From positions 186,061 to 250,060 of the forward strand of contig CAYZYT010000001.1 in assembly GCA_964482725.1 (NCBI GenBank): a stretch of 64,000 nt of DNA, in the 5' to 3' direction. The DNA is from an uncultured bacterium. GTDB lineage: Bacteria > Omnitrophota > Omnitrophia > Omnitrophales > Aquincolibacteriaceae. Within the stretch, counting starts at the first letter, position 1, and each line of letters opens with the position of its first letter. This document shows positions 1 to 64,000 of this stretch, piece after piece. A program made the position numbers and the translations under genes. The notes beneath the pieces were generated by a model that saw only the letters and a list, made by a program, of their open reading frames with translations, did not search any database and had not been told where the DNA came from.

Positions 1-215
1 ACGGATCCGCTTTTTTTGATTCGACAGGAACTTTCGCCGGAGCAATCGAAGGAGGATCCGGTTTTCTCGATTCGACAGAGGTTTGCCATTTGACAGTCGA
101 AGACAGGACTGGTTTTTTCGATTCGGCAGGAGGTTGCGCTTGGGCCGCCGAAACCGGGTCAGTTTTTTTTGATTCGCCAGAAGTTTGCGGCTGGACCGCC
201 GAAGACGGGTAAGGA
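1..215. repeat. Tandem direct repeat, 4 units of about 51 bp. Each unit has a conserved TTTTTTYGATTCGNCAGRAR..TTTGC half and a more variable half.
   Basis: Units begin near positions 10, 62, 113 and 163. They lie in-frame inside the partial CDS above. Confidence 0.7.
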
Positions 216-403
216 ATATTTTTAACGAGAATATTTCTCGCAGAGGCTTCAAAACTCGGAGGATTTTTTTCGGACGAAAAACTCGATAAGACCCCGGTGC
301 TCTGCGTTGTCTTTGTGGGTTCGTTGCTTGCCGCGTCTTCGGATTGCGCCCAAGCAGCATTCGCCATCAATAATATCCCGATAAGGATCCAGGGCTTTTT
401 CAT
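1..403 (-). CDS. Partial CDS (continues past the window start). It encodes a secreted low-complexity repeat protein: signal peptide MKKPWILIGILLMANAAWA followed by about 17-aa repeats with an ESKK motif, encoded by the 51-bp tandem DNA repeats.
   Basis: Manual minus-strand translation from the ATG (rc of cat at 401-403) gives an open frame with no stop down to position 1. GGAG lies 7 nt upstream of the ATG. The ORF track misses it because there is no stop inside the window. Confidence 0.5.
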   Translation of the reverse strand, partial: MKKPWILIGILLMANAAWAQSEDAASNEPTKTTQSTGVLSSFSSEKNPPSFEASARNILVKNIPYPSSAVQPQTSGESKKTDPVSAAQAQPPAESKKPVLSSTVKWQTSVESRKPDPPSIAPAKVPVESKKADP

Positions 404-496
404 TAATTTTCTCCGCGCAATACTTAAAAATCTCTTAAATTCACGGCTAATCATCCAAGGAAGAGGCTGAGAGCCTACGACCTTCGGGCAATCCGC

Positions 497-679
497 TTAG
501 AACGAATAAGAATTGGGTCTCGCTCCATCCTGGCCGTCGTTCCCTGTCTGCCCTTGAGCCGGAGCTGACCTCGCCTCATAGGCGGTTATGTCATGGAAAC
601 CGGATGTTTCAGCTTCAGAATCCGTCGTGCATCCCGAAAAAACAACGGCAATCATTATGAGGAATAATATTTCCTTCAT
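497..679 (-). CDS. Small lipoprotein. The lipobox-like signal is MKEILFLIMIAVVFSGC. The ORF-track start at 745 is probably an N-terminal over-extension.
   Basis: ORF 497..745 has an internal Met followed by a hydrophobic stretch ending in a FSGC lipobox. No homology is recognised. Confidence 0.35.
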   Translation of the reverse strand: MKEILFLIMIAVVFSGCTTDSEAETSGFHDITAYEARSAPAQGQTGNDGQDGARPNSYSF

Positions 680-752
680 CGGGGTAACCCACTTCGTCCT
701 TTGAATAGGCTGGATCATGTCGCTTGATAATGGGAATCCGGTCATAGCTTTC

Positions 753-1175
753 TCACAGCTTTAACTTTCCATCTTTGCCATACACCTTAAACGTTCCCTC
801 TTGTTTTCCGTCCTTATAAAACGAATGACTCCTTAGCTGTCCATCTCCATAATAGGTCTTAAAGACCCCTTCTAGTTTTCCATCCCTGTAAGACTCCTCT
901 AAAACTAATTGCCCGTTTTCATGATAGGTCTTAAACGGTCCCTCTCGCTTCCCGCTCTTGAAGGCCCCCTCTTTTCTTAACTGCCCACTGTCGTAATACA
1001 CCTTAAACGCTCCCTCGAGCTTTCCGTCTCTGAAGGACTTCTCTGATTTCAGCTTTCCGTTTGCGTAATACTCTCTGAGAAGCTCCTCTCCCCACACGAT
1101 AGGACTCCCTATCAACCCTGAGAAAAGCGCAACTCCGATGAGACCGCGCATAAAAACACCCGCTTTAATATTCAT
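753..1175 (-). CDS. Secreted MORN-repeat protein (repeated YxxGxLxxEgxFKdGKxeG units).
   Basis: N-terminal signal peptide. At least 5 consecutive MORN-like repeats are visible in the translation. Confidence 0.6.
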   Translation of the reverse strand: MNIKAGVFMRGLIGVALFSGLIGSPIVWGEELLREYYANGKLKSEKSFRDGKLEGAFKVYYDSGQLRKEGAFKSGKREGPFKTYHENGQLVLEESYRDGKLEGVFKTYYGDGQLRSHSFYKDGKQEGTFKVYGKDGKLKL

Positions 1176-1486
1176 TTCCGTAGCCCCTCTTCAAAAATAC
1201 CTCGTTAAAATTGAATCGTGATAATTATACCCTTGCTTGAAGGAATTTGGCTAGGCGACTCTTTGCGCAGGCAACCCTTGAGCCTCTTCAAATAAAAACT
1301 CGAAAGTGCCCACAAGGGTATGGGACGAATCAAAAAACAAAAGAGCCACCAGCATCAACTGCGAGTGGCTCTCCGTATGACAAGGGGTACAGACATCGGA
1401 CGGGGCACTCCAAAAGCCCCACCGATGCAGTACCCATTCACACAAAAAAAGCCCTCTCCATTTCTGAAGAAGGCTTTTCGTGAATG

Positions 1487-1503
1487 GGTAGCGGGGGCAG
1501 GAT
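1487..1503. repeat. 17-bp exact direct duplicate (GGTAGCGGGGGCAGGAT) of the 3' end of the downstream tRNA-fMet gene. Reads as an att-like remnant.
   Basis: The identical 17-mer occurs at 1729..1745 inside the tRNA in the same orientation. Confidence 0.6.
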
Positions 1504-1625
1504 CGTGAGCGTAGACGGCTATCCTTATGTCGTCACGCGATCGCACTTGTGCATGGGCACAAGTGTTGAACCGAGCAGGATTTGGCGCCTTCCGCTTCGC
1601 TGCAGGTCGGCTACCCGCCCTATAA

Positions 1626-1648
1626 AAGCAACATCAGTTGCTTTTTTG
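1626..1648 (+). terminator. Rho-independent terminator-like hairpin: AAGCAAC-atcag-GTTGCTT followed by TTTTTTG.
   Basis: 7-bp stem followed by a T6 run on the plus strand. Confidence 0.4.
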
Positions 1649-1690
1649 TACAGGGCTCCCTTCAAATCCTGCCTCGCCCATGCACAAAAA

Positions 1691-1719
1691 ACCCGCCAAG
1701 GAATAAATCCCTGGCGGGT
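1691..1719 (-). terminator. Hairpin CCCGCCAAGG..CCTGGCGGG with a T-run on the minus strand, immediately 3' of tRNA-fMet.
   Basis: Read on the minus strand: AAACCCGCCAGGGATTTATTCCTTGGCGGGTTTTTTG. Confidence 0.5.
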
Positions 1720-1727
1720 TTCTTAAT

Positions 1728-1804
<77 letters not shown>

Positions 1805-2090
1805 ACGGTAATTCTAAAACTTGTCCGCGGGGCTAGCTTTGCTTCGCAGAATTGCCCCGCGACGACGAACATAAGACGGTACTGATTGCGGTATTGTATC
1901 AGCATTTCTTCAGGAATCAATCTTTCCCTTTTTTGTCCTTAAAACATACGCTCCCACCCCGGGCAGGAGGACTTCCCGACCATGGTATTTTTAATCTTGA
2001 GTTTTGGCCCGATTAGCCTAGAATCTTGGCTCTTTGTTGAGAATTTGATCCGAATCACACGTTATCATTTCACATTTAAAGGAGCCCCCC

Positions 2091-3044
2091 ATGTACCGAG
2101 AACAGATCAAAGTATTGGATTGCACGATCCGCGACGGCGGCCTGATGAATAACCATGATTTCGACGACCGCTTCGTCCGCGCCATTTACAAGGCGGTTTC
2201 TGAGGCCGGCATCGACTATATGGAGATCGGCTACAAGAACTCCAGGAAGCTTTTCCCGGGGGAAAAATACGGCGCCTGGAAATTCTGCTCTGACGAGGAT
2301 ATCCGGAAGGTCACGGAAGGGATCCCCTCCAAGACCAAGATCTCGGTCATGGTGGACGTGGACCGCGTGGATCTTGACGATATCAAGCCCAAAAAGGAAA
2401 GCCCCGTGACGATGATCCGCACGGCGTGCTATGTCAAAGACGTGGATAAAGCGATCTACCTCGCCAACCACTTCGCGGACAAAGGTTACGAGACCGCGGT
2501 AAACCTCATGGCGATCTCCAAAGTGCTCGAGGTGGAACTGACCGAATGTCTCCAGCAGCTTGAAAAGGAATGCAAATGCAACGTGGTGTATCTGGTCGAC
2601 TCGAACGGCTCGCTTTATCAGGAAACCGTGGAATACCTGATCAAGAAAGCCAAGAGCATCATCAAGACCAAGGAAGTCGGGATCCACGCGCATAACAATC
2701 AGCAGCTGGCCTTCGGCAACACGATCGAAGCCATCATCCATAACGCGAACTATCTGGACAGCACGATCTTCGGTATGGGACGCGCGGCCGGAAATTGCCC
2801 GACGGAACTGCTGCTGGGATTCCTGAAGAATCCCAAATTCGATATCCGTCCGATCCTGGACGTGATCTCCAAGGAAATGATCCCCCTGAGTAAAAAAGTC
2901 GAGTGGGGCTACGTGATCCCGTACGCCATCACCGGGATCCTGGATGAGCATCCCAAGTCCGCCCTGGAACTCCGCGAAAGCGACAAGAAAGATAATTACC
3001 GCGAATTTTATGACAGTTTCGCGGGGAGTTCCGAGGTCGAATAA
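2091..3044 (+). CDS. DRE-TIM metallolyase / HMGL-like aldolase family protein (pyruvate carboxyltransferase domain).
   Basis: Motifs LDCTIRDGG, GIHAHNN..A.GN and G.GRAAGNCPTE match HMG-CoA-lyase-like aldolases. It is co-directional and adjacent to eda. Confidence 0.6.
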   Translation: MYREQIKVLDCTIRDGGLMNNHDFDDRFVRAIYKAVSEAGIDYMEIGYKNSRKLFPGEKYGAWKFCSDEDIRKVTEGIPSKTKISVMVDVDRVDLDDIKPKKESPVTMIRTACYVKDVDKAIYLANHFADKGYETAVNLMAISKVLEVELTECLQQLEKECKCNVVYLVDSNGSLYQETVEYLIKKAKSIIKTKEVGIHAHNNQQLAFGNTIEAIIHNANYLDSTIFGMGRAAGNCPTELLLGFLKNPKFDIRPILDVISKEMIPLSKKVEWGYVIPYAITGILDEHPKSALELRESDKKDNYREFYDSFAGSSEVE

Positions 3045-3046
3045 AC

Positions 3047-3685
3047 GTGGAACTTCAGAGATTTCGCAAAACTCCCCTGCTCGGGATCTTGCGCGGGATC
3101 ACACCTGCGGAATTAACGCCTCTGTTTGAGACGATCGCCGCTAGCGGCCTCCAGGCTGTTGAGATCACGATGAACACCGAAGGCGCCGCCGGACTCATTC
3201 AAAAGGCGGTCAAGCAGTACGGCAAGAAGCTCATGATCGGAGCGGGAACTGTCCTGACCCTGAAGGATCTCAAGAGCGCACTTCATGCCGGCGCAACTTT
3301 TATCGTCAGCCCCGTCGTCGTCCCGTCCGTGATCAGCTACTGCGCTAAGCACAAGATCCCTGTTTTCCCGGGCGCGCTGGTCCCTCAGGATATTTATGAA
3401 GCGTGGCAAGCGGGGGCAACGATGGTCAAGGTCTTCCCTGCCGGATGTTTCGGACCCGATTATTTTAAGGAGATCAAGGGCCCGTTCCCCCAGATCGAAC
3501 TCCTGGCGTGCGGCGGAGTCACACCCGCAAACACGAAGGCTTATTTCCGGAATGGCGCCGGAGCGATCGCCGTAGGTTCCAGCATCTTCCGAAAGGAATG
3601 GATCGCCACCAAAAAATTTCATCTCATCCGCAACATGATCCAAACCTATCTCAAAGCACTACCCTCAAAAAGCTCGTCATCCTGA
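3047..3685 (+). CDS. eda: KDPG / 4-hydroxy-2-oxoglutarate aldolase (Eda family).
   Basis: The translation matches KDPG aldolase along its length (ILRGITP, VEITMNT, GAGTVLT, FIVSP, ACGGV). It starts 3 nt after the upstream stop. Confidence 0.8.
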   Translation: MELQRFRKTPLLGILRGITPAELTPLFETIAASGLQAVEITMNTEGAAGLIQKAVKQYGKKLMIGAGTVLTLKDLKSALHAGATFIVSPVVVPSVISYCAKHKIPVFPGALVPQDIYEAWQAGATMVKVFPAGCFGPDYFKEIKGPFPQIELLACGGVTPANTKAYFRNGAGAIAVGSSIFRKEWIATKKFHLIRNMIQTYLKALPSKSSSS

Positions 3686-3745
3686 GCACAGCGAAGGATC
3701 TCGAGCGAGATTCTTCTCCCGCCGTTGGCGGGATCAGAATGACGG
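3675..3745. repeat. Dispersed inverted-termini element, family F1 (CGTCATCCTGAGC...GATCAGAATGACGG), copy 1.
   Basis: The termini are inverted copies of each other. Related copies are at 14881, 25142 and 33538. It lies between the convergent eda and uvrB 3' ends. Confidence 0.55.
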
Positions 3746-3771
3746 GTATTTAAAAACCTTCGTTCGCTTCT

Positions 3772-5787
3772 TCAGCATTTCTTTCGTTTCGGTCGTGCGG
3801 CTTTTTTGAGGATGCTTTCTTTGGGATGTTCCCCTTCGATCCGGCGGATCTCGTCGCGATAACGGGCCGCCTTGTCGAACTCGAGAGCCCGGGCGCAAGC
3901 TTCCATGCGTGTTTTAAGGAACGCGAGGTAGTTCTTGGATTCGTATTCTTTCCCGGATTCATGGACCACGTCATGGACGAATTCCTCGGCTTTTTTCCAT
4001 TTTTCGATCCCGTCCTTGATCTCTTTTTGGATCGAGACCGGCGTGATATGGTGCGCGGTATTGTAATCCCCCTGGATCTTGCGGCGGCGCAAGGTCTCGT
4101 CGATCGCGCGTTTCATGGAATCCGTCACTTTATCGCCATACATGATGACCTTGCCGTTGATGTGCCGAGCCGCCCGGCCCGCGATCTGGATAAGCGAGAC
4201 GTCGCTCCGGAGAAAACCTTCCTTGTCCGCATCGAGCACGATCACCAGGGACACCTCCGGCAGATCCAGGCCTTCACGCAGGAGATTTACGCCGATCACA
4301 CAGTCGTATTTTTTGAGACGGAAATCGCGGAGGATCTCGACACGCTCGAACGCATCAAATTCGGAATGGATGTAATGGACCTTGATCCCGAGCTCCTTGA
4401 GATAGCGGCTCAGATCCTCGGCCATTTTCTTGGTAAGCGTCGTCACGATCGTCCGCTCGGATTTTTCCGCACGCGCCCGGACCTCGGCGATCAGATCATC
4501 GATCTGCCCTTCACTGGGGCGCACTTCGATCTCGGGATCCATGAGCCCCGTCGGGCGAATGACCTGCTCCGCCACGTCTTTCACGCGGCCCGTCTCGTAA
4601 GGCCCCGGCGTTGCAGAAACATAAAGACATTGGTTCAGTTTGGCTTCAAATTCCGGGAATCGAAGAGGCCGGTTATCCAGCGCGGACGGCAGCCGGAACC
4701 CATGATCGACCAGCACTTTCTTGCGCGAGGCGTCGCCGTTGAACATGCCGCGGATCTGCGGCACGCTTTGATGCGACTCGTCAATGATCACCAGAAAATC
4801 CTTGGGAAAATAGTCGATCAGCGTGTAAGGCGTAGAACCCGCAGCCCGGCCCGACAAATGGCGCGAATAATTCTCCACTCCGGAGCAATAGCCGACTTCT
4901 TTGAGCATCTCCAGATCATAGTAGGTGCGCGATTCCAGGCGCTTGGCCTCAAGATCCTGGCCCGCTTCGGTGAGCTTCTTGACATGCTCTTTCATTTCCG
5001 CTTCGATCGACACGATCGCGGCTTCGAGCCGCTCGCCCGGCGTCACAAAATGTTTGGCGGGATAGATCGCGAGCTTCTCGATCTCCCGGATCGCCGAAAG
5101 CTTCACGGGATCGAGAAGCGTGATCCGTTCAATGGATTCGGCTCCAAAATCTATTCGATACGGGTTCTGTCCATAAGAGGGTAAAAGGTCGATCCTGCCA
5201 CCCCTCACGCGAAACGTCCCGCGCCGAAGTTCCGTCTCCACTCTTTCATATTGAAGACTGATCAGACTTGAAAGGAATTTGTCCCGGTCCGCGATCTCGC
5301 CTTTCGTGATCGTGATGAGAAGTCCCTGCCAGTCCTCCGGGGCTCCGAGACCGTAGATACAGGAAACACTCGAGACGATGATGCAGTCTTTGCGCGAGAG
5401 GATGGAGCTGGTCGCGGAAAGGCGCAGGCGGTCGAGATCTTCATTGATCGATGCGTCTTTTTCAATGTAGGTGTCCGTGTGCGGGATATACGCTTCGGGC
5501 TGATAATAATCGTAATAGGACACGAAATATTCGACGGCATTTTCCGGGAAGAATTCCTTGAGCTCGGAATAAAGCTGTGCCGCGAGGGTTTTATTGTGCG
5601 AGATAAGAAGCGTGGGCTTGCCAAGTTGGGCGATCACATGCGCCATCGTGAACGTCTTGCCGGAACCGGTGACGCCTTTGAGGACCTGTTCTTTTTTCCC
5701 CGCCCGGAATCCTTCCACCAGCTGCCGGATCGCCTCGGGTTGATCGCCGCAGGGTTTCATAGAGGAAGTTAATTTAAAATCGCTCAT
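3772..5787 (-). CDS. uvrB: Excinuclease ABC subunit B.
   Basis: Full-length UvrB homology (GDQP, Walker A GVTGSGKT, helicase motifs, C-terminal UvrB/UvrC coiled coil). Start chosen at MSDFKL with AGAGG 7 nt upstream. The ORF-track start at 5802 is an extension. Confidence 0.9.
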   Translation of the reverse strand: MSDFKLTSSMKPCGDQPEAIRQLVEGFRAGKKEQVLKGVTGSGKTFTMAHVIAQLGKPTLLISHNKTLAAQLYSELKEFFPENAVEYFVSYYDYYQPEAYIPHTDTYIEKDASINEDLDRLRLSATSSILSRKDCIIVSSVSCIYGLGAPEDWQGLLITITKGEIADRDKFLSSLISLQYERVETELRRGTFRVRGGRIDLLPSYGQNPYRIDFGAESIERITLLDPVKLSAIREIEKLAIYPAKHFVTPGERLEAAIVSIEAEMKEHVKKLTEAGQDLEAKRLESRTYYDLEMLKEVGYCSGVENYSRHLSGRAAGSTPYTLIDYFPKDFLVIIDESHQSVPQIRGMFNGDASRKKVLVDHGFRLPSALDNRPLRFPEFEAKLNQCLYVSATPGPYETGRVKDVAEQVIRPTGLMDPEIEVRPSEGQIDDLIAEVRARAEKSERTIVTTLTKKMAEDLSRYLKELGIKVHYIHSEFDAFERVEILRDFRLKKYDCVIGVNLLREGLDLPEVSLVIVLDADKEGFLRSDVSLIQIAGRAARHINGKVIMYGDKVTDSMKRAIDETLRRRKIQGDYNTAHHITPVSIQKEIKDGIEKWKKAEEFVHDVVHESGKEYESKNYLAFLKTRMEACARALEFDKAARYRDEIRRIEGEHPKESILKKAARPKRKKC

Positions 5788-5797
5788 AAAACCTCTG

Positions 5798-5872
5798 GCC
5801 ACACGTCACAGGCCACATGCCACACGATGGTTTTTCGTGTGTCCTTGTAGCTTTGTGACATTCCTGTGACCT
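5798..5872. repeat. Structured element family F5 (CACATGCC.CACGA...TGTGTCCTTGT.GC.TTG), copy A, immediately upstream of the uvrB start.
   Basis: About 45 nt are alignable with copy B at 59806..59880, upstream of ispE. It contains an inverted repeat. Confidence 0.5.
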
Positions 5873-5874
5873 GT

Positions 5875-6765
5875 TCAATCGATCAAAAGAGAGAAATCGA
5901 CGGCTTTGACGGAATGGGTGAGAGACCCGACGGAGATAGTGTCCACCCCGGCGGCAGCGAACTTGCGGACATTCTCGAAGGTAATACCGCCCGAGGCTTC
6001 GAGGTTGACCCCGGGAGCTTCCTTGCGTACGATCTCCACCGCCCGCTTGGCTTCTTTAGGCGAAAAATTGTCGAGGAGAATAACCTTGGGACGCAACCCG
6101 ATCGCTTCCCAAAGCTCGCCGAGACTTCGCACTTCAATCTCGAAAGCGCCGGGATGGCGCCGGAGTTTTTTGAGGTCCCCGTGGATCCGGTGGTTCTCTT
6201 TGATAAAGATAAACTCATCAAGCCCCTGCCGGTGGTTCCGGCCGCCCCCCACCTGCACGGCCACCTTTTCCAGCTCACGCCAGATCGGGGTGGTCTTGCG
6301 GGTGTCCAGAATAAACGCCGGATATTTTTTGACACGGTTCACGAATTGACGCGTCTTGGTCGCGATCCCTGAAAGATGCCCGATAAAATTCACCATCGTC
6401 CGCTCGGTCTTGAGGATCGAGCGGATATTTCCTCGCATTTTAAAAACGATCTTCCCCGGTCGGAGCTTACCGCCGTTATGCACCCGGAATTCGAGCTTCA
6501 CTTGGGGGTCGACGATCTTAAAGATCTCCCGGACGAGACGCTCCCCGCAGAAAATGCCGTGTGCCTTGGCGATCACGCGGGCCGTTCCCCGAGCATGCGG
6601 GGGGATCAGCAAATTGGAAGTAACGTCTCCCTGCCCGATGTCCTCATGAAGCGCCTCCTTGAGAAAGCCAAGCGTCCGGCGCGACACCGGCAACGGATGG
6701 CCCGGGAAACCGCCTTTAGAAACTGGCGAGTTGGCTGTGGTAGGATACGAGAAGTTTTTTGGCAT
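5875..6765 (-). CDS. nadC: Nicotinate-nucleotide (quinolinate) pyrophosphorylase.
   Basis: A NadC domain is recognisable across the C-terminal 280 aa. The Met start at 6765 overlaps the valS 3' end by about 50 nt. The upstream part of the ORF-track frame is not NadC-like, and a GTG/TTG start further downstream is possible. Confidence 0.7.
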   Translation of the reverse strand: MPKNFSYPTTANSPVSKGGFPGHPLPVSRRTLGFLKEALHEDIGQGDVTSNLLIPPHARGTARVIAKAHGIFCGERLVREIFKIVDPQVKLEFRVHNGGKLRPGKIVFKMRGNIRSILKTERTMVNFIGHLSGIATKTRQFVNRVKKYPAFILDTRKTTPIWRELEKVAVQVGGGRNHRQGLDEFIFIKENHRIHGDLKKLRRHPGAFEIEVRSLGELWEAIGLRPKVILLDNFSPKEAKRAVEIVRKEAPGVNLEASGGITFENVRKFAAAGVDTISVGSLTHSVKAVDFSLLID

Positions 6766-9577
6766 CGGCAAGTTTCTCTTTCTCTTTTTCCAGGATCTCT
6801 TTCGGAGCTCTTTCGGCGAACGACGGGTTCTCAACTTTTTTACGGATAGTCTCGATCCACTGCTCTGTTTCCAGGATCTTTTTCTGGAGACGTTTTCTCT
6901 CCTCTTCCGGGTCCAGAACTCCCTCGAGCAGGATAAAGGCATCAAAGGCTGCAAAGGAGTTGGCCGCCACGGCGCCCTTTTTCTCGAATTCACGCACACA
7001 AGAAAGTTCCGCGAGCCGTCCCAGCACTTTTACCTCACGCTCGAAAGCGCGCAGGGTCTCCAACGTTCCCTGCTCCTTGCAAACAACGACCGCTTTGAGT
7101 TTATCGGTCGGAGAGATCTTGTAGCGGACCCGGAGATCCCGGAGACCGATCACCGCTTCCTGCAAGAGCCCGATGGCTTTCTGAGCTTCCCCATCGTGGA
7201 ATTTCATTTCCTCTTCGTGCGGCCACGGCGCGAGCATGATGGATTCGGGCCATGGACCCGATCCAACCTGGCAGGTCGAATTAATCCGACCTGCCAGGTT
7301 GGATGGGTGGGCTTTTTGCTTAAAGGTCTGCCAGATCTCTTCGGTGATGAACGGCATAAAAGGATGCAGAAGCCTCAGCATCCGCTCACAGACAAAGAAT
7401 AGGACCTTCTGCGTCTGCAATTTGAGAGCGGCATCCTCCGACAGGACCATGGGTTTCGCGAGCTCGATATACCAATCGCAGAAATCATCCCAGACAAAGT
7501 GATAAAGCTCGGTCGCCGCCTGGGCAAGGCCGAATTGGGAAAGATGCTTTTCGATCATCGCGGCTTTTGCCTCAAGCTGTGACAGGATCCAGCGGCTCGG
7601 AAGCGACAACTTGATGTTTTTGAATTGCGCCGGATCCGTGGAGGCTTCCTGAAACCCTTCGAGCTGCATCAGGACGAACCGGCAGGCGTTCCAGACCTTG
7701 GTGGCAAAATTGCGCCCCATCTCGAACTTCTCCCGGGAAAGATAAACATCCTGCGCGGAAAGCATCACGAGGCTGTAGCGGAGGGCGTCGGCCCCCATCT
7801 CCTCGATCACTTCAAGCGGATCGATGGAATTCCCGAGCGACTTCGACATCTTCAGCCCGCTCGCCGCGCGCACCGTGCCATGGATATTAATTTGGGTAAA
7901 CGGGACCTCCCCCATGAATTCGAGCCCGGCCATGATCATGCGCGCCACCCAGAAAAAGATGATCTCTGGAGCGGTGACAAGCGCCGAGGTCGGATAGAAT
8001 TTCTTCAGATCCTCGGTTTTCGCGGGCCAACCCAGCGTCGAGAACGGCCAGAGCCAGGACGAGAACCAGGTGTCGAGAACGTCCTCGTCGCGTTTGATGT
8101 CCTTTGAACCGCAGTGGGGACATTGAGTGATATCTTCACGAGACACAATCGCTCCGTCAGACTGGAGACTAGAGACTGGAGACTGGCGCTTCTGGTCTGT
8201 GGTCTTTCCAGTTTGCGACTGCGCGCATTTTGCGCAGTACCAAACTGGAAGCCGATGCCCCCACCAGATCTGGCGCGAGATGCACCAATCGCGGATCCCG
8301 TGAAGCCAGTTCAGATAAACCTTGGTCCAGCGGTCCGGAAAGAAAACTGTTTTCCCCTGTTCGTGGGCCTTCAGCGCCTTCTCGGCCAAAGGCTGCATCT
8401 TCACGAACCACTGTTTGGAAAGATACGGCTCCACGACGGTGTCGCAGCGATAGCAATGGCCGACCGCGTGCAGATGCGAGTCGCGCCGGACAAAAAGCCC
8501 CTGCGCTTCCAGGTCCTGAAGGATCTTTTTACGCGCTTCAAACCGGTCCATGCCTTGATACGGTCCGCCGTGCTCGTTGATCTTCGCGTCCGGCGTCATC
8601 ACATTGATCTGCTCGAGATTGTGCCGGTGCCCCATCGCAAAGTCATTGGGATCATGCGCCGGCGTCACTTTCACAATGCCGGTCCCGAATTCGGGGTCCA
8701 CAAAATCATCCGCGATCACCGGGATCTCGCGGTTCACAAGCGGCAGCAGGACTTTCTTCCCGATCAGGTGTTTGTAGCGGGGGTCGGTCGGATGCACTGC
8801 GACCGCGGTATCGCCCAACATGGTTTCGGGACGGGTCGTCGCGACCACAACGTGGTCGATGCCGAGTTTGTCGAGTACAGGGACAGGTCCGCTTTTGCTT
8901 GCAGGACCTGTCCCTGTGACGATCGGATACTTGAGGTGATAAAGCCCACCTTGCATGTCCTTGTGGGCGGCCTCTTCATCGGAAAGCGCTGTCTGGCAAC
9001 GAGGACACCAATTGATGATGTAGTTCCCGCGATAGATCAGTCCACGCTCGTAAAGCGTGACGAACGCCTCGCGCACCGCTTTGGAAAGGCCTTCATCCAT
9101 GGTGAACCGCTCACGGGTCCAGTCGCAGGAAGCGCCGAGCCGGCGGAGCTGGCGCGTGATGGTCGAGCCGTGCTCGTGCTTCCATTTCCAGACTTCTTCG
9201 AGGAATTTTTCGCGGCCGACATCCCAGCGAGTCTTTTTTTCTTTGGCGAGCTTCTTCTCAACCACATTCTGCGTCGCGATCCCCGCGTGATCGACCCCCG
9301 GCACCCAGAGCGTGTCCCGGCCCTTCATGCGGTTCCACCGGATGAGAATATCCTGGATGGAACTGTTGAGCGCGTGGCCCATATGCAGGATGCCTGTGAC
9401 ATTGGGCGGAGGGATGACGATAACATAAGACTTGGGACTTGAGACTTGAGACTTGAGCTTCGGATCTCTGGGCTCTGGGCTCTGGTCACTCGTCGGTTTG
9501 AAGTAGCCCTTCGCTTCCCAGAGGGTGTACCACTTCGTCTCGACTTCTTTGGAGTTGTATTGTTTGTCCAATTCCAT
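6716..9577 (-). CDS. valS: Valyl-tRNA synthetase, carrying three in-frame repeat/palindrome insertions.
   Basis: Class I motifs (PPPNVTG.LHMGHA, KMSKS), a zinc knuckle and a C-terminal coiled coil. It is 953 aa, slightly longer than typical. Confidence 0.9.
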   Translation of the reverse strand: MELDKQYNSKEVETKWYTLWEAKGYFKPTSDQSPEPRDPKLKSQVSSPKSYVIVIPPPNVTGILHMGHALNSSIQDILIRWNRMKGRDTLWVPGVDHAGIATQNVVEKKLAKEKKTRWDVGREKFLEEVWKWKHEHGSTITRQLRRLGASCDWTRERFTMDEGLSKAVREAFVTLYERGLIYRGNYIINWCPRCQTALSDEEAAHKDMQGGLYHLKYPIVTGTGPASKSGPVPVLDKLGIDHVVVATTRPETMLGDTAVAVHPTDPRYKHLIGKKVLLPLVNREIPVIADDFVDPEFGTGIVKVTPAHDPNDFAMGHRHNLEQINVMTPDAKINEHGGPYQGMDRFEARKKILQDLEAQGLFVRRDSHLHAVGHCYRCDTVVEPYLSKQWFVKMQPLAEKALKAHEQGKTVFFPDRWTKVYLNWLHGIRDWCISRQIWWGHRLPVWYCAKCAQSQTGKTTDQKRQSPVSSLQSDGAIVSREDITQCPHCGSKDIKRDEDVLDTWFSSWLWPFSTLGWPAKTEDLKKFYPTSALVTAPEIIFFWVARMIMAGLEFMGEVPFTQINIHGTVRAASGLKMSKSLGNSIDPLEVIEEMGADALRYSLVMLSAQDVYLSREKFEMGRNFATKVWNACRFVLMQLEGFQEASTDPAQFKNIKLSLPSRWILSQLEAKAAMIEKHLSQFGLAQAATELYHFVWDDFCDWYIELAKPMVLSEDAALKLQTQKVLFFVCERMLRLLHPFMPFITEEIWQTFKQKAHPSNLAGRINSTCQVGSGPWPESIMLAPWPHEEEMKFHDGEAQKAIGLLQEAVIGLRDLRVRYKISPTDKLKAVVVCKEQGTLETLRAFEREVKVLGRLAELSCVREFEKKGAVAANSFAAFDAFILLEGVLDPEEERKRLQKKILETEQWIETIRKKVENPSFAERAPKEILEKEKEKLADAKKLLVSYHSQLASF
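7263..7302. repeat. 40-bp near-perfect palindrome (CCAACCTGGCAGGTCGAATT|AATCCGACCTGCCAGGTTGG, one mismatch) inside valS coding sequence, in-frame.
   Basis: The reverse complement of the second half equals the first half except at one position. It encodes an extra peptide (..SNLAGRINSTCQVG..) near the conserved SIMLAPWP region. Confidence 0.7.
8158..8248. repeat. Composite insertion in valS: heptamer tandem repeats (GAGACTR x4, TGGTCTG x2) plus an imperfect palindrome of about 41 bp (CCAGTTTGCGACTGCGCGCATTTTGCGCAGTACCAAACTGG).
   Basis: It sits between the two Cys pairs of the ValRS zinc knuckle and encodes QSQTGKTTDQKRQSPVSSLQSDG. It is homologous to the element at 9428..9490. Confidence 0.6.
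9428..9490. repeat. Heptamer tandem-repeat insertion near the valS N-terminus (GACTTGR x4 then CTCTGGG x3).
   Basis: Encodes SDQSPEPRDPKLKSQVSSPKS between FKP and the PPPNVTG/HIGH region. It is the same repeat type as 8158..8248. Confidence 0.6.
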
Positions 9578-9586
9578 AAATACCGG

Positions 9587-9657
9587 AAGGAGGAGGGAGG
9601 ATGGCGGAGGGCGTCAAACCAGGCTTGTCGCCATCCTCCCTCCGCCTTCCGCCATCC
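9587..9657. repeat. GGATGG/CCATCC-rich hairpin element, family F2, copy 1. A 12-bp stem GGGAGGATGGCG / CGCCATCCTCCC flanks a loop of about 22 nt.
   Basis: Lies between the valS start and the cimA stop. Related copies are at 16449 and 23999. Confidence 0.55.
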
Positions 9658-11216
9658 TATCCTTTGTGTAATTTATATTCGATCGCTTCGACGAGGGCTT
9701 TCCAGCTGGCTTCGATGATGTTTTCGTGGACACCGACCGTGGTCCAGGTTTTTTGTTTATCCTGGAATTCGATAAAGACGCGTACCTTCGCCGCCGTTCC
9801 GGCCTCGGAATTGACGACGCGCACTTTATAATCCGTCAGGTGGATCTCATCGATCACGGGATACGTTTTGGCGAGCGCTTTCCGCAGCGCGGAATCGAGC
9901 GCGTTGACCGGCCCGTCCCCGTCCGCCGATTCAAAATGTTCGACGCCCTGAGCCGTGACTTGCACGTCTGCGATCGAGCGTGGGCTTCCGGCGCCGATCT
10001 CTTCGGTGCGCACGGAAACCGCGCCGGGTTGGAAGAACGGCTTGTATTTACCGAGGACCCGCTGCACGAGAAGCTCAAAACTCGCTTCCGCAGCTTCAAA
10101 TTGATACCCTTCGTATTCCAGGCGCTGGATCTCGGCGAGGATCTTCTTGGCCTCAGAAGAATCTTTCTGGAATTTCATTTCAAGTTCCTCGGCCTTGATC
10201 ATGATATTGGTCTTCCCCCCGAGCTCGGAGACAAGATACCGGCGGTAATTCCCGAGAGCTTTGGGCTCCACGTGCTCGTAGGTCTTGGCGTTCTTTACCA
10301 TGGCGTTGATGTGCACGCCGCCTTTGTGCGCGAACGCGGAGCGGCCCGTGAACGGCTGATTATTGACCAGAGGCATATTGCAAACCTCGGCCACATAATG
10401 CGAGAGCTGGGTCAGCTCCTTCATTTTCTTTGCGGGAAAGCACGGAACCTTCATCTTGAACTGGAGGTCCGGGATGATGCTTGCAAGGTTCGTGTTCCCG
10501 CAGCGCTCGCCGTAACCGTTGATCGTTCCCTGCACGAGAACGCATCCTTCGCCCACCGCCTGGATGGAATTGGCGACCGCAAGCTCGGAATCATTATGAC
10601 AGTGGATGCCGAGCGGCGTTTTCACGGAGCGCTTTACCTTCTGGATCGCGTGACGCACTTCATGCGGCAGGCTTCCGCCATTCGTATCACAGAGTGAAAG
10701 ATTGTTGGCGCCCGCTTTCGCGGCCTGCTGAAGCGTTTTCAGCGCGTATTCGGGATTCGCCTTGAACCCGTCAAAAAAATGTTCGGCATCATAGATCACT
10801 TCGATCTTCCGGTCCTTGAGGTACGCGACCGTTTCATAGATCATCAGGAGATTTTCTTTGAGCGTCGTCCGGAACACTTCAGTCACGTGCATGTCCCAGG
10901 ATTTCCCGAACACCGTCACGACCTTGGTGCCGGCTTCGAGCAGCGCTTTGATCTGCGAGTCTTCTTTGACTTTCATGTGGGCGCGGCGCGTGGAGCCGAA
11001 TGCCGCGATCTTGGAGTGTTTGATCCCGGCCTTCTTGACCGCGAGGAAGAATTCCATATCCTTCGGATTCGAACCCGGCCATCCGCCTTCGATGTAATGG
11101 ACACCGAACTGATCGAGCCGCTTCGCGATCAGCACCTTATCGTGGGAGGACAGACTGATCCCCTCAGCTTGTGAGCCATCACGGAGTGTTGTGTCGTAGA
11201 AAAGAATCTTCTTCAT
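9657..11216 (-). CDS. cimA: (R)-citramalate synthase (CimA clade of the LeuA/HMGL family).
   Basis: Motifs LRDGSQ, IEGGWPGSNPKD and HxH, plus a C-terminal LeuA-dimer regulatory domain. Start chosen at MKKILFYDTT. The ORF track extends to 11237. Confidence 0.7.
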   Translation of the reverse strand: MKKILFYDTTLRDGSQAEGISLSSHDKVLIAKRLDQFGVHYIEGGWPGSNPKDMEFFLAVKKAGIKHSKIAAFGSTRRAHMKVKEDSQIKALLEAGTKVVTVFGKSWDMHVTEVFRTTLKENLLMIYETVAYLKDRKIEVIYDAEHFFDGFKANPEYALKTLQQAAKAGANNLSLCDTNGGSLPHEVRHAIQKVKRSVKTPLGIHCHNDSELAVANSIQAVGEGCVLVQGTINGYGERCGNTNLASIIPDLQFKMKVPCFPAKKMKELTQLSHYVAEVCNMPLVNNQPFTGRSAFAHKGGVHINAMVKNAKTYEHVEPKALGNYRRYLVSELGGKTNIMIKAEELEMKFQKDSSEAKKILAEIQRLEYEGYQFEAAEASFELLVQRVLGKYKPFFQPGAVSVRTEEIGAGSPRSIADVQVTAQGVEHFESADGDGPVNALDSALRKALAKTYPVIDEIHLTDYKVRVVNSEAGTAAKVRVFIEFQDKQKTWTTVGVHENIIEASWKALVEAIEYKLHKG

Positions 11217-11244
11217 GTTTTCCCTATAACAACCCAATCAATTT

Positions 11245-11309
11245 GTGTCAGGGTGTCAAAGTATCAGAGTTTCAAAACTTTGACACTTTGATACTCTGAG
11301 ACTTTGATA
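11245..11309. repeat. Intergenic element family F3 (GTGTCAGGGTGTCAAAGTATCAGAGTTTCA...), copy X.
   Basis: A near-identical unit is present in inverted orientation at 61485..61544. It lies between lysC and cimA. Confidence 0.55.
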
Positions 11310-12527
11310 CTATCTTTTGCCGAGTCCGAATGCCTGGTGGATGGCGCGGGCGGCAAGCTTGCCTTTGTCGCCGGCGACGACGACCGAGATCTTGATCTCG
11401 GAAGTGGAGATCATATCGATATTGATCTTGTTCTTGGCCAGGGTCGAGAACATCTTGGACGCGATCCCGGAGTGCGAGCGCATGCCGATCCCGACGATCG
11501 AGACTTTCGCGACATTCTCGTCACAGACGACGTCTTTGACGCCGAGCTTCTTGGCGTTTGTCTTCACGACCTTCATAGCTTTCACAAGCTCGTTCTTGAA
11601 AACAGTGAAAGAAATGTCCGTGGAATTCGTGTTGGTCTTGTTCTGGATGATCATATCCACGTTCACGTTCGCGTCCGCCAGGGTCTGGAACACCTTGGCC
11701 GCCACGCCCGGACGGTCCGAAACCCCGAACAGGGTGATCTTGGCTTCATCTTCCGCTAACGCAACACCGCTGACGACGACTTCTTCCATTTTCTTGTTCT
11801 CCTTTGTAATAAGAGTTCCTTTGACTTCCTTATGGGAATTGCAGACCCAAATGGGCATGTTGAACTTTTTTCCGACTTCGATCGAGCGCGAGTGCATGAC
11901 CTTCGCCCCAAGCGACGCGAGCTCCAGGATCTCATCGTAAGTGGCGACATCCATCTTTGTCGCCTCCGGGATCACGCGAGGGTCTGCCGTATAGATGCCG
12001 TCCACGTCCGTATAGATCTCGCAATGTTTTGCCTTGAGCGCCACGGCAAGCGCCACGGCCGTCAGGTCGGAACCGCCGCGGCCGAGCGTTGTGATCTCGC
12101 CGGAGGGCGTCTGGCCCTGGAACCCGGCCACGATCACGATCTTCCCAGCAGCGAGGGCCTTTTTAATGCGATCCGCGCTGATATTCTGAATGCGGGCCTT
12201 GCTGTGAAATTCGTCGGTAATGATCCCCACCTGTGAACCTGTGAAAGAAACCGCCTCATGTCCCAATTTATGGACCGCCATCGCCAAAAGCGCGATCGAG
12301 ACCTGTTCCCCCGTAGAAAGAAGCATATCCATCTCACGTTCTTTGGGGTCCTTATTGATCTGATCGGCAAGCGTGATGAGATCATCGGTCATATCGCCCA
12401 TGGCGGAGACCACCACGACGACCTTGTTCCCGGCCTTTTTGGTTTTGATGACGCGCTGGGCCACTCTTAAGATTTTTTCCGCGTTGGCGACCGAAGAGCC
12501 GCCGTATTTTTGAACGATCAGTGACAT
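11310..12527 (-). CDS. lysC: Aspartate kinase (two C-terminal ACT domains).
   Basis: Motifs KYGGSSV and VVVVSAMG, with ACT repeats. Confidence 0.85.
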
Positions 12528-12576
12528 AATTAATTCCCCGTCTTTTAATTAGTTACATTTCAAAAACTTGTTATTT

Positions 12577-13776
12577 TTACTTACTCATAAAGAACGGCAT
12601 CAACTCCGTAGTTTTGCTAAATTTCACTTCCGAAGTCTTGGCCGCGATCTCCGAGAACCGCTCGATCTCATCGGCCACGATGTTCTTGCCGGTCACGGCA
12701 AACGGGACGCTGTCGCGGACGATCTCTTTCATTTTCCAAAGCGTCGCGTGCCCCGGAGTGACCAGCAGGCGCGAATCCTTGGCGCGTTCAAGATATTTCC
12801 GGATCTTCGAAAGCACAAAAAAATCGATCCCCTCGATCGCCGAGATCTTATTTTTTACTTCTCCGGTCCGCGCCGCTTCCTCAGGGGTGTGGAGATGAAG
12901 ACACACAAAATCTTTTTCTTCGAGCGCATCAATCGCCACCTTGGAGATCTTGTCATAAAAAGCCGCGGGCTCTTCGCCCTCCTCCTTGACCTCCATGACC
13001 GTAAGCCCCGCCACACGCCCCAGACCCTTGGCGTATTCGCGCGCGGCAACCATCGCGCCTCCCGAGACGTCAAAACATTCCCGAAAAGATTTTAAGACCG
13101 GCTTCATGCCCTGCCCCCAAAGCCAGACCATATTCGCCGGGTTCTCGCCGAGATCCACTCGCACTTGATTGATCTCATGGTCCTGTAAAAGAAGCCTGGC
13201 ATCGTACATCAGCTTGCGCATCAATTCTTCGCCCGGGCCCTTCGGCAGCACATCTTCGATCTTTTCGCCGATCACGCTCTCCGGCGCCTGCGTCTTCGCG
13301 GACAAGGCCTCAAATCCGTTCGCATCCTTGATCACCGCGATGTGCCGGTGCCCGGAGCCTGAGAAGAATCGGACAAAATCGCTCGCAACCTTTTTGTTCA
13401 AAAAATTGACAAGCGCTTTCGCTTCCTTGGTGGTCAGAGCCCCGGCGGTCGGATCGGCCAAGGTCCCGGCAGCTTCCGTGATAAAATTCATGCAGAACGC
13501 TACTTCCTTGTCATCGAGCGTCAATTCTTTGTCGGCGGCCTCAAGCGGCCCGCGACCCGTGTAAAGTTTCGCCGCGTCATAGCCTAAAAGATTGAACAGG
13601 CTTACATCTGCGCTAGGCGGCAGGCGATCGGACACAAGCTTTGCCGTCCCCACTTTGCCGTTTTTTGCAAAAAAGTTAAGGTTCGGCACCTTGGCCGCTT
13701 CCAGAGGAGTTTTTCCTCCGAGCTCTTCGGTCGGATGGTCCGCTGCGCCTGCAAGCACCACAACAATGGATTTCAT
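12577..13776 (-). CDS. apgM: Cofactor-independent phosphoglycerate mutase, archaeal type (ApgM family).
   Basis: N-terminus ([10 protein letters not shown]) and length match archaeal-type iPGM. Its start overlaps the thrC stop by 4 nt. Confidence 0.7.
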
Positions 13777-14843
13777 CGGATGACCTCCTTGACGGCATCA
13801 AGCGTGGACGAGACCTTCGTGACCGGATCTTCAAAACTGAGCGCGAAATCAGGGTCCTTCAACCCCGCCCCCGTAAGCGTGATCACGATGCGGGAGCCTT
13901 CTTTGAAAAATCCTTTTTTAGCAAGGTTGATAACCCCTGCCACCGGCGCAACGCTGGCCGGCTCCGCGAAAACGCCTTCGCGCTCCGCAATAAAACGGTA
14001 CGCCTTCGTGATCTCTTCATCCGTTACCATGTCGATCAAACCGCCCGATTCGTCACGAGCAGCCACCGCACCCTGCCAACTCGCGGGATTCCCGATACGG
14101 ATCGCGGTGGCAAGGGTCTCCGGCTTTTCCACCGGATGCCCCAGCACGATCGGCGCCGAACCCGCGGCCTGAAAACCGAGCATTTTGGGCAGCACCTCGG
14201 ACTTCCCTGCTTTTTTATATTCCTTGTAGCCTCTCCAATAAGCCGTGATATTACCGGCATTCCCGACCGGGATCGCGTGATATTCCGGAGCATCGCCAAG
14301 GTCGTCGACGATCTCGAACGCTGCCGTCTTCTGGCCTTCGATGCGATACGGATTGATAGAATTCACCAACGTGATCCTGCCATCCGCGGTCAGTTCCTTG
14401 ACCAACTCCAGCGCCTTATCGAAATTCCCCTCGATCATGATCACCTTCGCGCCGTAGCGATACGCCTGCAAAAGTTTTCCCTTCGCGATCTTCCCTTCCG
14501 GGATCAGCACAAAACACTTCAGGCCGCACCGGCACGCGTACGCCGCGGCCGAGGCGGACGTATTCCCGGTCGAGGCGCACATCACGGCCTTCGATCCGGC
14601 TTCGACGGCCTTGGAGATCGCCATCGTCATCCCGCGATCCTTGAACGACCCCGTCGGATTCAGGCCTTCGAACTTGTAATAGATCCGGATGTTCTTCAGC
14701 CCCAGTTCTACGGGAAGAGCTTCCGCAAGAATGAGCGGCGTATTGCCTTCATTGAGCGAAATGATCGGAGTCTTGTCCGTGACCGGGAGATATTCCTGGT
14801 AACGCTCGATGATCCCGATCTTCTTAACTGCGTATTTTCCCAT
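13773..14843 (-). CDS. thrC: Threonine synthase.
   Basis: PLP-lysine motif GSFKDRG and full-length ThrC homology. Confidence 0.85.
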
Positions 14844-14880
14844 AAAAACCGACTTTCTATTTTTTCGTTAAAATTTTATG

Positions 14881-14947
14881 GTCATCCCCGAATGTCTGAG
14901 TCGGAGGTCCCCTCTATGGATTCCCGCTTTCGTGGGAAGGACAGAAT
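14881..14947. repeat. Family F1 element, copy 2 (GTCATCCCCGAA...TGGATTCCCGCTT...GGGAAGGACAGAATG).
   Basis: Alignable with 25142..25219. Lies between the hom stop and the thrC start. Confidence 0.5.
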
Positions 14948-14953
14948 GCGCGC

Positions 14954-16249
14954 TTACGCTTCTTCGATCCGGATGACCTGGGTCTTCCCCTTGATGCAGG
15001 ACATACGGTCGATCTCGCGGACCGCGGCCCTCAGATTTTTTTCATGCGTGTCGTGCGTCAAAAGGATGAGCGGCACCGCGCGCCCGGCGCTGCGCTCGCG
15101 CTGCATGACATCCGAGATGCTGATCTTGTATTTCCCGAGGACCTTCGAAATATTCGCAAGGACACTGGGCTCGTCGATCACATAAAACCGCAAGTAATAG
15201 CGCGACAGGATCGAAAAAATGCTCTTCACCGCGATCGTTTTCCCGAGCGCCCGCACGATGAACCGGTCTTCCACGGGCCCGGCCGCGTTCGCTTTCGCGA
15301 TATCCACCAGATCCGCGATGACAGCACTTGCCGTCGGATGCGCCCCTGCCCCTCGCCCATAAAAGAGCACATCGCCCACTTCGTCGCCGCGCATCAGGAT
15401 CGCGTTGAACGATCCGCTGACGTTCGCGAGAATATGGGAGTTCGGCAAAAGCGTCGGCTGAACGCGTGCCTCCATGCCCGCGCCCGATCGCTTGGCGATC
15501 GCGAGCAATTTGATCGTGTACCCGAATTCCTTGGCGAAAGCGATATCATCGCTTGAGATCTCGGTGATGCCTTCGCAGTAAATGTCTTTGAACCGGACTT
15601 TGCCGCCAAATGCGAAACGTGCGAGGATCGCGAGCTTATGCGCGGCATCGTGGCCGCTCACATCGAGAAAGGGGTTCGCCTCCGCAAAACCCAATTTTTG
15701 GGCACCCCCCAGGGCTTCCGCGAAGCTCATGCCCTTGGCGGTCATCTGGGTCAGAATATAATTCGTGGTCCCGTTGATAATGGCATGCACCGAATCGATG
15801 CGGTTCGCCGCAAGACCTTCCCGGAGCGCCTTGATGCACGGGATGCCGCCGCCCACGCTCGCTTCAAAACAAAGCCAGCGCTTCATCCGGTGCGCGAGTT
15901 CGAAGATCTCATCACCGTACTCGGCCAAGAGAGCTTTATTCGCCGTCACAACGTGCTTGCCGTTCTTAAGGGCTTCCTTGATCAATTGCCGCGCGATCGT
16001 CGTGCCGCCGATCAGTTCGACCACCACATCAATGGACGGATCCCGCACCACGGCGAAAGCGTCCTTCGTCATGATGCTTTTGGGAGGATGGACCTTTTTA
16101 TTCCGCTCGGGATATTTCTCCGCGATCCGCGCGATCTCGAAAGACACCCCCAGCTGGCGGGCAAAAAGAGCCTTCTTCGCCGTAAGGATCTCATAGAGTC
16201 CCGTGCCGATCTGTCCCAACCCGAGAAGTCCAATTCTGATCTTTTTCAT
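14954..16249 (-). CDS. hom: Homoserine dehydrogenase (with C-terminal ACT domain).
   Basis: N-terminal NAD fold (IRIGLLGLGQIGTG) and full-length Hom homology. Start MKKIRIG with AGGAG 6 nt upstream. The ORF track over-extends to 16354. Confidence 0.85.
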   Translation of the reverse strand: MKKIRIGLLGLGQIGTGLYEILTAKKALFARQLGVSFEIARIAEKYPERNKKVHPPKSIMTKDAFAVVRDPSIDVVVELIGGTTIARQLIKEALKNGKHVVTANKALLAEYGDEIFELAHRMKRWLCFEASVGGGIPCIKALREGLAANRIDSVHAIINGTTNYILTQMTAKGMSFAEALGGAQKLGFAEANPFLDVSGHDAAHKLAILARFAFGGKVRFKDIYCEGITEISSDDIAFAKEFGYTIKLLAIAKRSGAGMEARVQPTLLPNSHILANVSGSFNAILMRGDEVGDVLFYGRGAGAHPTASAVIADLVDIAKANAAGPVEDRFIVRALGKTIAVKSIFSILSRYYLRFYVIDEPSVLANISKVLGKYKISISDVMQRERSAGRAVPLILLTHDTHEKNLRAAVREIDRMSCIKGKTQVIRIEEA

Positions 16250-16448
16250 ATGGCTCCTGCGCAAACGTCCTAAGTTCCGTAGTGATAAAACCTTAACAAA
16301 GACCGGATCGCCCTGATCTTCCATTTTTTGAAATAATAAGGTACTCGGGACCACCCAGACTTCCCTGTTAATTTCCCCAACAAAAGTCGGCGTAGTATAT
16401 CGTGCCCTTGATTAAAAATCAAACAGCCCTTGCGCCGGATATCGGATA

Positions 16449-16507
16449 ACGGATGGAGGATGGCGTAAAACTAAAGACCCGGCTCCATCCACCCTCCTCC
16501 ATCCGTC
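16449..16507. repeat. Family F2 element, copy 2 (CGGATGGAGGATGG ... CCATCCACCCTCCTCCATCCG).
   Basis: Inverted GGATGG-rich arms, upstream of hom. Confidence 0.5.
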
Positions 16508-16602
16508 ACCCCTTTGAAATTCTCGCTTTCTTTACTTTAAAACCTGTTTATGTATACTATCTTCGCTTGCACTCCTCAATGAGCTAAATAAGGGGCCTAC
16601 AA

Positions 16603-17031
16603 ATGGAAAAGAAAATTCTCGTTGTTCTTGTTCTCGTAATGGCTGTTTCTAGTGTTGGCATGGCGCGAAAATCGGACCAATACGATCAGGATGCGCGTGC
16701 TCAGGAAAAGGTCCAGAATGCCATGGATAAAGACGCCCAATCTCAAGAGAAAAGCCATCCGGCAAAGAATTTCGCCAAGGGCATCAAAGAAGTCACGTAT
16801 GATAATGTCCGGGATACTTTAAGTGACACGGGCGGATCCACGATGCATGAGAAACCGGTGGTCGGAACTTTGGACGGAACACAGCAGGCCGGAGAAAAAG
16901 TCGTCGATAACACCATCAAGGGCATCAAAAAGGTCGCGTCCCTCGGTTACGCAAAGAATGACAACTACGAGGTCCAGGAAGCCGAAAAAGGCTCCGGCGA
17001 CCCCGCCAAGATCAAACTCTTCCAGTTTTAG
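16603..17031 (+). CDS. Small secreted protein (signal peptide, Lys/Asp/Gln-rich), unknown function.
   Basis: N-terminal hydrophobic signal. Terminates at the hairpin at 17078. Confidence 0.5.
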   Translation: MEKKILVVLVLVMAVSSVGMARKSDQYDQDARAQEKVQNAMDKDAQSQEKSHPAKNFAKGIKEVTYDNVRDTLSDTGGSTMHEKPVVGTLDGTQQAGEKVVDNTIKGIKKVASLGYAKNDNYEVQEAEKGSGDPAKIKLFQF

Positions 17032-17077
17032 TCACACGATAGACTCCAGACTTCAGACCGAAGACTAAAATAAAAAG

Positions 17078-17106
17078 GCCAGGCTTAAAAAACCTGGCTT
17101 TTTTAT
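17078..17106. terminator. Bidirectional rho-independent terminator: GCCAGG-cttaaaaaa-CCTGGC followed by TTTTTTATT. It is flanked by an A-run on the other side.
   Basis: Lies between convergent genes, the 16603 plus-strand CDS and the giant minus-strand CDS. Confidence 0.6.
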
Positions 17107-17134
17107 TGTCCGGTTCTGATGACTGCAAGTCCGT

Positions 17135-20100
17135 TCAGTCCTGGCTGATGATACGCTCGGCGCCCAACAGGCAGAACGCGGTGCCTGCCAAAGAACCACC
17201 ACAGGCATTTGTCAAAACGAGGGCTTCCTGGACCGGAGCCGGGATCACTTTCCGTTTGAAGGATTCGCTGCGAAAAGGCAAGCGCCCCTTAGGAGAGCTT
17301 TTCTTGCGGGATTTTGAAGAAGACCCAAGCGACGGATCACTTCCCTTGTTATTACTTGGCGACAGGATCGCGGCCTCAAGCATCCCCGCGGTATCTTCTT
17401 TCTCCGCTTTTGCGGATTGATTCCGCCTCTGAGCCGCCCAGAAATCAGCGGCGGCAAACTTAAGCGATGGCTTCACGCTAACCCTCGGGGCAGAAGACGG
17501 AAGCGATACGGTCTGAGGCACTATCCCGGCGGCAGAAACGGCCGACGGTAATATTTCTTGCGCCATGATCGCAGGCTCCAGAGGGATCTCAACCGACGAT
17601 GCTATGAGAGGCGCAGCCTTTAACGCCACCGCCGCAAGAGGTGAAGGAACGCCTGCAGGCGCCACGATAATCCGTCTGATCTTAGCGGACGGGAAACCTT
17701 GGGCTTCCGGAAAGCTGACGACCATTTCTGAAATGTTCCAGTAAAGCGCGTCCGCCGGAATTGTAAAAATAAATTCCTTCGGAACGCCTCCCGTAGCCGG
17801 AAGAACGAATGGCTCCGAATAAACCGCCATGTTGTTGCTCCAGGAATGCTTCAGCTCGAACTTCGCACCCGTGATCGGCGTATCCGACTGGTAGGTGATC
17901 CGGATCTGGCGGTCCGACGCCCTGACGCTTTCGCTTAGTTTCCATGAAGTCGCTTTATACGCATCCCAATTAAAATTAGAAGCAGGCTTCTGCCCGATCA
18001 CAGACACGGGCGTTTGGGAATTCCAGATCGATTCGAGCTTCGCCGCTAACCCTTTATTCTCAAGATACCGGGTCATGTAATCCGGCCCCGTCCCAGTCAT
18101 CCCCAAGATGAACGTCGCGTTGTTATTGAAGACCTGGTCGGTGACCACCAAATTATTGTTCATGTTCTTGCCTTCCCAGAGGCCATGATCCGAAACCAGA
18201 TCTCGGTGGTTCGCGATAAGCTCCTGCAGAAGAGCTTCCACCTCCGCGGGACGGAACATATGCGCCGCACCCAAGTTGTAAACGGACGGCGTGGTTTCAA
18301 CGGAGAAAGACTGATCAAAGGCGATCTCCTTGATGCCCAGCGGGAAGTTGTAAACGATCTCGTAGCTACCATCCATGACATGAAAATTACGGATGGTCAT
18401 GTCCAAGGGTCCGCCGGCTTCACTGCCCGTTGCAAAAACAATTTCATCCAGATCGTTCAGAAAAGACTCCGCCGGGAGATTGATCGGCGCCGTACGCAAC
18501 GCCCCACCCGTATTCTCCAACGTTAAATTTATCGTGAGAACCGTTACGAGATCATTTCCGTATTTTTTCTTGAAATCGATCTTTGCCCCAAGAATCGGGG
18601 TGTGTGAAGAATAGTTCAATAGCAGGGTAAGGCCCGAAACGTCCATGCCCGATTCGACGAATGCCACGCCGATCCCTCGATTGTCCGTACTCGTGACATG
18701 CAACCGGGTCGCAGATTCCCGCTCCACAGTCATATCCCCGGCCCAATTGAACGTCACGACCGGACCTTGCAAAAGATCATGCGCCTGCACATCAAAACTT
18801 GCCGAAAGAAAACCCGGCTGTTCGTTCCGGTCCGCAAAATCGAGCTGAACATCCGTGTAGGTCTCGAGCATCTTTTTGAGATCCGGGTTCGTGAACTCCG
18901 GCATCAGAAGTGCGGGCCAATACATCTGGAAAGCCCCGCTGAACGGCGCCACGACTTGTCTCGTGGTGAGATCCTGCATGGTGTAGGAATGCGTCGAAAA
19001 ATTCAGTTTGGCGTAGGCGCTTGCCGGGAAGGTGTTGCCATACTGCAAGATAAGGAACAGAAGCGGCGCACTGCTTTCCGCTCCGAAATAATCGATCGTC
19101 CCTGACAAACTATGGTCCTGAATCTTCATGGTCCTGGAAAACGTATTCGTCGCGCCGTTATACATGGCCAGATAGCCGGCTCTTTGGTTTTCGATAAAGG
19201 TATTGATCTTGCCAAGGATGCCGCCGGCCCCGTGAATGGTCGTGTTGGTCGACAGAGACTCATCAAGCAGCGCGCCGTAGGCTACGGCCAGCGCATTGGT
19301 AAAATTCGTGTTGTCCTCAAAACTTACTTGCTGGCCGTAATCGCCACTCATCCGGATCCAATCGGATCCTGTATATTCAAACCATGGGAAAAGCCCCATA
19401 AAAGCAAGACTTTGATCCGCCTGGTCCACGAGAAGATGATCCATCATCGTATTCAAACGACTGATCGCTTCCGTTTTCGAGATCTTGGACGTGACAAGAT
19501 CCCCCGCCGCGATGGTCGCAAGCAAATACGCATAAAATCCGAAATTGGAAGGCTGGGTCTTTGCCTTCTGGAGCCATCCTTCCACGGGGTATTCGTGCGT
19601 CGTTTCGATCATGCCGAATGCGGGATCGAAATAAAGCAAGTTGATCTGCGTCAAAAGATCGGCGGCCGTCGTCATTTCCTGGGCTACGATCCGGTAATAA
19701 ACCGTGTTGCCGCGGTCGGCCATAGGATCCGGACAACTGATCTCGCCATATTGGTCGGCGACAAAAGAAAGCCCCTCCGGCTGCCAATCATTCGACATGA
19801 GACTCGTCCTGAACTGGACCTGATAACGCACGCCCTTCATCGCCCGGTCGAATTTGATCGTCCAGCTATTGGAAGAATTCGCGAATTGGGTGATCACGGG
19901 ACGCACGATCTCGATCGACGGCAGCGGATCTGTCGATCCGGCGGGCTCGATCGCCACGCGCTCAAGCGCTCCGTCTGCAGCATTAAAATAGCTCGTGATG
20001 TTCTTCGCGTTGGTCTTTGCGATAAGAACCCCGGAGGCATCGTATTCATAACGCATCAGCCGCTGAGTCCGGGCGACATCCGAGAATGCATCCTTGTATT

Positions 20101-21883
20101 GAACAACGCTTGTCCCGGGATGGTAGAAATAAGAGAACGCTATCTCACCCTCGGCGTTCGCGGTCTGCCGCTTCGCCCAGTCGCAAAGATTGGCAGCCGT
20201 ATCTTCGTAATGGTAATAAAAGTTCCCATCCGTATCCGCATTCAGAAGCGTTTTAGACTCGAGCCTTCCTGAGGCGTGGTAGGCATAGTTCGTCGTGTTC
20301 ACAAGAACGCCAGCGGCATTGTACTCGGACATTACAAGCAACACATCCGTCGCAGAGTAACTCTTGATGAACCTGGCCTGGTGGGTGTTCGGGAAATAGG
20401 ATTCAAAAATCTGATATGTCCCATCTTGATAGAAATTCTCCGTGAAGCCTTCGCTGTAGACAAAACGCCAGCCGGTCAGCTCTCCGTTCGAACGGATCTC
20501 TTCCACGGTGTAAGTCGCGCCCGACCGTTCATGAACGGAAAAAGCGCGATCCAGCGCAGAGATCAGCACCTCGGGCAGAAAAGCACCGCGGCCAAAAGCG
20601 GGTGAGGTTTCAGGCACTGAATAATCCTCGTTAGCGGCATCGACGAACTGAGGATCAGCAAGAACGTTCCCGCCGGTCCAGCCTTCCCCTGTTTTGGGGC
20701 TGATCGCCGGAGGAAGGTGCTGACCCGTAGCATCTCCTTTTTCCGTGTTATGAAAGAGGACATTCCCTTCCACCGCGAGTGCAGGCGTGGCGGTTTCTTC
20801 CCAGATCGACTGGACGATCTGGTGGGCCAAGATGTTGTTCCGCACCGCCGGGGCTTGCCCATTGAGGATCTGAATGCCGATCTTACTGGAAAAGCTTTCC
20901 GCAATTCTGACCCGGTACCACCTCCCGCTCACGTCAAAAGGCCCCGGGCTTGTCGCGGAGCCGTCATCCATCCAGAAGGTACTCGCCTCGGATCGATCCG
21001 CTAAAACAAGGAGATCTCCTAAAGGATCCTGAACCCGGGCACGGACCCAAGTCTTTCCACAATCATTGGAATATTCGATGTAGTAAGCATAGGCTCCCTG
21101 AGGATCCCGGATCTCGAGTTGGATCCCCTGCCCCGCCCTATAACGGAGCCCTGTGAGCTGGATGCTTTGCTCTGCCTCATAGCCTGTGATCGTGTTGTAG
21201 GCGATCGTATTTCCGGTTTTAGGTTCTTTGATGGCGATCGGATTCCCGCGGAAAAGATTTGCTTCGATCAGGATATCCGAGCCATTTCCGGAGACATAAA
21301 TCCCGGCACTTAAATTGAACAGGATCTTATTCTTGCGGACATGAACCTGGTCGCCTTCGATCTTGATCCCCGCCGCGGGGGTCTGCCCCAGCTCGTCGCG
21401 AGCGCCCGTCACGGTCAGATTTTCAATTGTGTTTTTCCCAAGCGCCCGGATCACGGAGGCGCCGGGCACATAATCGCCGTGAATGATCGTGGTCTCTGAA
21501 TTTTCTCCCCGGAGGTTCACCCCCTCCTTGAGCGTGATGCTTTCATGATAAGTTCCGGCATGAACATAAATAATATCTCCTGCCTCGGCCTGCTCGATGG
21601 CATCCTGGATCTTATCTCCTGGATGGACCTCAAGGGCTCCCTCAGGGATCGGATCGCCTTGGGCTTGAAGGTTCGGGGAGCCTAACGACAGAGGATTGGA
21701 GTTCTGGACCGCAACACCGGAGGGAATTTCATTCTGAGGAGCGGGTACGGTCTGTGCATTGGCCTGCTCCAGGGTAAGCGTCGGCACGGGTCGCTGAGCA
21801 TCGTTAAGGGTCAACTCGTTTGTGGCGGCAAGGCCGACGGGCACAGGGATGCTGCTGAAGATAAAAAAAACGGCTGTCCCCAT
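17135..21883 (-). CDS. Giant secreted multidomain protein (about 1583 aa). N-terminal right-handed beta-helix (pectate-lyase fold), then YD/RHS-like repeats, then a large (alpha/alpha)6 glycosidase-like (DUF3131-like) domain, with a C-terminal low-complexity tail.
   Basis: Signal peptide MGTAVFFIFSSIPVPVGLAA. Beta-helix-like repeats (NLTVTG, IYVSGNGSDILIEANLF). YD-like repeats. A sugar-hydrolase-like middle region. The ORF-track start at 22015 is an extension. Confidence 0.65.
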   Translation of the reverse strand: MGTAVFFIFSSIPVPVGLAATNELTLNDAQRPVPTLTLEQANAQTVPAPQNEIPSGVAVQNSNPLSLGSPNLQAQGDPIPEGALEVHPGDKIQDAIEQAEAGDIIYVHAGTYHESITLKEGVNLRGENSETTIIHGDYVPGASVIRALGKNTIENLTVTGARDELGQTPAAGIKIEGDQVHVRKNKILFNLSAGIYVSGNGSDILIEANLFRGNPIAIKEPKTGNTIAYNTITGYEAEQSIQLTGLRYRAGQGIQLEIRDPQGAYAYYIEYSNDCGKTWVRARVQDPLGDLLVLADRSEASTFWMDDGSATSPGPFDVSGRWYRVRIAESFSSKIGIQILNGQAPAVRNNILAHQIVQSIWEETATPALAVEGNVLFHNTEKGDATGQHLPPAISPKTGEGWTGGNVLADPQFVDAANEDYSVPETSPAFGRGAFLPEVLISALDRAFSVHERSGATYTVEEIRSNGELTGWRFVYSEGFTENFYQDGTYQIFESYFPNTHQARFIKSYSATDVLLVMSEYNAAGVLVNTTNYAYHASGRLESKTLLNADTDGNFYYHYEDTAANLCDWAKRQTANAEGEIAFSYFYHPGTSVVQYKDAFSDVARTQRLMRYEYDASGVLIAKTNAKNITSYFNAADGALERVAIEPAGSTDPLPSIEIVRPVITQFANSSNSWTIKFDRAMKGVRYQVQFRTSLMSNDWQPEGLSFVADQYGEISCPDPMADRGNTVYYRIVAQEMTTAADLLTQINLLYFDPAFGMIETTHEYPVEGWLQKAKTQPSNFGFYAYLLATIAAGDLVTSKISKTEAISRLNTMMDHLLVDQADQSLAFMGLFPWFEYTGSDWIRMSGDYGQQVSFEDNTNFTNALAVAYGALLDESLSTNTTIHGAGGILGKINTFIENQRAGYLAMYNGATNTFSRTMKIQDHSLSGTIDYFGAESSAPLLFLILQYGNTFPASAYAKLNFSTHSYTMQDLTTRQVVAPFSGAFQMYWPALLMPEFTNPDLKKMLETYTDVQLDFADRNEQPGFLSASFDVQAHDLLQGPVVTFNWAGDMTVERESATRLHVTSTDNRGIGVAFVESGMDVSGLTLLLNYSSHTPILGAKIDFKKKYGNDLVTVLTINLTLENTGGALRTAPINLPAESFLNDLDEIVFATGSEAGGPLDMTIRNFHVMDGSYEIVYNFPLGIKEIAFDQSFSVETTPSVYNLGAAHMFRPAEVEALLQELIANHRDLVSDHGLWEGKNMNNNLVVTDQVFNNNATFILGMTGTGPDYMTRYLENKGLAAKLESIWNSQTPVSVIGQKPASNFNWDAYKATSWKLSESVRASDRQIRITYQSDTPITGAKFELKHSWSNNMAVYSEPFVLPATGGVPKEFIFTIPADALYWNISEMVVSFPEAQGFPSAKIRRIIVAPAGVPSPLAAVALKAAPLIASSVEIPLEPAIMAQEILPSAVSAAGIVPQTVSLPSSAPRVSVKPSLKFAAADFWAAQRRNQSAKAEKEDTAGMLEAAILSPSNNKGSDPSLGSSSKSRKKSSPKGRLPFRSESFKRKVIPAPVQEALVLTNACGGSLAGTAFCLLGAERIISQD

Positions 21884-22219
21884 ACTTATCAATTTCAATT
21901 TATTGAAATGGGGGCGGCCCAAACTACATTTTTTGGAACAGAAATTAAAAGTTTGGGCGGTTAAAAGCGAAGTCATTTTACAGAAAAATCTTTTCAGCGA
22001 AGAAGGGGATCCCATGGAGTCTTTTTGTCACCTTTTCTCATCAGGAATATAGTTGCCGAAGGCTAACACACCGTCTGAAAAATGGCAAATAGCCCTCCCA
22101 GGAATCTTGGAAGGCAAGTCGCTCATTGTTTGAGATGATCCGTATCGCTATGAATTGCTAGAAGTGAATTCCTGGGACCTCAGGACAAAAATCGTTCTTT
22201 TGTATGGAGCGAAAGGAGA

Positions 22220-23983
22220 TCAGAGATTGAACTGCAGGTCGTAGAGTTTCTTGTACATCCCGCCCATGCGAAGGAGGAACTCGTTCGTTCCCTGCTGGAC
22301 GATACGTCCCTTGTCCATCACAAGAATGCGGTCAGCCTTCTGAATGGTGGAAAGACGATGGGCAATCACAAAAACCGTGCGGGCCTTCATGAGATTCTCC
22401 AAAGCGCCCTGCACTTCCTTTTCACTTTGCGTGTCAAGATGCGAGGTCGCTTCATCAAGGATCAGGATCGGAGGATCCTTAAGGAGTGCCCGGGCGATCG
22501 CGATCCGCTGGCGTTCGCCCCCTGAAAGCTTGAGTCCCCGGTCGCCGAGCGGCGTGTCATAACCTTGCGGCAGGGCTTCGATAAAATGATCGGCATACGC
22601 GATCTCCGCCGCGCGTTTAACATCTTCCAGACTCGCGTCCGGACGCCCGTATGCGATATTCTCCCGGATCGTACAATTGAACAAAACGGTCTCCTGCGAC
22701 ACGATCCCGATCTGCCTGCGCAAAGAATGGAGCGTCAGGTCCCGGACATCTCGACCATTGATCTTGATGACGCCCTCCACGGGATCATAGAAACGGAGAA
22801 GAAGGCTTACGAGCGTGCTCTTTCCGGAACCACTCGCCCCCACGAACGCGATCACTTCATTGTGCTTGGCCTTGATCTCAATATCCTTGAGCACCCACTT
22901 ATCGAATTCATAATAAAAACCGACGTGCTCATAGCTAATCTCGCGGATCGGCTCCGAAAAAATAATGGCATCGGACTTGTCATGGATCGTCGACTTGGCG
23001 TCCAGTATTTCAAAAATGCGCTGGCCCGAAGCGATCGATTGCTGGATGGTGCTGTTCACCCGGCTTATTTTTTTGAGAGGCTCGTAACAAACATAGAGCG
23101 CAATGAAAAAAGCGGCGAACCGTTCCGGCGACAGGTATTTCATCCCATACCACACCGCAAACGCGGCCCCAATCGCCCCGATCACTTCGATCAGAGGACG
23201 CTGGATGATCGTGATCTTGATGGTCCTTCGGAAAAATTCAAAAACGCTATTATTGATCTCCTCAAAACGGCGGATCTCCCCTTCTTCGCGGCCGAAGGCC
23301 TTCACGATATGGGCTCCGGCCAGGGTCTCGCCAATAAAGGAGGTGATGTCCCCGGTGCGCTCCTGCATCTTCTTCGTCAATTTGCGGAGCTGTTTTCCCA
23401 AAAGCACGATGGGGATCGCCACGACCGGGAAGATCACGATCGCGATAAGTGCGTACTTCCCGCCCCACATAAAAATAAAGGGGATGTTAAAAAGAAGGAC
23501 GAGCGGCTGCTTGATAAGATCGGTGATCACATCCGTGATCGCGCCCTGGATCTGACCGACGTCGTTAGTGATGCGGGAAAGAAAATCCCCGGTGCGACCT
23601 TTCGAGTAGAAATCATGCGAAAGATAAACCAGATGACGGTAGAGATCGTCCCGGACCTTGCGGACCGCAAGGATCCCCACATTGGCCATGTGATAGTTCG
23701 ACACGTAGTCAAAAAAACCGCGCAAAACGAAGACGCCGACCAAAATGATGGGGATCCAAATCATGGGCAACGCTACGGAGGTGATCTTGGGGAAATACTT
23801 CGAAAGAATGGGAATGTTATCAACAACGACCTGGTTCTTCTGAAAGAACCCTTTCGTGATCACATAGAGCGCGACCGAAACTAGCGAATTCGACAATGAA
23901 TATGCGAGCATGCAAAAAAAAGCGATGGCCATACGCCAGCGGTACGGCTTCACATAACCCAGCAGTCTTTTATAGATGTCCAT
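22220..23983 (-). CDS. msbA: ABC transporter permease/ATPase, MsbA-like lipid exporter.
   Basis: Six TM helices then an NBD with Walker A GASGSGKST, signature LSGGERQR and Walker B ILILDEAT. Start at MDIYKRL. Confidence 0.8.
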   Translation of the reverse strand: MDIYKRLLGYVKPYRWRMAIAFFCMLAYSLSNSLVSVALYVITKGFFQKNQVVVDNIPILSKYFPKITSVALPMIWIPIILVGVFVLRGFFDYVSNYHMANVGILAVRKVRDDLYRHLVYLSHDFYSKGRTGDFLSRITNDVGQIQGAITDVITDLIKQPLVLLFNIPFIFMWGGKYALIAIVIFPVVAIPIVLLGKQLRKLTKKMQERTGDITSFIGETLAGAHIVKAFGREEGEIRRFEEINNSVFEFFRRTIKITIIQRPLIEVIGAIGAAFAVWYGMKYLSPERFAAFFIALYVCYEPLKKISRVNSTIQQSIASGQRIFEILDAKSTIHDKSDAIIFSEPIREISYEHVGFYYEFDKWVLKDIEIKAKHNEVIAFVGASGSGKSTLVSLLLRFYDPVEGVIKINGRDVRDLTLHSLRRQIGIVSQETVLFNCTIRENIAYGRPDASLEDVKRAAEIAYADHFIEALPQGYDTPLGDRGLKLSGGERQRIAIARALLKDPPILILDEATSHLDTQSEKEVQGALENLMKARTVFVIAHRLSTIQKADRILVMDKGRIVQQGTNEFLLRMGGMYKKLYDLQFNL

Positions 23984-23998
23984 ACAAATACCCGTTCC

Positions 23999-24072
23999 CC
24001 GGATGGTGGATGGTGGATAATGCCCCTCAAAACAAAAAAACCGATCCGCCATCCGCCCTCCGCCATCCGACT
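23999..24072. repeat. Family F2 element, copy 3 (GGATGGTGGATGGTGG ... CCGCCATCCGCCCTCCGCCATCCG), in the msbA leader.
   Basis: Shares GGATGGCGGAGGGCG with copy 1. Confidence 0.5.
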
Positions 24073-24189
24073 CCCGGATCAGTTCGACCGTAACTGTAAC
24101 ATATCCGTTGACACTGCTCAAGGTTATGATTTAAGCTTCTTCGCAATTGCTCTTCTCCAAGATAACTCCTCTCATATGAAGGATTTAGG

Positions 24190-25131
24190 ATGACAAACTC
24201 TCTCAAAGTCGGCGTGGTCGGCGTAGGACATCTCGGCAAGGAACATGCGCGGATCTATCGCGACCTCCCTGAAGCGGAACTGGTCGGGATCTCAGACCTG
24301 GATCCCGCCAAAGAGGACAAAGCCAAGGAGCTCGGAACTACCTATTACAGAGATTTCCGGGATCTTATCGGAAAAGTCGATGCCGTGAGCATCGCGACGC
24401 CCACCTCCACCCATTACGCGGTCGCCAAGGAATTCCTGAAAGCCGGCATCCATACCCTCATTGAAAAACCGATCACCTTGAAGCTGACCGAAGCGGACGA
24501 GCTTCTCGAGCTTGCCCGTCAAAAAAATCTGTCCCTCCAGGTCGGGCATATCGAACGACACAATCCCGGATTCAAACGCGTCCGGGAGATCGCAAAAAAT
24601 ATCCGTTTCCTTGAGATCCACCGCCTCGGACCTTTTACGGGACGCATCAACGACTGTGGCGTCGTCCTTGATCTCATGATCCATGACCTGGATATTGTGA
24701 TGGGGCTCGTCGATTCCCCCGTTGCAGGCTTCGACGCCCTCGGCGTCAATGTCCTTACACCCTTCGAGGACATCGCGAACGTGCGCCTCAAGTTCAAGAA
24801 CGGCGCGGTCGCCAACATCACCGCCTCACGTCTGACATTCGAAAAGCAGCGAAAAATCCGCATTTTCCAGGAAGATGCTTACATTTCGCTCGATTATGGC
24901 GCTCAGACCGGCAAGATCATTCGTAAGTTCGGGAACGAAGTTATTCAGGAGGAGGTGTCGATCGAAAAAGCCGAACCTCTCAAAGAAGAGCTGAAGTCCT
25001 TCCTGAAGGGGATCAGCACGGGTCAGAGCATCGGAAAACCCGATACGGCAGCCCGCGACGCCCTTGCGATCGCGCTCGAGATCGCCCGCAAGATCCAGGC
25101 CGAGCATCCCAAACCAAGCGCGAAGGTCTGA
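24190..25131 (+). CDS. Gfo/Idh/MocA family NAD(P)-dependent oxidoreductase.
   Basis: N-terminal Rossmann motif VGVVGVGHLG and the EKP motif. Adjacent to lpxB. Confidence 0.8.
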   Translation: MTNSLKVGVVGVGHLGKEHARIYRDLPEAELVGISDLDPAKEDKAKELGTTYYRDFRDLIGKVDAVSIATPTSTHYAVAKEFLKAGIHTLIEKPITLKLTEADELLELARQKNLSLQVGHIERHNPGFKRVREIAKNIRFLEIHRLGPFTGRINDCGVVLDLMIHDLDIVMGLVDSPVAGFDALGVNVLTPFEDIANVRLKFKNGAVANITASRLTFEKQRKIRIFQEDAYISLDYGAQTGKIIRKFGNEVIQEEVSIEKAEPLKEELKSFLKGISTGQSIGKPDTAARDALAIALEIARKIQAEHPKPSAKV

Positions 25132-25141
25132 TTTTCCATTT

Positions 25142-25219
25142 GTCATCCCCGAAGGCTTCTATCGGGGATCCAGGATGAAACCCGCTCTGGATTCCCGCTT
25201 AAAACATGCGGGAATGACA
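25142..25219. repeat. Family F1 element, copy 3 (TGTCATCCCCGAAGG...CGGGAATGACAGC).
   Basis: Inverted termini GTCATCCC / GGGAATGAC. Lies between the oxidoreductase gene and the lpxB start. Confidence 0.5.
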
Positions 25220-25243
25220 GCACAAATAGGACGAATCACTGAA

Positions 25244-26383
25244 ATGTCTAAAAAAATCTTCCTCGTTGCCTGCGAAGCCTCGGGCGATCTTCACGGCGCT
25301 CATCTTATTTCTGAGATCCAAAAGCTTGCTCCGGATACATTTTTTTGCGGCGTCGGCGGTGCCAAGATGCAGGCGATGGGCATGCAGATCTTTAGCGACA
25401 TGACAAAGATCTCGGCGCTAGGCCTAGGCGACGTGCTCCGGAATTATTTCAAATATCTCAAGATCTTCAACGAAACTCTCAAAAACATCCGGAACGAAAA
25501 ACCGGACGCCGTGATCCTGATCGATTCTCCGGCTTTCAATCTCCGGCTCGCCAAAAAACTCCCCGCAGCCGCGCCTCTTCTCTATTATATCTCCCCGCAG
25601 CTTTGGGCCTGGGGAAAGCGACGGATCCATATCGTCAAGAAGCACATCCGTGAAATGCTCGTGATCCTTCCGTTCGAAAAAGATTTCTACGAAAAAGAAG
25701 GCGTGGCCGTGAAGTTCGTGGGGCATCCCTTACTTGACGCGATTCCCGAGCTTCCGGCGCCGGCGGTCCTCCGGGCGAAGATCGGCATCGCTCCGGATCA
25801 AAAAGCGATCGGCCTTTTTTCGGGTTCAAGGGAAAAAGAGGTGAAGCGCATCCTGCCGGTCATGCTCCGCGCGGCGGCTCATCTCCTGCAGGATTTTCCG
25901 GAAGCGGTCTTTTTTATTTCAAAATCCTCGAACGTGCGCCCCGAAGTCTATGAGGAACTGCTTCAGGCATCGCCTGTCAAAGTGGAATGTCCGTCCGCGC
26001 CGTTCTATGAACTTGTGAAGGCTATGGATTTTGCCTACGTTGCTTCCGGGACCGCGACGCTTGAGACCGCGCTCATCGGAACGCCGTTCTTTCTTCTTTA
26101 TAAGGCCAGCTGGTCCACCTATTTCCTGGGAAAGCACCTGATCAAAGTCCCCTACCTCGGGCTGGTGAACCTCCTTGCCGATACCCGCGTGATCCCGGAA
26201 TTCATCCAGCAAGACGCCCATCCCGAGACACTCGCCCACGAGGCCAGAGTCTTCCTCCGGAGCCCGGAACTTCAGGAGAAAATGAAAGCGGAATTCCGCG
26301 AAGTCAGAGAGAAACTCGGAGAAAAAGGCGCCAGTGCCCGCGCCGCGAAAGAAGTCTGCGATTTCTTGGCCCAAAGACCGTAA
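25244..26383 (+). CDS. lpxB: Lipid-A-disaccharide synthase.
   Basis: The N-terminus MSKKIFLVACEASGDLHG and full-length LpxB homology. The ORF track over-extends to 25064. Confidence 0.85.
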   Translation: MSKKIFLVACEASGDLHGAHLISEIQKLAPDTFFCGVGGAKMQAMGMQIFSDMTKISALGLGDVLRNYFKYLKIFNETLKNIRNEKPDAVILIDSPAFNLRLAKKLPAAAPLLYYISPQLWAWGKRRIHIVKKHIREMLVILPFEKDFYEKEGVAVKFVGHPLLDAIPELPAPAVLRAKIGIAPDQKAIGLFSGSREKEVKRILPVMLRAAAHLLQDFPEAVFFISKSSNVRPEVYEELLQASPVKVECPSAPFYELVKAMDFAYVASGTATLETALIGTPFFLLYKASWSTYFLGKHLIKVPYLGLVNLLADTRVIPEFIQQDAHPETLAHEARVFLRSPELQEKMKAEFREVREKLGEKGASARAAKEVCDFLAQRP

Positions 26384-26391
26384 ACTATAAA

Positions 26392-26432
26392 CCGGACGCC
26401 GTCCCGTTTTCGTTTTACGTTTTACTTTTTTC
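26392..26432. terminator. Short GGACG-C-CGTCC hairpin followed by a T-rich run, between the convergent lpxB and 26415..26798 genes.
   Basis: CCGGACGCCGTCCCGTTTTCGTTTTACGTTTTACTTTTTT. Confidence 0.3.
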
Positions 26433-26798
26433 AGAAGAGGGCAAGTGCTGCCAGGCAAATTCTGGCTGAAGGACAGGTTTGTAGTTCGCAGGATAAGGGA
26501 TCGCGAAGGTCACCATCTCGTAGACCCCCACCAAAGCGCGTCCCACCGCATAGATCGAACCGCGGCCTAACCCTGCCACCCAGCTGGGCGGCATCGTGTC
26601 CTTGCGAACTTCTTTGGAAAGCTCGTTGGAGATCTCGATGGGAGAAAGCGCGACATTGAGGAAACCACGCTGTGCCTTGCGCATCATGGTTCCTTCTCCC
26701 TGGATCTCCGCCTCCGGGGCCACTTCCGCGGCGATCAAAGGACAGGCAAAGGCGAGAAGGATAAAAAGCGCCACAAAAGCTCTAAAGGATTTTTGCAT
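26415..26798 (-). CDS. Small secreted protein, possibly of the exosortase-associated TIGR04073-like family.
   Basis: Signal peptide, about 100-aa mature part with RG..N and PYP motifs. The family assignment is from memory only. Confidence 0.45.
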   Translation of the reverse strand: MQKSFRAFVALFILLAFACPLIAAEVAPEAEIQGEGTMMRKAQRGFLNVALSPIEISNELSKEVRKDTMPPSWVAGLGRGSIYAVGRALVGVYEMVTFAIPYPANYKPVLQPEFAWQHLPSSEKSKT

Positions 26799-26849
26799 GG
26801 CCAGTAATTTAGCATCGAACTTTAATAAAAACCAGTCAAATCCATGCTG

Positions 26850-27386
26850 TCATGTTATCTGCTTTGGGGCAGGCCCCAGAGGAACTACGCTGACCCGGAT
26901 GAGTCCATGTTTTGTATCCGCGATCTCACGAAAAGAGGTTTGAGTAAGGTCGACCAGGCGTTTGAGCCTCTTGGCCGGGCCCCGGTCGTTCACCACGCAA
27001 ACAACAGAACGGCCGTTCTTCAAATTGGTGACCCGCACTCGGGTCCCAAGGGGGAAAAGCCAAGAAGCGCAGGTCTTCTTGGAATGATTAAAGATCGCGC
27101 CACTGGCTGTTCGCTTTTTGATACCGCGATCGGAGCGGCTATACCAGGAGGCGGTTCCAAAAAACACGGGTTCGGAGATCGTCGCGGGGAATCTTCCCAT
27201 CGAAACGGAAATACCCGGAAAAACGGACTCCGGGGACACCACGAGATCTTGTGAGAATGACACCGGCTGCGCGTACAGGAATGGGACGACGACAAGCATC
27301 AGAACCACGAAGGATCTTTTTAAACCCAGTTTCACGAGAGGACCCCTTCCCGGTAACCCAACTTCCCTCATTCGAACACATCTCAA
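26850..27386 (-). CDS. rlpA: RlpA-like septal ring lytic transglycosylase (DPBB domain) lipoprotein.
   Basis: Motifs GTASWYS, TASG, LPLGT.VRVTNL.NGRSVV..VNDRGP and a signal peptide. Confidence 0.65.
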   Translation of the reverse strand: MRCVRMREVGLPGRGPLVKLGLKRSFVVLMLVVVPFLYAQPVSFSQDLVVSPESVFPGISVSMGRFPATISEPVFFGTASWYSRSDRGIKKRTASGAIFNHSKKTCASWLFPLGTRVRVTNLKNGRSVVCVVNDRGPAKRLKRLVDLTQTSFREIADTKHGLIRVSVVPLGPAPKQIT

Positions 27387-27586
27387 ACTTTCGAATGTTC
27401 GGGATTGTGGTTTTGCCCGCAGAGCACTCTGCGGGTCCGCCGCACGATGCGGCGAACGTCACCTGATCTCTCAGGTTTTGCCCTTACAAAAAAGCTAACA
27501 TATGTATTTCAGATTGGCAAATGAGAGGGGCTCCATTCTTAAAAACAGAGACTTCCGGAGAAGGGTATGTCCTCAGAGAAAGCGAA

Positions 27587-30163
27587 CTAGCCGAAGTAGC
27601 AGACGACTTTTTGGGAGAGGATGTCAGCGGCGATCTTGAGTTCGTTCTTTTTTACGTCAAAAACCTTAACCACATGTTCGTATTTTTTATATTCCGGGGC
27701 CAGTTTTTTGAGCGTCTTGGGGATCGCATCAAAGAATTTCTGGTCCACCGAAACCCCTGCATCGCCCGGGAAAAGAGCTACATAGAAGATCCCCGTTTCC
27801 ACAAGGTCCTGGAAGAAATGCGTCCCGAACGAGATCTCAGGGGATGCGTTCTCCGTCACAAACGCGATCTCTCCAAGCACGGTAATGTGGTTGATCTCGG
27901 CAAAAGAGACCGGCACCCCCAAAGACGGCGTGGTGGTTCCCCACCGGCCCGGGCCCAAAAGCATGACAGCTGTTTTCTCTTTATTCTCGATCTTGCGATT
28001 GAGTTCTCCCACAGCGCGCGCAATATCATAACGCTCCGATTGTGTCTCCAGCCCGCAATAAGCCTCGGGATCTACGTAGATGATCCTGTCGATCGCCTGC
28101 AAAATGTTCCCGCCCAGAAAATTCCCCTTCGACTGAAAGAGAATTTTGTCCTTGGGGATCGTTTTCGGGATCTTGACGCGCTGCCCCAGTCCCTTGGTCT
28201 GCATCGGCCGGCATTGAAGCAGGTTCACCTGAAATTCCCCGTTCTTTTTAAAATTGACCGTGAATTCGATGTCCACAGGATAGCCATAAGCCGTTTCCAA
28301 TGTTTTCAGGATCTTTTGCATGATCTGGCCAAACTCGGTTTTGGAGACCAGGTTGTCGAAGGTAATGATCCAAGGCTCTTCCTCCGATCCCATCGCCCGC
28401 AACTTTTCCGCAACCTCATGATCTTTGATCGCGAGCAGCTCCAGGGGCATCTCCACCTTTTGTTTCAGTAATTCCCTAAAAGAGATCGTTTGCAGCACAT
28501 TTTCTTTGACGTTCAGGACATCCACATCGTGCTGGGAAAACCTTTGCGTCGCTGCCATCCCCGCATACGCCTTGAGAAGGGGCTCATCGAGCGCTACGAC
28601 CCTCGGATAATCCCCTTCGACACGGTTGACCGCGCGCGTCCCGAGCCCGAGAACGAGACGCAGCATCCCGGCCTTGGGATCCAACCCGTTTTTCCAGACA
28701 AAAACGTTTTGCGAGATCCCGACGCCGGCAGCATCCGGAAAAAAATAATCCTGATGATAAGCGCCGGAGACCCGCTGGACCAAAAGCGCCATTTGTTCGT
28801 CCATCTGATCCAACCCGCGCTGCAGCCGATAGGCCAAGGCATCCGGGTTCATGGTGGAGGCATAGATCCGGCGAACCGCCTCGACGAACTTCGCATACCG
28901 CTCGTCCGGTGTCCCCTGATTGACGAGAAAAACACTTTCATACTTCCCGGCGAAGGCATTCCCGTAACTATCTTCGAGCAAACTGCTGGAGCGGACGATG
29001 ATCGGCGACTGCCCGAAATATTCGATCATCTGAAGGAACTGGTCCTTGATCTCCTCGGGGAAAACGCCCCGGGACAATTCCTCATGGAGTTTCCCCGCCA
29101 CTTCAAAATAACCCTCGGGGGTCCTCTGCGTCATATGGTCTTTCCACAAGCCATTTTCAACGATGTAGGTATAGAACACATCGGAGCCAATGTAGAAAGA
29201 ATCGTGAGGCTCGAAAAGCTTCCCCACCTCCAGAGATTTTTCTTTTAACAAGATGCTCCGGGCGATCAACATCCCCACGGATTTACCGCCGATAAATCCG
29301 GTCCCGATCATCCTCGATTTGATGTTCAATAGATCCTCAAGCGCAAAATTCCCTTTGGCGAGAGCCAGCATTTTTTCATCTCGGGCTAGCACGATCCTGC
29401 ACAACTGGTCCATCATCTGTTCTTTCACTTCACGCGAACCGCTCTTCTGGCCCGCAAGATCCTCCGCCTTCATGAACAGCTGATCCCAATAGTCCAGATT
29501 CCGCTTGGCGCTCTTGGCTCCTTTTTTAAAGATCTCGGAAAAAACCTTGGCCGTGTCGGCGCTATTGGCGATCGGGATGAATTTGTCCTTCTGCCGGACA
29601 TGGGGCAGGAACATCGTCGGAGAATACCGGTTCCAAACTTTCAGGAGATGGATGTAACAATCCCCGTGGTAATAATACACATCGATCAAAAGCTGGGTGG
29701 TATCCCGGATGCGCGCCACGGTCTTGAACGAATGCCGGTTCCTCAAAAGAGCAAAATAGGCGATCGTATTTAATTCATAGAGGTAAGGACAAGTGATCTT
29801 GAAAAAATTTCCGATCATGAGGTCATTGGCCCAGGCGGAGAGCAGGTCGGAGAGGCAATCAAAAACATAAAAAACGCCTTCCCCCTCTTTTTTCGCGATA
29901 CTGTGGATCTCGGCGGAAAAAGGTTCAAAGCCCATATGCGGGTCGAGATGGTAGACCGTGATGTTCTTGTCCGCCTTCAAGAGGGGTTCGTGATTGGCAA
30001 AGCGGATGTAGACGAGTTTTCTTTTTTCCTCGAGGGCTTTTTGGACAAACGGGGTAACGAATTCCACATAATGATGGATCGCGTCGACTTGCCAGACCAC
30101 ATTGTCGCCCAACCGCAATCCTGTGGTTACTTTATCGAGACCCTTCACGCCTGAGCTGATCAA
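27587..30163 (-). CDS. PEP/pyruvate-binding domain protein (pyruvate phosphate dikinase N-terminal-like). It has a KaiC/RecA-like N-terminal region that lacks a Walker A motif.
   Basis: The central region (GTGFIGGKSVGMLIA, IVRSSSLLEDSYGNAFAGKYESV) matches the PPDK_N ATP-grasp-like fold. The N-terminus (GVKGLDKVTTGLRLGDNVVW) resembles KaiC-type domains. Confidence 0.55.
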   Translation of the reverse strand: MISSGVKGLDKVTTGLRLGDNVVWQVDAIHHYVEFVTPFVQKALEEKRKLVYIRFANHEPLLKADKNITVYHLDPHMGFEPFSAEIHSIAKKEGEGVFYVFDCLSDLLSAWANDLMIGNFFKITCPYLYELNTIAYFALLRNRHSFKTVARIRDTTQLLIDVYYYHGDCYIHLLKVWNRYSPTMFLPHVRQKDKFIPIANSADTAKVFSEIFKKGAKSAKRNLDYWDQLFMKAEDLAGQKSGSREVKEQMMDQLCRIVLARDEKMLALAKGNFALEDLLNIKSRMIGTGFIGGKSVGMLIARSILLKEKSLEVGKLFEPHDSFYIGSDVFYTYIVENGLWKDHMTQRTPEGYFEVAGKLHEELSRGVFPEEIKDQFLQMIEYFGQSPIIVRSSSLLEDSYGNAFAGKYESVFLVNQGTPDERYAKFVEAVRRIYASTMNPDALAYRLQRGLDQMDEQMALLVQRVSGAYHQDYFFPDAAGVGISQNVFVWKNGLDPKAGMLRLVLGLGTRAVNRVEGDYPRVVALDEPLLKAYAGMAATQRFSQHDVDVLNVKENVLQTISFRELLKQKVEMPLELLAIKDHEVAEKLRAMGSEEEPWIITFDNLVSKTEFGQIMQKILKTLETAYGYPVDIEFTVNFKKNGEFQVNLLQCRPMQTKGLGQRVKIPKTIPKDKILFQSKGNFLGGNILQAIDRIIYVDPEAYCGLETQSERYDIARAVGELNRKIENKEKTAVMLLGPGRWGTTTPSLGVPVSFAEINHITVLGEIAFVTENASPEISFGTHFFQDLVETGIFYVALFPGDAGVSVDQKFFDAIPKTLKKLAPEYKKYEHVVKVFDVKKNELKIAADILSQKVVCYFG

Positions 30164-30233
30164 AAAAAACTCTCCTTTTTATTCCTTTTAAAATGCGTGT
30201 CTCTGCCGGACCGCGTCCTCAAAGCCGAACCTT

Positions 30234-33200
30234 CTACTTACTCTTCAGGCCTTGATAATCCTGGATCGACCGGACATCCAGTTCATTATCCTTGACGGCC
30301 TGGAGTCCCCGGAGCGCCGCGCGCGCGGCGCTTAGCGTGGTAATACACGGGATACTGAAGGCGACCGCGAGGGACCGGATCTTTCCTTCATCTAGCATCG
30401 GACCTTTCCCGCTCGGCGTATTGATAATGAGGTCCATTTTCTTATTCCGGACCCAATCCCCGATATTCGGGCTCCCTTCCGTGATCTTCAAGATCTCCTG
30501 GACGGGCACCCGGTGATCTTTCAGCACCTGGGTGGTCCCCCGGGTCGACACGACCTTGAACCCGAGGCGATGGAATTCCCTGGCGATTTCGGCAATCTTG
30601 GATTTGTCGGAATCCTTCACGCTGATAAAAACCGTACCCTTCCGCGGGATGCAGCTCATCGCCGCATCCTGGGATTTATAGAAGGCCCTCCCGAAATCCT
30701 TGTCGATCCCCATCACCTCTCCGGTGGATTTCATTTCCGGAGAAAGAATGATATCGACCCCCGGGAACTTCACGAACGGAAAGACGGATTCTTTGACGGC
30801 GACATGTTTCGGAATGATCTCTTCCGTGAATTTCAATTCTTTAAGCGTTTTACCTGCCATAAGCTGGGCGGCAAGTTTCGCCAGCGGGACCCCGATCGTT
30901 TTACTCACGAACGGCACCGTCCGCGATGCGCGGGGGTTCACTTCCAGACAAAAGATCTGGTCCTTCTGGATCGCATATTGAACATTCATAAGCCCCACCA
31001 CGCCGAGTTCCTTCGCGATCTGCTTGGTCTTCTGAACGATCTCTTCCACGATCTCACGCGAAATGGAGAACGGAGGAATGACGGACGCGCTGTCCCCGGA
31101 ATGAATACCGGCTTCCTCGATATGTTCCATGACAGAGCCGACGACCGAGATCTTTCCGTCCGAAATAAGATCGACATCCATTTCGGTCGCATCTTCCAGG
31201 AACTTATCGATCAACACAGGATGGTCGCCACTGGCCTCCACCGCCTGTTTCATGTATTTTTTGAGCGAAGTCTGGTCGTAGGCGATCTCCATAGCGCGTC
31301 CCCCCAATACATAGGACGGCCGGACCACGACCGGGTAACCGATCCGTTTGGCAACCTCGCAGGCCTCCTCGAGACTTTTGGCGATCCCGTTCGCAGGCTG
31401 GGATAAGCGTATTTTCTTTAAAAGTTTTTTGAATTTGTCCCGGTCTTCCGCCCGATCGATCGCCTCCACGGAAGTTCCGAGGATCCGCACACCGTTCGCC
31501 TTTAGCGCCTTGGCAAGATTAAGCGGCGTTTGGCCGCCGAGCTGCAAGATAACCCCCAACGGTTTTTCGTTCTCATAGATATTGAGGACATCTTCCAGCG
31601 TAAGCGGTTCGAAGAAAAGTTTATCCGAGGTGTCATAATCCGTACTCACGGTCTCAGGGTTGGAGTTGACCATGATCGTTTCATAGCCCATTTTCTTGAG
31701 CGCCAGCACCGCGTGGACACAACAATAATCGAATTCGATCCCCTGTCCGATGCGGTTCGGCCCGCCCCCGAGGATCATGATCTTCTTTTTCCGGCTGGGG
31801 TTCGATTCGTCCTCGTCTTCATAAGTCGAATAAAAGTACGGGGTGTACGCCTTGAATTCAGCGGCGCAGGTATCCACCAATTTATAGACCGGTTTAATAC
31901 CCAAAGCCTTACGCTTTTTCCTCACGTCTTTTTCCTGAAGTCCCCAAAAGAAAGCCAGCTGCCGGTCGGAGAATCCATATTGCTTAGCCTTGCGCATGAG
32001 CGCATCCTGCTGCTTCGGTTTTCCCTGCGCTGCAAGCAATTCCCCTTCAAGATCAATGATCTGCTTGAGTTGCGCCAGGAACCACGGATCGACCCCTGTT
32101 TTTTCATAGATCTCCTCGGTGGTGTACCCGGCCAGATAAGCATATTTCAGATAAAAGATCCTGTCTTCCCGTGGGACCTTCGCACACGCAAAGATCTTCT
32201 CACGAAGGGTCTTGTCCAGCGGGACGGTCTTGAGAAATTGAAGATAAGATTCGCGCGTTTTAAGCGTGAGGTCGAAGATCTTATCCTTGCCGTCGCCCCC
32301 GAACCCGAAGCGCTTCGTTTCAAGCGATCGCAAGCCCTTTTGAAACGCCTCCTTGAACGTGCGGCCGATGGACATTACCTCGCCCACGGACTTCATTTGG
32401 GTCGATAAGCGGTCATCCACGCCCTCGAATTTTTCAAAGGCAAAGCGCGGGATCTTGACCACGCAGTAGTCGATCGAAGGTTCGAACGAGGCCGGAGTGT
32501 ATTTGGTAATATCGTTGGGGATCTCATCCAACGTCAACCCGACCGCGAGTTTGGCCGCGAATTTTGCGATCGGAAATCCCGTCGCCTTGGAGGCAAGGGC
32601 TGAAGATCTGGAAACGCGCGGATTCATCTCAATGATGACCATGCGACCCGTTTTGGGGTCAACCGCGAACTGAACGTTCGAACCCCCGGTCTCGATCCCG
32701 ATCTCGGACATGACTTTGCGTGCGGCATCGCGCATCCGCTGGTACTCCCGGTCCGTCAAGGTCTGGGCCGGCGCCACGGTAATGGAATCACCGGTATGAA
32801 CTCCCATCGGATCCAGATTCTCGATCGAACAAATGACCACAAAGTTGTCGTTCGTGTCACGCATCACTTCCAGCTCATACTCTTTCCATCCGACGATCGA
32901 TTCTTCGATCAAGATCTCATGCACACGGCTGTAATCCAGCCCTGTGCGCGCCGTAGTCCGGAGCTCTTCAATATTATGGCAAACTCCGCTCCCGGAACCT
33001 CCCAGCGTAAAACTCGCCCGAACGATCACCGGATAGCCGATCTTTTCGGCCACCTTCTCGGCTTCCTCCAGAGAGTAGGCAAAATCACTTTTAGGGAGAT
33101 CCAGGCCGATCTTTTGCATGGCCCGCTTGAACTCCTCACGATTCTCGGCTTTTTTGATCGCCTCGTATTTCGCGCCGATCATTTCGACATGATGGCGCTG

Positions 33201-33524
33201 GAACACTCCCGCTTCATAGGCCTCGACCGCAAGGTTCAGTCCGGTCTGCCCGCCCATGGTCGGCAGCACCGCGTCGGGTTTTTCTTTGATGATCACTTTT
33301 TCAAGAAATTCCACGGTGAGCGGCTCGATGTAGGTCGCGTCCGCGAGATCCGGGTCGGTCATAATGGTCGCAGGATTTGAATTGATGAGCGCCACCTTGT
33401 AGCCCTCTTCCTTCAAGGCCTTCACGGCTTGAGCGCCCGAATAATCAAACTCGCAGGCCTGACCGATGATGATCGGCCCGGACCCGATGATGAGGATTTT
33501 TTTGATGTCGGTTCTTTTAGGCAT
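30234..33524 (-). CDS. carB: Carbamoyl-phosphate synthase large subunit.
   Basis: Two ATP-grasp halves, an oligomerisation domain and an MGS-like C-terminal domain. Homology along the whole length. Confidence 0.95.
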
Positions 33525-33537
33525 AATTAAATTTTTC

Positions 33538-33602
33538 CCGTCATTCTGAGGGCAAAGCCCGAAGAATCTCGTGTAAGATCCTTCGCTACGCTCAGGATGA
33601 CG
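33538..33602. repeat. Family F1 element, copy 4 (CCGTCATTCTGAGGGCAAAGCCCGAAGAATCTC ... GATCCTTCGCTACGCTCAGGATGACG), between carA and carB.
   Basis: The two halves are inverted copies of the unit CGTCATYCTGAG..AGCGAAGRATC. Confidence 0.55.
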
Positions 33603-33605
33603 CTG

Positions 33606-34724
33606 TTAAACATTTTTTTCGATCAGGTCATAAAAACGGGTAAAGAGATAGTCGCTGTCATGCGGCCCCGGAGCATTCTCGGGGTGATATTGCACGCTGA
33701 AGAGCGGGTGTTTCTTGTGCTGCAGCCCCTCAAGTGTTTTATCATTCAAATTGATATGGGTGATCTCGACCTCGCCCTTGGGAAGCGTATCGACATTCAC
33801 CACAAAGTTATGGTTCTGGGAGGTGATCTCGATCTTCCGCGTCTTGAGGTCCATGACCGGCTGGTTATTGCCATGATGCCCGAACTTGAGCTTCGAGGTC
33901 TTCCCGCCGAGCGCCTGCCCGATCATCTGATGCCCGAGGCAGATCCCGAACATGGGCTTTTTCCCGATAAGTTTGCGGACCGTTTCAACCAGATACTTCA
34001 CCACCGAAGGATCGCCGGGACCGTTCGAGAGAAAGATCCCGTCCGGCTGGTAGGCCAGAATCTCGTCGGCCATCGCGGTCGCGGGAACGACTTGAACATG
34101 AAAGCCGTGCTGGTTGAGTTTCCGGAGGATATTCCATTTCGTTCCGCTATCCACAGCCACGACCTTGAATCTTCTCTTTTTTTGTTCACCCCAGGCGAAT
34201 TCTGCGGGCATGACCTCGTCGAACACAAAAGGTTTCTGGCACATCACCTCTTTGACAAGATCGACGCCTTCGATACCGGGAGATCTTTTGGCTTTCTGGA
34301 TGAGTTTTTTGGGATCCAGTTCCTGCGTGGAGATAACCGCTTTCTTCGCGCCGACGGTCCTGAGGTGCTTCACAAGCTTGCGGGTGTCGATCCCTTGGAT
34401 ACCGAGGATATTGTATTTTTTGAGGTATTGGTCGAGCGTCATCTCGGAGCGATAATTACTCACGATCGGGCTCAATTCCTTGATGATAAACCCTTCGACC
34501 CACGGCCGGGAGGACTCTCCATCCGCCGCATTGATGCCATAATTGCCGATATGCGGGTAGGTCATGCAGACCATCTGACCTTTATAGGAAGGATCGGTCA
34601 GGATCTCTTGATAGCCGCTCAAGCCGGTATTAAAAACCACTTCCCCGAAAGTTTCGCCCTCGGCGCCGAAACCTTCGCCTTCAAACCACACACCATCCTC
34701 GAGCGCTAGTATTGCTTTCTTCAT
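33606..34724 (-). CDS. carA: Carbamoyl-phosphate synthase small (glutaminase) subunit.
   Basis: CarA N-terminal domain plus a class-I glutamine amidotransferase domain (GICLGHQ). Start at MKKAILALEDG. Confidence 0.9.
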   Translation of the reverse strand: MKKAILALEDGVWFEGEGFGAEGETFGEVVFNTGLSGYQEILTDPSYKGQMVCMTYPHIGNYGINAADGESSRPWVEGFIIKELSPIVSNYRSEMTLDQYLKKYNILGIQGIDTRKLVKHLRTVGAKKAVISTQELDPKKLIQKAKRSPGIEGVDLVKEVMCQKPFVFDEVMPAEFAWGEQKKRRFKVVAVDSGTKWNILRKLNQHGFHVQVVPATAMADEILAYQPDGIFLSNGPGDPSVVKYLVETVRKLIGKKPMFGICLGHQMIGQALGGKTSKLKFGHHGNNQPVMDLKTRKIEITSQNHNFVVNVDTLPKGEVEITHINLNDKTLEGLQHKKHPLFSVQYHPENAPGPHDSDYLFTRFYDLIEKNV

Positions 34725-35018
34725 GGTATTTACCTGGGGTAAGTGCATCCGTGGGCTTCCGTACGTACTATCAGAAGGCCTTCATTTCGGCGCATAGAAT
34801 ACTTCAGGTTCTCATAACTGTCCAGCGCGGCGGATCCTCCGAAAAATTATGAAATCCCGTTCGCTGGGTGTTGAAAAGTCCCGGCCCTGCCCCAGCCTTC
34901 CCGAGAGCTAATGGGTTGGCTGGAACAATCACCAGGGGAGGTGATCTTGGGCCGGGATGAAATTTATTAAACTGGAACAGATCTGCTTTGCTTTCCAAGA
35001 CCTGTCCCTCAGGGTCTC

Positions 35019-36350
35019 CTAGAATAGATAGCTTAACTGCCCGCCTAGCGTGTTTTGCTGATTTTTTCCTCCAAACACATTTCCATCGCCGGCATGGGCA
35101 TAATCGATCCGATATTCCGCTCGGGCGATCACGTTCTCCCACGGCTTATACTCAAGCGTCAGGGTATTGGCAACGTCCCTGGCAGCTCCCGCGGTGCCAG
35201 CTCCGGTCCAATTCCGGTAACGCTCGCTATCATCGAAATATTCGAAACGGTAAGCCGCCGCGATCTTCTCGGTGAATTGGTACCGCGCATAGGCCGCATA
35301 ATCGAACCACTGCGCCGTTTGGAAATTGTCGTCCATCGCAATATCCACGCGCGGTTGATTCCCGATATCGAATTCTCCGGCGAAAGCGAGCTTCGGGGTC
35401 GCGTTCCAGCTGAGAACGTTTGTGGCCAAAAAGCGCTTCCCGCCACTTGCAGCGTTGTTCTCAGGCCCAAAATAGGTCGCCGTGGTCCATTTGACGTCCT
35501 TGAGCGGGCTGAAGCTGAACGCGTTTTCAAACGTCTTGTACGAGTTGTTGTCGATATCGTTATCCCAACCGTTATTGATACCTTGATAGAGGGTCAGGTA
35601 ATCGTTAAACAGAGCATACGTCGCCCGAACCCCGGTATGCGTAAAAGGGATCGCATAACCGAACGACACCGAACGGCTGATATTCCAGTTGAACGGACCC
35701 TCGATCACTTCATTTCCCGCCAAAGTGACCATCCGACCGGCTTTGATATCTACGGTGTGCGGCAGAACATCGTTATTGGCCCAAAAACCAAGCGGCGCGA
35801 TGATTTGGACATAGGCCTGCTCGACGGCAAAAGGTGAGTTGCCGCTGCTCCCACCATTCGGTGTCCCGAGATTATCCTTCTGGAAATTATTAAAGTAATA
35901 GCGAGCGTCGCTCCCCATCATCATATCAATGCGGAATCCGGCGCCGCCTTCAGGGTTCGCGACTTTCTCGAACCAGAGCTTGGCCGCATTCATGGAAAAA
36001 GTGTCAGCGGCCTTATCCGTAAGCGAACGCCCCACATTTCCATTTTGCTGCGGCGCCCCAACCTTATTTTGGAATTGGGTTTCCACATAACCGCCCATAT
36101 GGATATCCTCCATGGCCCGGAGAAAACCTTTCTTCTCATCGGCCACCGGCGGGATATAAGTCGTCTGGGCGCCCGGCGCTGGCTTTTCCAGGGTCATCAT
36201 TTTGCTGTCCATGACCTCCAGTTTCCGGCTCAGCGCATCGATCTGCGCTTTGAGCGCCGCAACCTCACTGTCCTCGGCGAAGCCAAGCGCAGACCCCATA
36301 CACATCCCGATCAAGCAAAACCCTGAAAAACCACGGAATAGCCTGTTCAT
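35019..36350 (-). CDS. Outer-membrane beta-barrel porin with an N-terminal coiled-coil segment (OprO/P-like or DcaP-like). It ends in ...LSYLF.
   Basis: Signal peptide. Coiled coil DSEVAALKAQIDALSRKLEVMD. Alternating amphipathic strands. C-terminal Phe. Start MNRLF with AGGAG upstream. It lies 41 bp downstream of glnK in the same orientation. Confidence 0.6.
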   Translation of the reverse strand: MNRLFRGFSGFCLIGMCMGSALGFAEDSEVAALKAQIDALSRKLEVMDSKMMTLEKPAPGAQTTYIPPVADEKKGFLRAMEDIHMGGYVETQFQNKVGAPQQNGNVGRSLTDKAADTFSMNAAKLWFEKVANPEGGAGFRIDMMMGSDARYYFNNFQKDNLGTPNGGSSGNSPFAVEQAYVQIIAPLGFWANNDVLPHTVDIKAGRMVTLAGNEVIEGPFNWNISRSVSFGYAIPFTHTGVRATYALFNDYLTLYQGINNGWDNDIDNNSYKTFENAFSFSPLKDVKWTTATYFGPENNAASGGKRFLATNVLSWNATPKLAFAGEFDIGNQPRVDIAMDDNFQTAQWFDYAAYARYQFTEKIAAAYRFEYFDDSERYRNWTGAGTAGAARDVANTLTLEYKPWENVIARAEYRIDYAHAGDGNVFGGKNQQNTLGGQLSYLF

Positions 36351-36391
36351 AAGCTTCTCCTTTTCTGTGCTCGTATTGAAATCGACCGGGA

Positions 36392-36733
36392 TCACCCGAT
36401 CGCCACTTCGCCTACTTCGCCAGTACGAATGCGAAAACACTCTTTGAGATCGAGAACAAAGATCTTGCCGTCCCCGATATGCCCCGTCCGCGAGCCTTCC
36501 TTGATCGCATCCACCGTCGCTTTCACGAAGGCTTCATTGACCGCGATCTCAAGTTTCACTTTTCGGAGGAGCCTTCCTGCTTCTTTATGGCCCCGGTAGA
36601 CCTCCGAAATGCCCTTCTGACGCCCGCGCCCCAAAACACTTGTGACCGTCACGAGATGGATCTCTTTTTCTTCAAGGATCCGAAGCACTTCATCCACCCG
36701 GTCCGGTTGGATCACTGCAATGATATATTTCAT
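36392..36733 (-). CDS. glnK: Nitrogen regulatory protein P-II.
   Basis: P-II fold motifs (GRGRQKG T-loop region, DGKIFV, IRTGE). Directly downstream of amtB. Confidence 0.85.
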   Translation of the reverse strand: MKYIIAVIQPDRVDEVLRILEEKEIHLVTVTSVLGRGRQKGISEVYRGHKEAGRLLRKVKLEIAVNEAFVKATVDAIKEGSRTGHIGDGKIFVLDLKECFRIRTGEVGEVAIG

Positions 36734-36754
36734 GATACGCCTCCCTTTTTCTCG

Positions 36755-38083
36755 TTAGTCTAAGATGGTGTAGCCGGATTCACGATGTTGCGTGAGATCC
36801 AACCCGATGCGTTCTTCATCCTCAGAAACTCGCAAACCCATCAGGGCATCCACGATCTTCAGAAGGACAAAAGAGACGATGAATGAATAAACAATGGTAA
36901 TGACCACAGCCTTGAGCTGGATCAGAAAAAGTCCCGGGTTCCCATAAAAGAGCCCATTATTCCCAGCCGGGTTGACCTCTTTTGTCGCCCAAAGACCTGT
37001 GGCTAAGGCGCCCCAGATTCCGCCAACGCCATGCACACCAAAAGCATCGAGCGAATCGTCATAGCCGAATTTTGTTTTCACTACGGCGACGAAGAAATAG
37101 CAGATCAACGAAACCCCGACCCCGATCCAGATGGCATCCATGGGGCCCACAAACCCTGCGGCGGGCGTAATGGCGACAAGGCCGGCGACAGCACCCGTGA
37201 TCATGCCAAGCATGGTGGGCTTCTTGCTGATCTTCCATTCCAAGAAAGACCAGGTGAGGCCTGCAGCGGCCGCAGCGACATGCGTCACCACGAGGGCGCT
37301 TGTTGCAAGGCCATTGGCGCCCAGAGCACTTCCCCCATTAAATCCGAACCAACCGAACCATAGAATGCCCGCGCCAAGCACGGCAAACGGTAGGTTGTGC
37401 GGAGGCGACATATGGCTCGGGTAACCTTTCCTTTTCCCCAGCACGATGGCGCAGACCAGGGCCGCGACCCCCGCGTTTATATGCACCACAGTACCGCCGG
37501 CAAAATCCAGAGCGCCTGAATTTCTCAAAAATCCACCCACGCCCCACACCCAGTGGCAAACAGGGTCATAAACGAACGTGGCCCAAAGGAGCGAGAAGAC
37601 GACGAACGCAGAAAATTTCATGCGCTCCGCGAAAGCTCCCAGGATAAGACCCGGCGTGATGATGGCGAACATCGCTTGATAGATCATGAAGGCTTGATGC
37701 GGAACGGTTGCTGAATAATCCACGAAAGGCTCAAGGCCGACGCCGTGCAGGCCCGCCCAGCTCAAGCTCCCAATCATCCCTTTGATGTCCGGCCCAAACG
37801 AAAGGCTGTAACCAAAGATCACCCATTGAAGCGTGATAATGCACATCAACATAAAACATTGCATGAGCACGGAGAGCATGTTCTTCTTGCGGACCAAACC
37901 GCCGTAGAAGAACGCAAGTCCCGGCGTCATCAAAAAAACCAGGGCTGCCGAGAGCAACACCCAAGCCGTATCGCCTGTATTGATGATGGGCACAACCGCA
38001 TCCGCGGCCAGCGCCAGTTTCGAGATCCCCATGAGGACAAGAAATCCTGTCACTCCGAAAAGCCACCCCGTAAATCTTCTCAT
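36755..38083 (-). CDS. amtB: Ammonium transporter.
   Basis: About 11 TM helices and Amt signatures (D..GG.VVH, FGFNGGSA). Confidence 0.9.
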   Translation of the reverse strand: MRRFTGWLFGVTGFLVLMGISKLALAADAVVPIINTGDTAWVLLSAALVFLMTPGLAFFYGGLVRKKNMLSVLMQCFMLMCIITLQWVIFGYSLSFGPDIKGMIGSLSWAGLHGVGLEPFVDYSATVPHQAFMIYQAMFAIITPGLILGAFAERMKFSAFVVFSLLWATFVYDPVCHWVWGVGGFLRNSGALDFAGGTVVHINAGVAALVCAIVLGKRKGYPSHMSPPHNLPFAVLGAGILWFGWFGFNGGSALGANGLATSALVVTHVAAAAAGLTWSFLEWKISKKPTMLGMITGAVAGLVAITPAAGFVGPMDAIWIGVGVSLICYFFVAVVKTKFGYDDSLDAFGVHGVGGIWGALATGLWATKEVNPAGNNGLFYGNPGLFLIQLKAVVITIVYSFIVSFVLLKIVDALMGLRVSEDEERIGLDLTQHRESGYTILD

Positions 38084-38193
38084 TGTGTGATCCTCCTTTT
38101 TTATATTGGAACTCTCGCTCTACGAATTCGTCTGACATTTTTGTATTTTTTGAAGCCATAAAACCCTTCGCATCCATGAACACCTGTAGATGA

Positions 38194-38209
38194 TGCAAAA
38201 GACGTGCCA
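38194..38209 (-). promoter_or_regulatory. Sigma-54 (-24/-12) promoter for amtB-glnK-porin. The minus strand reads TGGCAC-GTCTT-TTGCA.
   Basis: Perfect consensus elements with 5-nt spacing, about 110 nt upstream of the amtB ATG. Confidence 0.7.
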
Positions 38210-38242
38210 ACTTTGGGAGATAGGACAAAAGAGGTGCAGATA

Positions 38243-38262
38243 TTTTTTTTGGGGGGGGGGGG
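38243..38262. repeat. Homopolymer tract T8 G12, about 35 bp upstream of the amtB sigma-54 promoter.
   Basis: TTTTTTTTGGGGGGGGGGGG is seen directly in the sequence. Confidence 0.8.
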
Positions 38263-38541
38263 ATTTTCATGAGAGATCAGAATGATCCCGATGCAACAAA
38301 CGCATGAAGCAGACTCGCCACGCAGCGTGGCGGGTTCGTCCTCACCCAAACTTCGGGTGAGGCGAAAAAGGCGAGCCCCTCAGGGGATGAGGAAGCCCGC
38401 CTGCCTTGCCCTATTCGCGATTAATCAGAAGAAAATAGAGGACCATAGGACTATCCTTGTCTCCAATTTCATTTCTTGAATGGTGACAAGGATTGCCCCA
38501 ATCTCAGCACCGCTTCGACTGATTGGTATTGGGACTAACCC

Positions 38542-38571
38542 GGCTTTTCATCAAAAATCTGATGAAAAGCC
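38542..38571 (-). terminator. 11-bp perfect stem hairpin GGCTTTTCATC-aaaaatct-GATGAAAAGCC immediately 3' of glnN.
   Basis: Lies 24 nt downstream of the glnN stop. No clean U-tract follows. Confidence 0.45.
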
Positions 38572-38594
38572 AGGGATTGCCCTATTTGAAAAAC

Positions 38595-40709
38595 TTACAG
38601 TTTGAAAAGCATTTCGGCATAGGTGGGGACCGGCCAAAGGTTTGCCGGCATCAATCCTTCCACAGCATCAATATCCTTGCGCAGATCACTGGCCGCAACC
38701 ACCACTTTGTCGCGGAAGGCTTCAGCGCGTTTGATCAGATCCTTCGCCGCATGCGCTTTTTCGATCGCGTTCTCGAGCACCGTCAGCTTCTCATCGGCTG
38801 ATTCCAAAAGGTCGCTGACTTTCCCCAGCAATTCCTTCTGAACTTTAGAAGAAACAGCGACCGATTTGAGTTTTGAAACCGTCTTCGCAAGATCCTTCGT
38901 GAACTCGATGACGGCGGGAATGTACTGACGCTTCACCATGTGGACCGCGGCCCGGGCTTCAATGTTGACGTGTTTCACATAAGCCTCGAGATAGATCTCA
39001 TAGCGTGAGTGCAACTCCCCGGCCGAAAGCACTTTATACTTTTCAAAAAGCTTCACGGCTTCCGGCGTTGCCATTGAGGCGAGCGCTTCGACGCCTGTTT
39101 TAACGTTCGGCAAGCCGCGTTTCTTGGCTTCCGCGACCCACTCCTCCGAATAGTTATTCCCGTTAAAAATAATCCGCCCATGCTTTTTCATGGCATCCCG
39201 GATGATCGCGGTCGCTTCCTTGTGGAGGCCGCTTTTTCCGGCCTTTTCAAGACGCGTCGCGATCTCATCCAGCGCTTCCGCCGCGATCACATTGATCACA
39301 ATGTTGGGACCGGAAATCGAGGCTGAAGACCCGACCATGCGGAATTCAAACTTGTTGCCTGTAAACGCGAAGGGCGATGTGCGATTCCGGTCCGTATTAT
39401 CCTTCGGGAGTTGAGGCAAAGAATCAACACCGACCTGGACAAAATGCTGTCCGCGATTTTCGACCTTCTTGCCTTTGGCGATCCCTTCTAGGATCTCCGT
39501 AAATTCATCCCCCATAAAAATAGAGATAATGGCCGGAGGAGCTTCGTTGGCGCCGAGCCGAAGATCGTTCCCGGGATTCCCGCAGCTTGCGCGCAATTTT
39601 TCCGCGTGACGGTCCACCGCCATAATCATCGCGCTCACAAAGATCAGGAACTGTTCATTCTCAGCCGGCGTTCTCCCCGGCTCAAGCAGGTTCTGCCCGT
39701 CATCGGTCGAAAGCGACCAGTTGTTGTGCTTGCCGGAACCGTTCACACCCGCAAACGGTTTCTCATGAAGGAGACACACAAGATCATGGCGAAGAGCCAC
39801 TTTCTGCATGGTTTCCATGACCAGCTGGTTGTGATCCGCAGCAATGTTGGTCGTCGAAAAAATCGGCGCCATCTCGTATTGCGCGGGCGCGACCTCATTG
39901 TGTTTCGTTTTGGAGGAAATGCCCATCTTCCACAATTCGATATCAAGGTCCCTCATAAAATCGGCAATACGGTCCTTGATCGCACCGAAATACTGGTCTT
40001 CTAGCTCCTGCCCCTTCGGAGCCGGCGCGCCAAAAAGAGCTCGCCCGGAGACGATCAGGTCGAGACGTTTTTCATAGCATGTTTTATCGATCAAAAAATA
40101 TTCCTGCTCGGGACCGACTGTCGAGGTCACACGCTTGACGGTTTTATTACCCAGAGCCTTCACAACCCGAACCGCCTGTTTTGAGACCGCTTCCATGGAA
40201 CGAAGAAGTGGGGTTTTCTTATCCAGGGCTTCACTCGTGTAGGAACAGAAGGCCGTCGGGATACAAAGCGTCACGTTACTCGACGCATCGGTCTTAAGAA
40301 ACGCCGGCGAGGTGCAATCCCAGGCGGTATAGCCTCGCGCTTCGAACGTAGACCTCAGCCCGCCGCTCGGAAAGGACGAAGCATCCGGTTCTCCCTGTGT
40401 CAGCTGCTTGCCGGAAAACTCCATGATCACACTGCCGTCTTCGGTCGGCGCAATAAAGGAATCATGCTTTTCCGCGGTCCGTCCGGTCAAAGGCTGGAAC
40501 CAGTGCGTATAATGCGTTGCGCCCTTCTCGATCGCCCAGTCTTTCATCGCGCTGGCAACGACGTTGGCGACCTCCAGAGAAAGAGGCAACCCCTCCTGGA
40601 TCGTCTTTCTCAAAGCCTTGTAGGTATCTCTCGGGAGCCTTTCCTTCATCACCCGGTCGTTAAAAACATTACTTCCGAAAATTTCCGTTACATCGATCTG
40701 CTTGTGCAT
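38595..40709 (-). CDS. glnN: Glutamine synthetase type III.
   Basis: Length and motifs ([11 protein letters not shown] at the N-terminus, GS catalytic domain) match GSIII. Start MHKQIDV with GGAGG upstream. The ORF track over-extends to 40775. Confidence 0.85.
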
Positions 40710-40742
40710 AGCAACCTCCCCTTTTTTGTGTAATGTATGAAA

Positions 40743-40759
40743 AGCAAGTTCTATGCCAA
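40743..40759 (-). promoter_or_regulatory. Sigma-54 promoter for glnN. The minus strand reads TGGCAT-AGAAC-TTGCT.
   Basis: Correct GG/GC spacing. About 35 nt upstream of the glnN ATG. Confidence 0.6.
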
Positions 40760-40809
40760 CTTCCAAATTAATCACTCAGAGGAATTATAGCCCGAAAGGG
40801 AACGTGGAT

Positions 40810-40854
40810 ATACAAAATTGTATGCGCCTTTTTTTCGAGTATACAAAAATGTAT
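40810..40854. promoter_or_regulatory. Two 14-bp palindromes ATACA-N4-TGTAT (40810..40823 and 40841..40854), centred 31 bp apart. Candidate enhancer (UAS) for the glnN sigma-54 promoter.
   Basis: They sit about 50 to 110 bp upstream of the -24/-12 element. Spacing is three helical turns. Confidence 0.45.
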
Positions 40855-40863
40855 CTTATCCAG

Positions 40864-40904
40864 GGTCTGATTCTCATTAGTCTGGAATCAAAGGTATCCA
40901 GGAC
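40864..40904 (+). repeat. Bipartite inverted-repeat element, family F4, copy 3 (GGTCTGATTCTCATTA-N13-GGTATCCAGGAC).
   Basis: Same architecture as the copies at 42665 and 50324. Confidence 0.5.
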
Positions 40905-40959
40905 TAGCCCCAAGACTTATCCGCCTCACTAAGATAAAAGGGGGCTTTTCCCGACCCCC

Positions 40960-40997
40960 TTCGAGGAAAAGAAAATAAAAGTCAGGACCGTCCTGTC
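40960..40997 (-). terminator. Terminator of the NifA-like gene: hairpin CAGGAC/GTCCTG followed by a U-rich run on the minus strand.
   Basis: The minus strand reads GACAGGACGGTCCTGACTTTTATTTTCTTTTCC directly after the stop codon. Confidence 0.5.
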
Positions 40998-41010
40998 GAC
41001 CTTTGCATTT

Positions 41011-42609
41011 TTAACGAAGGCAGGATAGACCGTAGATCTTGACCTTATACCCCAGGATCCGCTCCGTAACCCCAAGGATCTTAGCCGCTTTCCGTTGGCT
41101 CCCGCCTGTTTTTTGGAACGCCGCCTGAATCAACTTCTTTTCGAGTTTCTCAACTGCACCCGAAAGATCCCCGCAAGATTCTTCGCTTTCCTTCTCGCCG
41201 GCAGGAGACTCGCGCTCCTTAAGCTGGATCGTAACCGGATGGCCTTTGGGCCCCGGGATCGGGAAGAGATCGGCTTCAAGCGTATCGGTCTTGCAATGGA
41301 TCACGGCCCTCTCGATCGCGTTCTCGAGCTCACGAATATTGCCGGGCCAGGCATAACCCATGAGATATTTCATGGCTTCATCGGAAACATACTTCACTTT
41401 CTTCCCGTTCTCCAGGGTCGCTTTTTTCAAAAAATGCGCGACAAGAAGCGGAACATCTTCCCGCCTCTCCCGCAAAGAAGGCAAAAGGATCGGCACCACA
41501 TTGAGCCGATAATAGAGGTCTTCCCGGAACTGCTTTTCCTGAATGGCCTTCTCAAGATCGCGATTGGTCGCCGCGATCACCCGCACATCGACGTGGATCG
41601 TCTGGGTCCCCCCCACACGCTCGAACTCCCGCTCTTGGAGCGCGCGCAAGAGCTTGACCTGCATCGACGCCGAAATATCCCCGATCTCATCGAGAAAAAG
41701 CGTTCCGCCGTCCGCCATTTCAAAACGCCCTAATTTCTTTGCCGCCGCACCGGTAAAGGCGCCCTTTTCGTACCCGAAGAGTTCGCTCTCCAGAAGCGTT
41801 TCCGGCAATGCCGCACAGGACACTTTCACGAAAGGGCCTTTGGCGCGATGGCTTCCATAATGGATCGCATGCGCCACCAGCTCTTTTCCTGTTCCTGTTT
41901 CGCCCCGCAAGAGCACGGTCGAACGCGTCCGGCTCACCATGTCGATGGCTTCATAAACTTCTTCCATTCGCTTGCTTTTGCCGATGATGTTGGCGGGATG
42001 GAATTTTTTGGCAAGTTCCCGTTTCAGCTCAACATTCTCGAACTGGAGCTTTGCTTTTTCCTTTTCACGGAGCCGGTAACTGGCAACGGTTTGCGCGAGG
42101 ATGGAACTGATAATGGTCAAAAGCCTCAGATCCTCGTCCAAGGAGACATTCCCCTCGAAAAGGCGGTCCACACTCAGCGCCCCGATGGTTTCCTGATCGA
42201 TCTTGATGGGAACACAAATGAAAGCGATCCGGTTACGACGAAAATCCTTCCGCGCACCGGTTCGATTAAGAAAAAGCGGCTCTTCTCCGATATTCGGAAC
42301 GGCGATCGGCTCTCCCGCCTCTACGACCTTCCCGGTAATCCCTTCCCCGACCTTATAGCGGCCTTTCTTTTTAGCCTGATCGTCCAGGCCATGGGCGATC
42401 TCGATCGTAAGACTTTCCCCGTCAGCGTCGAGAAGCGTCAGCGTTCCCCGGTGCATCCCCATTTTCTCCTGGAGAACATCCAGCGCCTTCCTCATACGTT
42501 CCTCGATCGGGAGCGGAGATGTCATGTGCCGGGTGATCTCATAGAGCACACTCAGCTCCTGGATCTCACGCTGAAGTCCTACGGAAGGTTTCATTTTTTC
42601 GGTGCCCAT
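41011..42609 (-). CDS. Sigma-54-dependent transcriptional activator with an N-terminal GAF domain (NifA-like, no receiver domain) and a C-terminal Fis-type HTH.
   Basis: GAF region, AAA+ sigma-54 interaction domain ([21 protein letters not shown]) and HTH ([16 protein letters not shown]). Confidence 0.8.
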
Positions 42610-42664
42610 AGATTATTTCACGGCCTGACCCGCCCAAATGACAGACTTTAAAGGTTGGCGGGAC

Positions 42665-42708
42665 GGGTCCTGATTACCTTTATTTTAAAATTAATGAGAA
42701 TCAGGGCC
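42665..42708 (-). repeat. Family F4 element, copy 1 (minus strand: GGCCCTGATTCTCATTAATTTTAAAATAAAGGTAATCAGGACCC). It overlaps the lpxI stop codon.
   Basis: The lpxI TGA is the TGA inside CCCTGATTCTC. The element ends about 50 nt upstream of the NifA-like start. Confidence 0.55.
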
Positions 42709-43516
42709 TGTCACTAACGCCATAAAGGACAATACCGGCACGATTCGCTTTTTCCACAAAGATGTCCTTACCGATAAAAAGCGTCTTATGCGCCTCGAAA
42801 GCAAAAGCCTCGGCATGCACTGCCATAAGGACCTCCAGCGTCTTCAAACCTACCGCCGGCACATCAAAACGCATGTCCTGGTTCGGCTTGGCTATTTTCA
42901 CCACGATGATCTTACCCCGCCCGAGCGCCCCGCCTCGGCGTATCGCTTCGTCGGTACCTTCAATAGCTTCGACCGCGAGCACCGCTTTATTTTTGACGAC
43001 CACCGTCTGTCCGATGTCTGCGCCGGAGATCTTCTGTGCCATTTCAAAACCGAAATCGATATTGTCCATGATCGACTTGGAGGGCTTCTTCTTGCCGAGC
43101 AGTCCCGGCCCCGGCATCATGTCTTTGAGAAGACAGGTGGAGTCCTGGAGCACGATGCCTTTTTTAAAGAGATAATCGGCAATCCCGCTTAGGAGAGAGT
43201 CGTCTTTATGGTCCTTCAGCGTCACCAAGACCGCCATCATGTCGAGGTCAAGACGCACGTTCTCTTTAAAAAAGCGAACCTTCTCGACCTTCCCGGCCAT
43301 GATCGCTTCGTGAGCACCTTCATCTTTGAGGAATTTCGAAAGCTTTTTGAGCTCGCCAACTTTTACCCAAGAAAAAGCATCCGAAATCTTTTCCAGAGAG
43401 GGTTCGGCTTCTTGTTCGATTGCGCAAGTTACAACCCGGTATCCCGCCCTTTTAGCCTCTTCGGCCACCAGGATGGGAAAACGGCCGTTCCCTGCGATGA
43501 TCCCCATGGTTTTCAT
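42701..43516 (-). CDS. lpxI: UDP-2,3-diacylglucosamine hydrolase LpxI (DUF1009 family).
   Basis: N-terminus MGIIAGNGRFP and overall LpxI-family similarity. Co-located with lpxA and lpxC. Confidence 0.7.
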   Translation of the reverse strand: MKTMGIIAGNGRFPILVAEEAKRAGYRVVTCAIEQEAEPSLEKISDAFSWVKVGELKKLSKFLKDEGAHEAIMAGKVEKVRFFKENVRLDLDMMAVLVTLKDHKDDSLLSGIADYLFKKGIVLQDSTCLLKDMMPGPGLLGKKKPSKSIMDNIDFGFEMAQKISGADIGQTVVVKNKAVLAVEAIEGTDEAIRRGGALGRGKIIVVKIAKPNQDMRFDVPAVGLKTLEVLMAVHAEAFAFEAHKTLFIGKDIFVEKANRAGIVLYGVSDRP

Positions 43517-43648
43517 GTTTTACCCCGTTCAAGAGAGGGAGCGATGGCGTACATGAGAGGAAACCTACGCTCCAAATTCTCGATTTCTTTTTATTGATGC
43601 CCAGCAGGATGGCTCATCCCGCCAAAGGCAGGATGATAGAGAATAAAA

Positions 43649-44416
43649 CTATCCGCAAATACCCCGCTCGGACTTCTCCAAAAATGAAAGAATCGTCTGA
43701 ATGGAAGGACTGAGGGGGATGTCTTGCTGGATCTGCTTGATAACGTTCTTTAAAATAAGACCCGACTTGAAGATGATCTTGAAGGCTTTTTTGATCGCCG
43801 ATTTTTCTGCTTGGGAAAATCCCGCGCGATCCAAACCCACGGCATTAATGCCGAAGGCATGCGCCGGATGACCGTCGACCATCATAAAAGGAGGGATGTC
43901 TTGCACGACCTTGGAACATCCGCCCGTAATCGACAATTTCCCGATCCGGACGAACTGGTGAACCGCAGAGAGGCCTCCGATGATCGCTTGGTCCTCCACG
44001 ATCACGTGCCCCGCAAGCGTCGCGTTATTGGCAAGCGTTGCACCATTATGGATGATGCAATCGTGAGCGACGTGCGCGTAAGCCATCAGGAGGTTGTCGC
44101 TGCCGATTACGGTCTCGGTACCGTTTAGGGTCCCAGGATTCAAGGTTGCGTATTCACGGATCGTGTTGCGATCGCCGATCTTGAGATAACTCACACCGCC
44201 ATCGGCTTTTTTGTCCTGTGTAAGGCTACCGACCACCGCGCCGGTGAAGATCTCATTATCTTCCCCGAGGGTGGTGTGCCCTTCGATCGTCACACGCGGC
44301 CCGACTTTTGTACGCGCCCCGATCTTTACCGTAGCCGCGATGATGGCCCAAGGACCGATCTCCACCCCTTCACCCAGGATGGCATCCGGATGGACGATCG
44401 CGGAAGGATGGATCAT
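43649..44416 (-). CDS. lpxA: Acyl-ACP--UDP-N-acetylglucosamine O-acyltransferase.
   Basis: Left-handed beta-helix hexapeptide repeats. Start MIHPSAIVHP. The ATGA overlap with the upstream stop is typical of operon coupling. Confidence 0.85.
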   Translation of the reverse strand: MIHPSAIVHPDAILGEGVEIGPWAIIAATVKIGARTKVGPRVTIEGHTTLGEDNEIFTGAVVGSLTQDKKADGGVSYLKIGDRNTIREYATLNPGTLNGTETVIGSDNLLMAYAHVAHDCIIHNGATLANNATLAGHVIVEDQAIIGGLSAVHQFVRIGKLSITGGCSKVVQDIPPFMMVDGHPAHAFGINAVGLDRAGFSQAEKSAIKKAFKIIFKSGLILKNVIKQIQQDIPLSPSIQTILSFLEKSERGICG

Positions 44417-45696
44417 TCCCGGTCGACCACGGCGAACTTCACATCCGCTTCGCATACAAGTTTTTCCCCCACATAGGCCTTTCCGGAACATTGACCGAAC
44501 TTGGCACGTTTCTTTAGGACCTCAACCTCCATCCGAAGCGTATCCCCCGGAAGAACCGGACTGCGCCATTTGACGGCGTCCACGCTCATGAAATAGGCGA
44601 TCTTGCCCCGGTTCTCGGGCTCGCCCAACATGATCACCCCGCCTACCTGCGCCATCGCTTCCACGATCAGCACCCCCGGCATCACCGGATGCCCGGGGAA
44701 ATGTCCCTGAAAAAAATAATCGTTCATGGTGACCTGTTTGAAACCCGTCGCGCGTGTCCCCGGCTCGAAATTCTCGATCCTATCCACAAAAAGGAATGGG
44801 TATCGGTGCGGAATGATCTTCTGGATCTCTTCGACATTCAGTGTTTTGGAGAGTGGTTTCGGTTCAGCGGGAACGTTCATCATTAATTTCCTCACAAGTT
44901 CGACGTTAAGGGCGTGGCCACTCCGGGAAGCGATGACATGCCCCCGAATAAATTTCCCACACAAAAAAAGATCCCCCAGAATATCCATCATTTTGTGACG
45001 ACAAGCTTCGTTTTCAAACCGCAAAGTGTTCTGGAGCGGCTTGTTCTTCTCAAAAATGAGTGTATTGGAAGCATTCGCTCCCTTGCCAAATCCTTGGGAG
45101 AGCAAGAGCTCCGCCTCCTTTTTAAGGCAAAAGGTGCGAGCCGAAGACAACTCCCGCTCAAAGATTTCCGGCAAGATCGGAAGCGATAGGTACTGGTCCA
45201 GAAGGTTCACATCCCGATAACTGAGCATGTAGGAGATCGAGAAAGAATCCGCCGGCAAGATCACGATCGACTGATCCCCCTGATCGATGTACACAGCCTC
45301 CTTGACCTCAAGGAACTTCCGCTCCGCCATCTGTTCCTCGAGGCCCGCGGCGATCAAGGCCTTCGTGAACTCTTGGGCACTCCCATCCATCCCGGGGACT
45401 TCTTCTCCGTCGATCTCCACCAGAGCGTTATCGATCCCGAGCCCGTGAAAAGAAGCCATAAGATGTTCGATCGTCCGAACGCGCCCCGTCCCCACCGAAA
45501 TCGCGGTTTGGCGCATCTCATCGGAACAGACATTCTCGATCGAGGCCTTCACCTTAAGGTCAGGGGCCAGATCCACGCGGCAAAAAAGTATGCCGGCATT
45601 TTCCGAAGCGGGACGCACACACACCGTGACCTTGCGACCGGTATGGAGCCCCGCACCTTCGAAAACGGCCTGGCTTTTGAGAGTCCTTTGCTTCAT
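44413..45696 (-). CDS. lpxC-fabZ: Bifunctional UDP-3-O-acyl-GlcNAc deacetylase / 3-hydroxyacyl-ACP dehydratase (LpxC-FabZ fusion).
   Basis: N-terminal LpxC domain (HTGRKVTV, zinc ligands) fused to a C-terminal hotdog FabZ domain (HFPGHPVMPGVLIVEAMAQ). Confidence 0.85.
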   Translation of the reverse strand: MKQRTLKSQAVFEGAGLHTGRKVTVCVRPASENAGILFCRVDLAPDLKVKASIENVCSDEMRQTAISVGTGRVRTIEHLMASFHGLGIDNALVEIDGEEVPGMDGSAQEFTKALIAAGLEEQMAERKFLEVKEAVYIDQGDQSIVILPADSFSISYMLSYRDVNLLDQYLSLPILPEIFERELSSARTFCLKKEAELLLSQGFGKGANASNTLIFEKNKPLQNTLRFENEACRHKMMDILGDLFLCGKFIRGHVIASRSGHALNVELVRKLMMNVPAEPKPLSKTLNVEEIQKIIPHRYPFLFVDRIENFEPGTRATGFKQVTMNDYFFQGHFPGHPVMPGVLIVEAMAQVGGVIMLGEPENRGKIAYFMSVDAVKWRSPVLPGDTLRMEVEVLKKRAKFGQCSGKAYVGEKLVCEADVKFAVVDRE

Positions 45697-45708
45697 CGTT
45701 CTCGGGAC

Positions 45709-46221
45709 TTAAGCTTTCTTATATTTCTTCGCGAGCTCCGCAGAGACCTGCGCCGTGACATCAAAAGACTTTTTCTGGGCGAGAAGCACGCGTTTATTGA
45801 AGATCATGTCATAACCGCCTTTGGCCGAAAGGTCCTGGACGATCACATCGATCTCCTGGAAGATCTCACGAACCACCTTATCGCGCTGCTCCGCGAGTTG
45901 CTGACGGACGCCGCGATCAAAATCCTCGAGCTGACGTTTCTTCTCGATCAATTGTTCCTGCTTGGCGGCACGGGCATCCGCCGCGAGAAGGGCCAATTCA
46001 TCTTCCATCGAACGGATCTTGGCCATCATATCATTACGTTCTTTTTCCTTGGCTTCTCCCGCGGTCTTAAGCACCAGGTCCTGATCCTTAGTCTTTTGGT
46101 AATTGTCAAAAACCTCGCCCACATCCACATACGCAACCTTCATCTCAACCGCGAAGGCCGGAAGGCTCATGCCCAACATCATCAATAGGGTTAGAAAACC
46201 CGCTGTCATTTTACGGCTCAT
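45709..46221 (-). CDS. skp: Periplasmic chaperone Skp (OmpH).
   Basis: Signal peptide, then a coiled-coil-rich 150-aa protein. Located between bamA and the lpx genes. Confidence 0.75.
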   Translation of the reverse strand: MSRKMTAGFLTLLMMLGMSLPAFAVEMKVAYVDVGEVFDNYQKTKDQDLVLKTAGEAKEKERNDMMAKIRSMEDELALLAADARAAKQEQLIEKKRQLEDFDRGVRQQLAEQRDKVVREIFQEIDVIVQDLSAKGGYDMIFNKRVLLAQKKSFDVTAQVSAELAKKYKKA

Positions 46222-46263
46222 GGTAGTTCTCCTTTGTTAGAATGGAACGGTGGTTGAAACTTT

Positions 46264-48804
46264 TTAAAAACTACGGCTCAAACTAAATTCAAAACGTCCG
46301 TTTTTGTTTTTGGTATCCCGGTTCGAAATGGGAAGACCATAATAAAAAGCCAAAGGCCCGATCGGTGTCTTGACCTTGATCCCGGGGCCGACGCTCACGG
46401 CGAATTTCCCGAAATCGATATTGTAAGAATCCTTGCTAACATTACCCGCGTCAATAAAAAACACCCCGCGGAATGCGTCAAGATACGGCAGCGGAAAAGT
46501 GTAGTCCAGGTTCACGATGGCCATGGTCTGACCGCCCACAGCTTCCCCGCCCTCCTGAGGCCCCACGCGACGGTAATTGAAACCACGCACGGTGCCGAGA
46601 CCGCCCGCAAAGAATCGGTCGTAGGCGGGGGTCGTCGAAGTTTTCCCGAAGGATTGCGCGGAAGCCAAACGGGCCTGAAATTCGATCTGATGCTTTTTAT
46701 GGAACGTAAGATATTCCGTGTACCCGGATCTCAGGATATAATACTCCTGGTCGCCTCCAAGGAAACTCCCGATCAGCTCACCGGCAAGATTGATCACGCG
46801 CCCCTTGGTGGGGTTGAACACATTGTCACGATTGTCAAAAGTCGTGAACGCGCGAAGTCTTGAGAGCCAATCCGGTCCTTCAAACTCCGTGACAGAAACA
46901 GGCGCGCTGCTCGAGACGTCCCGAAGTTCCACACGTTCCAACGTATACCCGCCGCCCGCCCGGAGGACATCTTTAAAGAGGCGTGACAACGTCGTGGAAG
47001 CCCCCATTCGCCGCTGACCAAAATCGGTGTTCTTATTGTCTTGGGAAGTGGCAAAGAGATTTGTGCCCCAGGAAATCGGTTTATTGAAAAGGTACGGCTC
47101 CACGAAGCTGACGTCATATTCCTGATTGATCGTTCCCATTTGCCCGCGGATCGAAAGCGACTGCCCGCCGCCCGTGAAACGGGGCCAGTTGAGGATATCG
47201 AAATTCCTCTGGGAGATCTCGGCAAAACCCATGAAGGTATCAATGGAACTGACACCGCCCCCGAAGGAAAGTTCCCCGGTGCGTTTTTCTTTCACTCGGA
47301 AAATGAGGTCCTTGCGGTTCGCCCCGGCGTCCGTGGGTTCGGTATCATACGTGATCTCTTCAAAATAGTTCAGATTCTGGAGACGCTCCTTGGACTTCTC
47401 GATCTTCTTGCCGTCAAAGCGCTCGCCCGGTCGAATGCGTAGTTCGCGACGAATGACCTTGTCACGGGTCTTGGTGTTCCCGCGGATCTGGACCTTCTCG
47501 ACAAAATAGAGGTCCCCTTCTTGGATCTCGTACATGATATCCACTTTACCGCTATCGCGATTCAGTTTTACGTCAGGCACCACGCGAGCTTCAATATAGC
47601 CTTCACTGGCGTAGAACTGACGTATCTTTTCAATATCCTGAGCGACGTAGAATTGAGAATAGGTCAGGCCGGGGAGCATTTCAAGCTGCTGCCAAAGTTC
47701 GGACTCGGGGAAAATCGTGTTCCCTTTGAACTTGATCTCGCCGGTGAGATAGTGTTGCCCCTCATCAATCTTGATCAGGATCTTGATCGTGTTCTGGTCC
47801 TTGTTATAATCGAATTCGGGAAGCACCTTGACGTCCAGATAACCTTCTTTCTGGTAGAAAAAGCTGATCTTCTCAAGGTCTTTCTCAAAGTCACCCTCCT
47901 TGAATGTCCCGAAGAGGAACCACTTCTTTTCTTTCGTCTTCATGAGCCTTTGAAGCTGCTTGACCTTGAAGGCTTGCACCCCTTCAAAAGAGATCTTGGT
48001 GATCTTAAACTTTTTCCCCTCGAAGACCTTGATCGTAATCACAGCCTCTTTGGTCTGAGGATCCACGTTCACCGTCGTCTGAAGATCTACGAACCGGAAG
48101 CCCTTGTCCGCGTAAAGCTTGCGGATCTCTTCTTCGCCCTTTTTGACGGCCTTGCGATCCAGGATCTGCCCTTCGATCACGCCAAGCGTCTTGCGGAGCT
48201 TATCTTCTTTAAAGGAAGTGGCCCCTTCGATCGTAATCTGCTTAACGATCGGCTTCTCCTCCACCTCCACGATCAATTTATACCCTTCAGGGAGTTCTTC
48301 CACCTCGAGCTTCACATCCTCAAAAAATCCAGTCGCATAGAGCCGTTTGATATCCTCGTTAACGGTCTGCTGCTTGAGAGCAAGACCCTGCTTCGTTTGG
48401 ATCTTACTTAAAATAGTATTCGTGCTCACGATGCGATTCCCACGAACATCCATCGCCACGACTGTTTTGGGCGTTGGCTGGGGCTCCGGAGCGGAAGCCG
48501 CGGGTTGGGAATTAGAACTTGAAGCGAGAGCCTCGGGCGCTGCAACCGGAGCCACCTCTTCCTTCGTATCGGAGGGAACTGTCTCAGCCGCCGGTGGGAC
48601 AGCAGGACTTGAAACAGAAGACTCTGTCGCTGGAGCCCCTGCAGAGGGGGCTGTCGCATTTTCATTCGCAGGTGCCGAGGCCGTTGCCGAAGAAGCCCCA
48701 ACAGCCTCAGGCATTGTTTTCTCAGCCGCATCTTCGGCAAGAACCGGAAAAGCATGGAACGCGCAAAAAGATATCCCTAAAAAAAGCACTATCAAACGCT
48801 TCAT
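46264..48804 (-). CDS. bamA: Outer membrane protein assembly factor BamA. A roughly 100-aa Ala/Pro/Ser-rich low-complexity linker follows the signal peptide.
   Basis: POTRA repeats and a C-terminal Omp85 barrel ending RFEFSLSRSF. Confidence 0.9.
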   Translation of the reverse strand: MKRLIVLFLGISFCAFHAFPVLAEDAAEKTMPEAVGASSATASAPANENATAPSAGAPATESSVSSPAVPPAAETVPSDTKEEVAPVAAPEALASSSNSQPAASAPEPQPTPKTVVAMDVRGNRIVSTNTILSKIQTKQGLALKQQTVNEDIKRLYATGFFEDVKLEVEELPEGYKLIVEVEEKPIVKQITIEGATSFKEDKLRKTLGVIEGQILDRKAVKKGEEEIRKLYADKGFRFVDLQTTVNVDPQTKEAVITIKVFEGKKFKITKISFEGVQAFKVKQLQRLMKTKEKKWFLFGTFKEGDFEKDLEKISFFYQKEGYLDVKVLPEFDYNKDQNTIKILIKIDEGQHYLTGEIKFKGNTIFPESELWQQLEMLPGLTYSQFYVAQDIEKIRQFYASEGYIEARVVPDVKLNRDSGKVDIMYEIQEGDLYFVEKVQIRGNTKTRDKVIRRELRIRPGERFDGKKIEKSKERLQNLNYFEEITYDTEPTDAGANRKDLIFRVKEKRTGELSFGGGVSSIDTFMGFAEISQRNFDILNWPRFTGGGQSLSIRGQMGTINQEYDVSFVEPYLFNKPISWGTNLFATSQDNKNTDFGQRRMGASTTLSRLFKDVLRAGGGYTLERVELRDVSSSAPVSVTEFEGPDWLSRLRAFTTFDNRDNVFNPTKGRVINLAGELIGSFLGGDQEYYILRSGYTEYLTFHKKHQIEFQARLASAQSFGKTSTTPAYDRFFAGGLGTVRGFNYRRVGPQEGGEAVGGQTMAIVNLDYTFPLPYLDAFRGVFFIDAGNVSKDSYNIDFGKFAVSVGPGIKVKTPIGPLAFYYGLPISNRDTKNKNGRFEFSLSRSF

Positions 48805-50165
48805 GCAGATTCCTCCGATCTGAAAAATTCGGGATTATCGAAACGCGTCCATTCTTTGAGAAACACCAGCGGGATCACCCCCGTGGGGCCGTTGCGCTGT
48901 TTCGCAATGATCGCCTCGGCCTTGTTCTTGTTCTCTTCAGATGGCTGATAATACTCTTCTCGGAAAAGAAATACAACCACGTCCGCATCCTGTTCGATGG
49001 CTCCGGACTCACGAAGATCGGAAAGTTGAGGACGATTACCGGTTCTTGACTCCACCGCGCGGGAAAGCTGGCTCACCGCGATAACGGGAACCCGGATCTC
49101 GCGCGCAAGAGCCTTAAGGGATCTGGAAATTTCGGAGATCTCCTGCTGACGGTTCTCAGAGGACTTCGACCCCTGCATGAGCTGTAAATAATCGATTACG
49201 ATCAGCGAAATATCGTGCTTCATTTTGAGACGGCGGGCCTTGGCACGGATCTCGAGCACGGTCTGGCCCGGCGAATCGTCGATAAAGATCGGAGCCTCGG
49301 AGAGTTTCCCGGCAGCGTTTGTCAGCTTCGGCCAATCCTGATGAGAAAGATACCCCGTACGAACTTTTTGCGCGTCCACACGCGCGTGAGAGCAGAGCAT
49401 CCTCTGCACAAGTTGCTCTTTGCTCATTTCAAGCGAAAAAATAACCACGGGTTTCTTCAGGTTGATGCCCGCGTGCTCGCAAATCGCGGTAGCAAAAGCG
49501 GATTTCCCCATCGAGGGACGGCCGGCCACGATCACCAGGTCCGAAGGCTGCAGCCCGGCTGTCTTCATATCAAATTCGTGAAAGCCGGTCGCAATGCCGG
49601 TAATGTGTTCTTTGCGCTGGAAAAGCTGGTCGATCGTTTCCATGCTCTCATGAATGATGTCCTTGATCTGGACGGTCTTATTTTCGATCTGGGATTGTCC
49701 GATATCAAAGATCATTTTCTCCGCGCTATCGATCATCTCACGGGCGTTCCCTTCGGCCTCCAGGCTGTTCTGAACGATCTGCGTCCCCGATTGGATAAGC
49801 TTGCGAAGAAGGGCTTTGTCTTTGACGATCCTGGCGTAATGCTCAATGTTCGCCGCAGTCGGAACGATCGTGGTCAATTGTGTGAGGTAGCTGATCCCGC
49901 CCAGGTCCTCAAGCTGCTTGCGTTTCTTGAGCTCTTCGGAGACCGTAATGAGATCCACAGGGTGATTGCGGGAAAAAAGAGTCGTCATCGCACTAAAAAT
50001 GTTTTGATGACGTTGATCGTAGAAAAAATCAGGGGTCAAGACTTCGATGGCTTTTGCGAGTGCGATCTCGTCAAAAAACATCGCACCCAGAACGCTCATT
50101 TCAGCTTCGCGATTCTGGGGCGGAAGTTTTTCGTAAAGATTGACCGTTGTCTTCAGTTCAACCAC
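48801..50165 (-). CDS. dnaB: Replicative DNA helicase.
   Basis: N-terminal DnaB domain, then a RecA-like domain with Walker A GRPSMGKSAFA. Confidence 0.9.
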   Translation of the reverse strand: MVELKTTVNLYEKLPPQNREAEMSVLGAMFFDEIALAKAIEVLTPDFFYDQRHQNIFSAMTTLFSRNHPVDLITVSEELKKRKQLEDLGGISYLTQLTTIVPTAANIEHYARIVKDKALLRKLIQSGTQIVQNSLEAEGNAREMIDSAEKMIFDIGQSQIENKTVQIKDIIHESMETIDQLFQRKEHITGIATGFHEFDMKTAGLQPSDLVIVAGRPSMGKSAFATAICEHAGINLKKPVVIFSLEMSKEQLVQRMLCSHARVDAQKVRTGYLSHQDWPKLTNAAGKLSEAPIFIDDSPGQTVLEIRAKARRLKMKHDISLIVIDYLQLMQGSKSSENRQQEISEISRSLKALAREIRVPVIAVSQLSRAVESRTGNRPQLSDLRESGAIEQDADVVVFLFREEYYQPSEENKNKAEAIIAKQRNGPTGVIPLVFLKEWTRFDNPEFFRSEESA

Positions 50166-50323
50166 AAATGGCCTCTAAAGAGGTTTAAGACGTTCGCCCA
50201 ATTCCCCTTCGTCTTTTCTTGAAAGAGGAACTGGACTACCCAAGTCTTCTTGTTTCAATTCCACATCGGCTGACTTAGACCGCCCCAATCTCCACCGTGT
50301 AAAAAGGATGTTTTCTGGGGCGG

Positions 50324-50367
50324 TCCTGATTACCCGTTGATCTGTAATTAATGAGAATCTGGGCCGC
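50324..50367 (-). repeat. Family F4 element, copy 2 (minus strand: GGCCCAGATTCTCATTAATTACAGATCAACGGGTAATCAGGACC). It overlaps the rplI stop codon.
   Basis: The rplI terminal codons CAT TAA lie inside CTCATTAA. The element sits upstream of dnaB. Confidence 0.55.
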
Positions 50368-50803
50368 GAACAAGTTCGACCGTCAGACGCGTCTTGACCT
50401 GCGGGTAGATCTCAAGATCGACCTGGTGCGTGCCGAGGGTCTTTAGCGGATCCTTGATCCGGACCTGTTTTTTCTCGAAGCTGTGCCCTTGCTTTTCAAG
50501 CGCCACGCGGAGATCTTCCGCCGTCACAGAGCCATAAAGCTTGTCACCTTCACCCGCACGAACCTCGAGCGTGATCGTAAGATCCTTCATCTCTTTAGCG
50601 CGTTTCTCCGCAGCCTCTTTTTCTTTGGCTTTTCGGACCACGTTGCGAGCGCGCTTTTCTGCGAAGAATTGCTTGTTAGCGCGGGTCGCCGGGATCGCAA
50701 GCTCCTGAGGCATCAAGAAATTTCTTGCGAATCCGTCACGCACACGCACAACATCGCCTTTTTTGCCAACGTCGACTACATCTTTCAAAAGCAATAACTC
50801 CAT
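50348..50803 (-). CDS. rplI: 50S ribosomal protein L9.
   Basis: Full-length L9 homology. Confidence 0.9.
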   Translation of the reverse strand: MELLLLKDVVDVGKKGDVVRVRDGFARNFLMPQELAIPATRANKQFFAEKRARNVVRKAKEKEAAEKRAKEMKDLTITLEVRAGEGDKLYGSVTAEDLRVALEKQGHSFEKKQVRIKDPLKTLGTHQVDLEIYPQVKTRLTVELVRGPDSH

Positions 50804-50846
50804 GGATCAATTCCTCTTTTTTCTTTTTTTAAAATGGCCCCGGCGA

Positions 50847-51167
50847 TCAGTTCGCCTGGAATGCTAAAAGCCCCGAGTGGCGTGACTTTTTAATGAGACG
50901 TGTGAGCGTCCGCTGGTCCTTAGAGCTCAAACGCGTGATACGCCGCGGCAGGATCTTGCCTTTCTCGGTAATGTATTTCCCGAGAGCTTCCACATCTTTG
51001 TAATCCATGAGCGGCAGGACGCGACGCATACGCTTGCGCACGGGCCGGGAAGGACTCCGGCTCGGAGAACCATAACCCTTTTCGCCTTTTTTGGGACCAC
51101 GCGCATTCTTATCAAAAGGCTTTTTCTTTTCGAATTTTCCAAACTTTGAAGAAGATCTCGGTTTCAT
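50847..51167 (-). CDS. rpsR: 30S ribosomal protein S18 (with a basic N-terminal extension).
   Basis: [19 protein letters not shown]18 core. Confidence 0.85.
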
Positions 51168-51187
51168 ATTTTTTACACCTGGCTGAT

Positions 51188-51673
51188 TTAGAAGGGAATT
51201 TCTTCGTCGGGTTTAAGTTCGTCCTTTGAAAGGGAGACGGAATCCTTTTTGGAAGGCATGCCGCCCTCCGGGGCTTCAAAAATACTGTCATCCACATCCA
51301 TGACCGGGACATCCGCTCCCTCGCCCTTCCCGCCTCCGGGCTTCGAGCCGAGGAACTGGACGTTGTCGGCAACCACTTCGGTGGAATATCGTTTATTACC
51401 ATCCGGGCCATCCCAACTTCGTGTCTGAATTCTTCCCTCCACAAAAACGGGGCGGCCTTTTTTTAAATATTCATTGCAGATCTCGGCAAGACGCGCCCAA
51501 ACCACGATCCGGATAAAACAGACTTCTTCTTTTTTTTCCCCCGCCTTGGAATTGTACGTGCGGTTGACAGCGATCGTAAACGTCGTCACGGCCTGTCCCG
51601 AAGGGATATACCGAAGTTCCGGATCCCGAGTAAGATTCCCGATCAACATGACTTTATTCAAACTTACGGCCAT
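51188..51673 (-). CDS. ssb: Single-stranded DNA-binding protein.
   Basis: OB fold and the acidic tail DEEIPF. Confidence 0.9.
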
Positions 51674-51704
51674 AGGTCACCCGATATTTTGCACGTTGGA
51701 TTGA

Positions 51705-52046
51705 TTATGCCTTTGGGGTCGCAGCGGGAGCACTCGGAAGAGGCGGTAACGTAGGCTTCTTCGCGGGGATGCTCACCATATATCTCAAAAGATTTTCCTG
51801 AAGTTCCAGTTCCTTGCGGAAATCCTGCGCCCGGGACGGATCCATTTCAAACTCAAAAACAAAAGTTCTGCCGTCTTTGTATTTTCGGATCATATGTCCG
51901 AGCGCCTTTTTCCCGAGATCGGTCTTCTGAATCACTTTCCCCTGAAACTTCTCGATCCACTTCACAACCTCTGAGGCAGGATCCTTGTGCCCCTCCCCCG
52001 TAATCTCCGGCGGAAAAATAAACAAACCTTCGTATTTTTTCATCAC
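51705..52046 (-). CDS. rpsF: 30S ribosomal protein S6.
   Basis: S6 homology. First gene of the rpsF-ssb-rpsR-rplI-dnaB array. Confidence 0.9.
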   Translation of the reverse strand: MMKKYEGLFIFPPEITGEGHKDPASEVVKWIEKFQGKVIQKTDLGKKALGHMIRKYKDGRTFVFEFEMDPSRAQDFRKELELQENLLRYMVSIPAKKPTLPPLPSAPAATPKA

Positions 52047-52472
52047 ACACTCCCTCGGCGTCTAGCACCGTTCTCCATATATTTTAAATGGTTGAACGGT
52101 ACAGCACTGCGAACCTTTTCAAATCAACCGCAACGCAGTGCTAGATTAAAATGATAACTCTTCCCGTAAGTTTCATAAACAGAAGCTACAGAAGCAGTTA
52201 TGAAGTTTTTAGGCCTTCGAAAAGGCTAAAAGAGGAGACAATGTAACATAAATGCCGCTCTTGAGCAACCCTGACTTTTATTTTCTTTTATGGCTAGTGA
52301 GTCAGAACCTACGCGCTGCGTAGGGACTTGATTCTCATTGAATAAAAAACTTACGCGTCATCCGCACGGAACAGCCCTTACGGCTTTAAAGGCAGATCCG
52401 TGCAGTCCTAAACACTCTTTTTAAAAAGAACCAAAGATGAGAGCCGGATAGTCCAAAAGCCTATCCCTCAAA

Positions 52473-53075
52473 CTACAATTCCGCGGCATTGACCCGATTC
52501 ATCGCCTTCGCCAAAGGCTCCAGGACCCAGGAGCGGCATGCTTCCATCCCTCTTCCAAGGAGCTCTTTCATCCCCTTCTCTTCCGCGGTATTAAAAGCGG
52601 AAAGGACATAATCCCGCAGCGACGACTCAGACCCTACGGACGCTGCGTTTGTTTTGTTGTCGCGACGACCGATCCCGATCCGAAGCCTCGGATATTCACG
52701 ACTTCCAAGATGTTCTTCGATCGAGGCTAGGCCATTATGCCCGCCCGAACTTCCCTCACTTCGCAAGCGAAACTTTCCAAAAGGCAACGCAACGTCATCG
52801 ACCACGACCAAGAGCTCTTTGTTTGCCGCTATTTTCCAATATCGCACAAGCGCCGCAATCGCTTCGCCGGAAAGATTCATATAGGTCAACGGGTGCGCCA
52901 AATGGAGGGTCTCTTCATCCCATAAGATCGTCGCCAGGGCCGCCTTCTTGGATTTTTGGGAAGTGAACTTTACCCCTTCAACTCCCGCAATGAACTCCAT
53001 AAGCCGCCGCCCAACGTTATGCCGTGTGTGGGCGTATTCATCTCCGGGATTCCCAAGTCCCACGATGAGTTTCAT
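52473..53075 (-). CDS. pth: Peptidyl-tRNA hydrolase.
   Basis: Begins MKLIVGLGNPG and contains HNVG. Confidence 0.85.
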   Translation of the reverse strand: MKLIVGLGNPGDEYAHTRHNVGRRLMEFIAGVEGVKFTSQKSKKAALATILWDEETLHLAHPLTYMNLSGEAIAALVRYWKIAANKELLVVVDDVALPFGKFRLRSEGSSGGHNGLASIEEHLGSREYPRLRIGIGRRDNKTNAASVGSESSLRDYVLSAFNTAEEKGMKELLGRGMEACRSWVLEPLAKAMNRVNAAEL

Positions 53076-53204
53076 CAGAGCCCTCAATTACTGCTTGAAT
53101 ATTCATTCTAGGGGTCCTCCGAGCTGTATCGTTAGACCCATAAAAATATAAACCCGGCACAAGATCCTCCCAGGAATGTTTCCACAACTCCTGAGCGGTC
53201 GGTC

Positions 53205-53948
53205 TTACTTGCCTTCTTTCCCCGGAGCTGCGGCAGTTTTTCCTGCAGCAGGTGCGGCAGGTTTGGCTCCGGCAGGCGCGGCCTTCGCGGGAGAGCCTTC
53301 TTCGCCTTCTTTATCCTTCTTGCCCTTCTCCATCACCTCGGGCTCAGCAGCGCCCTCTTCAGCAGGCTTCACTTCCTCCTCCCGAGGAGGATGGATTGCA
53401 AGAACCACGTCCTCCGGCGAAAGCATGCACTTGATCCCCGCAGGGAGGGTCAAGTCCTTCACCTGGACGGCGTCGTTGATCTTCATGGCCTTTGTTTCGA
53501 TCTCAATCTTTTCCGGGATCTGCGTCGGCAAACACTCCACCTCGATCTCGCGATGGACCAGATCGAGCGACCCGCCCTCCTTGATACCAGGCGCCTCTTC
53601 AGGATGAAGAAGGACCACCGGCACTTTGACCTTGATCTTTTCGGTCAGCGAGATGACCATGAAATCAATGTGATCGATCTTGTCGGTGACGGGATTATTC
53701 TGGATCGCCTTGATGCGACACGTTGATTCCTTCAGCTTTACGCCTTCGACCTGAAGCGTGATCAGAACGTTGGCGCCGGCCTTGGTGTGGATCGCCTTAA
53801 GAAATGCGCGATCCGGCACTTCGATGGCAAGAGGTTTCATGCCATGGCCGTAGACCACCGCAGGAAACATTTCGTTACGACGGACCGCGCGCGCCTTGCT
53901 GGTCCCGTCCGGAGTGCGTGCCTTAGCTTGCAGTTCAAAAGTTTGCAT
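53205..53948 (-). CDS. rplY: 50S ribosomal protein L25 / general stress protein Ctc (long form).
   Basis: L25 N-terminal and beta-barrel domains, then an A/P/K/E-rich tail. Confidence 0.85.
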   Translation of the reverse strand: MQTFELQAKARTPDGTSKARAVRRNEMFPAVVYGHGMKPLAIEVPDRAFLKAIHTKAGANVLITLQVEGVKLKESTCRIKAIQNNPVTDKIDHIDFMVISLTEKIKVKVPVVLLHPEEAPGIKEGGSLDLVHREIEVECLPTQIPEKIEIETKAMKINDAVQVKDLTLPAGIKCMLSPEDVVLAIHPPREEEVKPAEEGAAEPEVMEKGKKDKEGEEGSPAKAAPAGAKPAAPAAGKTAAAPGKEGK

Positions 53949-54195
53949 TGAAAAATCCTCCCTTGCCTCGTTAGAGGCTTAATTGATTAAAACGATGACA
54001 ATGAACAAAAACTATTTGTCTTATCATCGATGAAATGGTCCCACTCTAAAATAGACCTGTAACGGGGCAAGCCCGCGCTAGAGATCCACGAATTCCAAAC
54101 AAATGGCTTTGTTAAATCCGTTCTACTTTTTAAAACAGTTAAAGTCCGTTAAATCCCTACTGGGTAAAATGCTTAACGCTCCCCCAGCATTGTTT

Positions 54196-55173
54196 TTATG
54201 CTTCAACGCCTGCGCGTGAAAAAAGGGTGCTGATCGATTCATTATAGTGGATCCGGCAAATCGCGTCCGCGAGAAGTGAAGCGATCGAAAGCTGTGTGAT
54301 CTTCTTGATCTGCTTCTCCTTGCCCATCGGGATGCTGTCCGTCACAATAAGTTCTTTGATCACGGAGTTCTGGATCCTCTCCACGGCGCTCCCGGCCAGG
54401 ACAGGATGCACAATGTTAGCATAGATGTCCAATGCGCCCGCGTTCTTGAGAGCCTTGGCGGCTTCCACGAGCGATCCCCCCGTCGAGATCATATCATCGA
54501 TAATGATGACATTTTTCCCCGCCACGGAACCGATAATGTGCATCACATGCGTCTGGGACGCGCTTTCACGGCGTTTGTCGACGATCGCAAAATCGCAATC
54601 AAAAAGTTTGGCATATCCGCGCGCCATCTTGATTCCGCCTACGTCCGGCGAAACGACCACGAGGTCCTTGATCTTTTTCTTCTTAAAATAGGTCCCCATC
54701 ACGGTGATCGAATAGAGATGGTCCACCGGGATGTCGAAAAATCCCTGGATCTGCCCCGCGTGAAGGTCCATCGTCAGCACCCGGTTCGCGCCGGCGCTCA
54801 CGATCAGGTTTGCCACAAGCTTCGCGGTGATCGGAACGCGCGGTTTGTCTTTGCGGTCCTGACGGGCATAGCCAAAGAACGGCAGCACGGCCGTGATCCG
54901 CTTGGCCGAGGCACGGCGCGCGGCATCGATCAGGATCAAAAGCTCCATCAAACTTTCATTGGGAGGCGTGCAGGTCGGCTGGACGATAAAAACATCCTTC
55001 CCCCGGATATTATCGCGGATCTGGAGTTGAATCTCCCCCTCCGGAAATCGGCCGAGCATCACATCCCCGAGAGGAATGCCGAGATGCTTCGCAATCGCTT
55101 TGGCGAGCTCCGGATGAGAGCTCCCTGTCAAAAGGACCATATCGCCACTGTGCTTCTTCTTCATTTTCGTCAT
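54196..55173 (-). CDS. prs: Ribose-phosphate pyrophosphokinase.
   Basis: PRPP synthetase motifs (VDHLY, DLHAGQIQGFF, PRPP-binding loop). Confidence 0.9.
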   Translation of the reverse strand: MTKMKKKHSGDMVLLTGSSHPELAKAIAKHLGIPLGDVMLGRFPEGEIQLQIRDNIRGKDVFIVQPTCTPPNESLMELLILIDAARRASAKRITAVLPFFGYARQDRKDKPRVPITAKLVANLIVSAGANRVLTMDLHAGQIQGFFDIPVDHLYSITVMGTYFKKKKIKDLVVVSPDVGGIKMARGYAKLFDCDFAIVDKRRESASQTHVMHIIGSVAGKNVIIIDDMISTGGSLVEAAKALKNAGALDIYANIVHPVLAGSAVERIQNSVIKELIVTDSIPMGKEKQIKKITQLSIASLLADAICRIHYNESISTLFSRAGVEA

Positions 55174-55182
55174 AAGGACACC

Positions 55183-56433
55183 TTACCTTTTCTTCTTTGA
55201 GATGGGCCGCGCGGGAACGCCGACGACCACATCGCCTTTTTTAATTTTTGTCTTCGGGATCACCACCGACCCCGCACCGGTCTTCGCCCCGTCCGGGATC
55301 CGGACAGGCGCCACGAAAACCGTATTGGACCCGACCATCACGTTCTTTCCGATTACCGTGGAATGCTTTTTATTTCCGTCAAAATTAGCCGTGATGGTCC
55401 CAGCCCCGATATTCACGCCGTCACCAATGACGGCATCCCCCAAATAGGTCAAGTGCTTGGCCGAAACCTTTTTTCCGAGACGGCTCCGGTTCACTTCCAC
55501 GAAACTTCCGATCACCGAACTGTCCCCGATCACCGTGCCGCGGCGAAGTTTTGCGAATGGCCCGATCTCACAATTCGCACCGATCTCGACAGCCGCCTCG
55601 ATAAAACACCACGGATAGATCGTGGTGCCTTTGCCGATCTTCACGCCCGGAGCGACAAAGGTTTGATCCGGCGCCATGAACGTCACGCCTTTTTCCTGAT
55701 GCTTCGCGATCTCCCGCTCATTGATCTTTTTTGTCACGGTGGCCAGATCTTTCTGGGAATTGATCCCTTGCCCTTCTTCCGCGCTCGCTAAGAGGAACGC
55801 CTCCACACAATATCCTTCACGCCGGAGAATTTCAATGGTGTCGGTCAGATAATACTCGCCCTTTTGATTCCCCCGCCCGACCTTCTCCAGAGATTCAAAC
55901 AAAACTTTTTTATCAAAAAGATAAATCCCCGTGTTCACTTCCCGGAGCGTACGCTCCTCCGGAGTAGCATCCAGCTCTTCGCGGATCGCCGCGAAACGGC
56001 CTTCGTCCCGCACGATCCTCCCATATCCGGTCGGATCTTCTTGGTCACAGGAGAGCACGCTGACGTGGGCCTGCGATTTTTTGTGCGCCGCCAAAAATTT
56101 CTCGAGCGTCTCCGACTTCACGAGAGGCATATCGCCCGGCCAGATCAACACAGGGCCCTGCGCAGCCTTAAGCGCCGTTTGAGCCATCATCACTGCATGA
56201 CCGGTCCCTTTTTGCTCGCTCTGAAGCACCGGGATCGCACCAAACGCCTTGGAAAAAGAACGCACAGCATCGGCTTGATGACCCACGACCACATAAAGAT
56301 CTTTCATGCCGGCCCCGGCCAACACTTCAAGCACATAGCCGAGCACGGGCTTGCCGAACACCGGTTGAAGGACCTTCGGCAATTCCGAACACATCCGCGT
56401 CCCTTTTCCTGCGGCGAGTACTATCGCTTCCAT
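55183..56433 (-). CDS. glmU: Bifunctional GlcNAc-1-P uridyltransferase / GlcN-1-P acetyltransferase.
   Basis: N-terminal nucleotidyltransferase (LAAGKGTRM) plus a C-terminal left-handed beta-helix. Confidence 0.85.
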   Translation of the reverse strand: MEAIVLAAGKGTRMCSELPKVLQPVFGKPVLGYVLEVLAGAGMKDLYVVVGHQADAVRSFSKAFGAIPVLQSEQKGTGHAVMMAQTALKAAQGPVLIWPGDMPLVKSETLEKFLAAHKKSQAHVSVLSCDQEDPTGYGRIVRDEGRFAAIREELDATPEERTLREVNTGIYLFDKKVLFESLEKVGRGNQKGEYYLTDTIEILRREGYCVEAFLLASAEEGQGINSQKDLATVTKKINEREIAKHQEKGVTFMAPDQTFVAPGVKIGKGTTIYPWCFIEAAVEIGANCEIGPFAKLRRGTVIGDSSVIGSFVEVNRSRLGKKVSAKHLTYLGDAVIGDGVNIGAGTITANFDGNKKHSTVIGKNVMVGSNTVFVAPVRIPDGAKTGAGSVVIPKTKIKKGDVVVGVPARPISKKKR

Positions 56434-56435
56434 CT

Positions 56436-57392
56436 TTAACCCTTGATCCCCGTTAATTTGATACCTTCAACAAAGAACCGCTGATTGAATATAAAGACGA
56501 TCAAGATCGGCAGGATCATCATCATCGACGCCGCCATAAGAAGCGTCCAATCCGTGTTGTGAACCCCCTGAAAATAGGCGAGTCCAACCGGCAACGTGTA
56601 CTTCTTGGGAGTATTGATCACAATCAAAGGCCACATCAAGTTCATCCACGACCCCATAAAGGTAAAAGTTGTCAAAGTCGCCAGGGCCGGCTTCGACAGC
56701 GGCAGAATGATGTGCCAAAAGATCCGAAGATAAGAGCAGCCGTCGATCTTCGCCGCATCTTCCAGATCCTTCGGCAACGTCAAAAAAAATTGCCGCAGCA
56801 TGAATGTCCCGTAGGCCGAAAAAATGCCGGGGAGAATCATCGCCTTATACGAATCGATCCATCCAAAATACCGGAGCAAGATGAAAACCGGGATCATCGT
56901 TACCGCGCCCGGGATCATCATCGTCGCAAGGTAACCAAAAAAAAGTTTGTTGCGCCCTGGGAACTCAAGCCTTGCGAACGCATACGCGGCCATCGCGCTC
57001 GTAGCCACTTGTCCAAACGTAATGAATACGCTGACAAAAAAAGAATTGAGATACCACCTGGCGAATGGCACCACTTGCCAAACCTTCCAGTAATTTTGCC
57101 AAACGAACGTGGTGGGAAGCCATTCCTGCCACCACGGACGATTCTCCGCGAAAACCTGCCCCGCTTCAGCAAGCGATGTCGAGACCATCCAGAGGAATGG
57201 CGCTGCCATGCTCACCGCACCCGCGAACAAAGCCAAAAAAAGCACCGCGCGCTGCAACCGGACTTTCAAAGGAGATTTTTCCTTCAGCTCGGTCATCACC
57301 TTCACAGGTATTTTTCTTTTAGAACGGGAGACAGCTGCCGCCATCTCCTGTTTCATTTCTTCCTGGATCAGCGAATCAATGTGGTTGCCCAT
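56436..57392 (-). CDS. Carbohydrate ABC transporter permease (CUT1, MalG/UgpE-like).
   Basis: Six TM helices and an EAA loop (EDAAKIDGCSYLRIFWHIILP). Confidence 0.8.
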   Translation of the reverse strand: MGNHIDSLIQEEMKQEMAAAVSRSKRKIPVKVMTELKEKSPLKVRLQRAVLFLALFAGAVSMAAPFLWMVSTSLAEAGQVFAENRPWWQEWLPTTFVWQNYWKVWQVVPFARWYLNSFFVSVFITFGQVATSAMAAYAFARLEFPGRNKLFFGYLATMMIPGAVTMIPVFILLRYFGWIDSYKAMILPGIFSAYGTFMLRQFFLTLPKDLEDAAKIDGCSYLRIFWHIILPLSKPALATLTTFTFMGSWMNLMWPLIVINTPKKYTLPVGLAYFQGVHNTDWTLLMAASMMMILPILIVFIFNQRFFVEGIKLTGIKG

Positions 57393-57424
57393 AACGCCCT
57401 CTTAAGAACTTGCTATCAGTCAGA

Positions 57425-57450
57425 GACGGTTCTCTTTGAAGAGAACCGTC
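57425..57450. repeat. Perfect 12-bp-arm palindrome GACGGTTCTCTT-tg-AAGAGAACCGTC between the two permease genes.
   Basis: Seen directly in the sequence. An intercistronic hairpin. Confidence 0.6.
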
Positions 57451-57477
57451 CCTAAAAGCCTGATATTCGGACAGGCT

Positions 57478-58392
57478 CTAAGTGTAGTGAACGATCTTTC
57501 CAAAAAAGCGCCATTTCACGACGGTGACGGCAAAAATGATCAGGAACAGGACCCAAGAAATAGCCGCTGCGTATCCCATTTTGAACCAGACGAATGCATA
57601 ATTGTAAATATAGTAAACAATGGTCGTCGTAGATCCATTCGGTCCGCCGCCCGTCATAATGTAAGCCTGATCGAACCCCGCCTGAAATCCACCGATTAAA
57701 CTCATGGTCGCGATGAAGAAAGTCGTCGGCGAGATCTGCGGCCAAGTAACATTCCAGAACTTCTGCCAGCTACTAGCGCCATCGATTTCCGCTGCTTCAT
57801 AAAGATCCCGCGGCACACCCTGCAACGCCGCAAGATAAAGGATCATATTGTAGCCGCCGATCGATTGCCATACACTCATAATGATAAACGCCGGCTTTGC
57901 CCACGCCTCATCCGTCAGCCAATTCGGCCCGATCAATCGAAGACCGAGCATATCCCCGAATTGAGCGATCATTGAATTAAAAAGCCCGAAATTCGGATTG
58001 TAGATCAAACGCCAAAGCATAAAGATCGCAACGCCCGAACAGATCGTCGGGAGAAAATAGAGCGTCCTGAAAATGACCGTTCCTTTGAGCTTCTGGTTAA
58101 GGGCGATCGCCAGGAGAAGCGATCCTGCCATACTGATCGGAATGGCCGCTATCAGGTAAAGCGTATTCCAGCAATACTTCCCGAAGAAAGGATCTTTCGC
58201 TAACTCGATAAAGTTTTTGAGCCCTGCGAACGCGGGCCCCGAATCGGACAAGAGATCCCATTTCATAAAACTCAGCCAAAGCGACGCCAGCACCGGGATC
58301 GATGTGAAGAGAAGAAATCCCAACAGGTTCGGCATGAGGAACCCGTAGGCCGCGATCGTCTCTTTCGTTTTATCTTTCAGTCCGTTTTTCAT
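57478..58392 (-). CDS. Carbohydrate ABC transporter permease (CUT1, MalF/UgpA-like).
   Basis: Six TM helices and an EAA loop (EAAEIDGASSWQKFWNVTWP). Confidence 0.8.
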   Translation of the reverse strand: MKNGLKDKTKETIAAYGFLMPNLLGFLLFTSIPVLASLWLSFMKWDLLSDSGPAFAGLKNFIELAKDPFFGKYCWNTLYLIAAIPISMAGSLLLAIALNQKLKGTVIFRTLYFLPTICSGVAIFMLWRLIYNPNFGLFNSMIAQFGDMLGLRLIGPNWLTDEAWAKPAFIIMSVWQSIGGYNMILYLAALQGVPRDLYEAAEIDGASSWQKFWNVTWPQISPTTFFIATMSLIGGFQAGFDQAYIMTGGGPNGSTTTIVYYIYNYAFVWFKMGYAAAISWVLFLIIFAVTVVKWRFFGKIVHYT

Positions 58393-58488
58393 GGCTTCAG
58401 ATTTTCAATTCTCATTTTTTCATGAACTGCGACGCGGGAGAGAGCCGTCTTTGAGCTCTCCCAGCGTCGTAGTTTTGCACTGGCAAAA

Positions 58489-58559
58489 CTGCCCGGCCTG
58501 GGCTCGAACCAGGAATCTTGCCTCCAAAGGGCAGTGTGATACCATTTCACCACCGGGCA
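58489..58559 (-). tRNA. tRNA-Gln (anticodon TTG), 71 nt, CCA not encoded.
   Basis: Reverse complement TGCCCGG-TG-GTGA-AATGGTA-TCAC-A-CTGCC-CTTTGGA-GGCAA-GATT-CCTGG-TTCGAGC-CCAGG-CCGGGCA-G. It folds as a cloverleaf with a T-loop TTCGAGC and one A.C mismatch in the anticodon stem. Confidence 0.8.
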
Positions 58560-58581
58560 ATAATCTATTTATTTCAAAAGA

Positions 58582-58890
58582 TCAGCGTTCGAACGGATCA
58601 TCATCATTCAAGGCCTGCGCCTGGGGCTGATGCTCAATGAAGAGCTCGTAGGCATTCAAGACCTCCTGCTGGATATAATTTTTAAACTCCGCTGTGATGG
58701 GATGCGCCACATCCCGGTAATCGTCGCCCTTGACCTTCCGGGACGGCATCACCACAAAAAGGCCCTTCGTCCCCTCAAGCACCTTCAGCCCGCGCACCAC
58801 GAAACAGCCATCAAAAGTGATATTGGCGAAGGCACACAACTTGTTTTCTTTATTGGCTTGGGGAAAAACACGAATTTCTGTGATCTTCAC
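58582..58890 (-). CDS. spoVG: Septation protein SpoVG.
   Basis: The N-terminus MKITEIRV and the block FDGCFVVRGLKVLEGTKGLFVVMPSRK... are SpoVG-like. Confidence 0.85.
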   Translation of the reverse strand: MKITEIRVFPQANKENKLCAFANITFDGCFVVRGLKVLEGTKGLFVVMPSRKVKGDDYRDVAHPITAEFKNYIQQEVLNAYELFIEHQPQAQALNDDDPFER

Positions 58891-58914
58891 TTTCCGACCT
58901 CAGCACCTTATGTA

Positions 58915-59790
58915 CTACAATGAGTGACAAATCACCTTGCGAAAAGGAAAGGGTACTTCTTTCAATCTCTTCGATAGGCCTAAAGCTTCTTCCCGGTTGG
59001 AGAACGCTGCAAAGACCGTGGCCCCGCTTCCACTCATCAGAGCGAAGGGAGCTCCAAGATCTTTAAGGGCCGCGATGGCTCTGGGGATGGCTGGCATCAA
59101 GCGAAACGCCGGAGATTCCAGATCATTTCGCGCAAATTCCGAAGCTTCCCGGACCCTCTTTTTTTCGAGAAAAGAGCGCAGGATTCTAGCAATACGCTTT
59201 TCCTTTGTCAAGGAAAGGGGCCGTCCGGTCCAGGCAAGCGCCTGATAGACCTTTTTTGTGTTCAGCCCCTGGTCCGTCACGAGTAAAAGGAACCCCAGAC
59301 GACGGGTGCAGGGCACTTTTTGAAGCTTATCCCCAATCCCCCAAGCCATGGCCTGCCGGGTGTCCGAAAGAAAGAACGGCACATCCGCACCGAGCGTTTT
59401 TCCTATAGCGCTAAGCTCTTTGGAAGAGATCTTGAGCTTGTAGAGTTTTTTCATGCCGAGTAAAAAGAATGCCGCATTGCTGGAACCCCCTCCCAACCCG
59501 GCACCCAGGGGAATACGCTTGGTGAGCCGCACCGAGACCCCCCCCAGCGCAGGAAATTTCTTCTGAAGCGCTCGATAGGCCTTGGTGATGAGATTATCTT
59601 CTCCGGTCTCAAGCGAGGGAATGTTCGTGGTAAGTTTAAAACCACTTGGTTTTTTTTGGATAGTGATCCTATCCGCGAGCGAGATGCGGTGGAAAAGCGT
59701 CAGTAGCTTATGATATCCGTCCGACCGCTTCCCGAGAATACGCAGATGGAGATTGAGTTTGGCGGGACTCTTCAGAGTGAGCGCTTGCAT
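58915..59790 (-). CDS. ispE: 4-diphosphocytidyl-2-C-methyl-D-erythritol kinase.
   Basis: GHMP kinase motifs (PAKLNLHL, PLGAGLGGGSSNAA). Confidence 0.85.
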   Translation of the reverse strand: MQALTLKSPAKLNLHLRILGKRSDGYHKLLTLFHRISLADRITIQKKPSGFKLTTNIPSLETGEDNLITKAYRALQKKFPALGGVSVRLTKRIPLGAGLGGGSSNAAFFLLGMKKLYKLKISSKELSAIGKTLGADVPFFLSDTRQAMAWGIGDKLQKVPCTRRLGFLLLVTDQGLNTKKVYQALAWTGRPLSLTKEKRIARILRSFLEKKRVREASEFARNDLESPAFRLMPAIPRAIAALKDLGAPFALMSGSGATVFAAFSNREEALGLSKRLKEVPFPFRKVICHSL

Positions 59791-59793
59791 GGA

Positions 59794-59802
59794 CCCCCCC
59801 CC
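59794..59802. repeat. Homopolymer tract C9 (G9 on the coding strand), located 3 nt upstream of the ispE ATG and forming its presumptive RBS.
   Basis: The minus strand reads TTAAGGGGGGGGGTCCATG. Confidence 0.8.
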
Positions 59803-59805
59803 TTA

Positions 59806-59880
59806 AAGACACAAAGCCACAAGGACACATGCCCCACGAGCATTTCTTTTGTGTCCTTGTGGCCTTGCAACTTTGTGAAC
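59806..59880. repeat. Family F5 element, copy B. A 14-bp perfect stem GCCACAAGGACACA / TGTGTCCTTGTGGC sits upstream of ispE.
   Basis: Alignable with 5798..5872 upstream of uvrB. Confidence 0.55.
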
Positions 59881-59885
59881 TAAAA

Positions 59886-59984
59886 CTAGGACCAGTCTTT
59901 TTTCTTGTGACGGTTCCGGCGCAACTTCTTCTTGCGCTTATGCTTGTTCATCTTCTTCTTGCGCTGTTTGCGAGCCCAGGGCAT
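59886..59984 (-). CDS. Small basic ribosomal-protein-like peptide (32 aa, MPWARKQRKKKMNKHKRKKKLRRNRHKKKDWS), resembling bacterial bS22.
   Basis: Found by manual translation. GGAGG lies 5 nt upstream of the ATG. Below the ORF-track length cutoff. Confidence 0.5.
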   Translation of the reverse strand: MPWARKQRKKKMNKHKRKKKLRRNRHKKKDWS

Positions 59985-60055
59985 TGTTTCCTCCGGTTGT
60001 AAATCGTCAGTAGTAAGTTTCTTTACGGCTTACCACCTACTGCTTATCACTGCTG

Positions 60056-60937
60056 TTATGGAATAACTTTATTGAGCGGATATTCGATGATACCTGAGGC
60101 GCCAGCCTTCTTGAGCGCCGGGATCAGTTCGCGAACCACAGACTCATCAATGATCGTCTCGACGTCCAGCCAATTCTTGTCCGTAAGATTCGCAATCGTC
60201 GGTTTTTTCATAGCCGGGAGAAGGCTTAGAACCCTCTGGAGATTCTTCTTCTCGACATTCATCTTAAGGCCCACTTTTTCTTGAGCACGCATCGCGCCAT
60301 CAAGAAGCATGATCAGGTTATCCATCTTCTGCTTCTTCCAGGGATCTTTGACGCTTTTTTTGTTGGCGATGAACTTCGGAATGGAAACGATCACGGTATC
60401 GATGATCTTGAGTTTGTTCGCACGAAGACTGGATCCGGTCTCGGTCGCCTCCACGATAGCATCCGCAAGGCGTGGCGGCTTGGCTTCCGTGGCACCCCAC
60501 GAGAATTCCACTTCCGCGTTCACTTTATGCTTTTTAAGATAACGCTTCGTCACACTTACAAGCTCGGTCACAACCTTCTTTCCATTCAGGTCCTTGACGC
60601 TTTCAAAAGGCGACGACTCATGCACCGCCAGGACCCAACGCACAGGGTTGGAAGTGCGCTTCGAGTATTGCAACTCACAAAGCTCCACCACATCAGATTC
60701 ATTCTCCACGATCCAGTCATGCCCCGTCAGGCCACAATCCACGATACCCTCTTCAACATAACGGGACATTTCCTGAGGGCGGAACAGTACGACCTCGATC
60801 TCGGGATCGTCAATGGAAGGGATATAAGAACGGGAACTGACATTGATCTTGAAGCCGGCCCGCTTGAAGAGATTATAGGTCGCTTCTTCAAGGCTGCCTT
60901 TGGGTAATGCGATTTTGAGCTTGTTCACTGTCGTCAT
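60056..60937 (-). CDS. hisG: ATP phosphoribosyltransferase, long form with C-terminal regulatory domain.
   Basis: Begins [10 protein letters not shown] and contains the PRPP-binding loop, with HisG C-terminal similarity. Confidence 0.85.
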
Positions 60938-60995
60938 AGGGAGCGGATTCTATCTTTTTGCTCTCAGGGTGTCAATCTTGGAAATATTCATCCGC

Positions 60996-61475
60996 TTAAG
61001 CTGTATGGTGCGGCTTCTTCTTAGGAAGAATATCTTGTTCGAATTTCTGGAAGAGGACCAACACGATAAGTACCAGGAGTGTTGTGAATATTGCAGGTTT
61101 GAAAAGCCCGATGCCGCACGCCAAACCGATGCCGCAAACAGCCCAGATCCCGGCCGCCGTCGTCAGCCCCCGGACTCCCTGATCGCCACGGATGATCGCC
61201 CCCGCCCCCAAAAATCCGATACCGGTCACGACCTGCGCCGCAATACGCGAAGGATCGACCACCGCCAGCCCCCTGTAGATCAAAAAAATGTCCGCGGAAA
61301 TGATCATCATCAGCGCTGATCCCAAGCAGACGAGCGTATAAGTTTTGAAACCGGCTTCTTTGCCGTTGTATTCCCTTTCTAAACCGATCAAAGCCCCAAG
61401 CCCCGTGGCGGTTAAGAGCCGGATAAAATTCTCAACATCATGCGGTGTCAAACCCAACATAAAACCTCCTCTCAA
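60996..61475 (-). CDS. mgtC: MgtC/SapB family membrane protein.
   Basis: MgtC N-domain signature (GLEREY..K.AG.RT) and 4 to 5 TM helices. Confidence 0.7.
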   Translation of the reverse strand: MRGGFMLGLTPHDVENFIRLLTATGLGALIGLEREYNGKEAGFKTYTLVCLGSALMMIISADIFLIYRGLAVVDPSRIAAQVVTGIGFLGAGAIIRGDQGVRGLTTAAGIWAVCGIGLACGIGLFKPAIFTTLLVLIVLVLFQKFEQDILPKKKPHHTA

Positions 61476-61484
61476 AAAAAATGC

Positions 61485-61544
61485 GTGTCAAAGTATCAAC
61501 GTTTCAACGCATCATGAAACTCTGATACTTTGATACCCTGACAC
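61485..61544. repeat. Family F3 element, copy Y. The palindrome is built from two inverted copies of GTGTCA(GGGTAT)CAAAGTATCA..GTTTCA.
   Basis: The reverse complement of the right arm, GTGTCAGGGTATCAAAGTATCAGAGTTTCA, matches 11247..11276 almost exactly. Confidence 0.55.
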
Positions 61545-62546
61545 TTACTTTATTTGCAGCGCGGGATCGCCTGTCATATTAAGTTTCGACCGTTTTCCTT
61601 GTTTGTAAAGCTCAAACCCTCGGCGCGCGATCATGGCTGCGTTGTCGGTCGAAAGAACAAACGGCGGGAACCAGACCTTGATCCCCTTTGCTGCGCCGTC
61701 CCGCGTCAGTTTTTCGCGAAGATACGAATTCGCGCTCACGCCCCCGCCGACCACAATATCGGAAGCGCCTTTAAATTCGCAGGCATCAAGCGCCTTCTCG
61801 ACAAGCCACCCGATGGCAGCATGCTGAAAACTTGCGGCCATATCTTTTTGAGACAACGCGTCAGGGTTCGGCCTCCCGGTCTTCGGATCCTGATAATGAT
61901 AAAGCACGGCCGTTTTTACGCCACTAAAACTAAAGCTGAAGCGCCCCTCTTGTTTCGGTCTTGTGAATTGAAAAGCCCGCGGGTTTCCTTCTCGCGCCAG
62001 CTTATCCAGGATCGGCCCGCCGGGATAACTGAGCCCCATGATCTTCGCGACCTTGTCGTAGGCCTCGCCCACAGCGTCATCCACCGTCTCGCCCAGAATA
62101 TGGATCTTCCCTTTTTCGCAGAACGTGAGCATCGTGTGTCCGCCGGAAACCAAAAGACCGATGTAACGCTTGGGTTCCGGCGCCCCAAAAAAATTCGCCA
62201 CGAGATGAGCTTCCATATGATTTACGCCGACCAGCGGGATCTCGAGCTGATACGCGAGCGCCTTGGCGAACGCGACGCCGACAAGGAGTGAGCCCATGAG
62301 ACCGGGACCCTGGGTCACGGCAATGAGATCAAGGTCCTTGGCTTTGATCTTGGCTTCATGAAGCGCTTCCTCGAACACGCATTGGATCTGTTCCATGCAA
62401 TGCCGCGAGGCGATCTCGGGCACCACCCCGCCGAATTTCTTGTGCCGGAACAAACTGGAGGACACGACATTGGAAAGGATCGTATCTTTACCTTTTAGTA
62501 TCGAACACGACGTTTCGTCGCAGGAGGTTTCTATCCCGAGCGTCAA
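61545..62546 (-). CDS. tsaD: tRNA N6-adenosine threonylcarbamoyltransferase. The probable start is a TTG that gives MLTLGIETSCDETS. The ORF-track Met at 62618 is an extension.
   Basis: Kae1/TsaD motifs throughout. The canonical N-terminus begins at LLTLGIETSCDE. Confidence 0.8.
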   Translation of the reverse strand: MTLGIETSCDETSCSILKGKDTILSNVVSSSLFRHKKFGGVVPEIASRHCMEQIQCVFEEALHEAKIKAKDLDLIAVTQGPGLMGSLLVGVAFAKALAYQLEIPLVGVNHMEAHLVANFFGAPEPKRYIGLLVSGGHTMLTFCEKGKIHILGETVDDAVGEAYDKVAKIMGLSYPGGPILDKLAREGNPRAFQFTRPKQEGRFSFSFSGVKTAVLYHYQDPKTGRPNPDALSQKDMAASFQHAAIGWLVEKALDACEFKGASDIVVGGGVSANSYLREKLTRDGAAKGIKVWFPPFVLSTDNAAMIARRGFELYKQGKRSKLNMTGDPALQIK

Positions 62547-62626
62547 CAAAGCTGACGCTCGCGTGGAACGGCTAACGGTTAACGTTGAACGCTTTAGTTT
62601 TTTCGTTCCCCGTTCCACGTTACCCG

Positions 62627-64000
62627 TTACCCGTTAACGAGCTTCTGCATTAGAAGCTCGTTAACTATTTTTGGATTCGCTTTTCCGCCAGTTTCTTTCA
62701 TCACCGCGCCGACGAGAGCGCCGAGGGCCTTTTGTTTTCCGGCCTTGAATTCCGCGACCGCAGTCGGGTTCGCCGCGATGGATTTTTCGACCGCTTTTTC
62801 GATCAAGCCGGTGTCCGAAACCTGTGTCAGGCCTTTTTCTTTGACGATGCTATCAGCATCTTTCCCGGTCTCGAACATCATTCCAAGCACGTCCTTTGCG
62901 GTCTTCCCGGAGACGGTCCCGTTGTCGATCAGCTTGAGAAGTCCGGCAAAAGCTTTCGCCGTGACGAGGCAGTGTTCGATCCCAAGACCTTTACTGTTCA
63001 GGACCGCAAGCAGTTCAGTCAGGACCCAGTTGCTGGCAAGTTTTGCCAGGGACAGGTCCTCTTTTTTCAGGACCTGTCCCTGAGTGACAACCGCCTCAAA
63101 ATATTCCGCGAGTTTTTTATCTTCCACAAGCGTATACGCGTCATATTCAGAGAGAGCGAATTCCTTTATGAACCGCTTCGCGCGTTCGAGCGGAAGTTCG
63201 GGTAAAGTTTTTCTAATTTCCTCGACCACCTCACGGGACAAGGTGAACGGCACCAGATCCGGCTCCGGGAAATACCGGTAATCATGGGCTTCTTCCTTTG
63301 AGCGCATGGAAAAAGTCGTACCCTTAGTGTCATTCCAAAGCCGCGTCTCCTGCACGATCGTCTCCCCGGCTTCGCAGGCTTCGGTTTGCCGTTCGATCTC
63401 GTACTGGATCGCTTTCTGAACCATCTTGAAAGAATTCAGATTCTTGATCTCAACCTTGGTCCCGAGTTTTTCCTGGCCTACGGGTCGCACCGACACGTTC
63501 GCGTCGCAGCGGAGGCTTCCCTTTTCCATATCGCAGTCGCTTACCTCCACATATTGGAGGATCGCTTTGAGCGCGGTGAGGTAATCATAAGCTTCCTGCG
63601 GGCTGCGAAGGTCGGGCTCAGAGACGATCTCAAGAAGCGGAATACCGCCGCGGTTGTAATCCACCAGGCTTCCGTCCGTGATCCCTTCATGCAGAAGTTT
63701 CCCGGCATCTTCTTCCAGGTGCGCGCGCGTGATGCCGATCCTCTTGACGACGAACAACTCAGGGACAGGTCCTCTTTTTTCAGGACCTGTCCCTGTCTCG
63801 ATATCAAGCCACCCTTTCCCATTCACGGGCATGTCAAACTGCGAGATCTGGTAGGCCTTGGGAAGATCCGGATAAAAATAATTTTTCCGATCAAATTTGA
63901 GCCGCTCTGCCACTTTACAATTAAGAGCGAGCCCCACCCGAATCCCGAGTTTCAAGGCCGCCTCGTTTAAGACGGGCAACGACCCCGGCCAACCGAGACA
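62627..64000 (-). CDS. gatB: Asp/Glu-tRNA amidotransferase subunit B, partial. The N-terminus lies beyond the window end. It carries two identical in-frame 36-bp palindromic insertions.
   Basis: GatB homology starts at about residue 50 and continues in-frame through the last base of the window. Confidence 0.9.
   Translation of the reverse strand, partial: CLGWPGSLPVLNEAALKLGIRVGLALNCKVAERLKFDRKNYFYPDLPKAYQISQFDMPVNGKGWLDIETGTGPEKRGPVPELFVVKRIGITRAHLEEDAGKLLHEGITDGSLVDYNRGGIPLLEIVSEPDLRSPQEAYDYLTALKAILQYVEVSDCDMEKGSLRCDANVSVRPVGQEKLGTKVEIKNLNSFKMVQKAIQYEIERQTEACEAGETIVQETRLWNDTKGTTFSMRSKEEAHDYRYFPEPDLVPFTLSREVVEEIRKTLPELPLERAKRFIKEFALSEYDAYTLVEDKKLAEYFEAVVTQGQVLKKEDLSLAKLASNWVLTELLAVLNSKGLGIEHCLVTAKAFAGLLKLIDNGTVSGKTAKDVLGMMFETGKDADSIVKEKGLTQVSDTGLIEKAVEKSIAANPTAVAEFKAGKQKALGALVGAVMKETGGKANPKIVNELLMQKLVNG
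63047..63082. repeat. 36-bp perfect palindrome CAGGGACAGGTCCT-cttttttc-AGGACCTGTCCCTG inside gatB, in-frame. It encodes QGQVLKKEDLSL.
   Basis: 14-bp perfect arms. Identical to 63760..63795. Confidence 0.8.
63760..63795. repeat. Second identical 36-bp palindrome inside gatB, in a different frame. It encodes TGTGPEKRGPVP.
   Basis: Exact 36/36 match to 63047..63082. Confidence 0.8.

Follow-up and report, generated by a model that had tools for sequence, protein, structure and literature searches.

Four short repeat elements are dispersed over the window (the whole 64-kb stretch of DNA analysed here), and all four are intergenic, with lengths of 65-79 bp. Copy 1, a type A doublet (3675..3745), is found between the convergent genes eda (3047-3685, + strand) and uvrB (3772-5802, - strand). 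Its (+) unit at 3675-3702 reads CGTCATCCTGAGCACAGCGAAGGATCTC and its (-) unit at 3707-3745 reads CCGTCATTCTGATCCCGCCAACGGCGGGAGAAGAATCTC, and the two tails make the palindrome GATCTCG-AG-CGAGAT at the centre of the element. The eda stop codon is the TGA within GTCATCCTGA, i.e. it lies inside copy 1, an example of the spurious ORF tails that arise from such elements. Copy 2, a degenerate type B doublet (14880..14945), separates hom (14954-16354, - strand) from thrC (13773-14843, - strand); it comprises a (+) unit at 14880-14912, GGTCATCCCCGAATGTCTGAGTCGGAGGTCCCC, and a degenerate (-) unit at about 14916-14945, (CT)GTCCTTCCCACGAAAGCGGGAATCCAT, with the sequence GTCCTTCCCAC…GCGGGAATCC. Copy 3 (25141..25219) is a type B doublet resembling the Neisseria repeat NTS introduced below; it is located between a GFO/IDH oxidoreductase gene (24190-25131, + strand) and lpxB (25244-26383, + strand), with the units TGTCATCCCCGAAGGCTTCTATCGGGGATCCAG at 25141-25173 (+) and TGTCATTCCCGCATGTTTTAAGCGGGAATCCAG at 25187-25219 (-). 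Copy 4, again a type A doublet (33539..33602), lies between carA (33606-34748, - strand) and carB (30234-33524, - strand) and is built from CGTCATTCTGAGGGCAAAGCCCGAAGAATCTC at 33539-33570 (+) and CGTCATCCTGAGCGTAGCGAAGGATCTT at 33575-33602 (-). A preliminary description of this DNA had taken copy 4 for a near-perfect inverted duplication of a 28-nt unit; the inverted unit pair is there, but the two apices differ (GGGCAAAGCCC versus a GCGTAGC mini-hairpin in the (-) unit). The same description had placed four dispersed intergenic copies within about 2 nt of the positions given here, and the gene junctions it named agree with Pfam: KDPG aldolase (eda)|uvrB, homoserine dehydrogenase|PALP (thrC), GFO/IDH oxidoreductase|lpxB and carA|carB. 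Three of the four elements are situated within probable co-directional operons.

All four elements consist of one oriented unit (YGTC head, AT…AT palindrome, C tail) present twice in tail-to-tail arrangement, and not, as originally proposed, of a body with terminal inverted repeats. The four copies were likewise first assigned to a single family; the repeats are real, but they fall into two subfamilies, namely type A (GTCATYCTGAG…CGAAGRATC; copies 1 and 4) and type B (GTCATYCCCG…CGGGRATCC), represented by copy 3 and, in decayed form, by copy 2. The type A pattern GTCATYCTGAN{3,25}GAAGRATC matched the window four times, at 3676-3700(+), 3709-3743(-), 33540-33568(+) and 33577-33601(-), and the type B pattern GTCATYCCCGN{3,20}CGGGRATCC twice, at 25142-25171(+) and 25189-25218(-), with a chance expectation of 0.00 in both cases (100 dinucleotide shuffles for type A). 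A fuzzy search of the 64-kb window gave no copies beyond the four, and an Rfam scan of the whole window returned no family at or above the gathering threshold except two tRNAs. That the sequence is multi-copy, as had been guessed, is suggested by short-read assemblies: Logan contigs from two runs (L001 and L002) both stop at window position 33542, 4 nt into copy 4, as is expected of repeated sequence. Of the eight units, six have remained intact: they show the layout YGTC|AT…AT|C, perfectly paired stems and conserved heads and tails, and as DNA they share a fold made up of a single-stranded 4-nt head at the 5' end, the AT…AT stem and the C. Both units of copy 2 are degenerate. The RNA folding proposed earlier as a check gave a corresponding picture, i.e. 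copies 1, 3 and 4 fold more stably than shuffled sequences (z = -3.7 to -5.9; -29 to -43 kcal/mol) and copy 2 does not (z = -1.1 and +0.1). Since its stems are broken, copy 2 may be inert.

Hairpin repeats known as NTS (Neisseria Transformation Sequence) or, more generally, Ssn-related motifs (SRM) have been described as the single-stranded DNA target of small GIY-YIG Ssn nucleases such as Neisseria SsnA (Chenal et al., Nat Commun 2025, PMC11893778). The units of the window share with NTS/SRM an oriented organization with a CGTC head, an AT-stem palindrome and a C tail, and the elements are, like NTS, intergenic and probably multi-copy. The head, stem and tail of unit 25187-25219(-) agree with the NTS consensus CGTCATTCCCGCGMAVGCGGGAATCYRG, while its first base differs and its loop is longer; judged by sequence, type B and the NTS of Neisseria are essentially one repeat. 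The palindromic core of NTS is the dRS3 sequence (ATTCCC-N8-GGGAAT); type B units also contain ATTCCC…GGGAAT, with a spacing of N13 in the window versus N8 in dRS3. Experiments have shown that SsnA requires the three nucleotides preceding the palindrome on its 5' side in order to cleave, and the C directly on its 3' side in order to bind (PMC11893778); all six intact units retain these positions. In contrast to NTS, type A has a stem of only 5 bp (ATYCT/AGRAT), with tandem G·A mismatches and the mini-hairpin GC-GNA-GC beyond it; the window elements further differ from NTS in their host, a member of Candidatus Omnitrophota, in their regular arrangement as tail-to-tail doublets and in that no ssn gene is present in the window. 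The published SRM search pattern, HGTCWYN(0-2)YYVSBRHN(0-5)WNVSBRGN(0-2)RNCYNB (PMC11893778), is matched by unit 25187-25219(-) only among the eight window units, by none of the four type A units, and by none of the 229 type A units found close to GIY-YIG genes (see below). As the pattern misses all of the latter, it is narrower than its target class, and because seven of the eight window units fail it, class membership of type A rests on shared architecture together with the association with GIY-YIG genes.

The type A hairpin shows evidence of selection for pairing. The sixth base is paired as T-A in 131 of 275 type A units, as C-G in 129, as A-T in 3 and as G-C in 3, the other 9 having non-Watson-Crick combinations; where Y and R occupy these positions, 260 of 267 units form a Watson-Crick pair, divided about evenly between T-A and C-G. 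The inner stems vary in sequence and keep their complementarity. Each of the three intact doublets in the window combines one C-G with one T-A unit, an alternation that was rejected as a general property (20 mixed versus 22 same-type doublets elsewhere, no preference). The type A apex is most often GCGNAGC (GCGAAGC 36 times, GCGCAGC 25, GCGGAGC 13 and GCGTAGC 6), although in the window the canonical form occurs in just one unit of eight, 33575-33602. GCGNAGC is the motif of an 'extraordinarily stable mini-hairpin DNA' (PMC13037366), and d(GCGNAGC) and d(GCGNNAGC) from that work are the same sequences as the commonest type A apices and one NTS apex form (GCGAAAGC), which argues that single-stranded DNA is the biologically relevant form. 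The mini-hairpin as such is a physicochemical motif and not a genetic element; in type A it constitutes the tip of a longer hairpin that, by analogy with NTS, would be recognized by a protein.

To search for a partner gene without bias, ORFs at most 1 kb away from a type A unit were clustered over at least 119 genome loci. Among the matches listed, one neighbour family was recurrent, a GIY-YIG protein of about 90-115 amino acids (PF01541, E = 5e-12 to 4e-16), and type A units were found on both sides of its gene in three of the four strong cases (L094 has the downstream unit only). In the reverse test, 80 metagenome loci encoding the GIY-YIG protein were inspected. A type A unit was present within 250 bp of the gene in 74 of them; units lay on both sides in 58 loci, both flanks being long enough to inspect in 64 of the 80. 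Type A density amounted to 229 units per 36.9 kb near the gene compared to 59 per 194 kb further off, roughly a 20-fold enrichment. This layout of repeat, gene and repeat is common to NTS/ssnA and type A. The type A-flanked protein aligns with a gonococcal GIY-YIG ORF with 41% identity over 88 columns (hhalign probability 99.6%); that ORF lies among 16 canonical NTS repeats, and from this NTS context we take it to be a candidate SsnA orthologue. An insertion sequence-like geometry, in which the ssn genes would be consistently bracketed by units with heads outward, gave a weak signal: this arrangement is modestly the commonest (22 of 57 versus 14 expected). The exact type A pattern was also found in 41 viral-contig stretches, where clustering, dominated by five related phage contigs, revealed no GIY-YIG partner.

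The organization of the elements had been likened to REP/BIME sequences, and in this respect the comparison holds. As in REP, BIME and REPIN elements, an oriented head is combined with an imperfect palindrome, inverted doublets are able to form one long hairpin, the location is intergenic, no target-site duplication is seen and single-stranded DNA is probably what is recognized. Mobilization by a RAYT transposase, as in Pseudomonas or for the BIMEs of E. coli, was the partner suggested at the outset, yet it now appears very improbable. REPs carry a GTAG head and are associated with a Y1/HUH transposase, whereas the units studied here have a YGTC head (YGTCAT), and at the at least 119 loci clustered the only recurrent family beside type A units is the GIY-YIG nuclease and no transposase; the 74 of 80 GIY-YIG loci with type A units point the same way.

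The history of the four sites was traced in related genomes. All four are empty in the collinear closest sequenced relative (about 82% nucleotide identity), in which each flanking gene pair either overlaps or is separated by 4 nt. At the copy 1 site, L255 has no insertion and its uvrB and eda genes share 4 nt; at the likewise empty copy 2 site, L255 and L257 have the hom TAA, 4 nt and the ATG of thrC; the oxidoreductase gene and lpxB overlap by 4 nt in the gene table of the closest relative; and the copy 4 site is empty in L254, L163 and L164, relatives whose carA is 96% and 94% identical, and in five more distant ones. No convincing units were detected in about 190 kb of relatives' DNA. By this comparison, the four insertions postdate the divergence of this genome from its closest sequenced relative. 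The insertions in the window measure 81-110 nt and thus exceed the doublets in length; each contains 9-35 nt of AT-rich filler, for which an Ssn-doublet model does not account. At a divergence of about 18% from the relatives, the comparison of filled with empty sites did not yield exact insertion boundaries.

A role of the elements as RNA-level regulatory hairpins under selection (intercistronic mRNA stabilizers, processing sites, terminators or attenuators) has to be weighed against this history. The RNA folds of copies 1, 3 and 4 are very stable, three copies are placed in probable operons and would be transcribed, and a terminator between the convergent genes flanking copy 1 would be sensible. 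However, no T-run follows any of the elements and none was called terminator-like in a promoter/terminator scan. All four are missing from the closest relative and are hence not conserved regulators of these operons. The exact 25-nt type A motif, furthermore, occurs beside unrelated genes in well over a dozen bacterial phyla, the stretches with a match numbering at least 119 and nearly all belonging to different genomes; the consensus of its apex, GCGNAGC, is a motif that confers stability on DNA specifically, and SsnA has been reported not to bind its repeat as RNA (PMC11893778). A regulatory function is unlikely in view of these data, and the dedicated terminator or mRNA-stabilizer role considered in the preliminary description, with three of the four elements inside co-directional operons, is unlikely with it; a secondary, incidental effect on mRNA may exist.

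The presence or absence of the elements between relatives, together with their inverted termini, their length of 65-79 bp and their dispersed intergenic location, would also fit classical MITEs, i.e. deletion derivatives of DDE-transposase insertion sequences ending in GTCAT…ATGAC terminal inverted repeats. Such elements duplicate their target site, whereas direct repeats flanking 71 isolated doublets were not in excess at any offset (0-4) or length (2-5) tested, and a clean duplication was likewise absent from the filled/empty site comparisons in the window. What would be the terminal repeats are whole units that fold by themselves and also occur singly, in tandem and head-to-head, and no transposase-like family recurs beside type A units among the at least 119 loci. 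The MITE-like behaviour mentioned initially is therefore extremely improbable. Correia (NEMIS) elements of Neisseria are small, intergenic, inverted-repeat elements co-transcribed with adjacent genes; they have 26-bp terminal repeats and carry a TA duplication, and the doublets analysed here differ in being devoid of a duplication.

Neither regular expressions nor phmmer nor an HMM of 81 sequences detected an ssn/GIY-YIG gene or remnant in the 64-kb window (best HMM E = 1.6). This and the visible degeneration of copy 2 could indicate that the elements are relics, i.e. decaying remains of a past invasion that lack an active nuclease and now serve as neutral spacer DNA; 19% of genomes with more than 200 motifs have no detectable ssnA homologue (PMC11893778). 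Six intact units out of eight and an origin after the split from a relative of about 82% identity speak against extensive decay, and we regard the relic scenario as improbable.

Taken together, we consider it probable that the four elements are tail-to-tail doublets of Ssn-related hairpin motifs that act and spread with an Ssn nuclease. What the analysis demonstrates directly is which motif the units belong to and how they are built, the covariation in the stem, the association of type A with GIY-YIG genes homologous to the gonococcal SsnA candidate, the occurrence across phyla and the empty sites. By analogy with Neisseria SsnA, a putative small GIY-YIG Ssn nuclease, presumably encoded elsewhere in the genome, would bind the folded hairpin only in single-stranded DNA, a state expected to occur in replication, repair or transformation intermediates, and would cut just 5' of the unit head; the window copies are predicted to be cleaved in the same way. 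Within a doublet the units have opposite orientations, so that we propose exactly one cleavable unit per strand, cut outside the doublet. The elements may then represent non-autonomous, REPIN-like passengers of an ssn cassette (unit-ssn-unit), which would have spread with the help of Ssn into intergenic junctions without target-site duplication. The Omnitrophota lineage would have been invaded after its split from the closest relative, overlapping or coupled gene pairs being pried apart in the process, and RNA hairpin effects on the operon mRNAs would be a by-product. To our knowledge, GIY-YIG nucleases do not catalyse transposition, and the mechanism of spreading is thus conjecture. We tentatively raise the possibility that the doublets are the non-autonomous form of a mobile unit-ssn-unit cassette that is moved by a GIY-YIG ssDNA nuclease without target-site duplication, the near-invariant 25-nt type A motif having travelled with the nuclease through well over a dozen phyla and phage contigs and inserting even between overlapping, translationally coupled genes. 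We know of no previous description of such a route of transposition.

The inverted doublet is the usual genomic form, since 68 of 108 close unit pairs are tail-to-tail, which predicts one cleavable unit per strand as the typical state. The four clean pairs of filled and empty sites show that such elements insert at junctions of overlapping genes or of genes with 4 nt between them. In annotation, they are better labeled as Ssn-related motif doublets than as terminators, REPs or MITEs. New for the Ssn field is a very widespread type A variant that escapes the published pattern and is tightly linked to a GIY-YIG clade sharing about 41% identity with the gonococcal SsnA candidate. Without overturning current understanding, these results carry the 2025 Ssn discovery into a candidate phylum and add a new variant of the motif to it.

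In each of the four intergenic elements in the window, as read from the sequence, a single oriented unit occurs twice in tail-to-tail arrangement, with the GTCAT heads facing outward. Units of type A (GTCATYCTGAG, a variable apex and CGAAGRATCTC) make up copy 1, at 3675-3702 (+) and 3707-3745 (-), and copy 4, at 33539-33570 (+) and 33575-33602 (-). Units of type B (GTCATYCCCG, a loop and CGGGRATCCAG) make up copy 3, at 25141-25173 (+) and 25187-25219 (-), and the decayed copy 2, at 14880-14912 (+) and about 14916-14945 (-). The full type A pattern matched the window four times and the full type B pattern twice, with 0.00 matches expected from dinucleotide shuffles in either case, so that the four-copy feature of the preliminary description is real; its flanking genes were also named correctly, Pfam assigning them as KDPG aldolase/uvrB, homoserine dehydrogenase/PALP enzyme (thrC), GFO/IDH oxidoreductase/lpxB and carA/carB. 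No further copies were found in the window by fuzzy search and no Rfam family was found for the four elements. The secondary structure suspected at that stage was borne out by RNA folding for copies 1, 3 and 4, which fold far above shuffled sequence on both strands (z -3.7 to -5.9), and not for copy 2, which folds no better than shuffled sequence.

The window contains further repeats. Another intergenic inverted-repeat element occurs twice (9584-9658 and 16444-16511); its purine-rich 23-nt arms, GGAGGAGGGAGGATGGCG ... CGCCATCCTCCCTCC, are 96% complementary and enclose a loop of 22-28 nt. A third intergenic repeat (11245-11310 and 61485-61545) has the arms GTGTCAAAGTATCA / TGATACTTTGACAC and reiterated CTTTGATAC words, an intergenic inverted repeat at 59805-59874 has 25-nt arms (AAAGACACAAAGCCACAAGGACACA / TGTGTCCTTGTGGCCTTGCAACTTT), and a separate 50-nt near-perfect palindrome (7258-7307) lies inside the large ORF 6716-9577(-).

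The host belongs to Candidatus Omnitrophota according to its CarA and citramalate synthase homologues. Its closest relative (94-96% amino-acid identity in these two proteins, ~82% nucleotide identity) is collinear with the window and has none of the four elements: 4-nt overlaps join uvrB to eda and the GFO/IDH gene to lpxB, hom is separated from thrC by 4 nt, and carA from carB by 1 nt. In a contig with a 96% identical carA, carA and carB overlap, and in five more distant relatives they are spaced by -8 to +21 nt; no convincing unit was detected in ~190 kb of relatives' DNA. The four junctions in the window measure 81-110 nt, each made up of a doublet and a further 9-35 nt rich in A and T. The insertions altered the ends of eda and carA. 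The TGA stop codon of eda (3683-3685) now lies within the element head GTCATCCTGA, and the end of carA (33603-33620) reads ...EKNV* as compared to ...EKNQKSQ* in the relatives, where the carA stop codon abuts carB in one case and overlaps the carB start in another. Short-read contigs from two runs break off 4 nt into copy 4, the behaviour expected of a multi-copy repeat. The organism is present in runs SRR12261223 and SRR12261224. In the closest relative, nadC and uvrB are additionally separated by two GGDEF (MASE8) genes (15319-18066 of its locus, L255), which are absent from the window, where only ~100 nt are found (5780-5878).

A known repeat of similar build is the Neisseria Transformation Sequence (NTS), CGTCATTCCCGCGMAVGCGGGAATCYRG, which Chenal et al. 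2025 (PMC11893778) defined together with the wider class of Ssn-related motifs (SRM). Its partner SsnA is a ~95-aa single-domain GIY-YIG nuclease, which binds the repeat, and cuts it on one strand just 5' of the motif, only in its ssDNA form; the RNA form is not bound (PMC11893778). Cleavage depends on the three bases 5' of the palindrome and binding on the C immediately 3' of it; ssn genes typically have the repeat on both flanks, and a homologue is present in 81% of genomes with >200 motifs (PMC11893778). The copy 3 unit 25187-25219(-), TGTCATTCCCGCATGTTTTAAGCGGGAATCCAG, shares head, stem and tail with the NTS and fits the published SRM pattern, which has no match in the other seven window units. 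All six intact units have a common DNA fold with four unpaired head nucleotides (YGTC), an AT...AT stem and an unpaired C, and the unpaired head and 3' C coincide with the positions critical in the published SsnA work (PMC11893778). Of 635 units, 94% had a pyrimidine directly before GTCAT.

Because the published pattern misses type A, the association of this type was tested from scratch. In the collection of species-representative genomes, at least 119 stretches matched the exact pattern CGTCATYCTGAGN{3,10}CGAAGRATC, nearly all of them from different genomes. The matches listed came from Patescibacteria, Acidobacteriota, Bacteroidota, Omnitrophota, Melainabacteria, Chloroflexota, Verrucomicrobiota, Planctomycetota, Gemmatimonadota, Bacillota, Campylobacterota, Elusimicrobiota and others. 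When all ORFs within 1 kb of type A units were clustered for the genomes among these listed matches, one recurrent family emerged, a small GIY-YIG-domain protein (PF01541, E = 5e-12 to 4e-16), whose gene was flanked on both sides by type A units in three of four strong cases; at the genome locus L094 only the downstream unit was detected. An interpretation as REP elements, for which a RAYT partner had been suggested, is very unlikely, as the head sequence differs and GIY-YIG was the sole recurrent family in this neighbour analysis of the listed matches.

In the reverse direction, a search of metagenome contigs for relatives of the type A-associated GIY-YIG protein returned 80 loci; at 74 of these a type A unit lies no more than 250 bp from the gene. 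Units were present on both sides at 58 loci, both flanks being long enough to inspect in 64 of the 80, and a heads-outward bracket around ssn genes was weakly preferred (22/57). Near the GIY-YIG gene, 229 type A units were counted in 36.9 kb, versus 59 in 194 kb further off, a ~20-fold excess in density; neither a type B unit nor a strict-SRM match was found near the GIY-YIG genes of these 80 loci. A gonococcal GIY-YIG ORF (MQPAVYILASQRNGTLYIGVTSDL...) sits among 16 canonical NTS repeats, and from this context alone we take it to be the SsnA orthologue; the source of this presumed ssnA locus (L252, NZ_CP119140.1, 2.17 Mb) is a complete Neisseria gonorrhoeae chromosome mislabelled as 'plasmid'. 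The type A-associated proteins are 41% identical to the gonococcal ORF (88 of 94 residues aligned, hhalign probability 99.6%). On the basis of the neighbour tests and this identity, type A is therefore a partner repeat of a GIY-YIG nuclease clade with homology to the gonococcal SsnA candidate; its architecture is like that of the NTS, whereas its stem is different.

Close unit pairs in the collected loci were tail-to-tail in 68 of 108 cases and isolated doublets mostly measured 65-90 bp, and the window elements thus have the typical form. Units with C-G and T-A are mixed at random inside doublets (20 mixed versus 22 same-type). The MITE-like reading proposed in the preliminary description fails, since target-site duplications are absent at the isolated doublets and the supposed 'termini' are free-standing units. 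Judging from the published strand specificity of SsnA, each strand of a doublet would carry one unit in cleavable orientation, and the cut would fall outside the doublet.

Among 275 type A units taken from 160 loci, the sixth base and its predicted partner were T-A in 131, C-G in 129, A-T in 3, G-C in 3 and non-Watson-Crick in 9 units, with a search pattern that did not demand their pairing. The inner stems vary in sequence and length and keep their complementarity, as do those of the window units (GC/GC, GGC/GCC, TCCCGCC/GGCGGGA). This pairing speaks for selection on the hairpin. The commonest type A apex is GCGNAGC (GCGAAGC 36, GCGCAGC 25, GCGGAGC 13, GCGTAGC 6) and the NTS apex has GCGAAAGC as one of its forms; both are 'extraordinarily stable mini-hairpin DNA' sequences (review PMC13037366), the stability of which is not captured by standard folding parameters. 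We favour a DNA-level function of the units because of the covariation, the complementary inner stems, the mini-hairpin apex and the failure of SsnA to bind the RNA form. A dedicated RNA function, be it as terminator or in mRNA stability as once considered, is unlikely: a T-run is missing, the sites are empty in the nearest relative, and the same motif adjoins unrelated genes in many phyla. The operon mRNAs may be affected incidentally.

Predicted viral contigs (IMG/VR, L003-L043) also had exact type A units, doublets included, in 41 stretches, for example in five related contigs near portal and protease genes. A GIY-YIG gene beside the type A units was not found in these viral contigs; phages may carry or spread the repeats. 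Two of the contigs (L003 3057-3123, L008 7684-7750) contain doublets of a further unit variant, GTCATTCTC...GAGAATCC, alongside type A, and type B-like units co-occur with type A in ~10% of cases. Several motif variants can therefore share one genome, as in the window.

Ssn-family GIY-YIG genes are classed as CDD cd10448; neither such a gene nor a remnant of one was found within the 64-kb window. A cognate nuclease would be encoded elsewhere in the genome of the organism; that the elements are relics without a nuclease appears improbable. The four elements are best described as inverted doublets of Ssn-related hairpin repeats. To the kind of repeat described in 2025 they add a widely distributed motif variant missed by the published search pattern, doublets as the standard arrangement, and four clean insertion sites.

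Follow-up and report, generated by a model that had tools for sequence, protein, structure and literature searches.

An in-frame palindromic repeat with REPIN-like anatomy in the valS gene of an uncultured Omnitrophota bacterium

Perfect or near-perfect inverted repeats within protein-coding sequence are a feature of mitochondrial GC-cluster and double-hairpin elements. In the mitochondria of Nematomorpha, as described in PMC6649704, coding palindromes are formed by two arms that both encode conserved regions of the protein. The bacterial REP/REPIN system, with its RayT (RAYT) Y1 transposases, is built of imperfectly palindromic units of ~20 nt and measures ~100 nt overall in P. fluorescens (Bertels & Rainey 2011, PMC3116915). 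A survey of intragenic REPs of the GTAG/CGTC type (Di Nocera et al. 2013, PMC3733652) found the highest numbers in Opitutus terrae and Rickettsia conorii; they occur as singlets or dimers that encode ~20-30 residues, often in housekeeping or repair genes, and the proteins of related strains lack them, most members of these families being still intergenic. According to the summary in PMC10969869, the RPEs of Rickettsia (Ogata et al. 2000, 2002) are palindromes of a selfish kind that entered various unrelated essential genes without disturbing the frame; they are translated, and the fold and function of the protein are considered to accommodate them. They form Rickettsia-specific families of ~100-150 bp, and each family encodes its own conserved peptide, 30-50 residues long. 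Selfish palindromes that keep the frame of an essential gene have so far been seen largely as a peculiarity of Rickettsia, alongside scattered intragenic REPs, and we located nothing relevant in the literature on palindromes in Omnitrophota. Here we describe this habit in an uncultured, free-standing phylum; the element, which is far smaller and of REPIN anatomy, lies in a 64-kb stretch of DNA referred to below as the window.

The palindrome and its place in ValRS

The valS gene of the window (Table 1) encodes a product that matched the ValRS of T. thermophilus (1gax) with E = 9.5e-221 and was 100% identical to P0001; its close homologues are named valine--tRNA ligase from Candidatus Omnitrophota. 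A first-pass annotation of this DNA had reported a 40-bp near-perfect palindrome with one mismatch within the gene. The palindrome was confirmed at 7263-7302 (CCAACCTGGCAGGTCGAATT/AATCCGACCTGCCAGGTTGG), with a single non-complementary position (7279 vs 7286), and it extends outward: a palindrome scan returned a core at 7261-7304 (22-nt arms, loop 0, 1 mismatch), and the full palindrome is the longest inverted repeat of the window. Nine palindromes with arms of at least 12 nt were observed in the window, as against 0, 0, 0, 0, and 1 in five block-shuffles, and in codon-shuffled valS genes the number with arms of 11 nt or more was 0.3-0.65. By our own rough estimate, a 22-nt arm with at most one mismatch would arise in 64 kb with a chance of ~2e-7. 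Chance cannot explain the valS palindrome. Folding predictions for the coding strand gave a stable hairpin both as RNA (-48.3 kcal/mol, z = -8.6) and as DNA (-27.9 kcal/mol, z = -8.0).

Table 1. Coordinates of valS and of the features of its palindromic insert (window positions)
Feature	Position	Strand	Description
valS, valine--tRNA ligase, host gene	6716-9577	minus	953 aa; ORF list and homology
Segment differing from empty alleles, residues 757-775 (HPSNLAGRINSTCQVGSGP)	within 7253-7312	minus	net gain of 14 residues
Covariance-model match of the family	7253-7312	minus	60 positions; 68.8 bits, E = 1.2e-17; sole match in the window
Full palindrome	7258-7307	.	25-nt arms, 2 mismatches, 92% complementary, spacer 0; encloses 7261-7304 and 7263-7302
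REP-like unit 1, ATCCAACC-TGGCA-GGTCGGAT	7284-7304	minus	8-bp stem with one A/C mismatch on the coding strand; 5-nt core
Spacer between units	7282-7283		2 nt
REP-like unit 2, ATTCGACC-TGCCA-GGTTGGAT	7261-7281	minus	inverted relative to unit 1

As had been claimed, the palindrome lies in frame inside the 953-aa minus-strand ORF, where it reads ..KAHPSNLAGRINSTCQVGSGPWPESIMLAPWP.. and encodes the loop peptide ..SNLAGRINSTCQVG..; the ValRS sequence spanning the insert is ..KAHPSNLAGR / INSTCQVGSGPWPESIMLAPWPHEEEMK... An addition of about 13 residues just before the SIMLAPWP region had been proposed. The addition was borne out, its size being corrected to a net gain of 14, and its position was found to be directly before the conserved WPE(S/T)IMLA.WP block. 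The spacing between the invariant residues W749 and W785 is 21 residues in 95 of 120 Omnitrophota orthologues vs 35 in the window, and the T. thermophilus ValRS (1GAX) is gapped at the same position; a check of the segment against conserved ValRS residues thus found it missing from both. In the AlphaFold model of ValRS, residues 763-772 are coil with pLDDT < 50; they follow helix 742-755, with which the anticodon-binding bundle ends, and precede the next domain. The remaining hot spots of insertion in the protein are likewise low-confidence coil. These comparisons support the view that the palindrome is an extra in-frame segment of valS, not conserved ValRS sequence. Unrelated inserts occupy the same site in 8 other orthologues. 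Across the 120 orthologues at least four other loops are hypervariable, and total length ranges from 895 to 988 aa.

The element is organized at two levels. Its two units (Table 1) have cores that are complements of each other, so that the units also pair with one another, and since each arm is itself a small hairpin the whole has the architecture of a REPIN, that is, an inverted doublet of REP-like units. Alignment of the family gave a unit consensus of ATCCRACC-N5-GGTYGGAT. Over 11 copies the unit hairpins were 93% paired, and in the long hairpin of 23 pairs 91% of cells were paired and 9 pairs had changed on both sides; the covariation score was reached by 0 of 500 shuffles. Pairing in both the long hairpin and the unit hairpins was clearly above that of slid-register controls. 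Copies of the inverted type were chosen for the long-hairpin alignment; two direct doublets (L015, L020) also exist.

The annotation had likened the valS palindrome to elements in gatB, as a second subfamily of the same architecture. The gatB elements (arms CAGGGACAGGTCC) proved to be plain stem-loops with 14-nt arms and an 8-nt loop, in contrast to the doublet of hairpin units in valS, so the proposed common architecture was not upheld. Their sequences are indeed distinct, any similarity being not meaningful, and we regard the valS element as belonging to a separate family instead of a subfamily; in-frame palindromic insertion is common to both. Two further palindromes of the window, at 8206-8250 in valS and 62633-62665 at the gatB C-terminus, each consist of one arm of conserved coding sequence and a second arm that is its inverted copy.

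Copies and alleles in related genomes

A search pattern built from four valS copies only was run against 185,579 species genomes and matched 21 loci, where ~0.6 were expected by our own estimate. Eight of the 21 were in Omnitrophota, five of these in one MAG, and a sixth copy was later found within one of those five loci. MAG CAZSFZ01, a related Omnitrophota genome, thus holds at least six family copies by the strict pattern, as against one in the 64 kb of the window; the multi-copy MAG is assembly GCA_964606385.1. In other Omnitrophota MAGs the element lies in frame in gatA, queA, nadE, and an aminotransferase-like ORF. The GatA copies occur at an identical site in two genomes, and the QueA copy coincides with a 12-residue gap in the QueA of T. 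maritima (1vky). Counting valS, the small sample of seven independent Omnitrophota sites comprises five intragenic ones (valS, gatA, queA, nadE, and the aminotransferase-like ORF) and two intergenic ones. The element is read in different frames in different host genes, and the encoded peptide varies with frame and stem variant (SNLAGRINSTCQVG, SDLRGRSGPTSEVG, IRPRRSD..RPPGSD). These sequence matches place the valS palindrome in a dispersed family, in frame in other housekeeping genes. The earlier expectation of other copies in the genome was thus borne out only in related Omnitrophota genomes; in the window itself an arm search, the unit pattern, and the covariance model found the valS copy only.

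When the window variant (core TGGCA) was sought with ATCCAACC ends in JGI metagenomes, 18 loci matched and none had those ends. The 18 were rejected as family copies, being other hairpins that have a near-palindromic ACCTGSCAGGT core in common; some of them lie within genes (for a glycosyltransferase and for what is likely an RNase HII). Matches in viral contigs were also rejected, as unrelated tandem hairpin arrays of a Streptomyces-like type.

Comparison with other orthologues showed that the element is present or absent between sister lineages. The same kind of element occurs at the same codon in three other valS orthologues, with stem sequences that differ and arms that remain complementary. 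The four filled alleles (P0001, P0003, P0004, and P0016) each have exactly 14 additional codons and share altered flanks (D/H-Q/P ... L/S-G), unlike the empty alleles. The carriers were monophyletic in 0 of 200 bootstrap replicates; empty P0002 was sister to filled P0003 (98%), and empty P0039 to filled P0016 (~100%). Between P0003 and P0002, nucleotide identity is ~80-82% upstream of the element (residues 600-757) and 94-97% downstream (after residue 776), with the break at the element itself, and this jump suggests that homologous recombination, and not repeated transposition, may explain the patchy distribution. Filled alleles have ~54 nt in place of ~12 nt, and comparison of filled and empty alleles defined neither clean insertion boundaries nor a target-site duplication. 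Enzymes of the IS200/IS605 type are not expected to make target-site duplications, so the absence of one at valS is as expected for them. A MITE of the cut-down DDE-transposon type was rejected as a candidate: a direct repeat is absent from the edges, and the flanks are themselves inverted.

Origin of the insert

The link to a mobilizing enzyme comes from outside Omnitrophota. The same inverted doublet as in the family (CCAACCTCGGAGGTTGG) adjoins two Y1 transposase genes (PF01797), lying immediately 5' of one and 10 nt 3' of the other, at L017 (Anaerolineales) and L018 (Solirubrobacterales). L017 also has a degenerate single unit 3' of its transposase gene, and homologues of its protein are named 'REP element-mobilizing transposase RayT'. 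Related RayT genes are accompanied by covarying doublets of their own. The tetranucleotide GTAG is found 2-8 nt from both RayT-adjacent copies; at the flanks of the window element (CCCACCCA|TCC... and ...GGA|TCGGGTCC) neither GTAG, CTAC, CGTC, nor GACG occurs. Of nine Omnitrophota copies examined, eight lack the GTAG tag, a hallmark of REPs mobilized by RayT; L004/L008 (GGTTGG-GTAG) is the sole exception. A scan for HUH/Y motifs that covered the window and ~150 kb of Omnitrophota loci found no RayT gene, and among all retrieved loci only L017 and L018 had RayT-like ORFs. The best 120 RayT homologues are named as Chloroflexota, cyanobacteria, and CPR, with Omnitrophota named in none. Because the unit is short and GC-rich, its likeness to the RayT-flanking units could be convergent.

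We consider it probable (roughly 0.6) that the valS palindrome is a REPIN-like, non-autonomous selfish element in a permissive ValRS loop, most likely mobilized by RayT. It would consist of two ~21-nt REP-like hairpin units in inverted orientation, able to fold as one long hairpin or two small ones, and as selfish DNA would have come to rest in a permissive, disordered inter-domain loop of the enzyme. Because its length is a multiple of three and its frame has no stop codon, the element would be translated, presumably instead of being removed; the outcome would be a loop longer by 14 residues that ValRS tolerates, the added peptide being probably neutral. The likeliest mobilizing enzyme would be a RayT-type Y1 (HUH) tyrosine transposase. 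Such enzymes act on single-stranded DNA hairpins and create no target-site duplication, and RayT, or any transposase, may be what moves the element in Omnitrophota.

A rather unlikely alternative is that one ancient insertion accounts for all four carriers, the filled allele having then spread among related Omnitrophota by homologous recombination and its arms having been kept complementary by intra-hairpin repair or gene conversion, so that the element is now an immobile relic. The common codon, gain of 14 codons, and altered flanks fit this account, and the missing GTAG tag and the mosaic valS sequence, with its P0003/P0002 identity break at the element, are in its favor. It is harder to reconcile with carrier stems that differ at 3-5 paired positions and with a family scattered over unrelated genes and spacers, a dispersal that implies mobility at some time; moreover, the valS copy of CAZSFZ01 has a CCGGG-type core, as do five other copies of that genome, which is a better fit to genome-specific master copies.

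We think it improbable that selection maintains the hairpin for a function in valS mRNA or DNA, for example to make translation pause where two domains meet, or to serve regulation or stability. The very stable RNA fold, the covariation of the arms between orthologues, and a site that follows the final helix of the anticodon-binding bundle and precedes the next domain would suit such a role, but the element is missing in 95 of 120 orthologues, including sister taxa of carriers, its site holds unrelated inserts in 8 others, and it recurs in unrelated genes, different frames, and spacers. Furthermore, Rfam gave only miRNA-like hairpin matches far below threshold for the element, and neither a promoter nor a terminator was found at its site. 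A local origin, in which template switching or hairpin-primed replication copied neighboring sequence inverted with no mobile family involved, is already disfavored and would be quite surprising: the palindromes at 8206-8250 and 62633-62665 do look like products of such a process, but neither arm of 7258-7307 resembles adjacent conserved valS sequence, and the unit is found again beside RayT genes and, in other Omnitrophota genomes, at six or more further loci. Foldback chimeras do occur, and the DNA comes from a MAG, yet an assembly or amplification artefact, for example a chimeric foldback in metagenome assembly, is hardly credible when four independent assemblies (NCBI, ENA, JGI) have the element at the same codon, in frame, with differing stems and intact valS frames.

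Beyond the REPIN-like reading of this one locus, a tentative and on balance doubtful proposal is that in this Omnitrophota clade coding DNA, in place of spacers, may have become the chief niche of hairpin repeats (REPIN-like doublets together with one or more other palindrome families), where they would repeatedly occupy, leave, or be exchanged at a few disordered loops of essential enzymes (ValRS, GatA, GatB, QueA, NadE), perhaps by a non-classical route. The missing tag, together with the replacement of ~12 nt of target, suggests that a route other than the classical GTAG/RayT one might apply. If the proposal is true, selfish hairpins would rank among the main causes of differences in protein length throughout the phylum. 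Should the in-frame insertion seen in the window be general, it would account for much of the unusual length variation of Omnitrophota proteins, alert annotators and phylogeneticists to the repeat origin of such loops, and provide natural 'permissive-site maps' of essential enzymes. With the valS element one can ask directly whether hairpins are seeded into coding DNA by RayT-type enzymes or by some other means.

Comparison with known systems

The valS element resembles REP/REPIN sequences in its short imperfect palindromic unit (within ~20-40 nt) and in the inverted pairing of ~20-nt units across a short spacer into one long or two small hairpins (the 'clover' form). Compensatory changes preserve the pairing of the arms, direct doublets occur (L015, L020), and RayT genes outside Omnitrophota (L017, L018) have the same unit beside them. 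It differs from REPINs in being much shorter (~44-56 nt vs ~100 nt in P. fluorescens) and, in the window copy, in lacking the GTAG/CGTC tetranucleotide at the unit end. It also sits inside a gene, where it would be translated, whereas REPINs are predominantly extragenic; in Omnitrophota, five of seven sites, a small sample, are intragenic. Like the intragenic GTAG/CGTC REPs, the valS element lies within a known housekeeping gene and is absent from most related proteins, but the defining GTAG or CGTC end is not present, and Omnitrophota are outside that survey. With the RPEs, as summarized in PMC10969869, it shares stop-free, in-frame insertion in unrelated housekeeping genes at a position compatible with the fold, here a low-confidence coil between well-modeled domains of the AlphaFold prediction; it differs from the RPEs of that summary in its length of 44-56 nt, its gain of only 14 residues, its construction as a doublet of small hairpins, and its use of several frames, with a peptide that is not conserved. 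The coding palindromes of Nematomorpha, in the account of PMC6649704, are similarly (near-)perfect inverted repeats within coding sequence, but the whole of the valS palindrome is an extra, non-conserved loop. We conclude that the valS insert is real and in frame, and that it is a selfish palindromic repeat, a new form of a type already known (REP/REPIN, RPE-like).

An in-frame palindrome in valS

The 40-bp palindrome that the first-pass annotation had placed at 7263-7302 was confirmed (CCAACCTGGCAGGTCGAATT/AATCCGACCTGCCAGGTTGG, one mismatch), and its symmetry was found to be wider. A palindrome scan gave 22-nt arms with no loop and one mismatch at 7261-7304, and a repeat search extended the element to 7258-7307 (25-nt arms, 92% complementary); no inverted repeat in the window is longer. 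Palindromes with arms of ≥12 nt numbered nine in the window versus 0-1 per block-shuffled copy, and codon-shuffled valS genes gave 0.3-0.65 with arms of ≥11 nt. The valS palindrome is not explained by chance. The coding strand folds into a strong hairpin both as RNA (-48.3 kcal/mol, z = -8.6) and as DNA (-27.9 kcal/mol, z = -8.0).

Close homologues of the window's valyl-tRNA synthetase (ValRS) come from Candidatus Omnitrophota MAGs and are named as valine--tRNA ligases; an identical NCBI protein, P0001, is encoded on a 356-kb contig. In an alignment of 120 Omnitrophota orthologues, the invariant residues W749 and W785 are separated by 21 residues in 95 orthologues and by 35 in the window; the usual reading at the site is ..QKAADAKAWPETIML.., that of the window ..QKAHPSNLAGRINSTCQVGSGPWPESIML.., and Thermus ValRS has a 13-column gap. 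An in-frame insertion, as originally proposed, is thus borne out by its absence from these 95 orthologues and from Thermus, with the size corrected from about 13 to 14 extra residues. In an AlphaFold2 model (91 input sequences, mean pLDDT 82.9), residues 763-772 are coil with pLDDT <50 directly after helix 742-755, and the remaining low-confidence segments (34-46, 457-472 and the 221-230 block) coincide with the family's other length-variable loops. In the 1GAX structure, the site corresponds to the linker from the anticodon-binding helix bundle to the C-terminal stem-contact domain. ValRS proteins of this Omnitrophota clade range from 895 to 988 aa; at least five of their loops are hypervariable in length (residues about 31-51, 217-239, 446-478, 757-775 and about 790 of the window's protein), and many of the inserts look palindrome- or repeat-encoded (e.g., GTGSFSEGKGACP, GQAPFSKSQNGAS, SFPRVLSGNP..SPIKAFGDD).

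Each arm of the element is a small hairpin in its own right, which makes the whole an inverted doublet with two ~21-nt units (coding strand: ATCCAACC-TGGCA-GGTCGGAT, TA, ATTCGACC-TGCCA-GGTTGGAT), able to form a single long hairpin or, alternatively, two small hairpins. In an alignment of 11 copies, the long hairpin was 91% paired, with both sides changed in 9 of 23 pairs, although inverted copies were chosen on purpose and this choice favours the long hairpin. The unit hairpins were 93% paired in the same copies and the 5-nt cores of the two units covary; slid-register controls were far exceeded by both folds.

Filled and empty alleles in other lineages

Exactly 14 additional residues occur at the window's codon in three other orthologues (P0003, P0004 and P0016; DNA in loci L001, L003 and L004), and the site is empty in P0002 (L002) and P0006 (L005). 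The element reads GACCAATCCGACCTCCGAGGTCGGAGT|GGTCCGACCTCGGAGGTCGGATTGGGTC in L001 and is a perfect 50-nt palindrome, CCAATCCAACCCCGGGGGTTGGACC|GGTCCAACCCCCGGGGTTGGATTGG, in L003. Stems are unlike among the carriers (cores TGGCA, TCCGA, CCGGG), with arm complementarity kept in each. In a neighbour-joining ValRS tree (863 gap-free columns, 200 bootstrap replicates), the carriers were monophyletic in none of the replicates and are not a clade; 98% of replicates placed empty P0002 as the sister of filled P0003, and about 100% placed empty P0039 as that of filled P0016. At this position, eight further orthologues have other, unrelated insertions (+7 to +30 residues), indicating that this ValRS loop is a hot spot. 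The insertion is not clean, as the filled allele has ~54 nt (GACCAATCC...GGATTGGGT) in place of ~12 nt (GCGGACACAAAA) in the empty one, and no target-site duplication was found when the two alleles were compared.

The main rival account of the site's history is a single old insertion that was spread and removed by homologous recombination. Between the valS genes of P0003 and P0002, nucleotide identity rises from 80-82% (residues 600-757) to 94-97% (beyond residue 776), with the break coinciding with the element; the gene is therefore a recombination mosaic, which suggests homologous recombination between populations. Both this break and the flanks common to carriers favour an old insertion, whereas the genome-specific cores speak against it.

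The dispersed family and other repeats of the window

A pattern derived from the four valS copies alone (ATCCRACC-N5-GGTYG-N4-12-CRACC-N5-GGTYGG) matched 21 loci in a species-representative genome collection, against a chance expectation that we estimate at ~0.6. Eight of the 21 are in Omnitrophota, and one MAG (CAZSFZ01, the genome of P0016) has five pattern loci plus a sixth copy inside one of them. The host sites are GatA (same position in two genomes), QueA (at a gap of 12 residues in T. maritima QueA, 1vky), one ORF resembling glutamine-dependent NAD synthetase, another resembling class-IV aminotransferases, and two intergenic spacers; the reading frame varies by host (SDLRGR..PTSEVG, IRPRRSD..RPPGSD). 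Two copies (L015 and L020) are direct rather than inverted doublets. A family covariance model, trained on the aligned copies, had a sole match in the window (7253-7312, 68.8 bits).

A search of JGI metagenomes with the window-specific core gave 18 other hairpins, none with ATCCAACC ends, and matches on viral contigs were rejected as family members, consisting only of unrelated tandem hairpin arrays. Related doublets (GGTCAACCTGGCAGGTTG...) were seen on JGI metagenome contigs (L031 2730-2765; L032 3218-3253 and 1536-1597; L042 5233-5268 and 3551-3612; L039 1013-1050). These lie in frame in a ~400-aa glycosyltransferase-like ORF (NLAGCPVGQPARL) and a 241-aa ORF, likely RNase HII, with second doublet copies nearby.

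The gatB elements had been credited with the same architecture as the valS element; they belong to a separate in-frame family of simpler architecture, whose arms are CAGGGACAGGTCC. Within gatB, this family has two copies of one 36-mer (CAGGGACAGGTCCTGAAAAAAGAGGACCTGTCCCTG), each read in a different frame (QGQVLKKEDLSL and TGTGPEKRGPVPE); the insert encoded by its valS copy is missing from most orthologues and from Thermus ValRS. In the 19-nt-arm repeat of valS, one arm comprises the conserved LPVWYCAKC codons, and the other is the same sequence inverted and codes for the beginning of a variable zinc-knuckle insert (AQSQTGK) common to about ten orthologues. Rather than a dispersed element, this repeat resembles an inverted duplication made by template switching. 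The palindrome ending gatB encodes ..VNELLMQKLVNG-stop, a C-terminal tail that is the VNELL codons inverted. The two intergenic hairpins may be a third repeat family, and no open frame crosses either of the intergenic inverted repeats.

Host gene and repeats in the window
Feature	Position	Location	Description
valS	6716-9577	minus strand	953-aa ORF; match to T. thermophilus ValRS 1gax, E = 9.5e-221
Second-family copy	8877-8917	valS	13-nt loop; encodes TGTGPASKSGPVPV
Second-family copies	63047-63082; 63760-63795	gatB (62627-63979, minus strand)	
Inverted repeat	8206-8250	valS, residues about 442-457	19-nt arms
Perfect palindrome	62633-62665	last gatB codons	14-nt arms, GTTAACGAGCTTCT-gcatt-AGAAGCTCGTTAAC
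Hairpin	9584-9658	intergenic, cimA-like stop to valS start	related arms (..GGAGGGAGGATGGCG.. / ..GGATGGAGGATGG..), 20-23 nt; loops 22-28 nt
Hairpin	16444-16511	intergenic	as for 9584-9658
Inverted repeats	11245-11299; 61485-61536	intergenic	common GTGTCAAAGT/ACTTTGACAC-type arms

Origin of the element and relation to known systems

Two of the 21 pattern loci directly adjoin IS200-like Y1 transposase genes (PF01797), and adjacency was not a search criterion. The L017 gene (Anaerolineales) has a doublet immediately 5′, with its end 13 nt from the ATG, and a degenerate single unit just 3′; in L018 (Solirubrobacterales), the doublet is on the 3′ side of the gene at a distance of 10 nt. The names given to homologues of the L017 protein are 'REP element-mobilizing transposase RayT' or 'REP-associated tyrosine transposase', and the related RayT genes of L045 and L046 have their own covarying doublets on their flanks. 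No RayT-like ORF was found in the window or the retrieved Omnitrophota loci, and no Omnitrophota names occurred among the best 120 RayT homologues.

The element is best read as selfish DNA in the form of a REPIN-like doublet of REP-like units, and the view of it as an in-frame palindromic insert of a dispersed family stands. On this reading, translation would lengthen a disordered inter-domain loop of ValRS neutrally by 14 residues. RayT is the probable mobilising enzyme, and the element may still be mobile. A selected RNA or DNA function of the hairpin is disfavoured; Rfam returned no family, with only miRNA-like hairpin matches far under gathering scores, and no promoter-like or terminator-like site was found at the element. 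Origin by a local template switch and an assembly artefact are likewise disfavoured for this element.

A literature search for in-frame palindromic elements in Omnitrophota gave nothing. Rickettsia palindromic elements are in-frame selfish palindromes of about 150 bp (review PMC10969869), a size from which the valS element differs. It also departs from classical REPs in its intragenic location and in the defining GTAG tag, which is found near both RayT-adjacent copies (L017 and L018) and is lacking in the window copy and in 8 of 9 Omnitrophota copies examined. Intragenic GTAG/CGTC REPs have been described by Di Nocera et al. (2013; PMC3733652), with the highest numbers in Opitutus terrae and R. 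conorii. The doublet-beside-RayT layout of L017, L018, L045 and L046 is that of the published REPIN/RAYT arrangement, with its alternative long-hairpin and 'clover' folds and compensatory changes (PMC3116915).

Follow-up and report, generated by a model that had tools for sequence, protein, structure and literature searches.

REP sequences are extragenic by definition and carry a conserved GTAG/CGTC tag that is linked to the RAYT transposase. Quasipalindrome template-switch mutagenesis, a mutational process known from E. coli genetics, is not known to mould the essential genes of an entire clade. Heptamer arrays of approximately four units are found in Xanthomonas (GGGAATC) and in Nostoc PCC 7120 (STRR; GGGGA(C/T)T), often as inverted pairs near ORF ends that vary between close relatives (Rehm et al. 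2015, PMC4692102). In Rickettsia, in-frame palindromic elements (RPE) are located in housekeeping genes, as described in PMC10969869, which cites Ogata et al. (2000, 2002).

Here, we analyzed a 64-kb stretch of DNA (the window) from an uncultivated Omnitrophota MAG, in which the valine--tRNA ligase gene valS (6716-9577, minus strand, ORF of 953 aa) hosts five hairpin-type insertions. The two heptamer blocks among them are paralogous; the elements are hypervariable between close relatives and belong to families that also have intergenic copies. The blocks are probably dispersed REP/RPE-like hairpin repeats with STRR-like heptamer arms, reshaped by slippage and template switching.

Hairpin-type inserts in valS

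The valS product matches Thermus thermophilus ValRS (1GAX, E=9.5e-221); besides hundreds of Omnitrophota ValRS, database matches included one protein, P0001, at 100% identity. The site 1 peptide, QSPEPRDPKLKSQVSSPKS, is placed between FKPTSD and YVIVIPPPNVTG, and the zinc knuckle carries the site 3 peptide, KTTDQKRQSPVSSLQSD, between its two Cys pairs, where the block encodes ...CAKCAQSQTGKTTDQKRQSPVSSLQSDGAIVSREDITQCPHCG. Tandem Repeats Finder (TRF) reported period 7 at 9428-9457 (x4.3, AGACTTG) and 9466-9485 (x2.9, CTCTGGG, 100% match) for site 1, and at 8159-8186 (x4.0, AGACTGG) for site 3, which is followed by TGGTCTG TGGTCTT at 8192-8205. Both blocks have the same architecture, i.e., about four units, a short loop, and then two to three units of a roughly complementary heptamer.

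Three palindromes complete the set (Table 1). In the one centred on the first CxxC, the left arm on the sense strand consists of the conserved LPVWYC codons and the right arm (AQSQTG) is an inverted copy of the left, with a fold of about -28 kcal/mol on either strand. The site 6 palindrome has 25-nt arms that are 92% complementary (-45 kcal/mol, z=-8 to -9).

Table 1. Positions of hairpin-type features within the window
Feature	Position	Strand	Structure	Peptide or context
Site 1 heptamer hairpin element	9427..9490	-	plus strand: (GACTTGR)x4.3, loop GCTTCGGAT, (CTCTGGG)x2.9	valS
Site 2 palindrome, GGGACAGGTCC family	8877..8917	-	perfect 14-nt arms; z=-6.4/-6.7	valS; encodes TGTGPASKSGPVPV
Site 3 heptamer hairpin element	8158..8205	-	plus strand: (GAGACTR)x4, loop GCGCTTC, (TGGTCTK)x2	valS
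Palindrome centred on first CxxC	8206..8250	-	arms 8206-8224 and 8232-8250, 19 nt, 89% complementary	valS
Site 6 palindrome	7258..7307	-	two tandem palindrome copies of ~17 nt, CCAACCTGSCAGGTYGG	valS; encodes PSNLAGRINSTCQVGSG
Spacer hairpin	9584..9658		heptamer-periodic arms GGANGGN x4 / CGCCNTC x4	cimA-valS spacer
First GGGACAGGTCC-family palindrome in gatB	63047..63082	-	36 nt	in frame; encodes QGQVLKKEDLSL
Second GGGACAGGTCC palindrome in gatB	63760..63795	-	identical 36 nt	in frame, frame as in valS copy; encodes TGTGPEKRGPVPE
Periodic-arm hairpin	5797..5880		GGCCACA / TGTGWCC units	nadC-uvrB spacer
Periodic-arm hairpin	11245..11311		octamer GTGTCAAA / ACTTTGAT	aspartate kinase gene-cimA spacer
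Periodic-arm hairpin, GGATGGN family	24001..24069			5' edge of ABC transporter ORF
Periodic-arm hairpin	59805..59874		octamer AAAGMCAC / TGTGKCCT; same family as 5797-5880	intergenic
Periodic-arm hairpin	61484..61545		octamer GTGTCAAA family, as 11245-11311	intergenic
CGTTMCC heptamer hairpin and adjoining perfect 14-nt palindrome	62570..62665			intergenic, downstream of gatB

The original prediction had described two heptamer blocks and a 41-nt imperfect palindrome, inserted in frame at two valS sites, and the sequence, TRF, and an arm check agree with this description. Its arrays were right, with the qualification that array, loop, and near-complementary array together form a hairpin; the two blocks are real and are accompanied by the three palindromic insertions mentioned above; and half of the 41-nt palindrome turned out to be native PVWYC codons. 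That the blocks might be conserved ValRS residues is refuted by their absence from 1GAX, relative to which the window ValRS is longer by about 14 and 17 aa, and by gaps opposite both blocks in distant Omnitrophota ValRS (alignment of 41 orthologous proteins). As the ORF is intact, the inserts are read through and would be translated as hydrophilic loops, most likely as tolerated passengers and not as functional parts of the enzyme. The quality of an AlphaFold2 model from the 41-sequence ValRS alignment (mean pLDDT 60, pTM 0.40) was insufficient for assessing the surface exposure of the inserts.

Palindromic repeats lie in frame in housekeeping ORFs (five in valS, two in gatB). Going by the description of RPE in PMC10969869, both groups are small palindromic repeats of several families that occur in frame in unrelated housekeeping genes as well as in intergenic regions, and both add peptide segments that are seemingly compatible with protein function, translation here being predicted from intact frames. 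However, RPE in that description are about 100-150 bp long, specific to Rickettsia, and have a conserved peptide per family, whereas the present elements are 36-90 nt long, occur in Omnitrophota, have arms built of tandem heptamers or of simple palindromes, and show a turnover rapid enough for close relatives to differ at orthologous sites. Host and size place them outside RPE-1 to RPE-10, and no sequence relationship is expected.

Paralogy and variation among valS orthologues

Homology of the two heptamer blocks, also part of the original prediction, was confirmed by local alignment: sites 1 and 3 of the window are identical at 28/34 nt over loop and right arm, and those of the relative L162 at 32/34 over arm, loop, and arm. 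Similar paralogy was observed in L164 (26/29), L081 (23/23), and L001 (61-nt alignment), and in every case 0/300 shuffles scored as high.

In the 11 orthologues compared, different heptamer families occupy the same ValRS loops, six loops being variable across close relatives, and similar elements are present in 11/11 orthologous loci. Presence or absence of an insert differs even between sister genomes; for example, L161 lacks the site 1 element that is found in its sister L162. The site 2 palindrome is missing in L161, L163, L164, L081, L167, and L168, is a variant in L162 and a short remnant in L166, and is replaced by different insertions in L001 and L165. The site 6 palindrome occupies the same site in L161 and L164 and is missing in L162, L163, L001, L081, L165, L167, and L168. 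Comparison of filled and empty valS alleles revealed replacement of about 14-23 nt and no clean insertion. Since the 11 valS genes give an almost star-like tree, gains, losses, and recombination are inseparable. ValRS scans of genome and metagenome contigs yielded nearly exclusively distant phyla, the close matches being L001, L081, and L082 only.

Array length also varies: site 3 of L161 and L162 exceeds that of the window by exactly 21 nt, i.e., three heptamer units, with the frame kept. In addition, the units of an array change in concert, CCAGAGA becoming CCAGAGC and CTCCAGT becoming CTCAAGT in all units between L162 and the window. In the window and close loci, period-7 arrays comprise 2.1-4.9 units (median about 3.9, none >5). 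Frame-preserving copy numbers evidently matter, as the original prediction had pointed out, given this 21-nt difference and the full length of 41/41 aligned orthologous ValRS proteins. The suggestion of a frameshift hotspot is reasonable as a mutational inference, but no frameshifted valS allele was seen among the orthologues and nothing suggests phase variation. It would indeed be very surprising if valS were a contingency locus in which heptamer slippage toggles the gene or yields alternative ValRS forms. Such a role would suit a unit length that is no multiple of 3, arrays within coding DNA, and copy numbers that are unequal between relatives; however, the reading frame is intact in every orthologue, 21 nt is the sole clean difference in copy number, and no frame-shifting copy-number change was found across the 41 aligned orthologues. 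Moreover, valS is an essential housekeeping gene, is the only valS seen in the window and the syntenic loci, and has a conserved operon-like context, its arrays are short (<=4.9 units), and for the analogous repeats phase variation is disputed by Rehm et al. (PMC4692102).

Assembly or binning error, which the original prediction had also raised, can be practically dismissed. The source is a MAG and assemblers can collapse or expand tandem repeats, but arrays of <=35 nt are below read length, the ORF is intact, similar elements recur in all of the orthologous loci, and the same block, with identical site 3 right arm and palindrome, is present in independent ENA, Logan, JGI, and NCBI assemblies from different samples.

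Arm pairing and strand orientation

The heptamer hairpins fold much better on the antisense (plus) strand than on the sense strand, with values of -19.6 vs -10.7 kcal/mol at site 1 and -20.9 vs -10.9 kcal/mol at site 3 of the window. The same bias was found in relatives, such as site 3 of L161/L162 (-45.3 vs -25.3 kcal/mol) and site 1 of L164 (-55.9 vs -34.9 kcal/mol). The sense strand of the inserts contains 14% T, and the mean Kyte-Doolittle value is -1.19 for the actual insert peptides and -0.10 for the reverse-orientation frames. Survival in a gene may thus require that the frame is kept and that the C/A-rich, T-poor strand lies in sense orientation, because that strand encodes hydrophilic S/P/Q/T/K/D/R loops; such coding selection would explain why good pairing, which depends on G.U wobbles, is seen on the antisense strand only.

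Alternatively, the hairpins could be selected as RNA structures, either in an antisense RNA or terminator across valS or as mRNA-stability or pausing elements. We regard this as unlikely. G.U pairing does make the hairpin of one strand about twice as stable, consistently across orthologues, the palindromes covary, and some intergenic members are terminator-like, such as 61484-61545, which is followed by T8 on the minus strand and therefore resembles an intrinsic terminator. However, the favoured valS strand is antisense and has no T tract, intergenic members show no consistent strand preference of the fold, orthologous sites have been swapped wholesale to other families, and selection for hydrophilic, T-poor coding sequence accounts for the asymmetry. 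Furthermore, Rfam detected two tRNAs only and known structured RNA at none of the hairpins.

Two other candidate causes of the orientation were considered. Stop-codon avoidance was rejected as the main constraint, because 32/51 reverse-orientation frames are open and hydrophilicity fits better, and a replication-strand cause (minus being the leading strand by GC skew) was not adopted in view of the lack of a consistent bias in intergenic members.

Arm pairing is maintained across relatives. Among 8 orthologues, the palindrome at 8206-8250 has compensatory changes at two base pairs (CG:4/UA:4 and GC:5/UA:3), pairing is kept in 90% of cells, and the covariation score was reached by 0/500 shuffles. 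At site 6, where L161 and L164 also have the palindrome, 7/24 pairs are changed on both sides, with 95.8% paired. Because native codons make up the left arm of 8206-8250 (PVWYC) and the outer arm at site 6, growth in place fits these two palindromes as well as insertion does. Quasipalindrome template switching accounts both for paired arm changes and for arms that extend into flanking native sequence; unlike the elements here, it is a mutational process and constitutes no element family.

Dispersed families and their relation to known repeats

The valS case reported in the original prediction proved to be one part of a clade-wide population of hairpin repeats. Hairpins whose arms have a period of 7-8 nt are frequent outside genes too (Table 1). 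Twelve period-7 arrays were detected in the window, compared to a mean of 1.4 expected (maximum 5; 30 dinucleotide-preserving shuffles), and their density is 2.71 per 10 kb in the close clade vs 0.74 in 157 loci of other phyla. The cimA-valS spacer hairpin (-53.8/-52.5 kcal/mol, z=-6.7/-5.4) has a counterpart in every orthologous spacer, the heptamer families differing, and the GGATGGC family, which forms this spacer hairpin at 9584-9658 in the window, occupies valS site 3 in L168. Similarly, a 50-nt segment at L161:3168-3217 is identical to the L001 cimA-valS spacer at 45/49 positions including the 18-nt loop, even though the two sites are non-orthologous, the orientation is opposite, and the valS nucleotide distance is 0.24. 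The GGGACAGGTCC palindrome has three copies in the window, one in valS and two in gatB, and comparison with T. maritima GatB (3AL0) identifies the gatB copy at 63047-63082 as an insertion; an exact search for GGGACAGGTCC gave no match in 168 loci, so that palindrome variant is specific to the window genome. In-gene elements were also found in UvrB of a relative. With <=2 mismatches, GAGACTKGAGACT has 7 matches in the window (2.0 expected), all within the two valS blocks; since the GAGACTK family is thus confined to valS in the window, the case for its dispersal rests on relatives and on other families. The hits of a search with a synthetic element peptide were limited to three very small hypothetical ORFs containing SPVSSLQ repeats and are hardly informative on spread into other proteins, and a search of the literature for repeats and hairpins in Omnitrophota returned nothing relevant.

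These data bear on whether the hairpins could have grown in place without mobility, 7-nt slippage and fold-back template switching building and rebuilding them at fragile sites, with similar heptamers arising at different sites because the same units are mutationally favoured. We consider this possible but rather doubtful. Bacteria generally over-represent heptamer repeats, which has been attributed to polymerase slippage (PMC4692102), and a mild period-7 excess exists in the other-phyla loci too. The native codons in palindrome arms, the compensatory arm changes, and the concerted change of array units also agree with growth in place, as does the absence of visible mobility: no transposase or RAYT-like gene, Y1_Tnp included, was found by Pfam in 40/50 called ORFs of the 64-kb window (the other 10 were assigned by synteny or by structural matches), and target-site duplications are not apparent, the three GGGACAGGTCC copies having unrelated flanks. 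However, growth in place does not readily produce the recurrence of arm-loop-arm structures with non-repetitive loops at non-orthologous sites (as in the L161-L001 pair), the near-identity of sites 1 and 3 in L162, or an identical 36-nt palindrome at two positions of gatB, plus the further copy in valS. Nor does it readily explain why the sisters L161 and L162 (d=0.105) have entirely different families in the same spacer.

Under the favoured reading of dispersed hairpin repeats, the element would be about 50-90 nt long, with one arm of ~4 tandem 7-nt units and a second roughly complementary to it, and its families, together with plain palindromes, would mostly occupy short spacers 3' of genes in this Omnitrophota clade. 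In large housekeeping proteins (ValRS, GatB, and UvrB in a relative), some copies would lie in frame within surface loops that tolerate insertion, and two related ones would have come to lie in ValRS before the HIGH strand (site 1) and inside the zinc knuckle (site 3). Arrival may have been by copy-and-paste without target-site duplication. Candidate routes are a transposase that is specific for hairpins and encoded elsewhere, template switching, and ectopic gene conversion; with neither a transposase in the window nor visible target-site duplications, the copy mechanism is only tentative. Arrays could later change by replication slippage, in genes only through frame-keeping steps (e.g., three units, 21 nt), and unit variants could spread through a whole array. 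Palindrome arms may stay complementary through intrastrand template switching (quasipalindrome correction), which could also lengthen an arm into neighbouring native codons.

More tentatively, an undescribed process of this clade may act on hairpins regardless of their sequence, creating, homogenising, and replacing hairpins with 7-8-nt periodic arms even in essential genes. It might be a hairpin-directed copy-and-paste enzyme or a peculiarity of replication or repair, for instance template switching at very high frequency together with palindrome tolerance. If so, neighbouring sites in one genome would come to share a family, whereas orthologous sites would grow apart.

Like REP/REPIN and terminator-like MITEs (e.g., SPRITE), the elements are short imperfect palindromes in dispersed families, mostly 3' of genes, without target-site duplication and with some terminator-like members. 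Unlike REP/REPIN, the valS and gatB copies are not extragenic, although related families are intergenic, and tandem-unit arms are no REP feature. The three GGGACAGGTCC copies have no GTAG/CGTC tag beside them, and no RAYT gene was seen among the 40 ORFs of the window scanned with Pfam. The terminal inverted repeats and target-site duplication that define MITEs are also not found in combination: inverted arms are present, and the filled and empty valS alleles show replacement, with no duplicated target.

The inserts extend the concept of selfish DNA within protein-coding sequences, of which Rickettsia is so far the best-known case, to an uncultivated phylum that is free-living. valS may serve as a natural system for studying protein tolerance of random loop insertions, the spread of hairpin repeats, and slippage and template switching in coding DNA. 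On the practical side, such inserts inflate protein length variation, lead to spurious N-terminal extensions in gene prediction, and can distort marker-gene alignments and phylogenies in Omnitrophota MAGs.

They also connect in-gene repeats with the unexplained cyanobacterial and xanthomonad heptamer repeats. As in STRR and the Xanthomonas repeats, 7-nt units are arranged head to tail, about four units are preferred, convergent pairs able to form stem-loops are frequent and, at conserved positions, differ extensively in length and sequence among close relatives, and copies lie close to ORF ends; a sizeable intragenic fraction is shared with Nostoc. In contrast to STRR, many unit families coexist, octamers included, non-repetitive loops are conserved within families, copies lie in frame in essential genes, and arms pair via G.U wobbles on one strand only. 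The G-rich, quadruplex-capable unit of these repeats (GGGNATC / GGGGAYT) is likewise not seen in the window, as GAGACTK, CTCTGGG, and TGGTCTG lack four G3 tracts, and a G-quadruplex was rejected as a general explanation because G tracts are missing in most unit families. At the level of the unit itself, GGGGACT or GGGACTC occurs only in the relatives L081 and L001; the L081 unit, GGGGACT, is identical to the Nostoc unit, and GGAGACT of the window is one base off.

Heptamer elements in valS and its relatives

The two heptamer blocks of valS are a pair of paralogous, in-frame, hairpin-forming repeat elements within a clade-wide repeat population of the lineage to which the host, an uncultivated Candidatus Omnitrophota bacterium, belongs. 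A 356-kb NCBI contig encodes a 100% identical ValRS, and the nearest named relatives are Omnitrophota ValRS. Re-reading of the sequence and Tandem Repeats Finder showed that the original prediction had described both blocks exactly, so that its observation was borne out; its interpretation, which included homology, frame-preserving copy numbers and a possible assembly artefact, was right in part only. The protein exceeds T. thermophilus ValRS (1GAX) in length at four places (by about 14 residues before the HIGH strand, about 17 each after KYPI and between the two Cys pairs of the zinc knuckle, and about 13 after WQTFK), all of which are hypervariable gaps in an alignment of 41 Omnitrophota ValRS, and ValRS lengths range from 899 to 988 aa among Omnitrophota sequences that are 75-86% identical. 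A candidate tryptic peptide that translation of a valS insert would yield is QSPVSSLQSDGAIVSR.

Coordinates of valS, its repeat elements and related hairpins (window positions)
Feature	Position	Details
valS	6716-9577	minus strand; 953-aa ORF
Period-7 array	9428-9457	4.3 copies; Tandem Repeats Finder
Period-7 array	9466-9485	2.9 copies, 100% match; Tandem Repeats Finder
Period-7 array	8159-8186	4.0 copies; Tandem Repeats Finder
TGGTCTG TGGTCTT	8192-8205	follows array 8159-8186
Imperfect palindrome, valS	8206-8224 and 8232-8250	arms of 19 nt each
Palindrome, valS	8877-8917	perfect 14-nt arms
Palindrome, valS	7258-7307	25-nt arms
36-nt palindrome copy, gatB	63047-63082	in frame
36-nt palindrome copy, gatB	63760-63795	in frame
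Intergenic periodic-arm hairpin	5797-5880	
Intergenic periodic-arm hairpin	9584-9658	
Intergenic periodic-arm hairpin	11245-11311	
Intergenic periodic-arm hairpin	24001-24069	
Intergenic periodic-arm hairpin	59805-59874	
Intergenic periodic-arm hairpin	61484-61545	
Intergenic periodic-arm hairpin	62570-62665	

The valS DNA of ten relatives (orthologous loci L001, L081 and L161-L168) was aligned with that of the window. Between the zinc-knuckle Cys pairs (site 3), L161 and L162 (independent assemblies from ENA and Logan) share their right arm and palindrome with the window, yet they are exactly 21 nt (three heptamers) longer. The sharing of these parts among independent assemblies rules out an artefact, and the difference of 21 nt keeps the frame, as had been proposed for the copy numbers. 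The homology of the two blocks was likewise upheld: site 3 and the block before the HIGH strand (site 1) are identical at 28 of 34 positions in the window, and they are copies of each other in most genomes compared (32/34 over arm, loop and arm in L162, 26/29 in L164, 23/23 in L081 and a 61-nt alignment in L001), with 0 of 300 shuffles scoring as high in each of these five. L163 gave a marginal score only, L165-L168 hold different families at the two sites, and L161 has no site 1 element.

Turnover is rapid at these sites. The site 1 array is absent in L161 and present in its sister L162 (nucleotide distance 0.105), and its units differ by genome (CCAGAGC/TCAAGTC, CCAGAGA, GTTCCCC, CACAGAC/GTGGACC, GGGACTC/CGAGTCC and GAGTCCC). 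Between L162 and the window, all units of an array are altered alike (CCAGAGA to CCAGAGC, CTCCAGT to CTCAAGT), and such concerted changes are the signature of within-array homogenisation. In total, six sites of valS are variable, and sites 4 and 5 hold other hairpins in other genomes; at site 4 (amino acid alignment columns 550-581), L165 carries the palindromic insert CCCTCACCCCAACCCTCTCCCGGGGGGAGAGGGCAGGGTGAGGGGG, encoding PSPQPSPGGRGQGEGA, after the conserved TLGWP motif, and L161 and L166 carry different hairpin inserts. The valS genes form a nearly star-like tree, on which gains, losses and recombination are inseparable. In-frame insertion also extends to uvrB, where L161 has an insert of ~84 nt with imperfect hairpins (L161:14342-14437) that the window lacks, its UvrB being 700 aa long vs 669-676 aa elsewhere. 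nadC (quinolinate phosphoribosyltransferase) begins about 50 nt before the 3′ end of valS (window about 6716-6765, L161:12807-12856), and this overlap is kept in L161, L162 and L164-L168; in L163 the two genes are separate.

Arm pairing, strand asymmetry and further palindromes

Each heptamer block consists of an array, a short loop and a near-complementary array, and its arms pair mainly on the plus strand, antisense to valS, via G.U wobbles. Folding energies (in kcal/mol, antisense vs sense) are -20.9 vs -10.9 for 8152-8206, -19.6 vs -10.7 for 9424-9492, -45.3 vs -25.3 for site 3 of L161/L162 and -55.9 vs -34.9 for site 1 of L164. The sense strand of the elements is A+C-rich with 14% T, and the encoded peptides are hydrophilic (mean Kyte-Doolittle -1.19 vs -0.10 in the three reverse-orientation frames). 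Stop codons alone were rejected as the cause of element orientation, as 32 of the 51 reverse frames are open. Were the second arm an exact complement of the first, its peptides would be rich in G/L/W/V. Instead, the sense strand carries T-to-C and G-to-A differences, which give an S/P/Q-rich peptide and, on the antisense strand, G.U pairs. Selection acting on the protein loop therefore suffices to explain the better antisense pairing, and an antisense RNA across the blocks, which might otherwise be proposed from the same energies, need not be invoked, although one may exist. Folding of both strands revealed no consistent strand bias among the intergenic hairpin members. GC skew points to the minus strand as the leading one, which would make valS co-directional with replication.

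Beyond the heptamer blocks, valS contains three further hairpin insertions, all of which fold far better than shuffles on both strands alike (z between about -3.4 and -9, lowest in a 111-nt stretch containing 8206-8250). The 8877-8917 palindrome is a member of a dispersed family with two identical copies in gatB, both of which are insertions relative to T. maritima GatB. In the 8206-8250 palindrome, the left arm on the sense strand consists of the conserved LPVWYC codons; an inverted copy of it forms the right arm and encodes the variable AQSQTG. Among eight orthologues, two of its pairs switch jointly (CG:4/UA:4 and GC:5/UA:3), 90% of cells are paired and the covariation score is reached by no shuffle. 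L001 and L081 have another palindrome centred on the same CxxC, likewise with paired differences, and at site 6 (the 7258-7307 palindrome; three carrier genomes) 7 of 24 pairs differ on both sides and 95.8% are still paired. Such paired arm changes could reflect either structural selection or mutational copying of one arm from the other. In view of the symmetry of the hairpins, their location in coding DNA and the native codons within them, we favour template switching at quasipalindromes, a mutational process known from E. coli genetics, over structural selection.

Dispersed families and comparison with known repeats

The window contains 12 period-7 arrays vs 1.4 (maximum 5) in dinucleotide-preserving shuffles, and 6 period-8 arrays vs 1.2. 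Period-7 arrays in the window and close loci have 2.1-4.9 units (median near 3.9). Per 10 kb, the close clade has 2.71 such arrays, as opposed to 0.74 across 157 loci of other phyla. Three outside loci (L012, L121 and L055), from Atribacteria, a metagenome contig and Gemmatimonadota, have period-7/8 densities of 8-15 per 10 kb, above the Omnitrophota clade, so that richness in heptamer arrays recurs in unrelated lineages.

Hairpins whose arms are built of tandem 7-8-nt units (periodic-arm hairpins) group into a few families among the intergenic regions of the window; members of the GAGACTK family occur in the window only within valS. The cimA-valS spacer holds such a hairpin in every genome examined, with differing families: GGATGGN in the window, L162 and L164, GGTAAGY in L161, CGTTACC in L163, and GGGACTC in L001 and L081. 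Site 3 of L168 is filled by the GGATGGC family. An L161 element (L161:3168-3217) and the L001 spacer element are identical at 45 of 49 positions, including a non-repetitive 18-nt loop, at non-orthologous positions and in opposite orientation (valS distance 0.24 substitutions per site). Some database ValRS have false N-terminal extensions, such as MVDGVWFLAPSARRLPPAVFN (L162:1170-1232; N-terminus of the database protein P0023), because the gene call took in the heptamer hairpin of the spacer upstream of valS, which is free of stop codons. A search with element peptides for further host proteins was uninformative, its matches being P0121-P0123, tiny hypothetical proteins from unrelated metagenome contigs that consist largely of SPVSSLQ repeats; as this is the peptide of (CCAGTCT)n, such an array exists elsewhere and is called as ORFs.

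Rehm et al. (2015) reported GGGAATC arrays in Xanthomonas, with 70-75 convergent array pairs per genome, and GGGGA(C/T)T arrays in Nostoc, about a third of which are intragenic (PMC4692102). These arrays tend to have about four units, lie within 50 bp of ORF ends, vary markedly among close relatives and have no known function, and the authors point to a proposal in which the polymerase active site is of a size that lets heptamers slip easily (PMC4692102). Rickettsia palindromic elements are the classic in-frame palindromic repeats in housekeeping genes (PMC10969869). The Omnitrophota elements combine features of both systems but also depart from them: they have many unit families that are not G-rich, their loops are conserved, their arms pair through wobbles, turnover is very fast and one essential gene holds five inserts. 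A literature search on Omnitrophota together with repeats or hairpins found no account of such elements. Pfam searches covering 40 of the window's 50 called ORFs found no transposase, and no target-site duplication was evident in the flanks of copies or between filled and other valS alleles. The elements are most likely tolerated passengers, selfish or mutational, that are shaped by slippage and template switching and by selection for hydrophilic loops.

Other features of the window

A 1626-aa ORF without a Pfam match (17135-22015, minus strand) lies between an ABC transporter gene and a small ORF, and the roughly 5-kb segment containing it is absent from the syntenic loci L161 and L163. The ORF that lies at the window's left edge likewise lacks a Pfam match and contains a 51-nt tandem repeat (113-210; 1.9 copies, 80% match). 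The ribosomal protein L25/TL5 ORF has period-24 and period-9 tandem repeats (53229-53329) at its 5′ (N-terminal) end.
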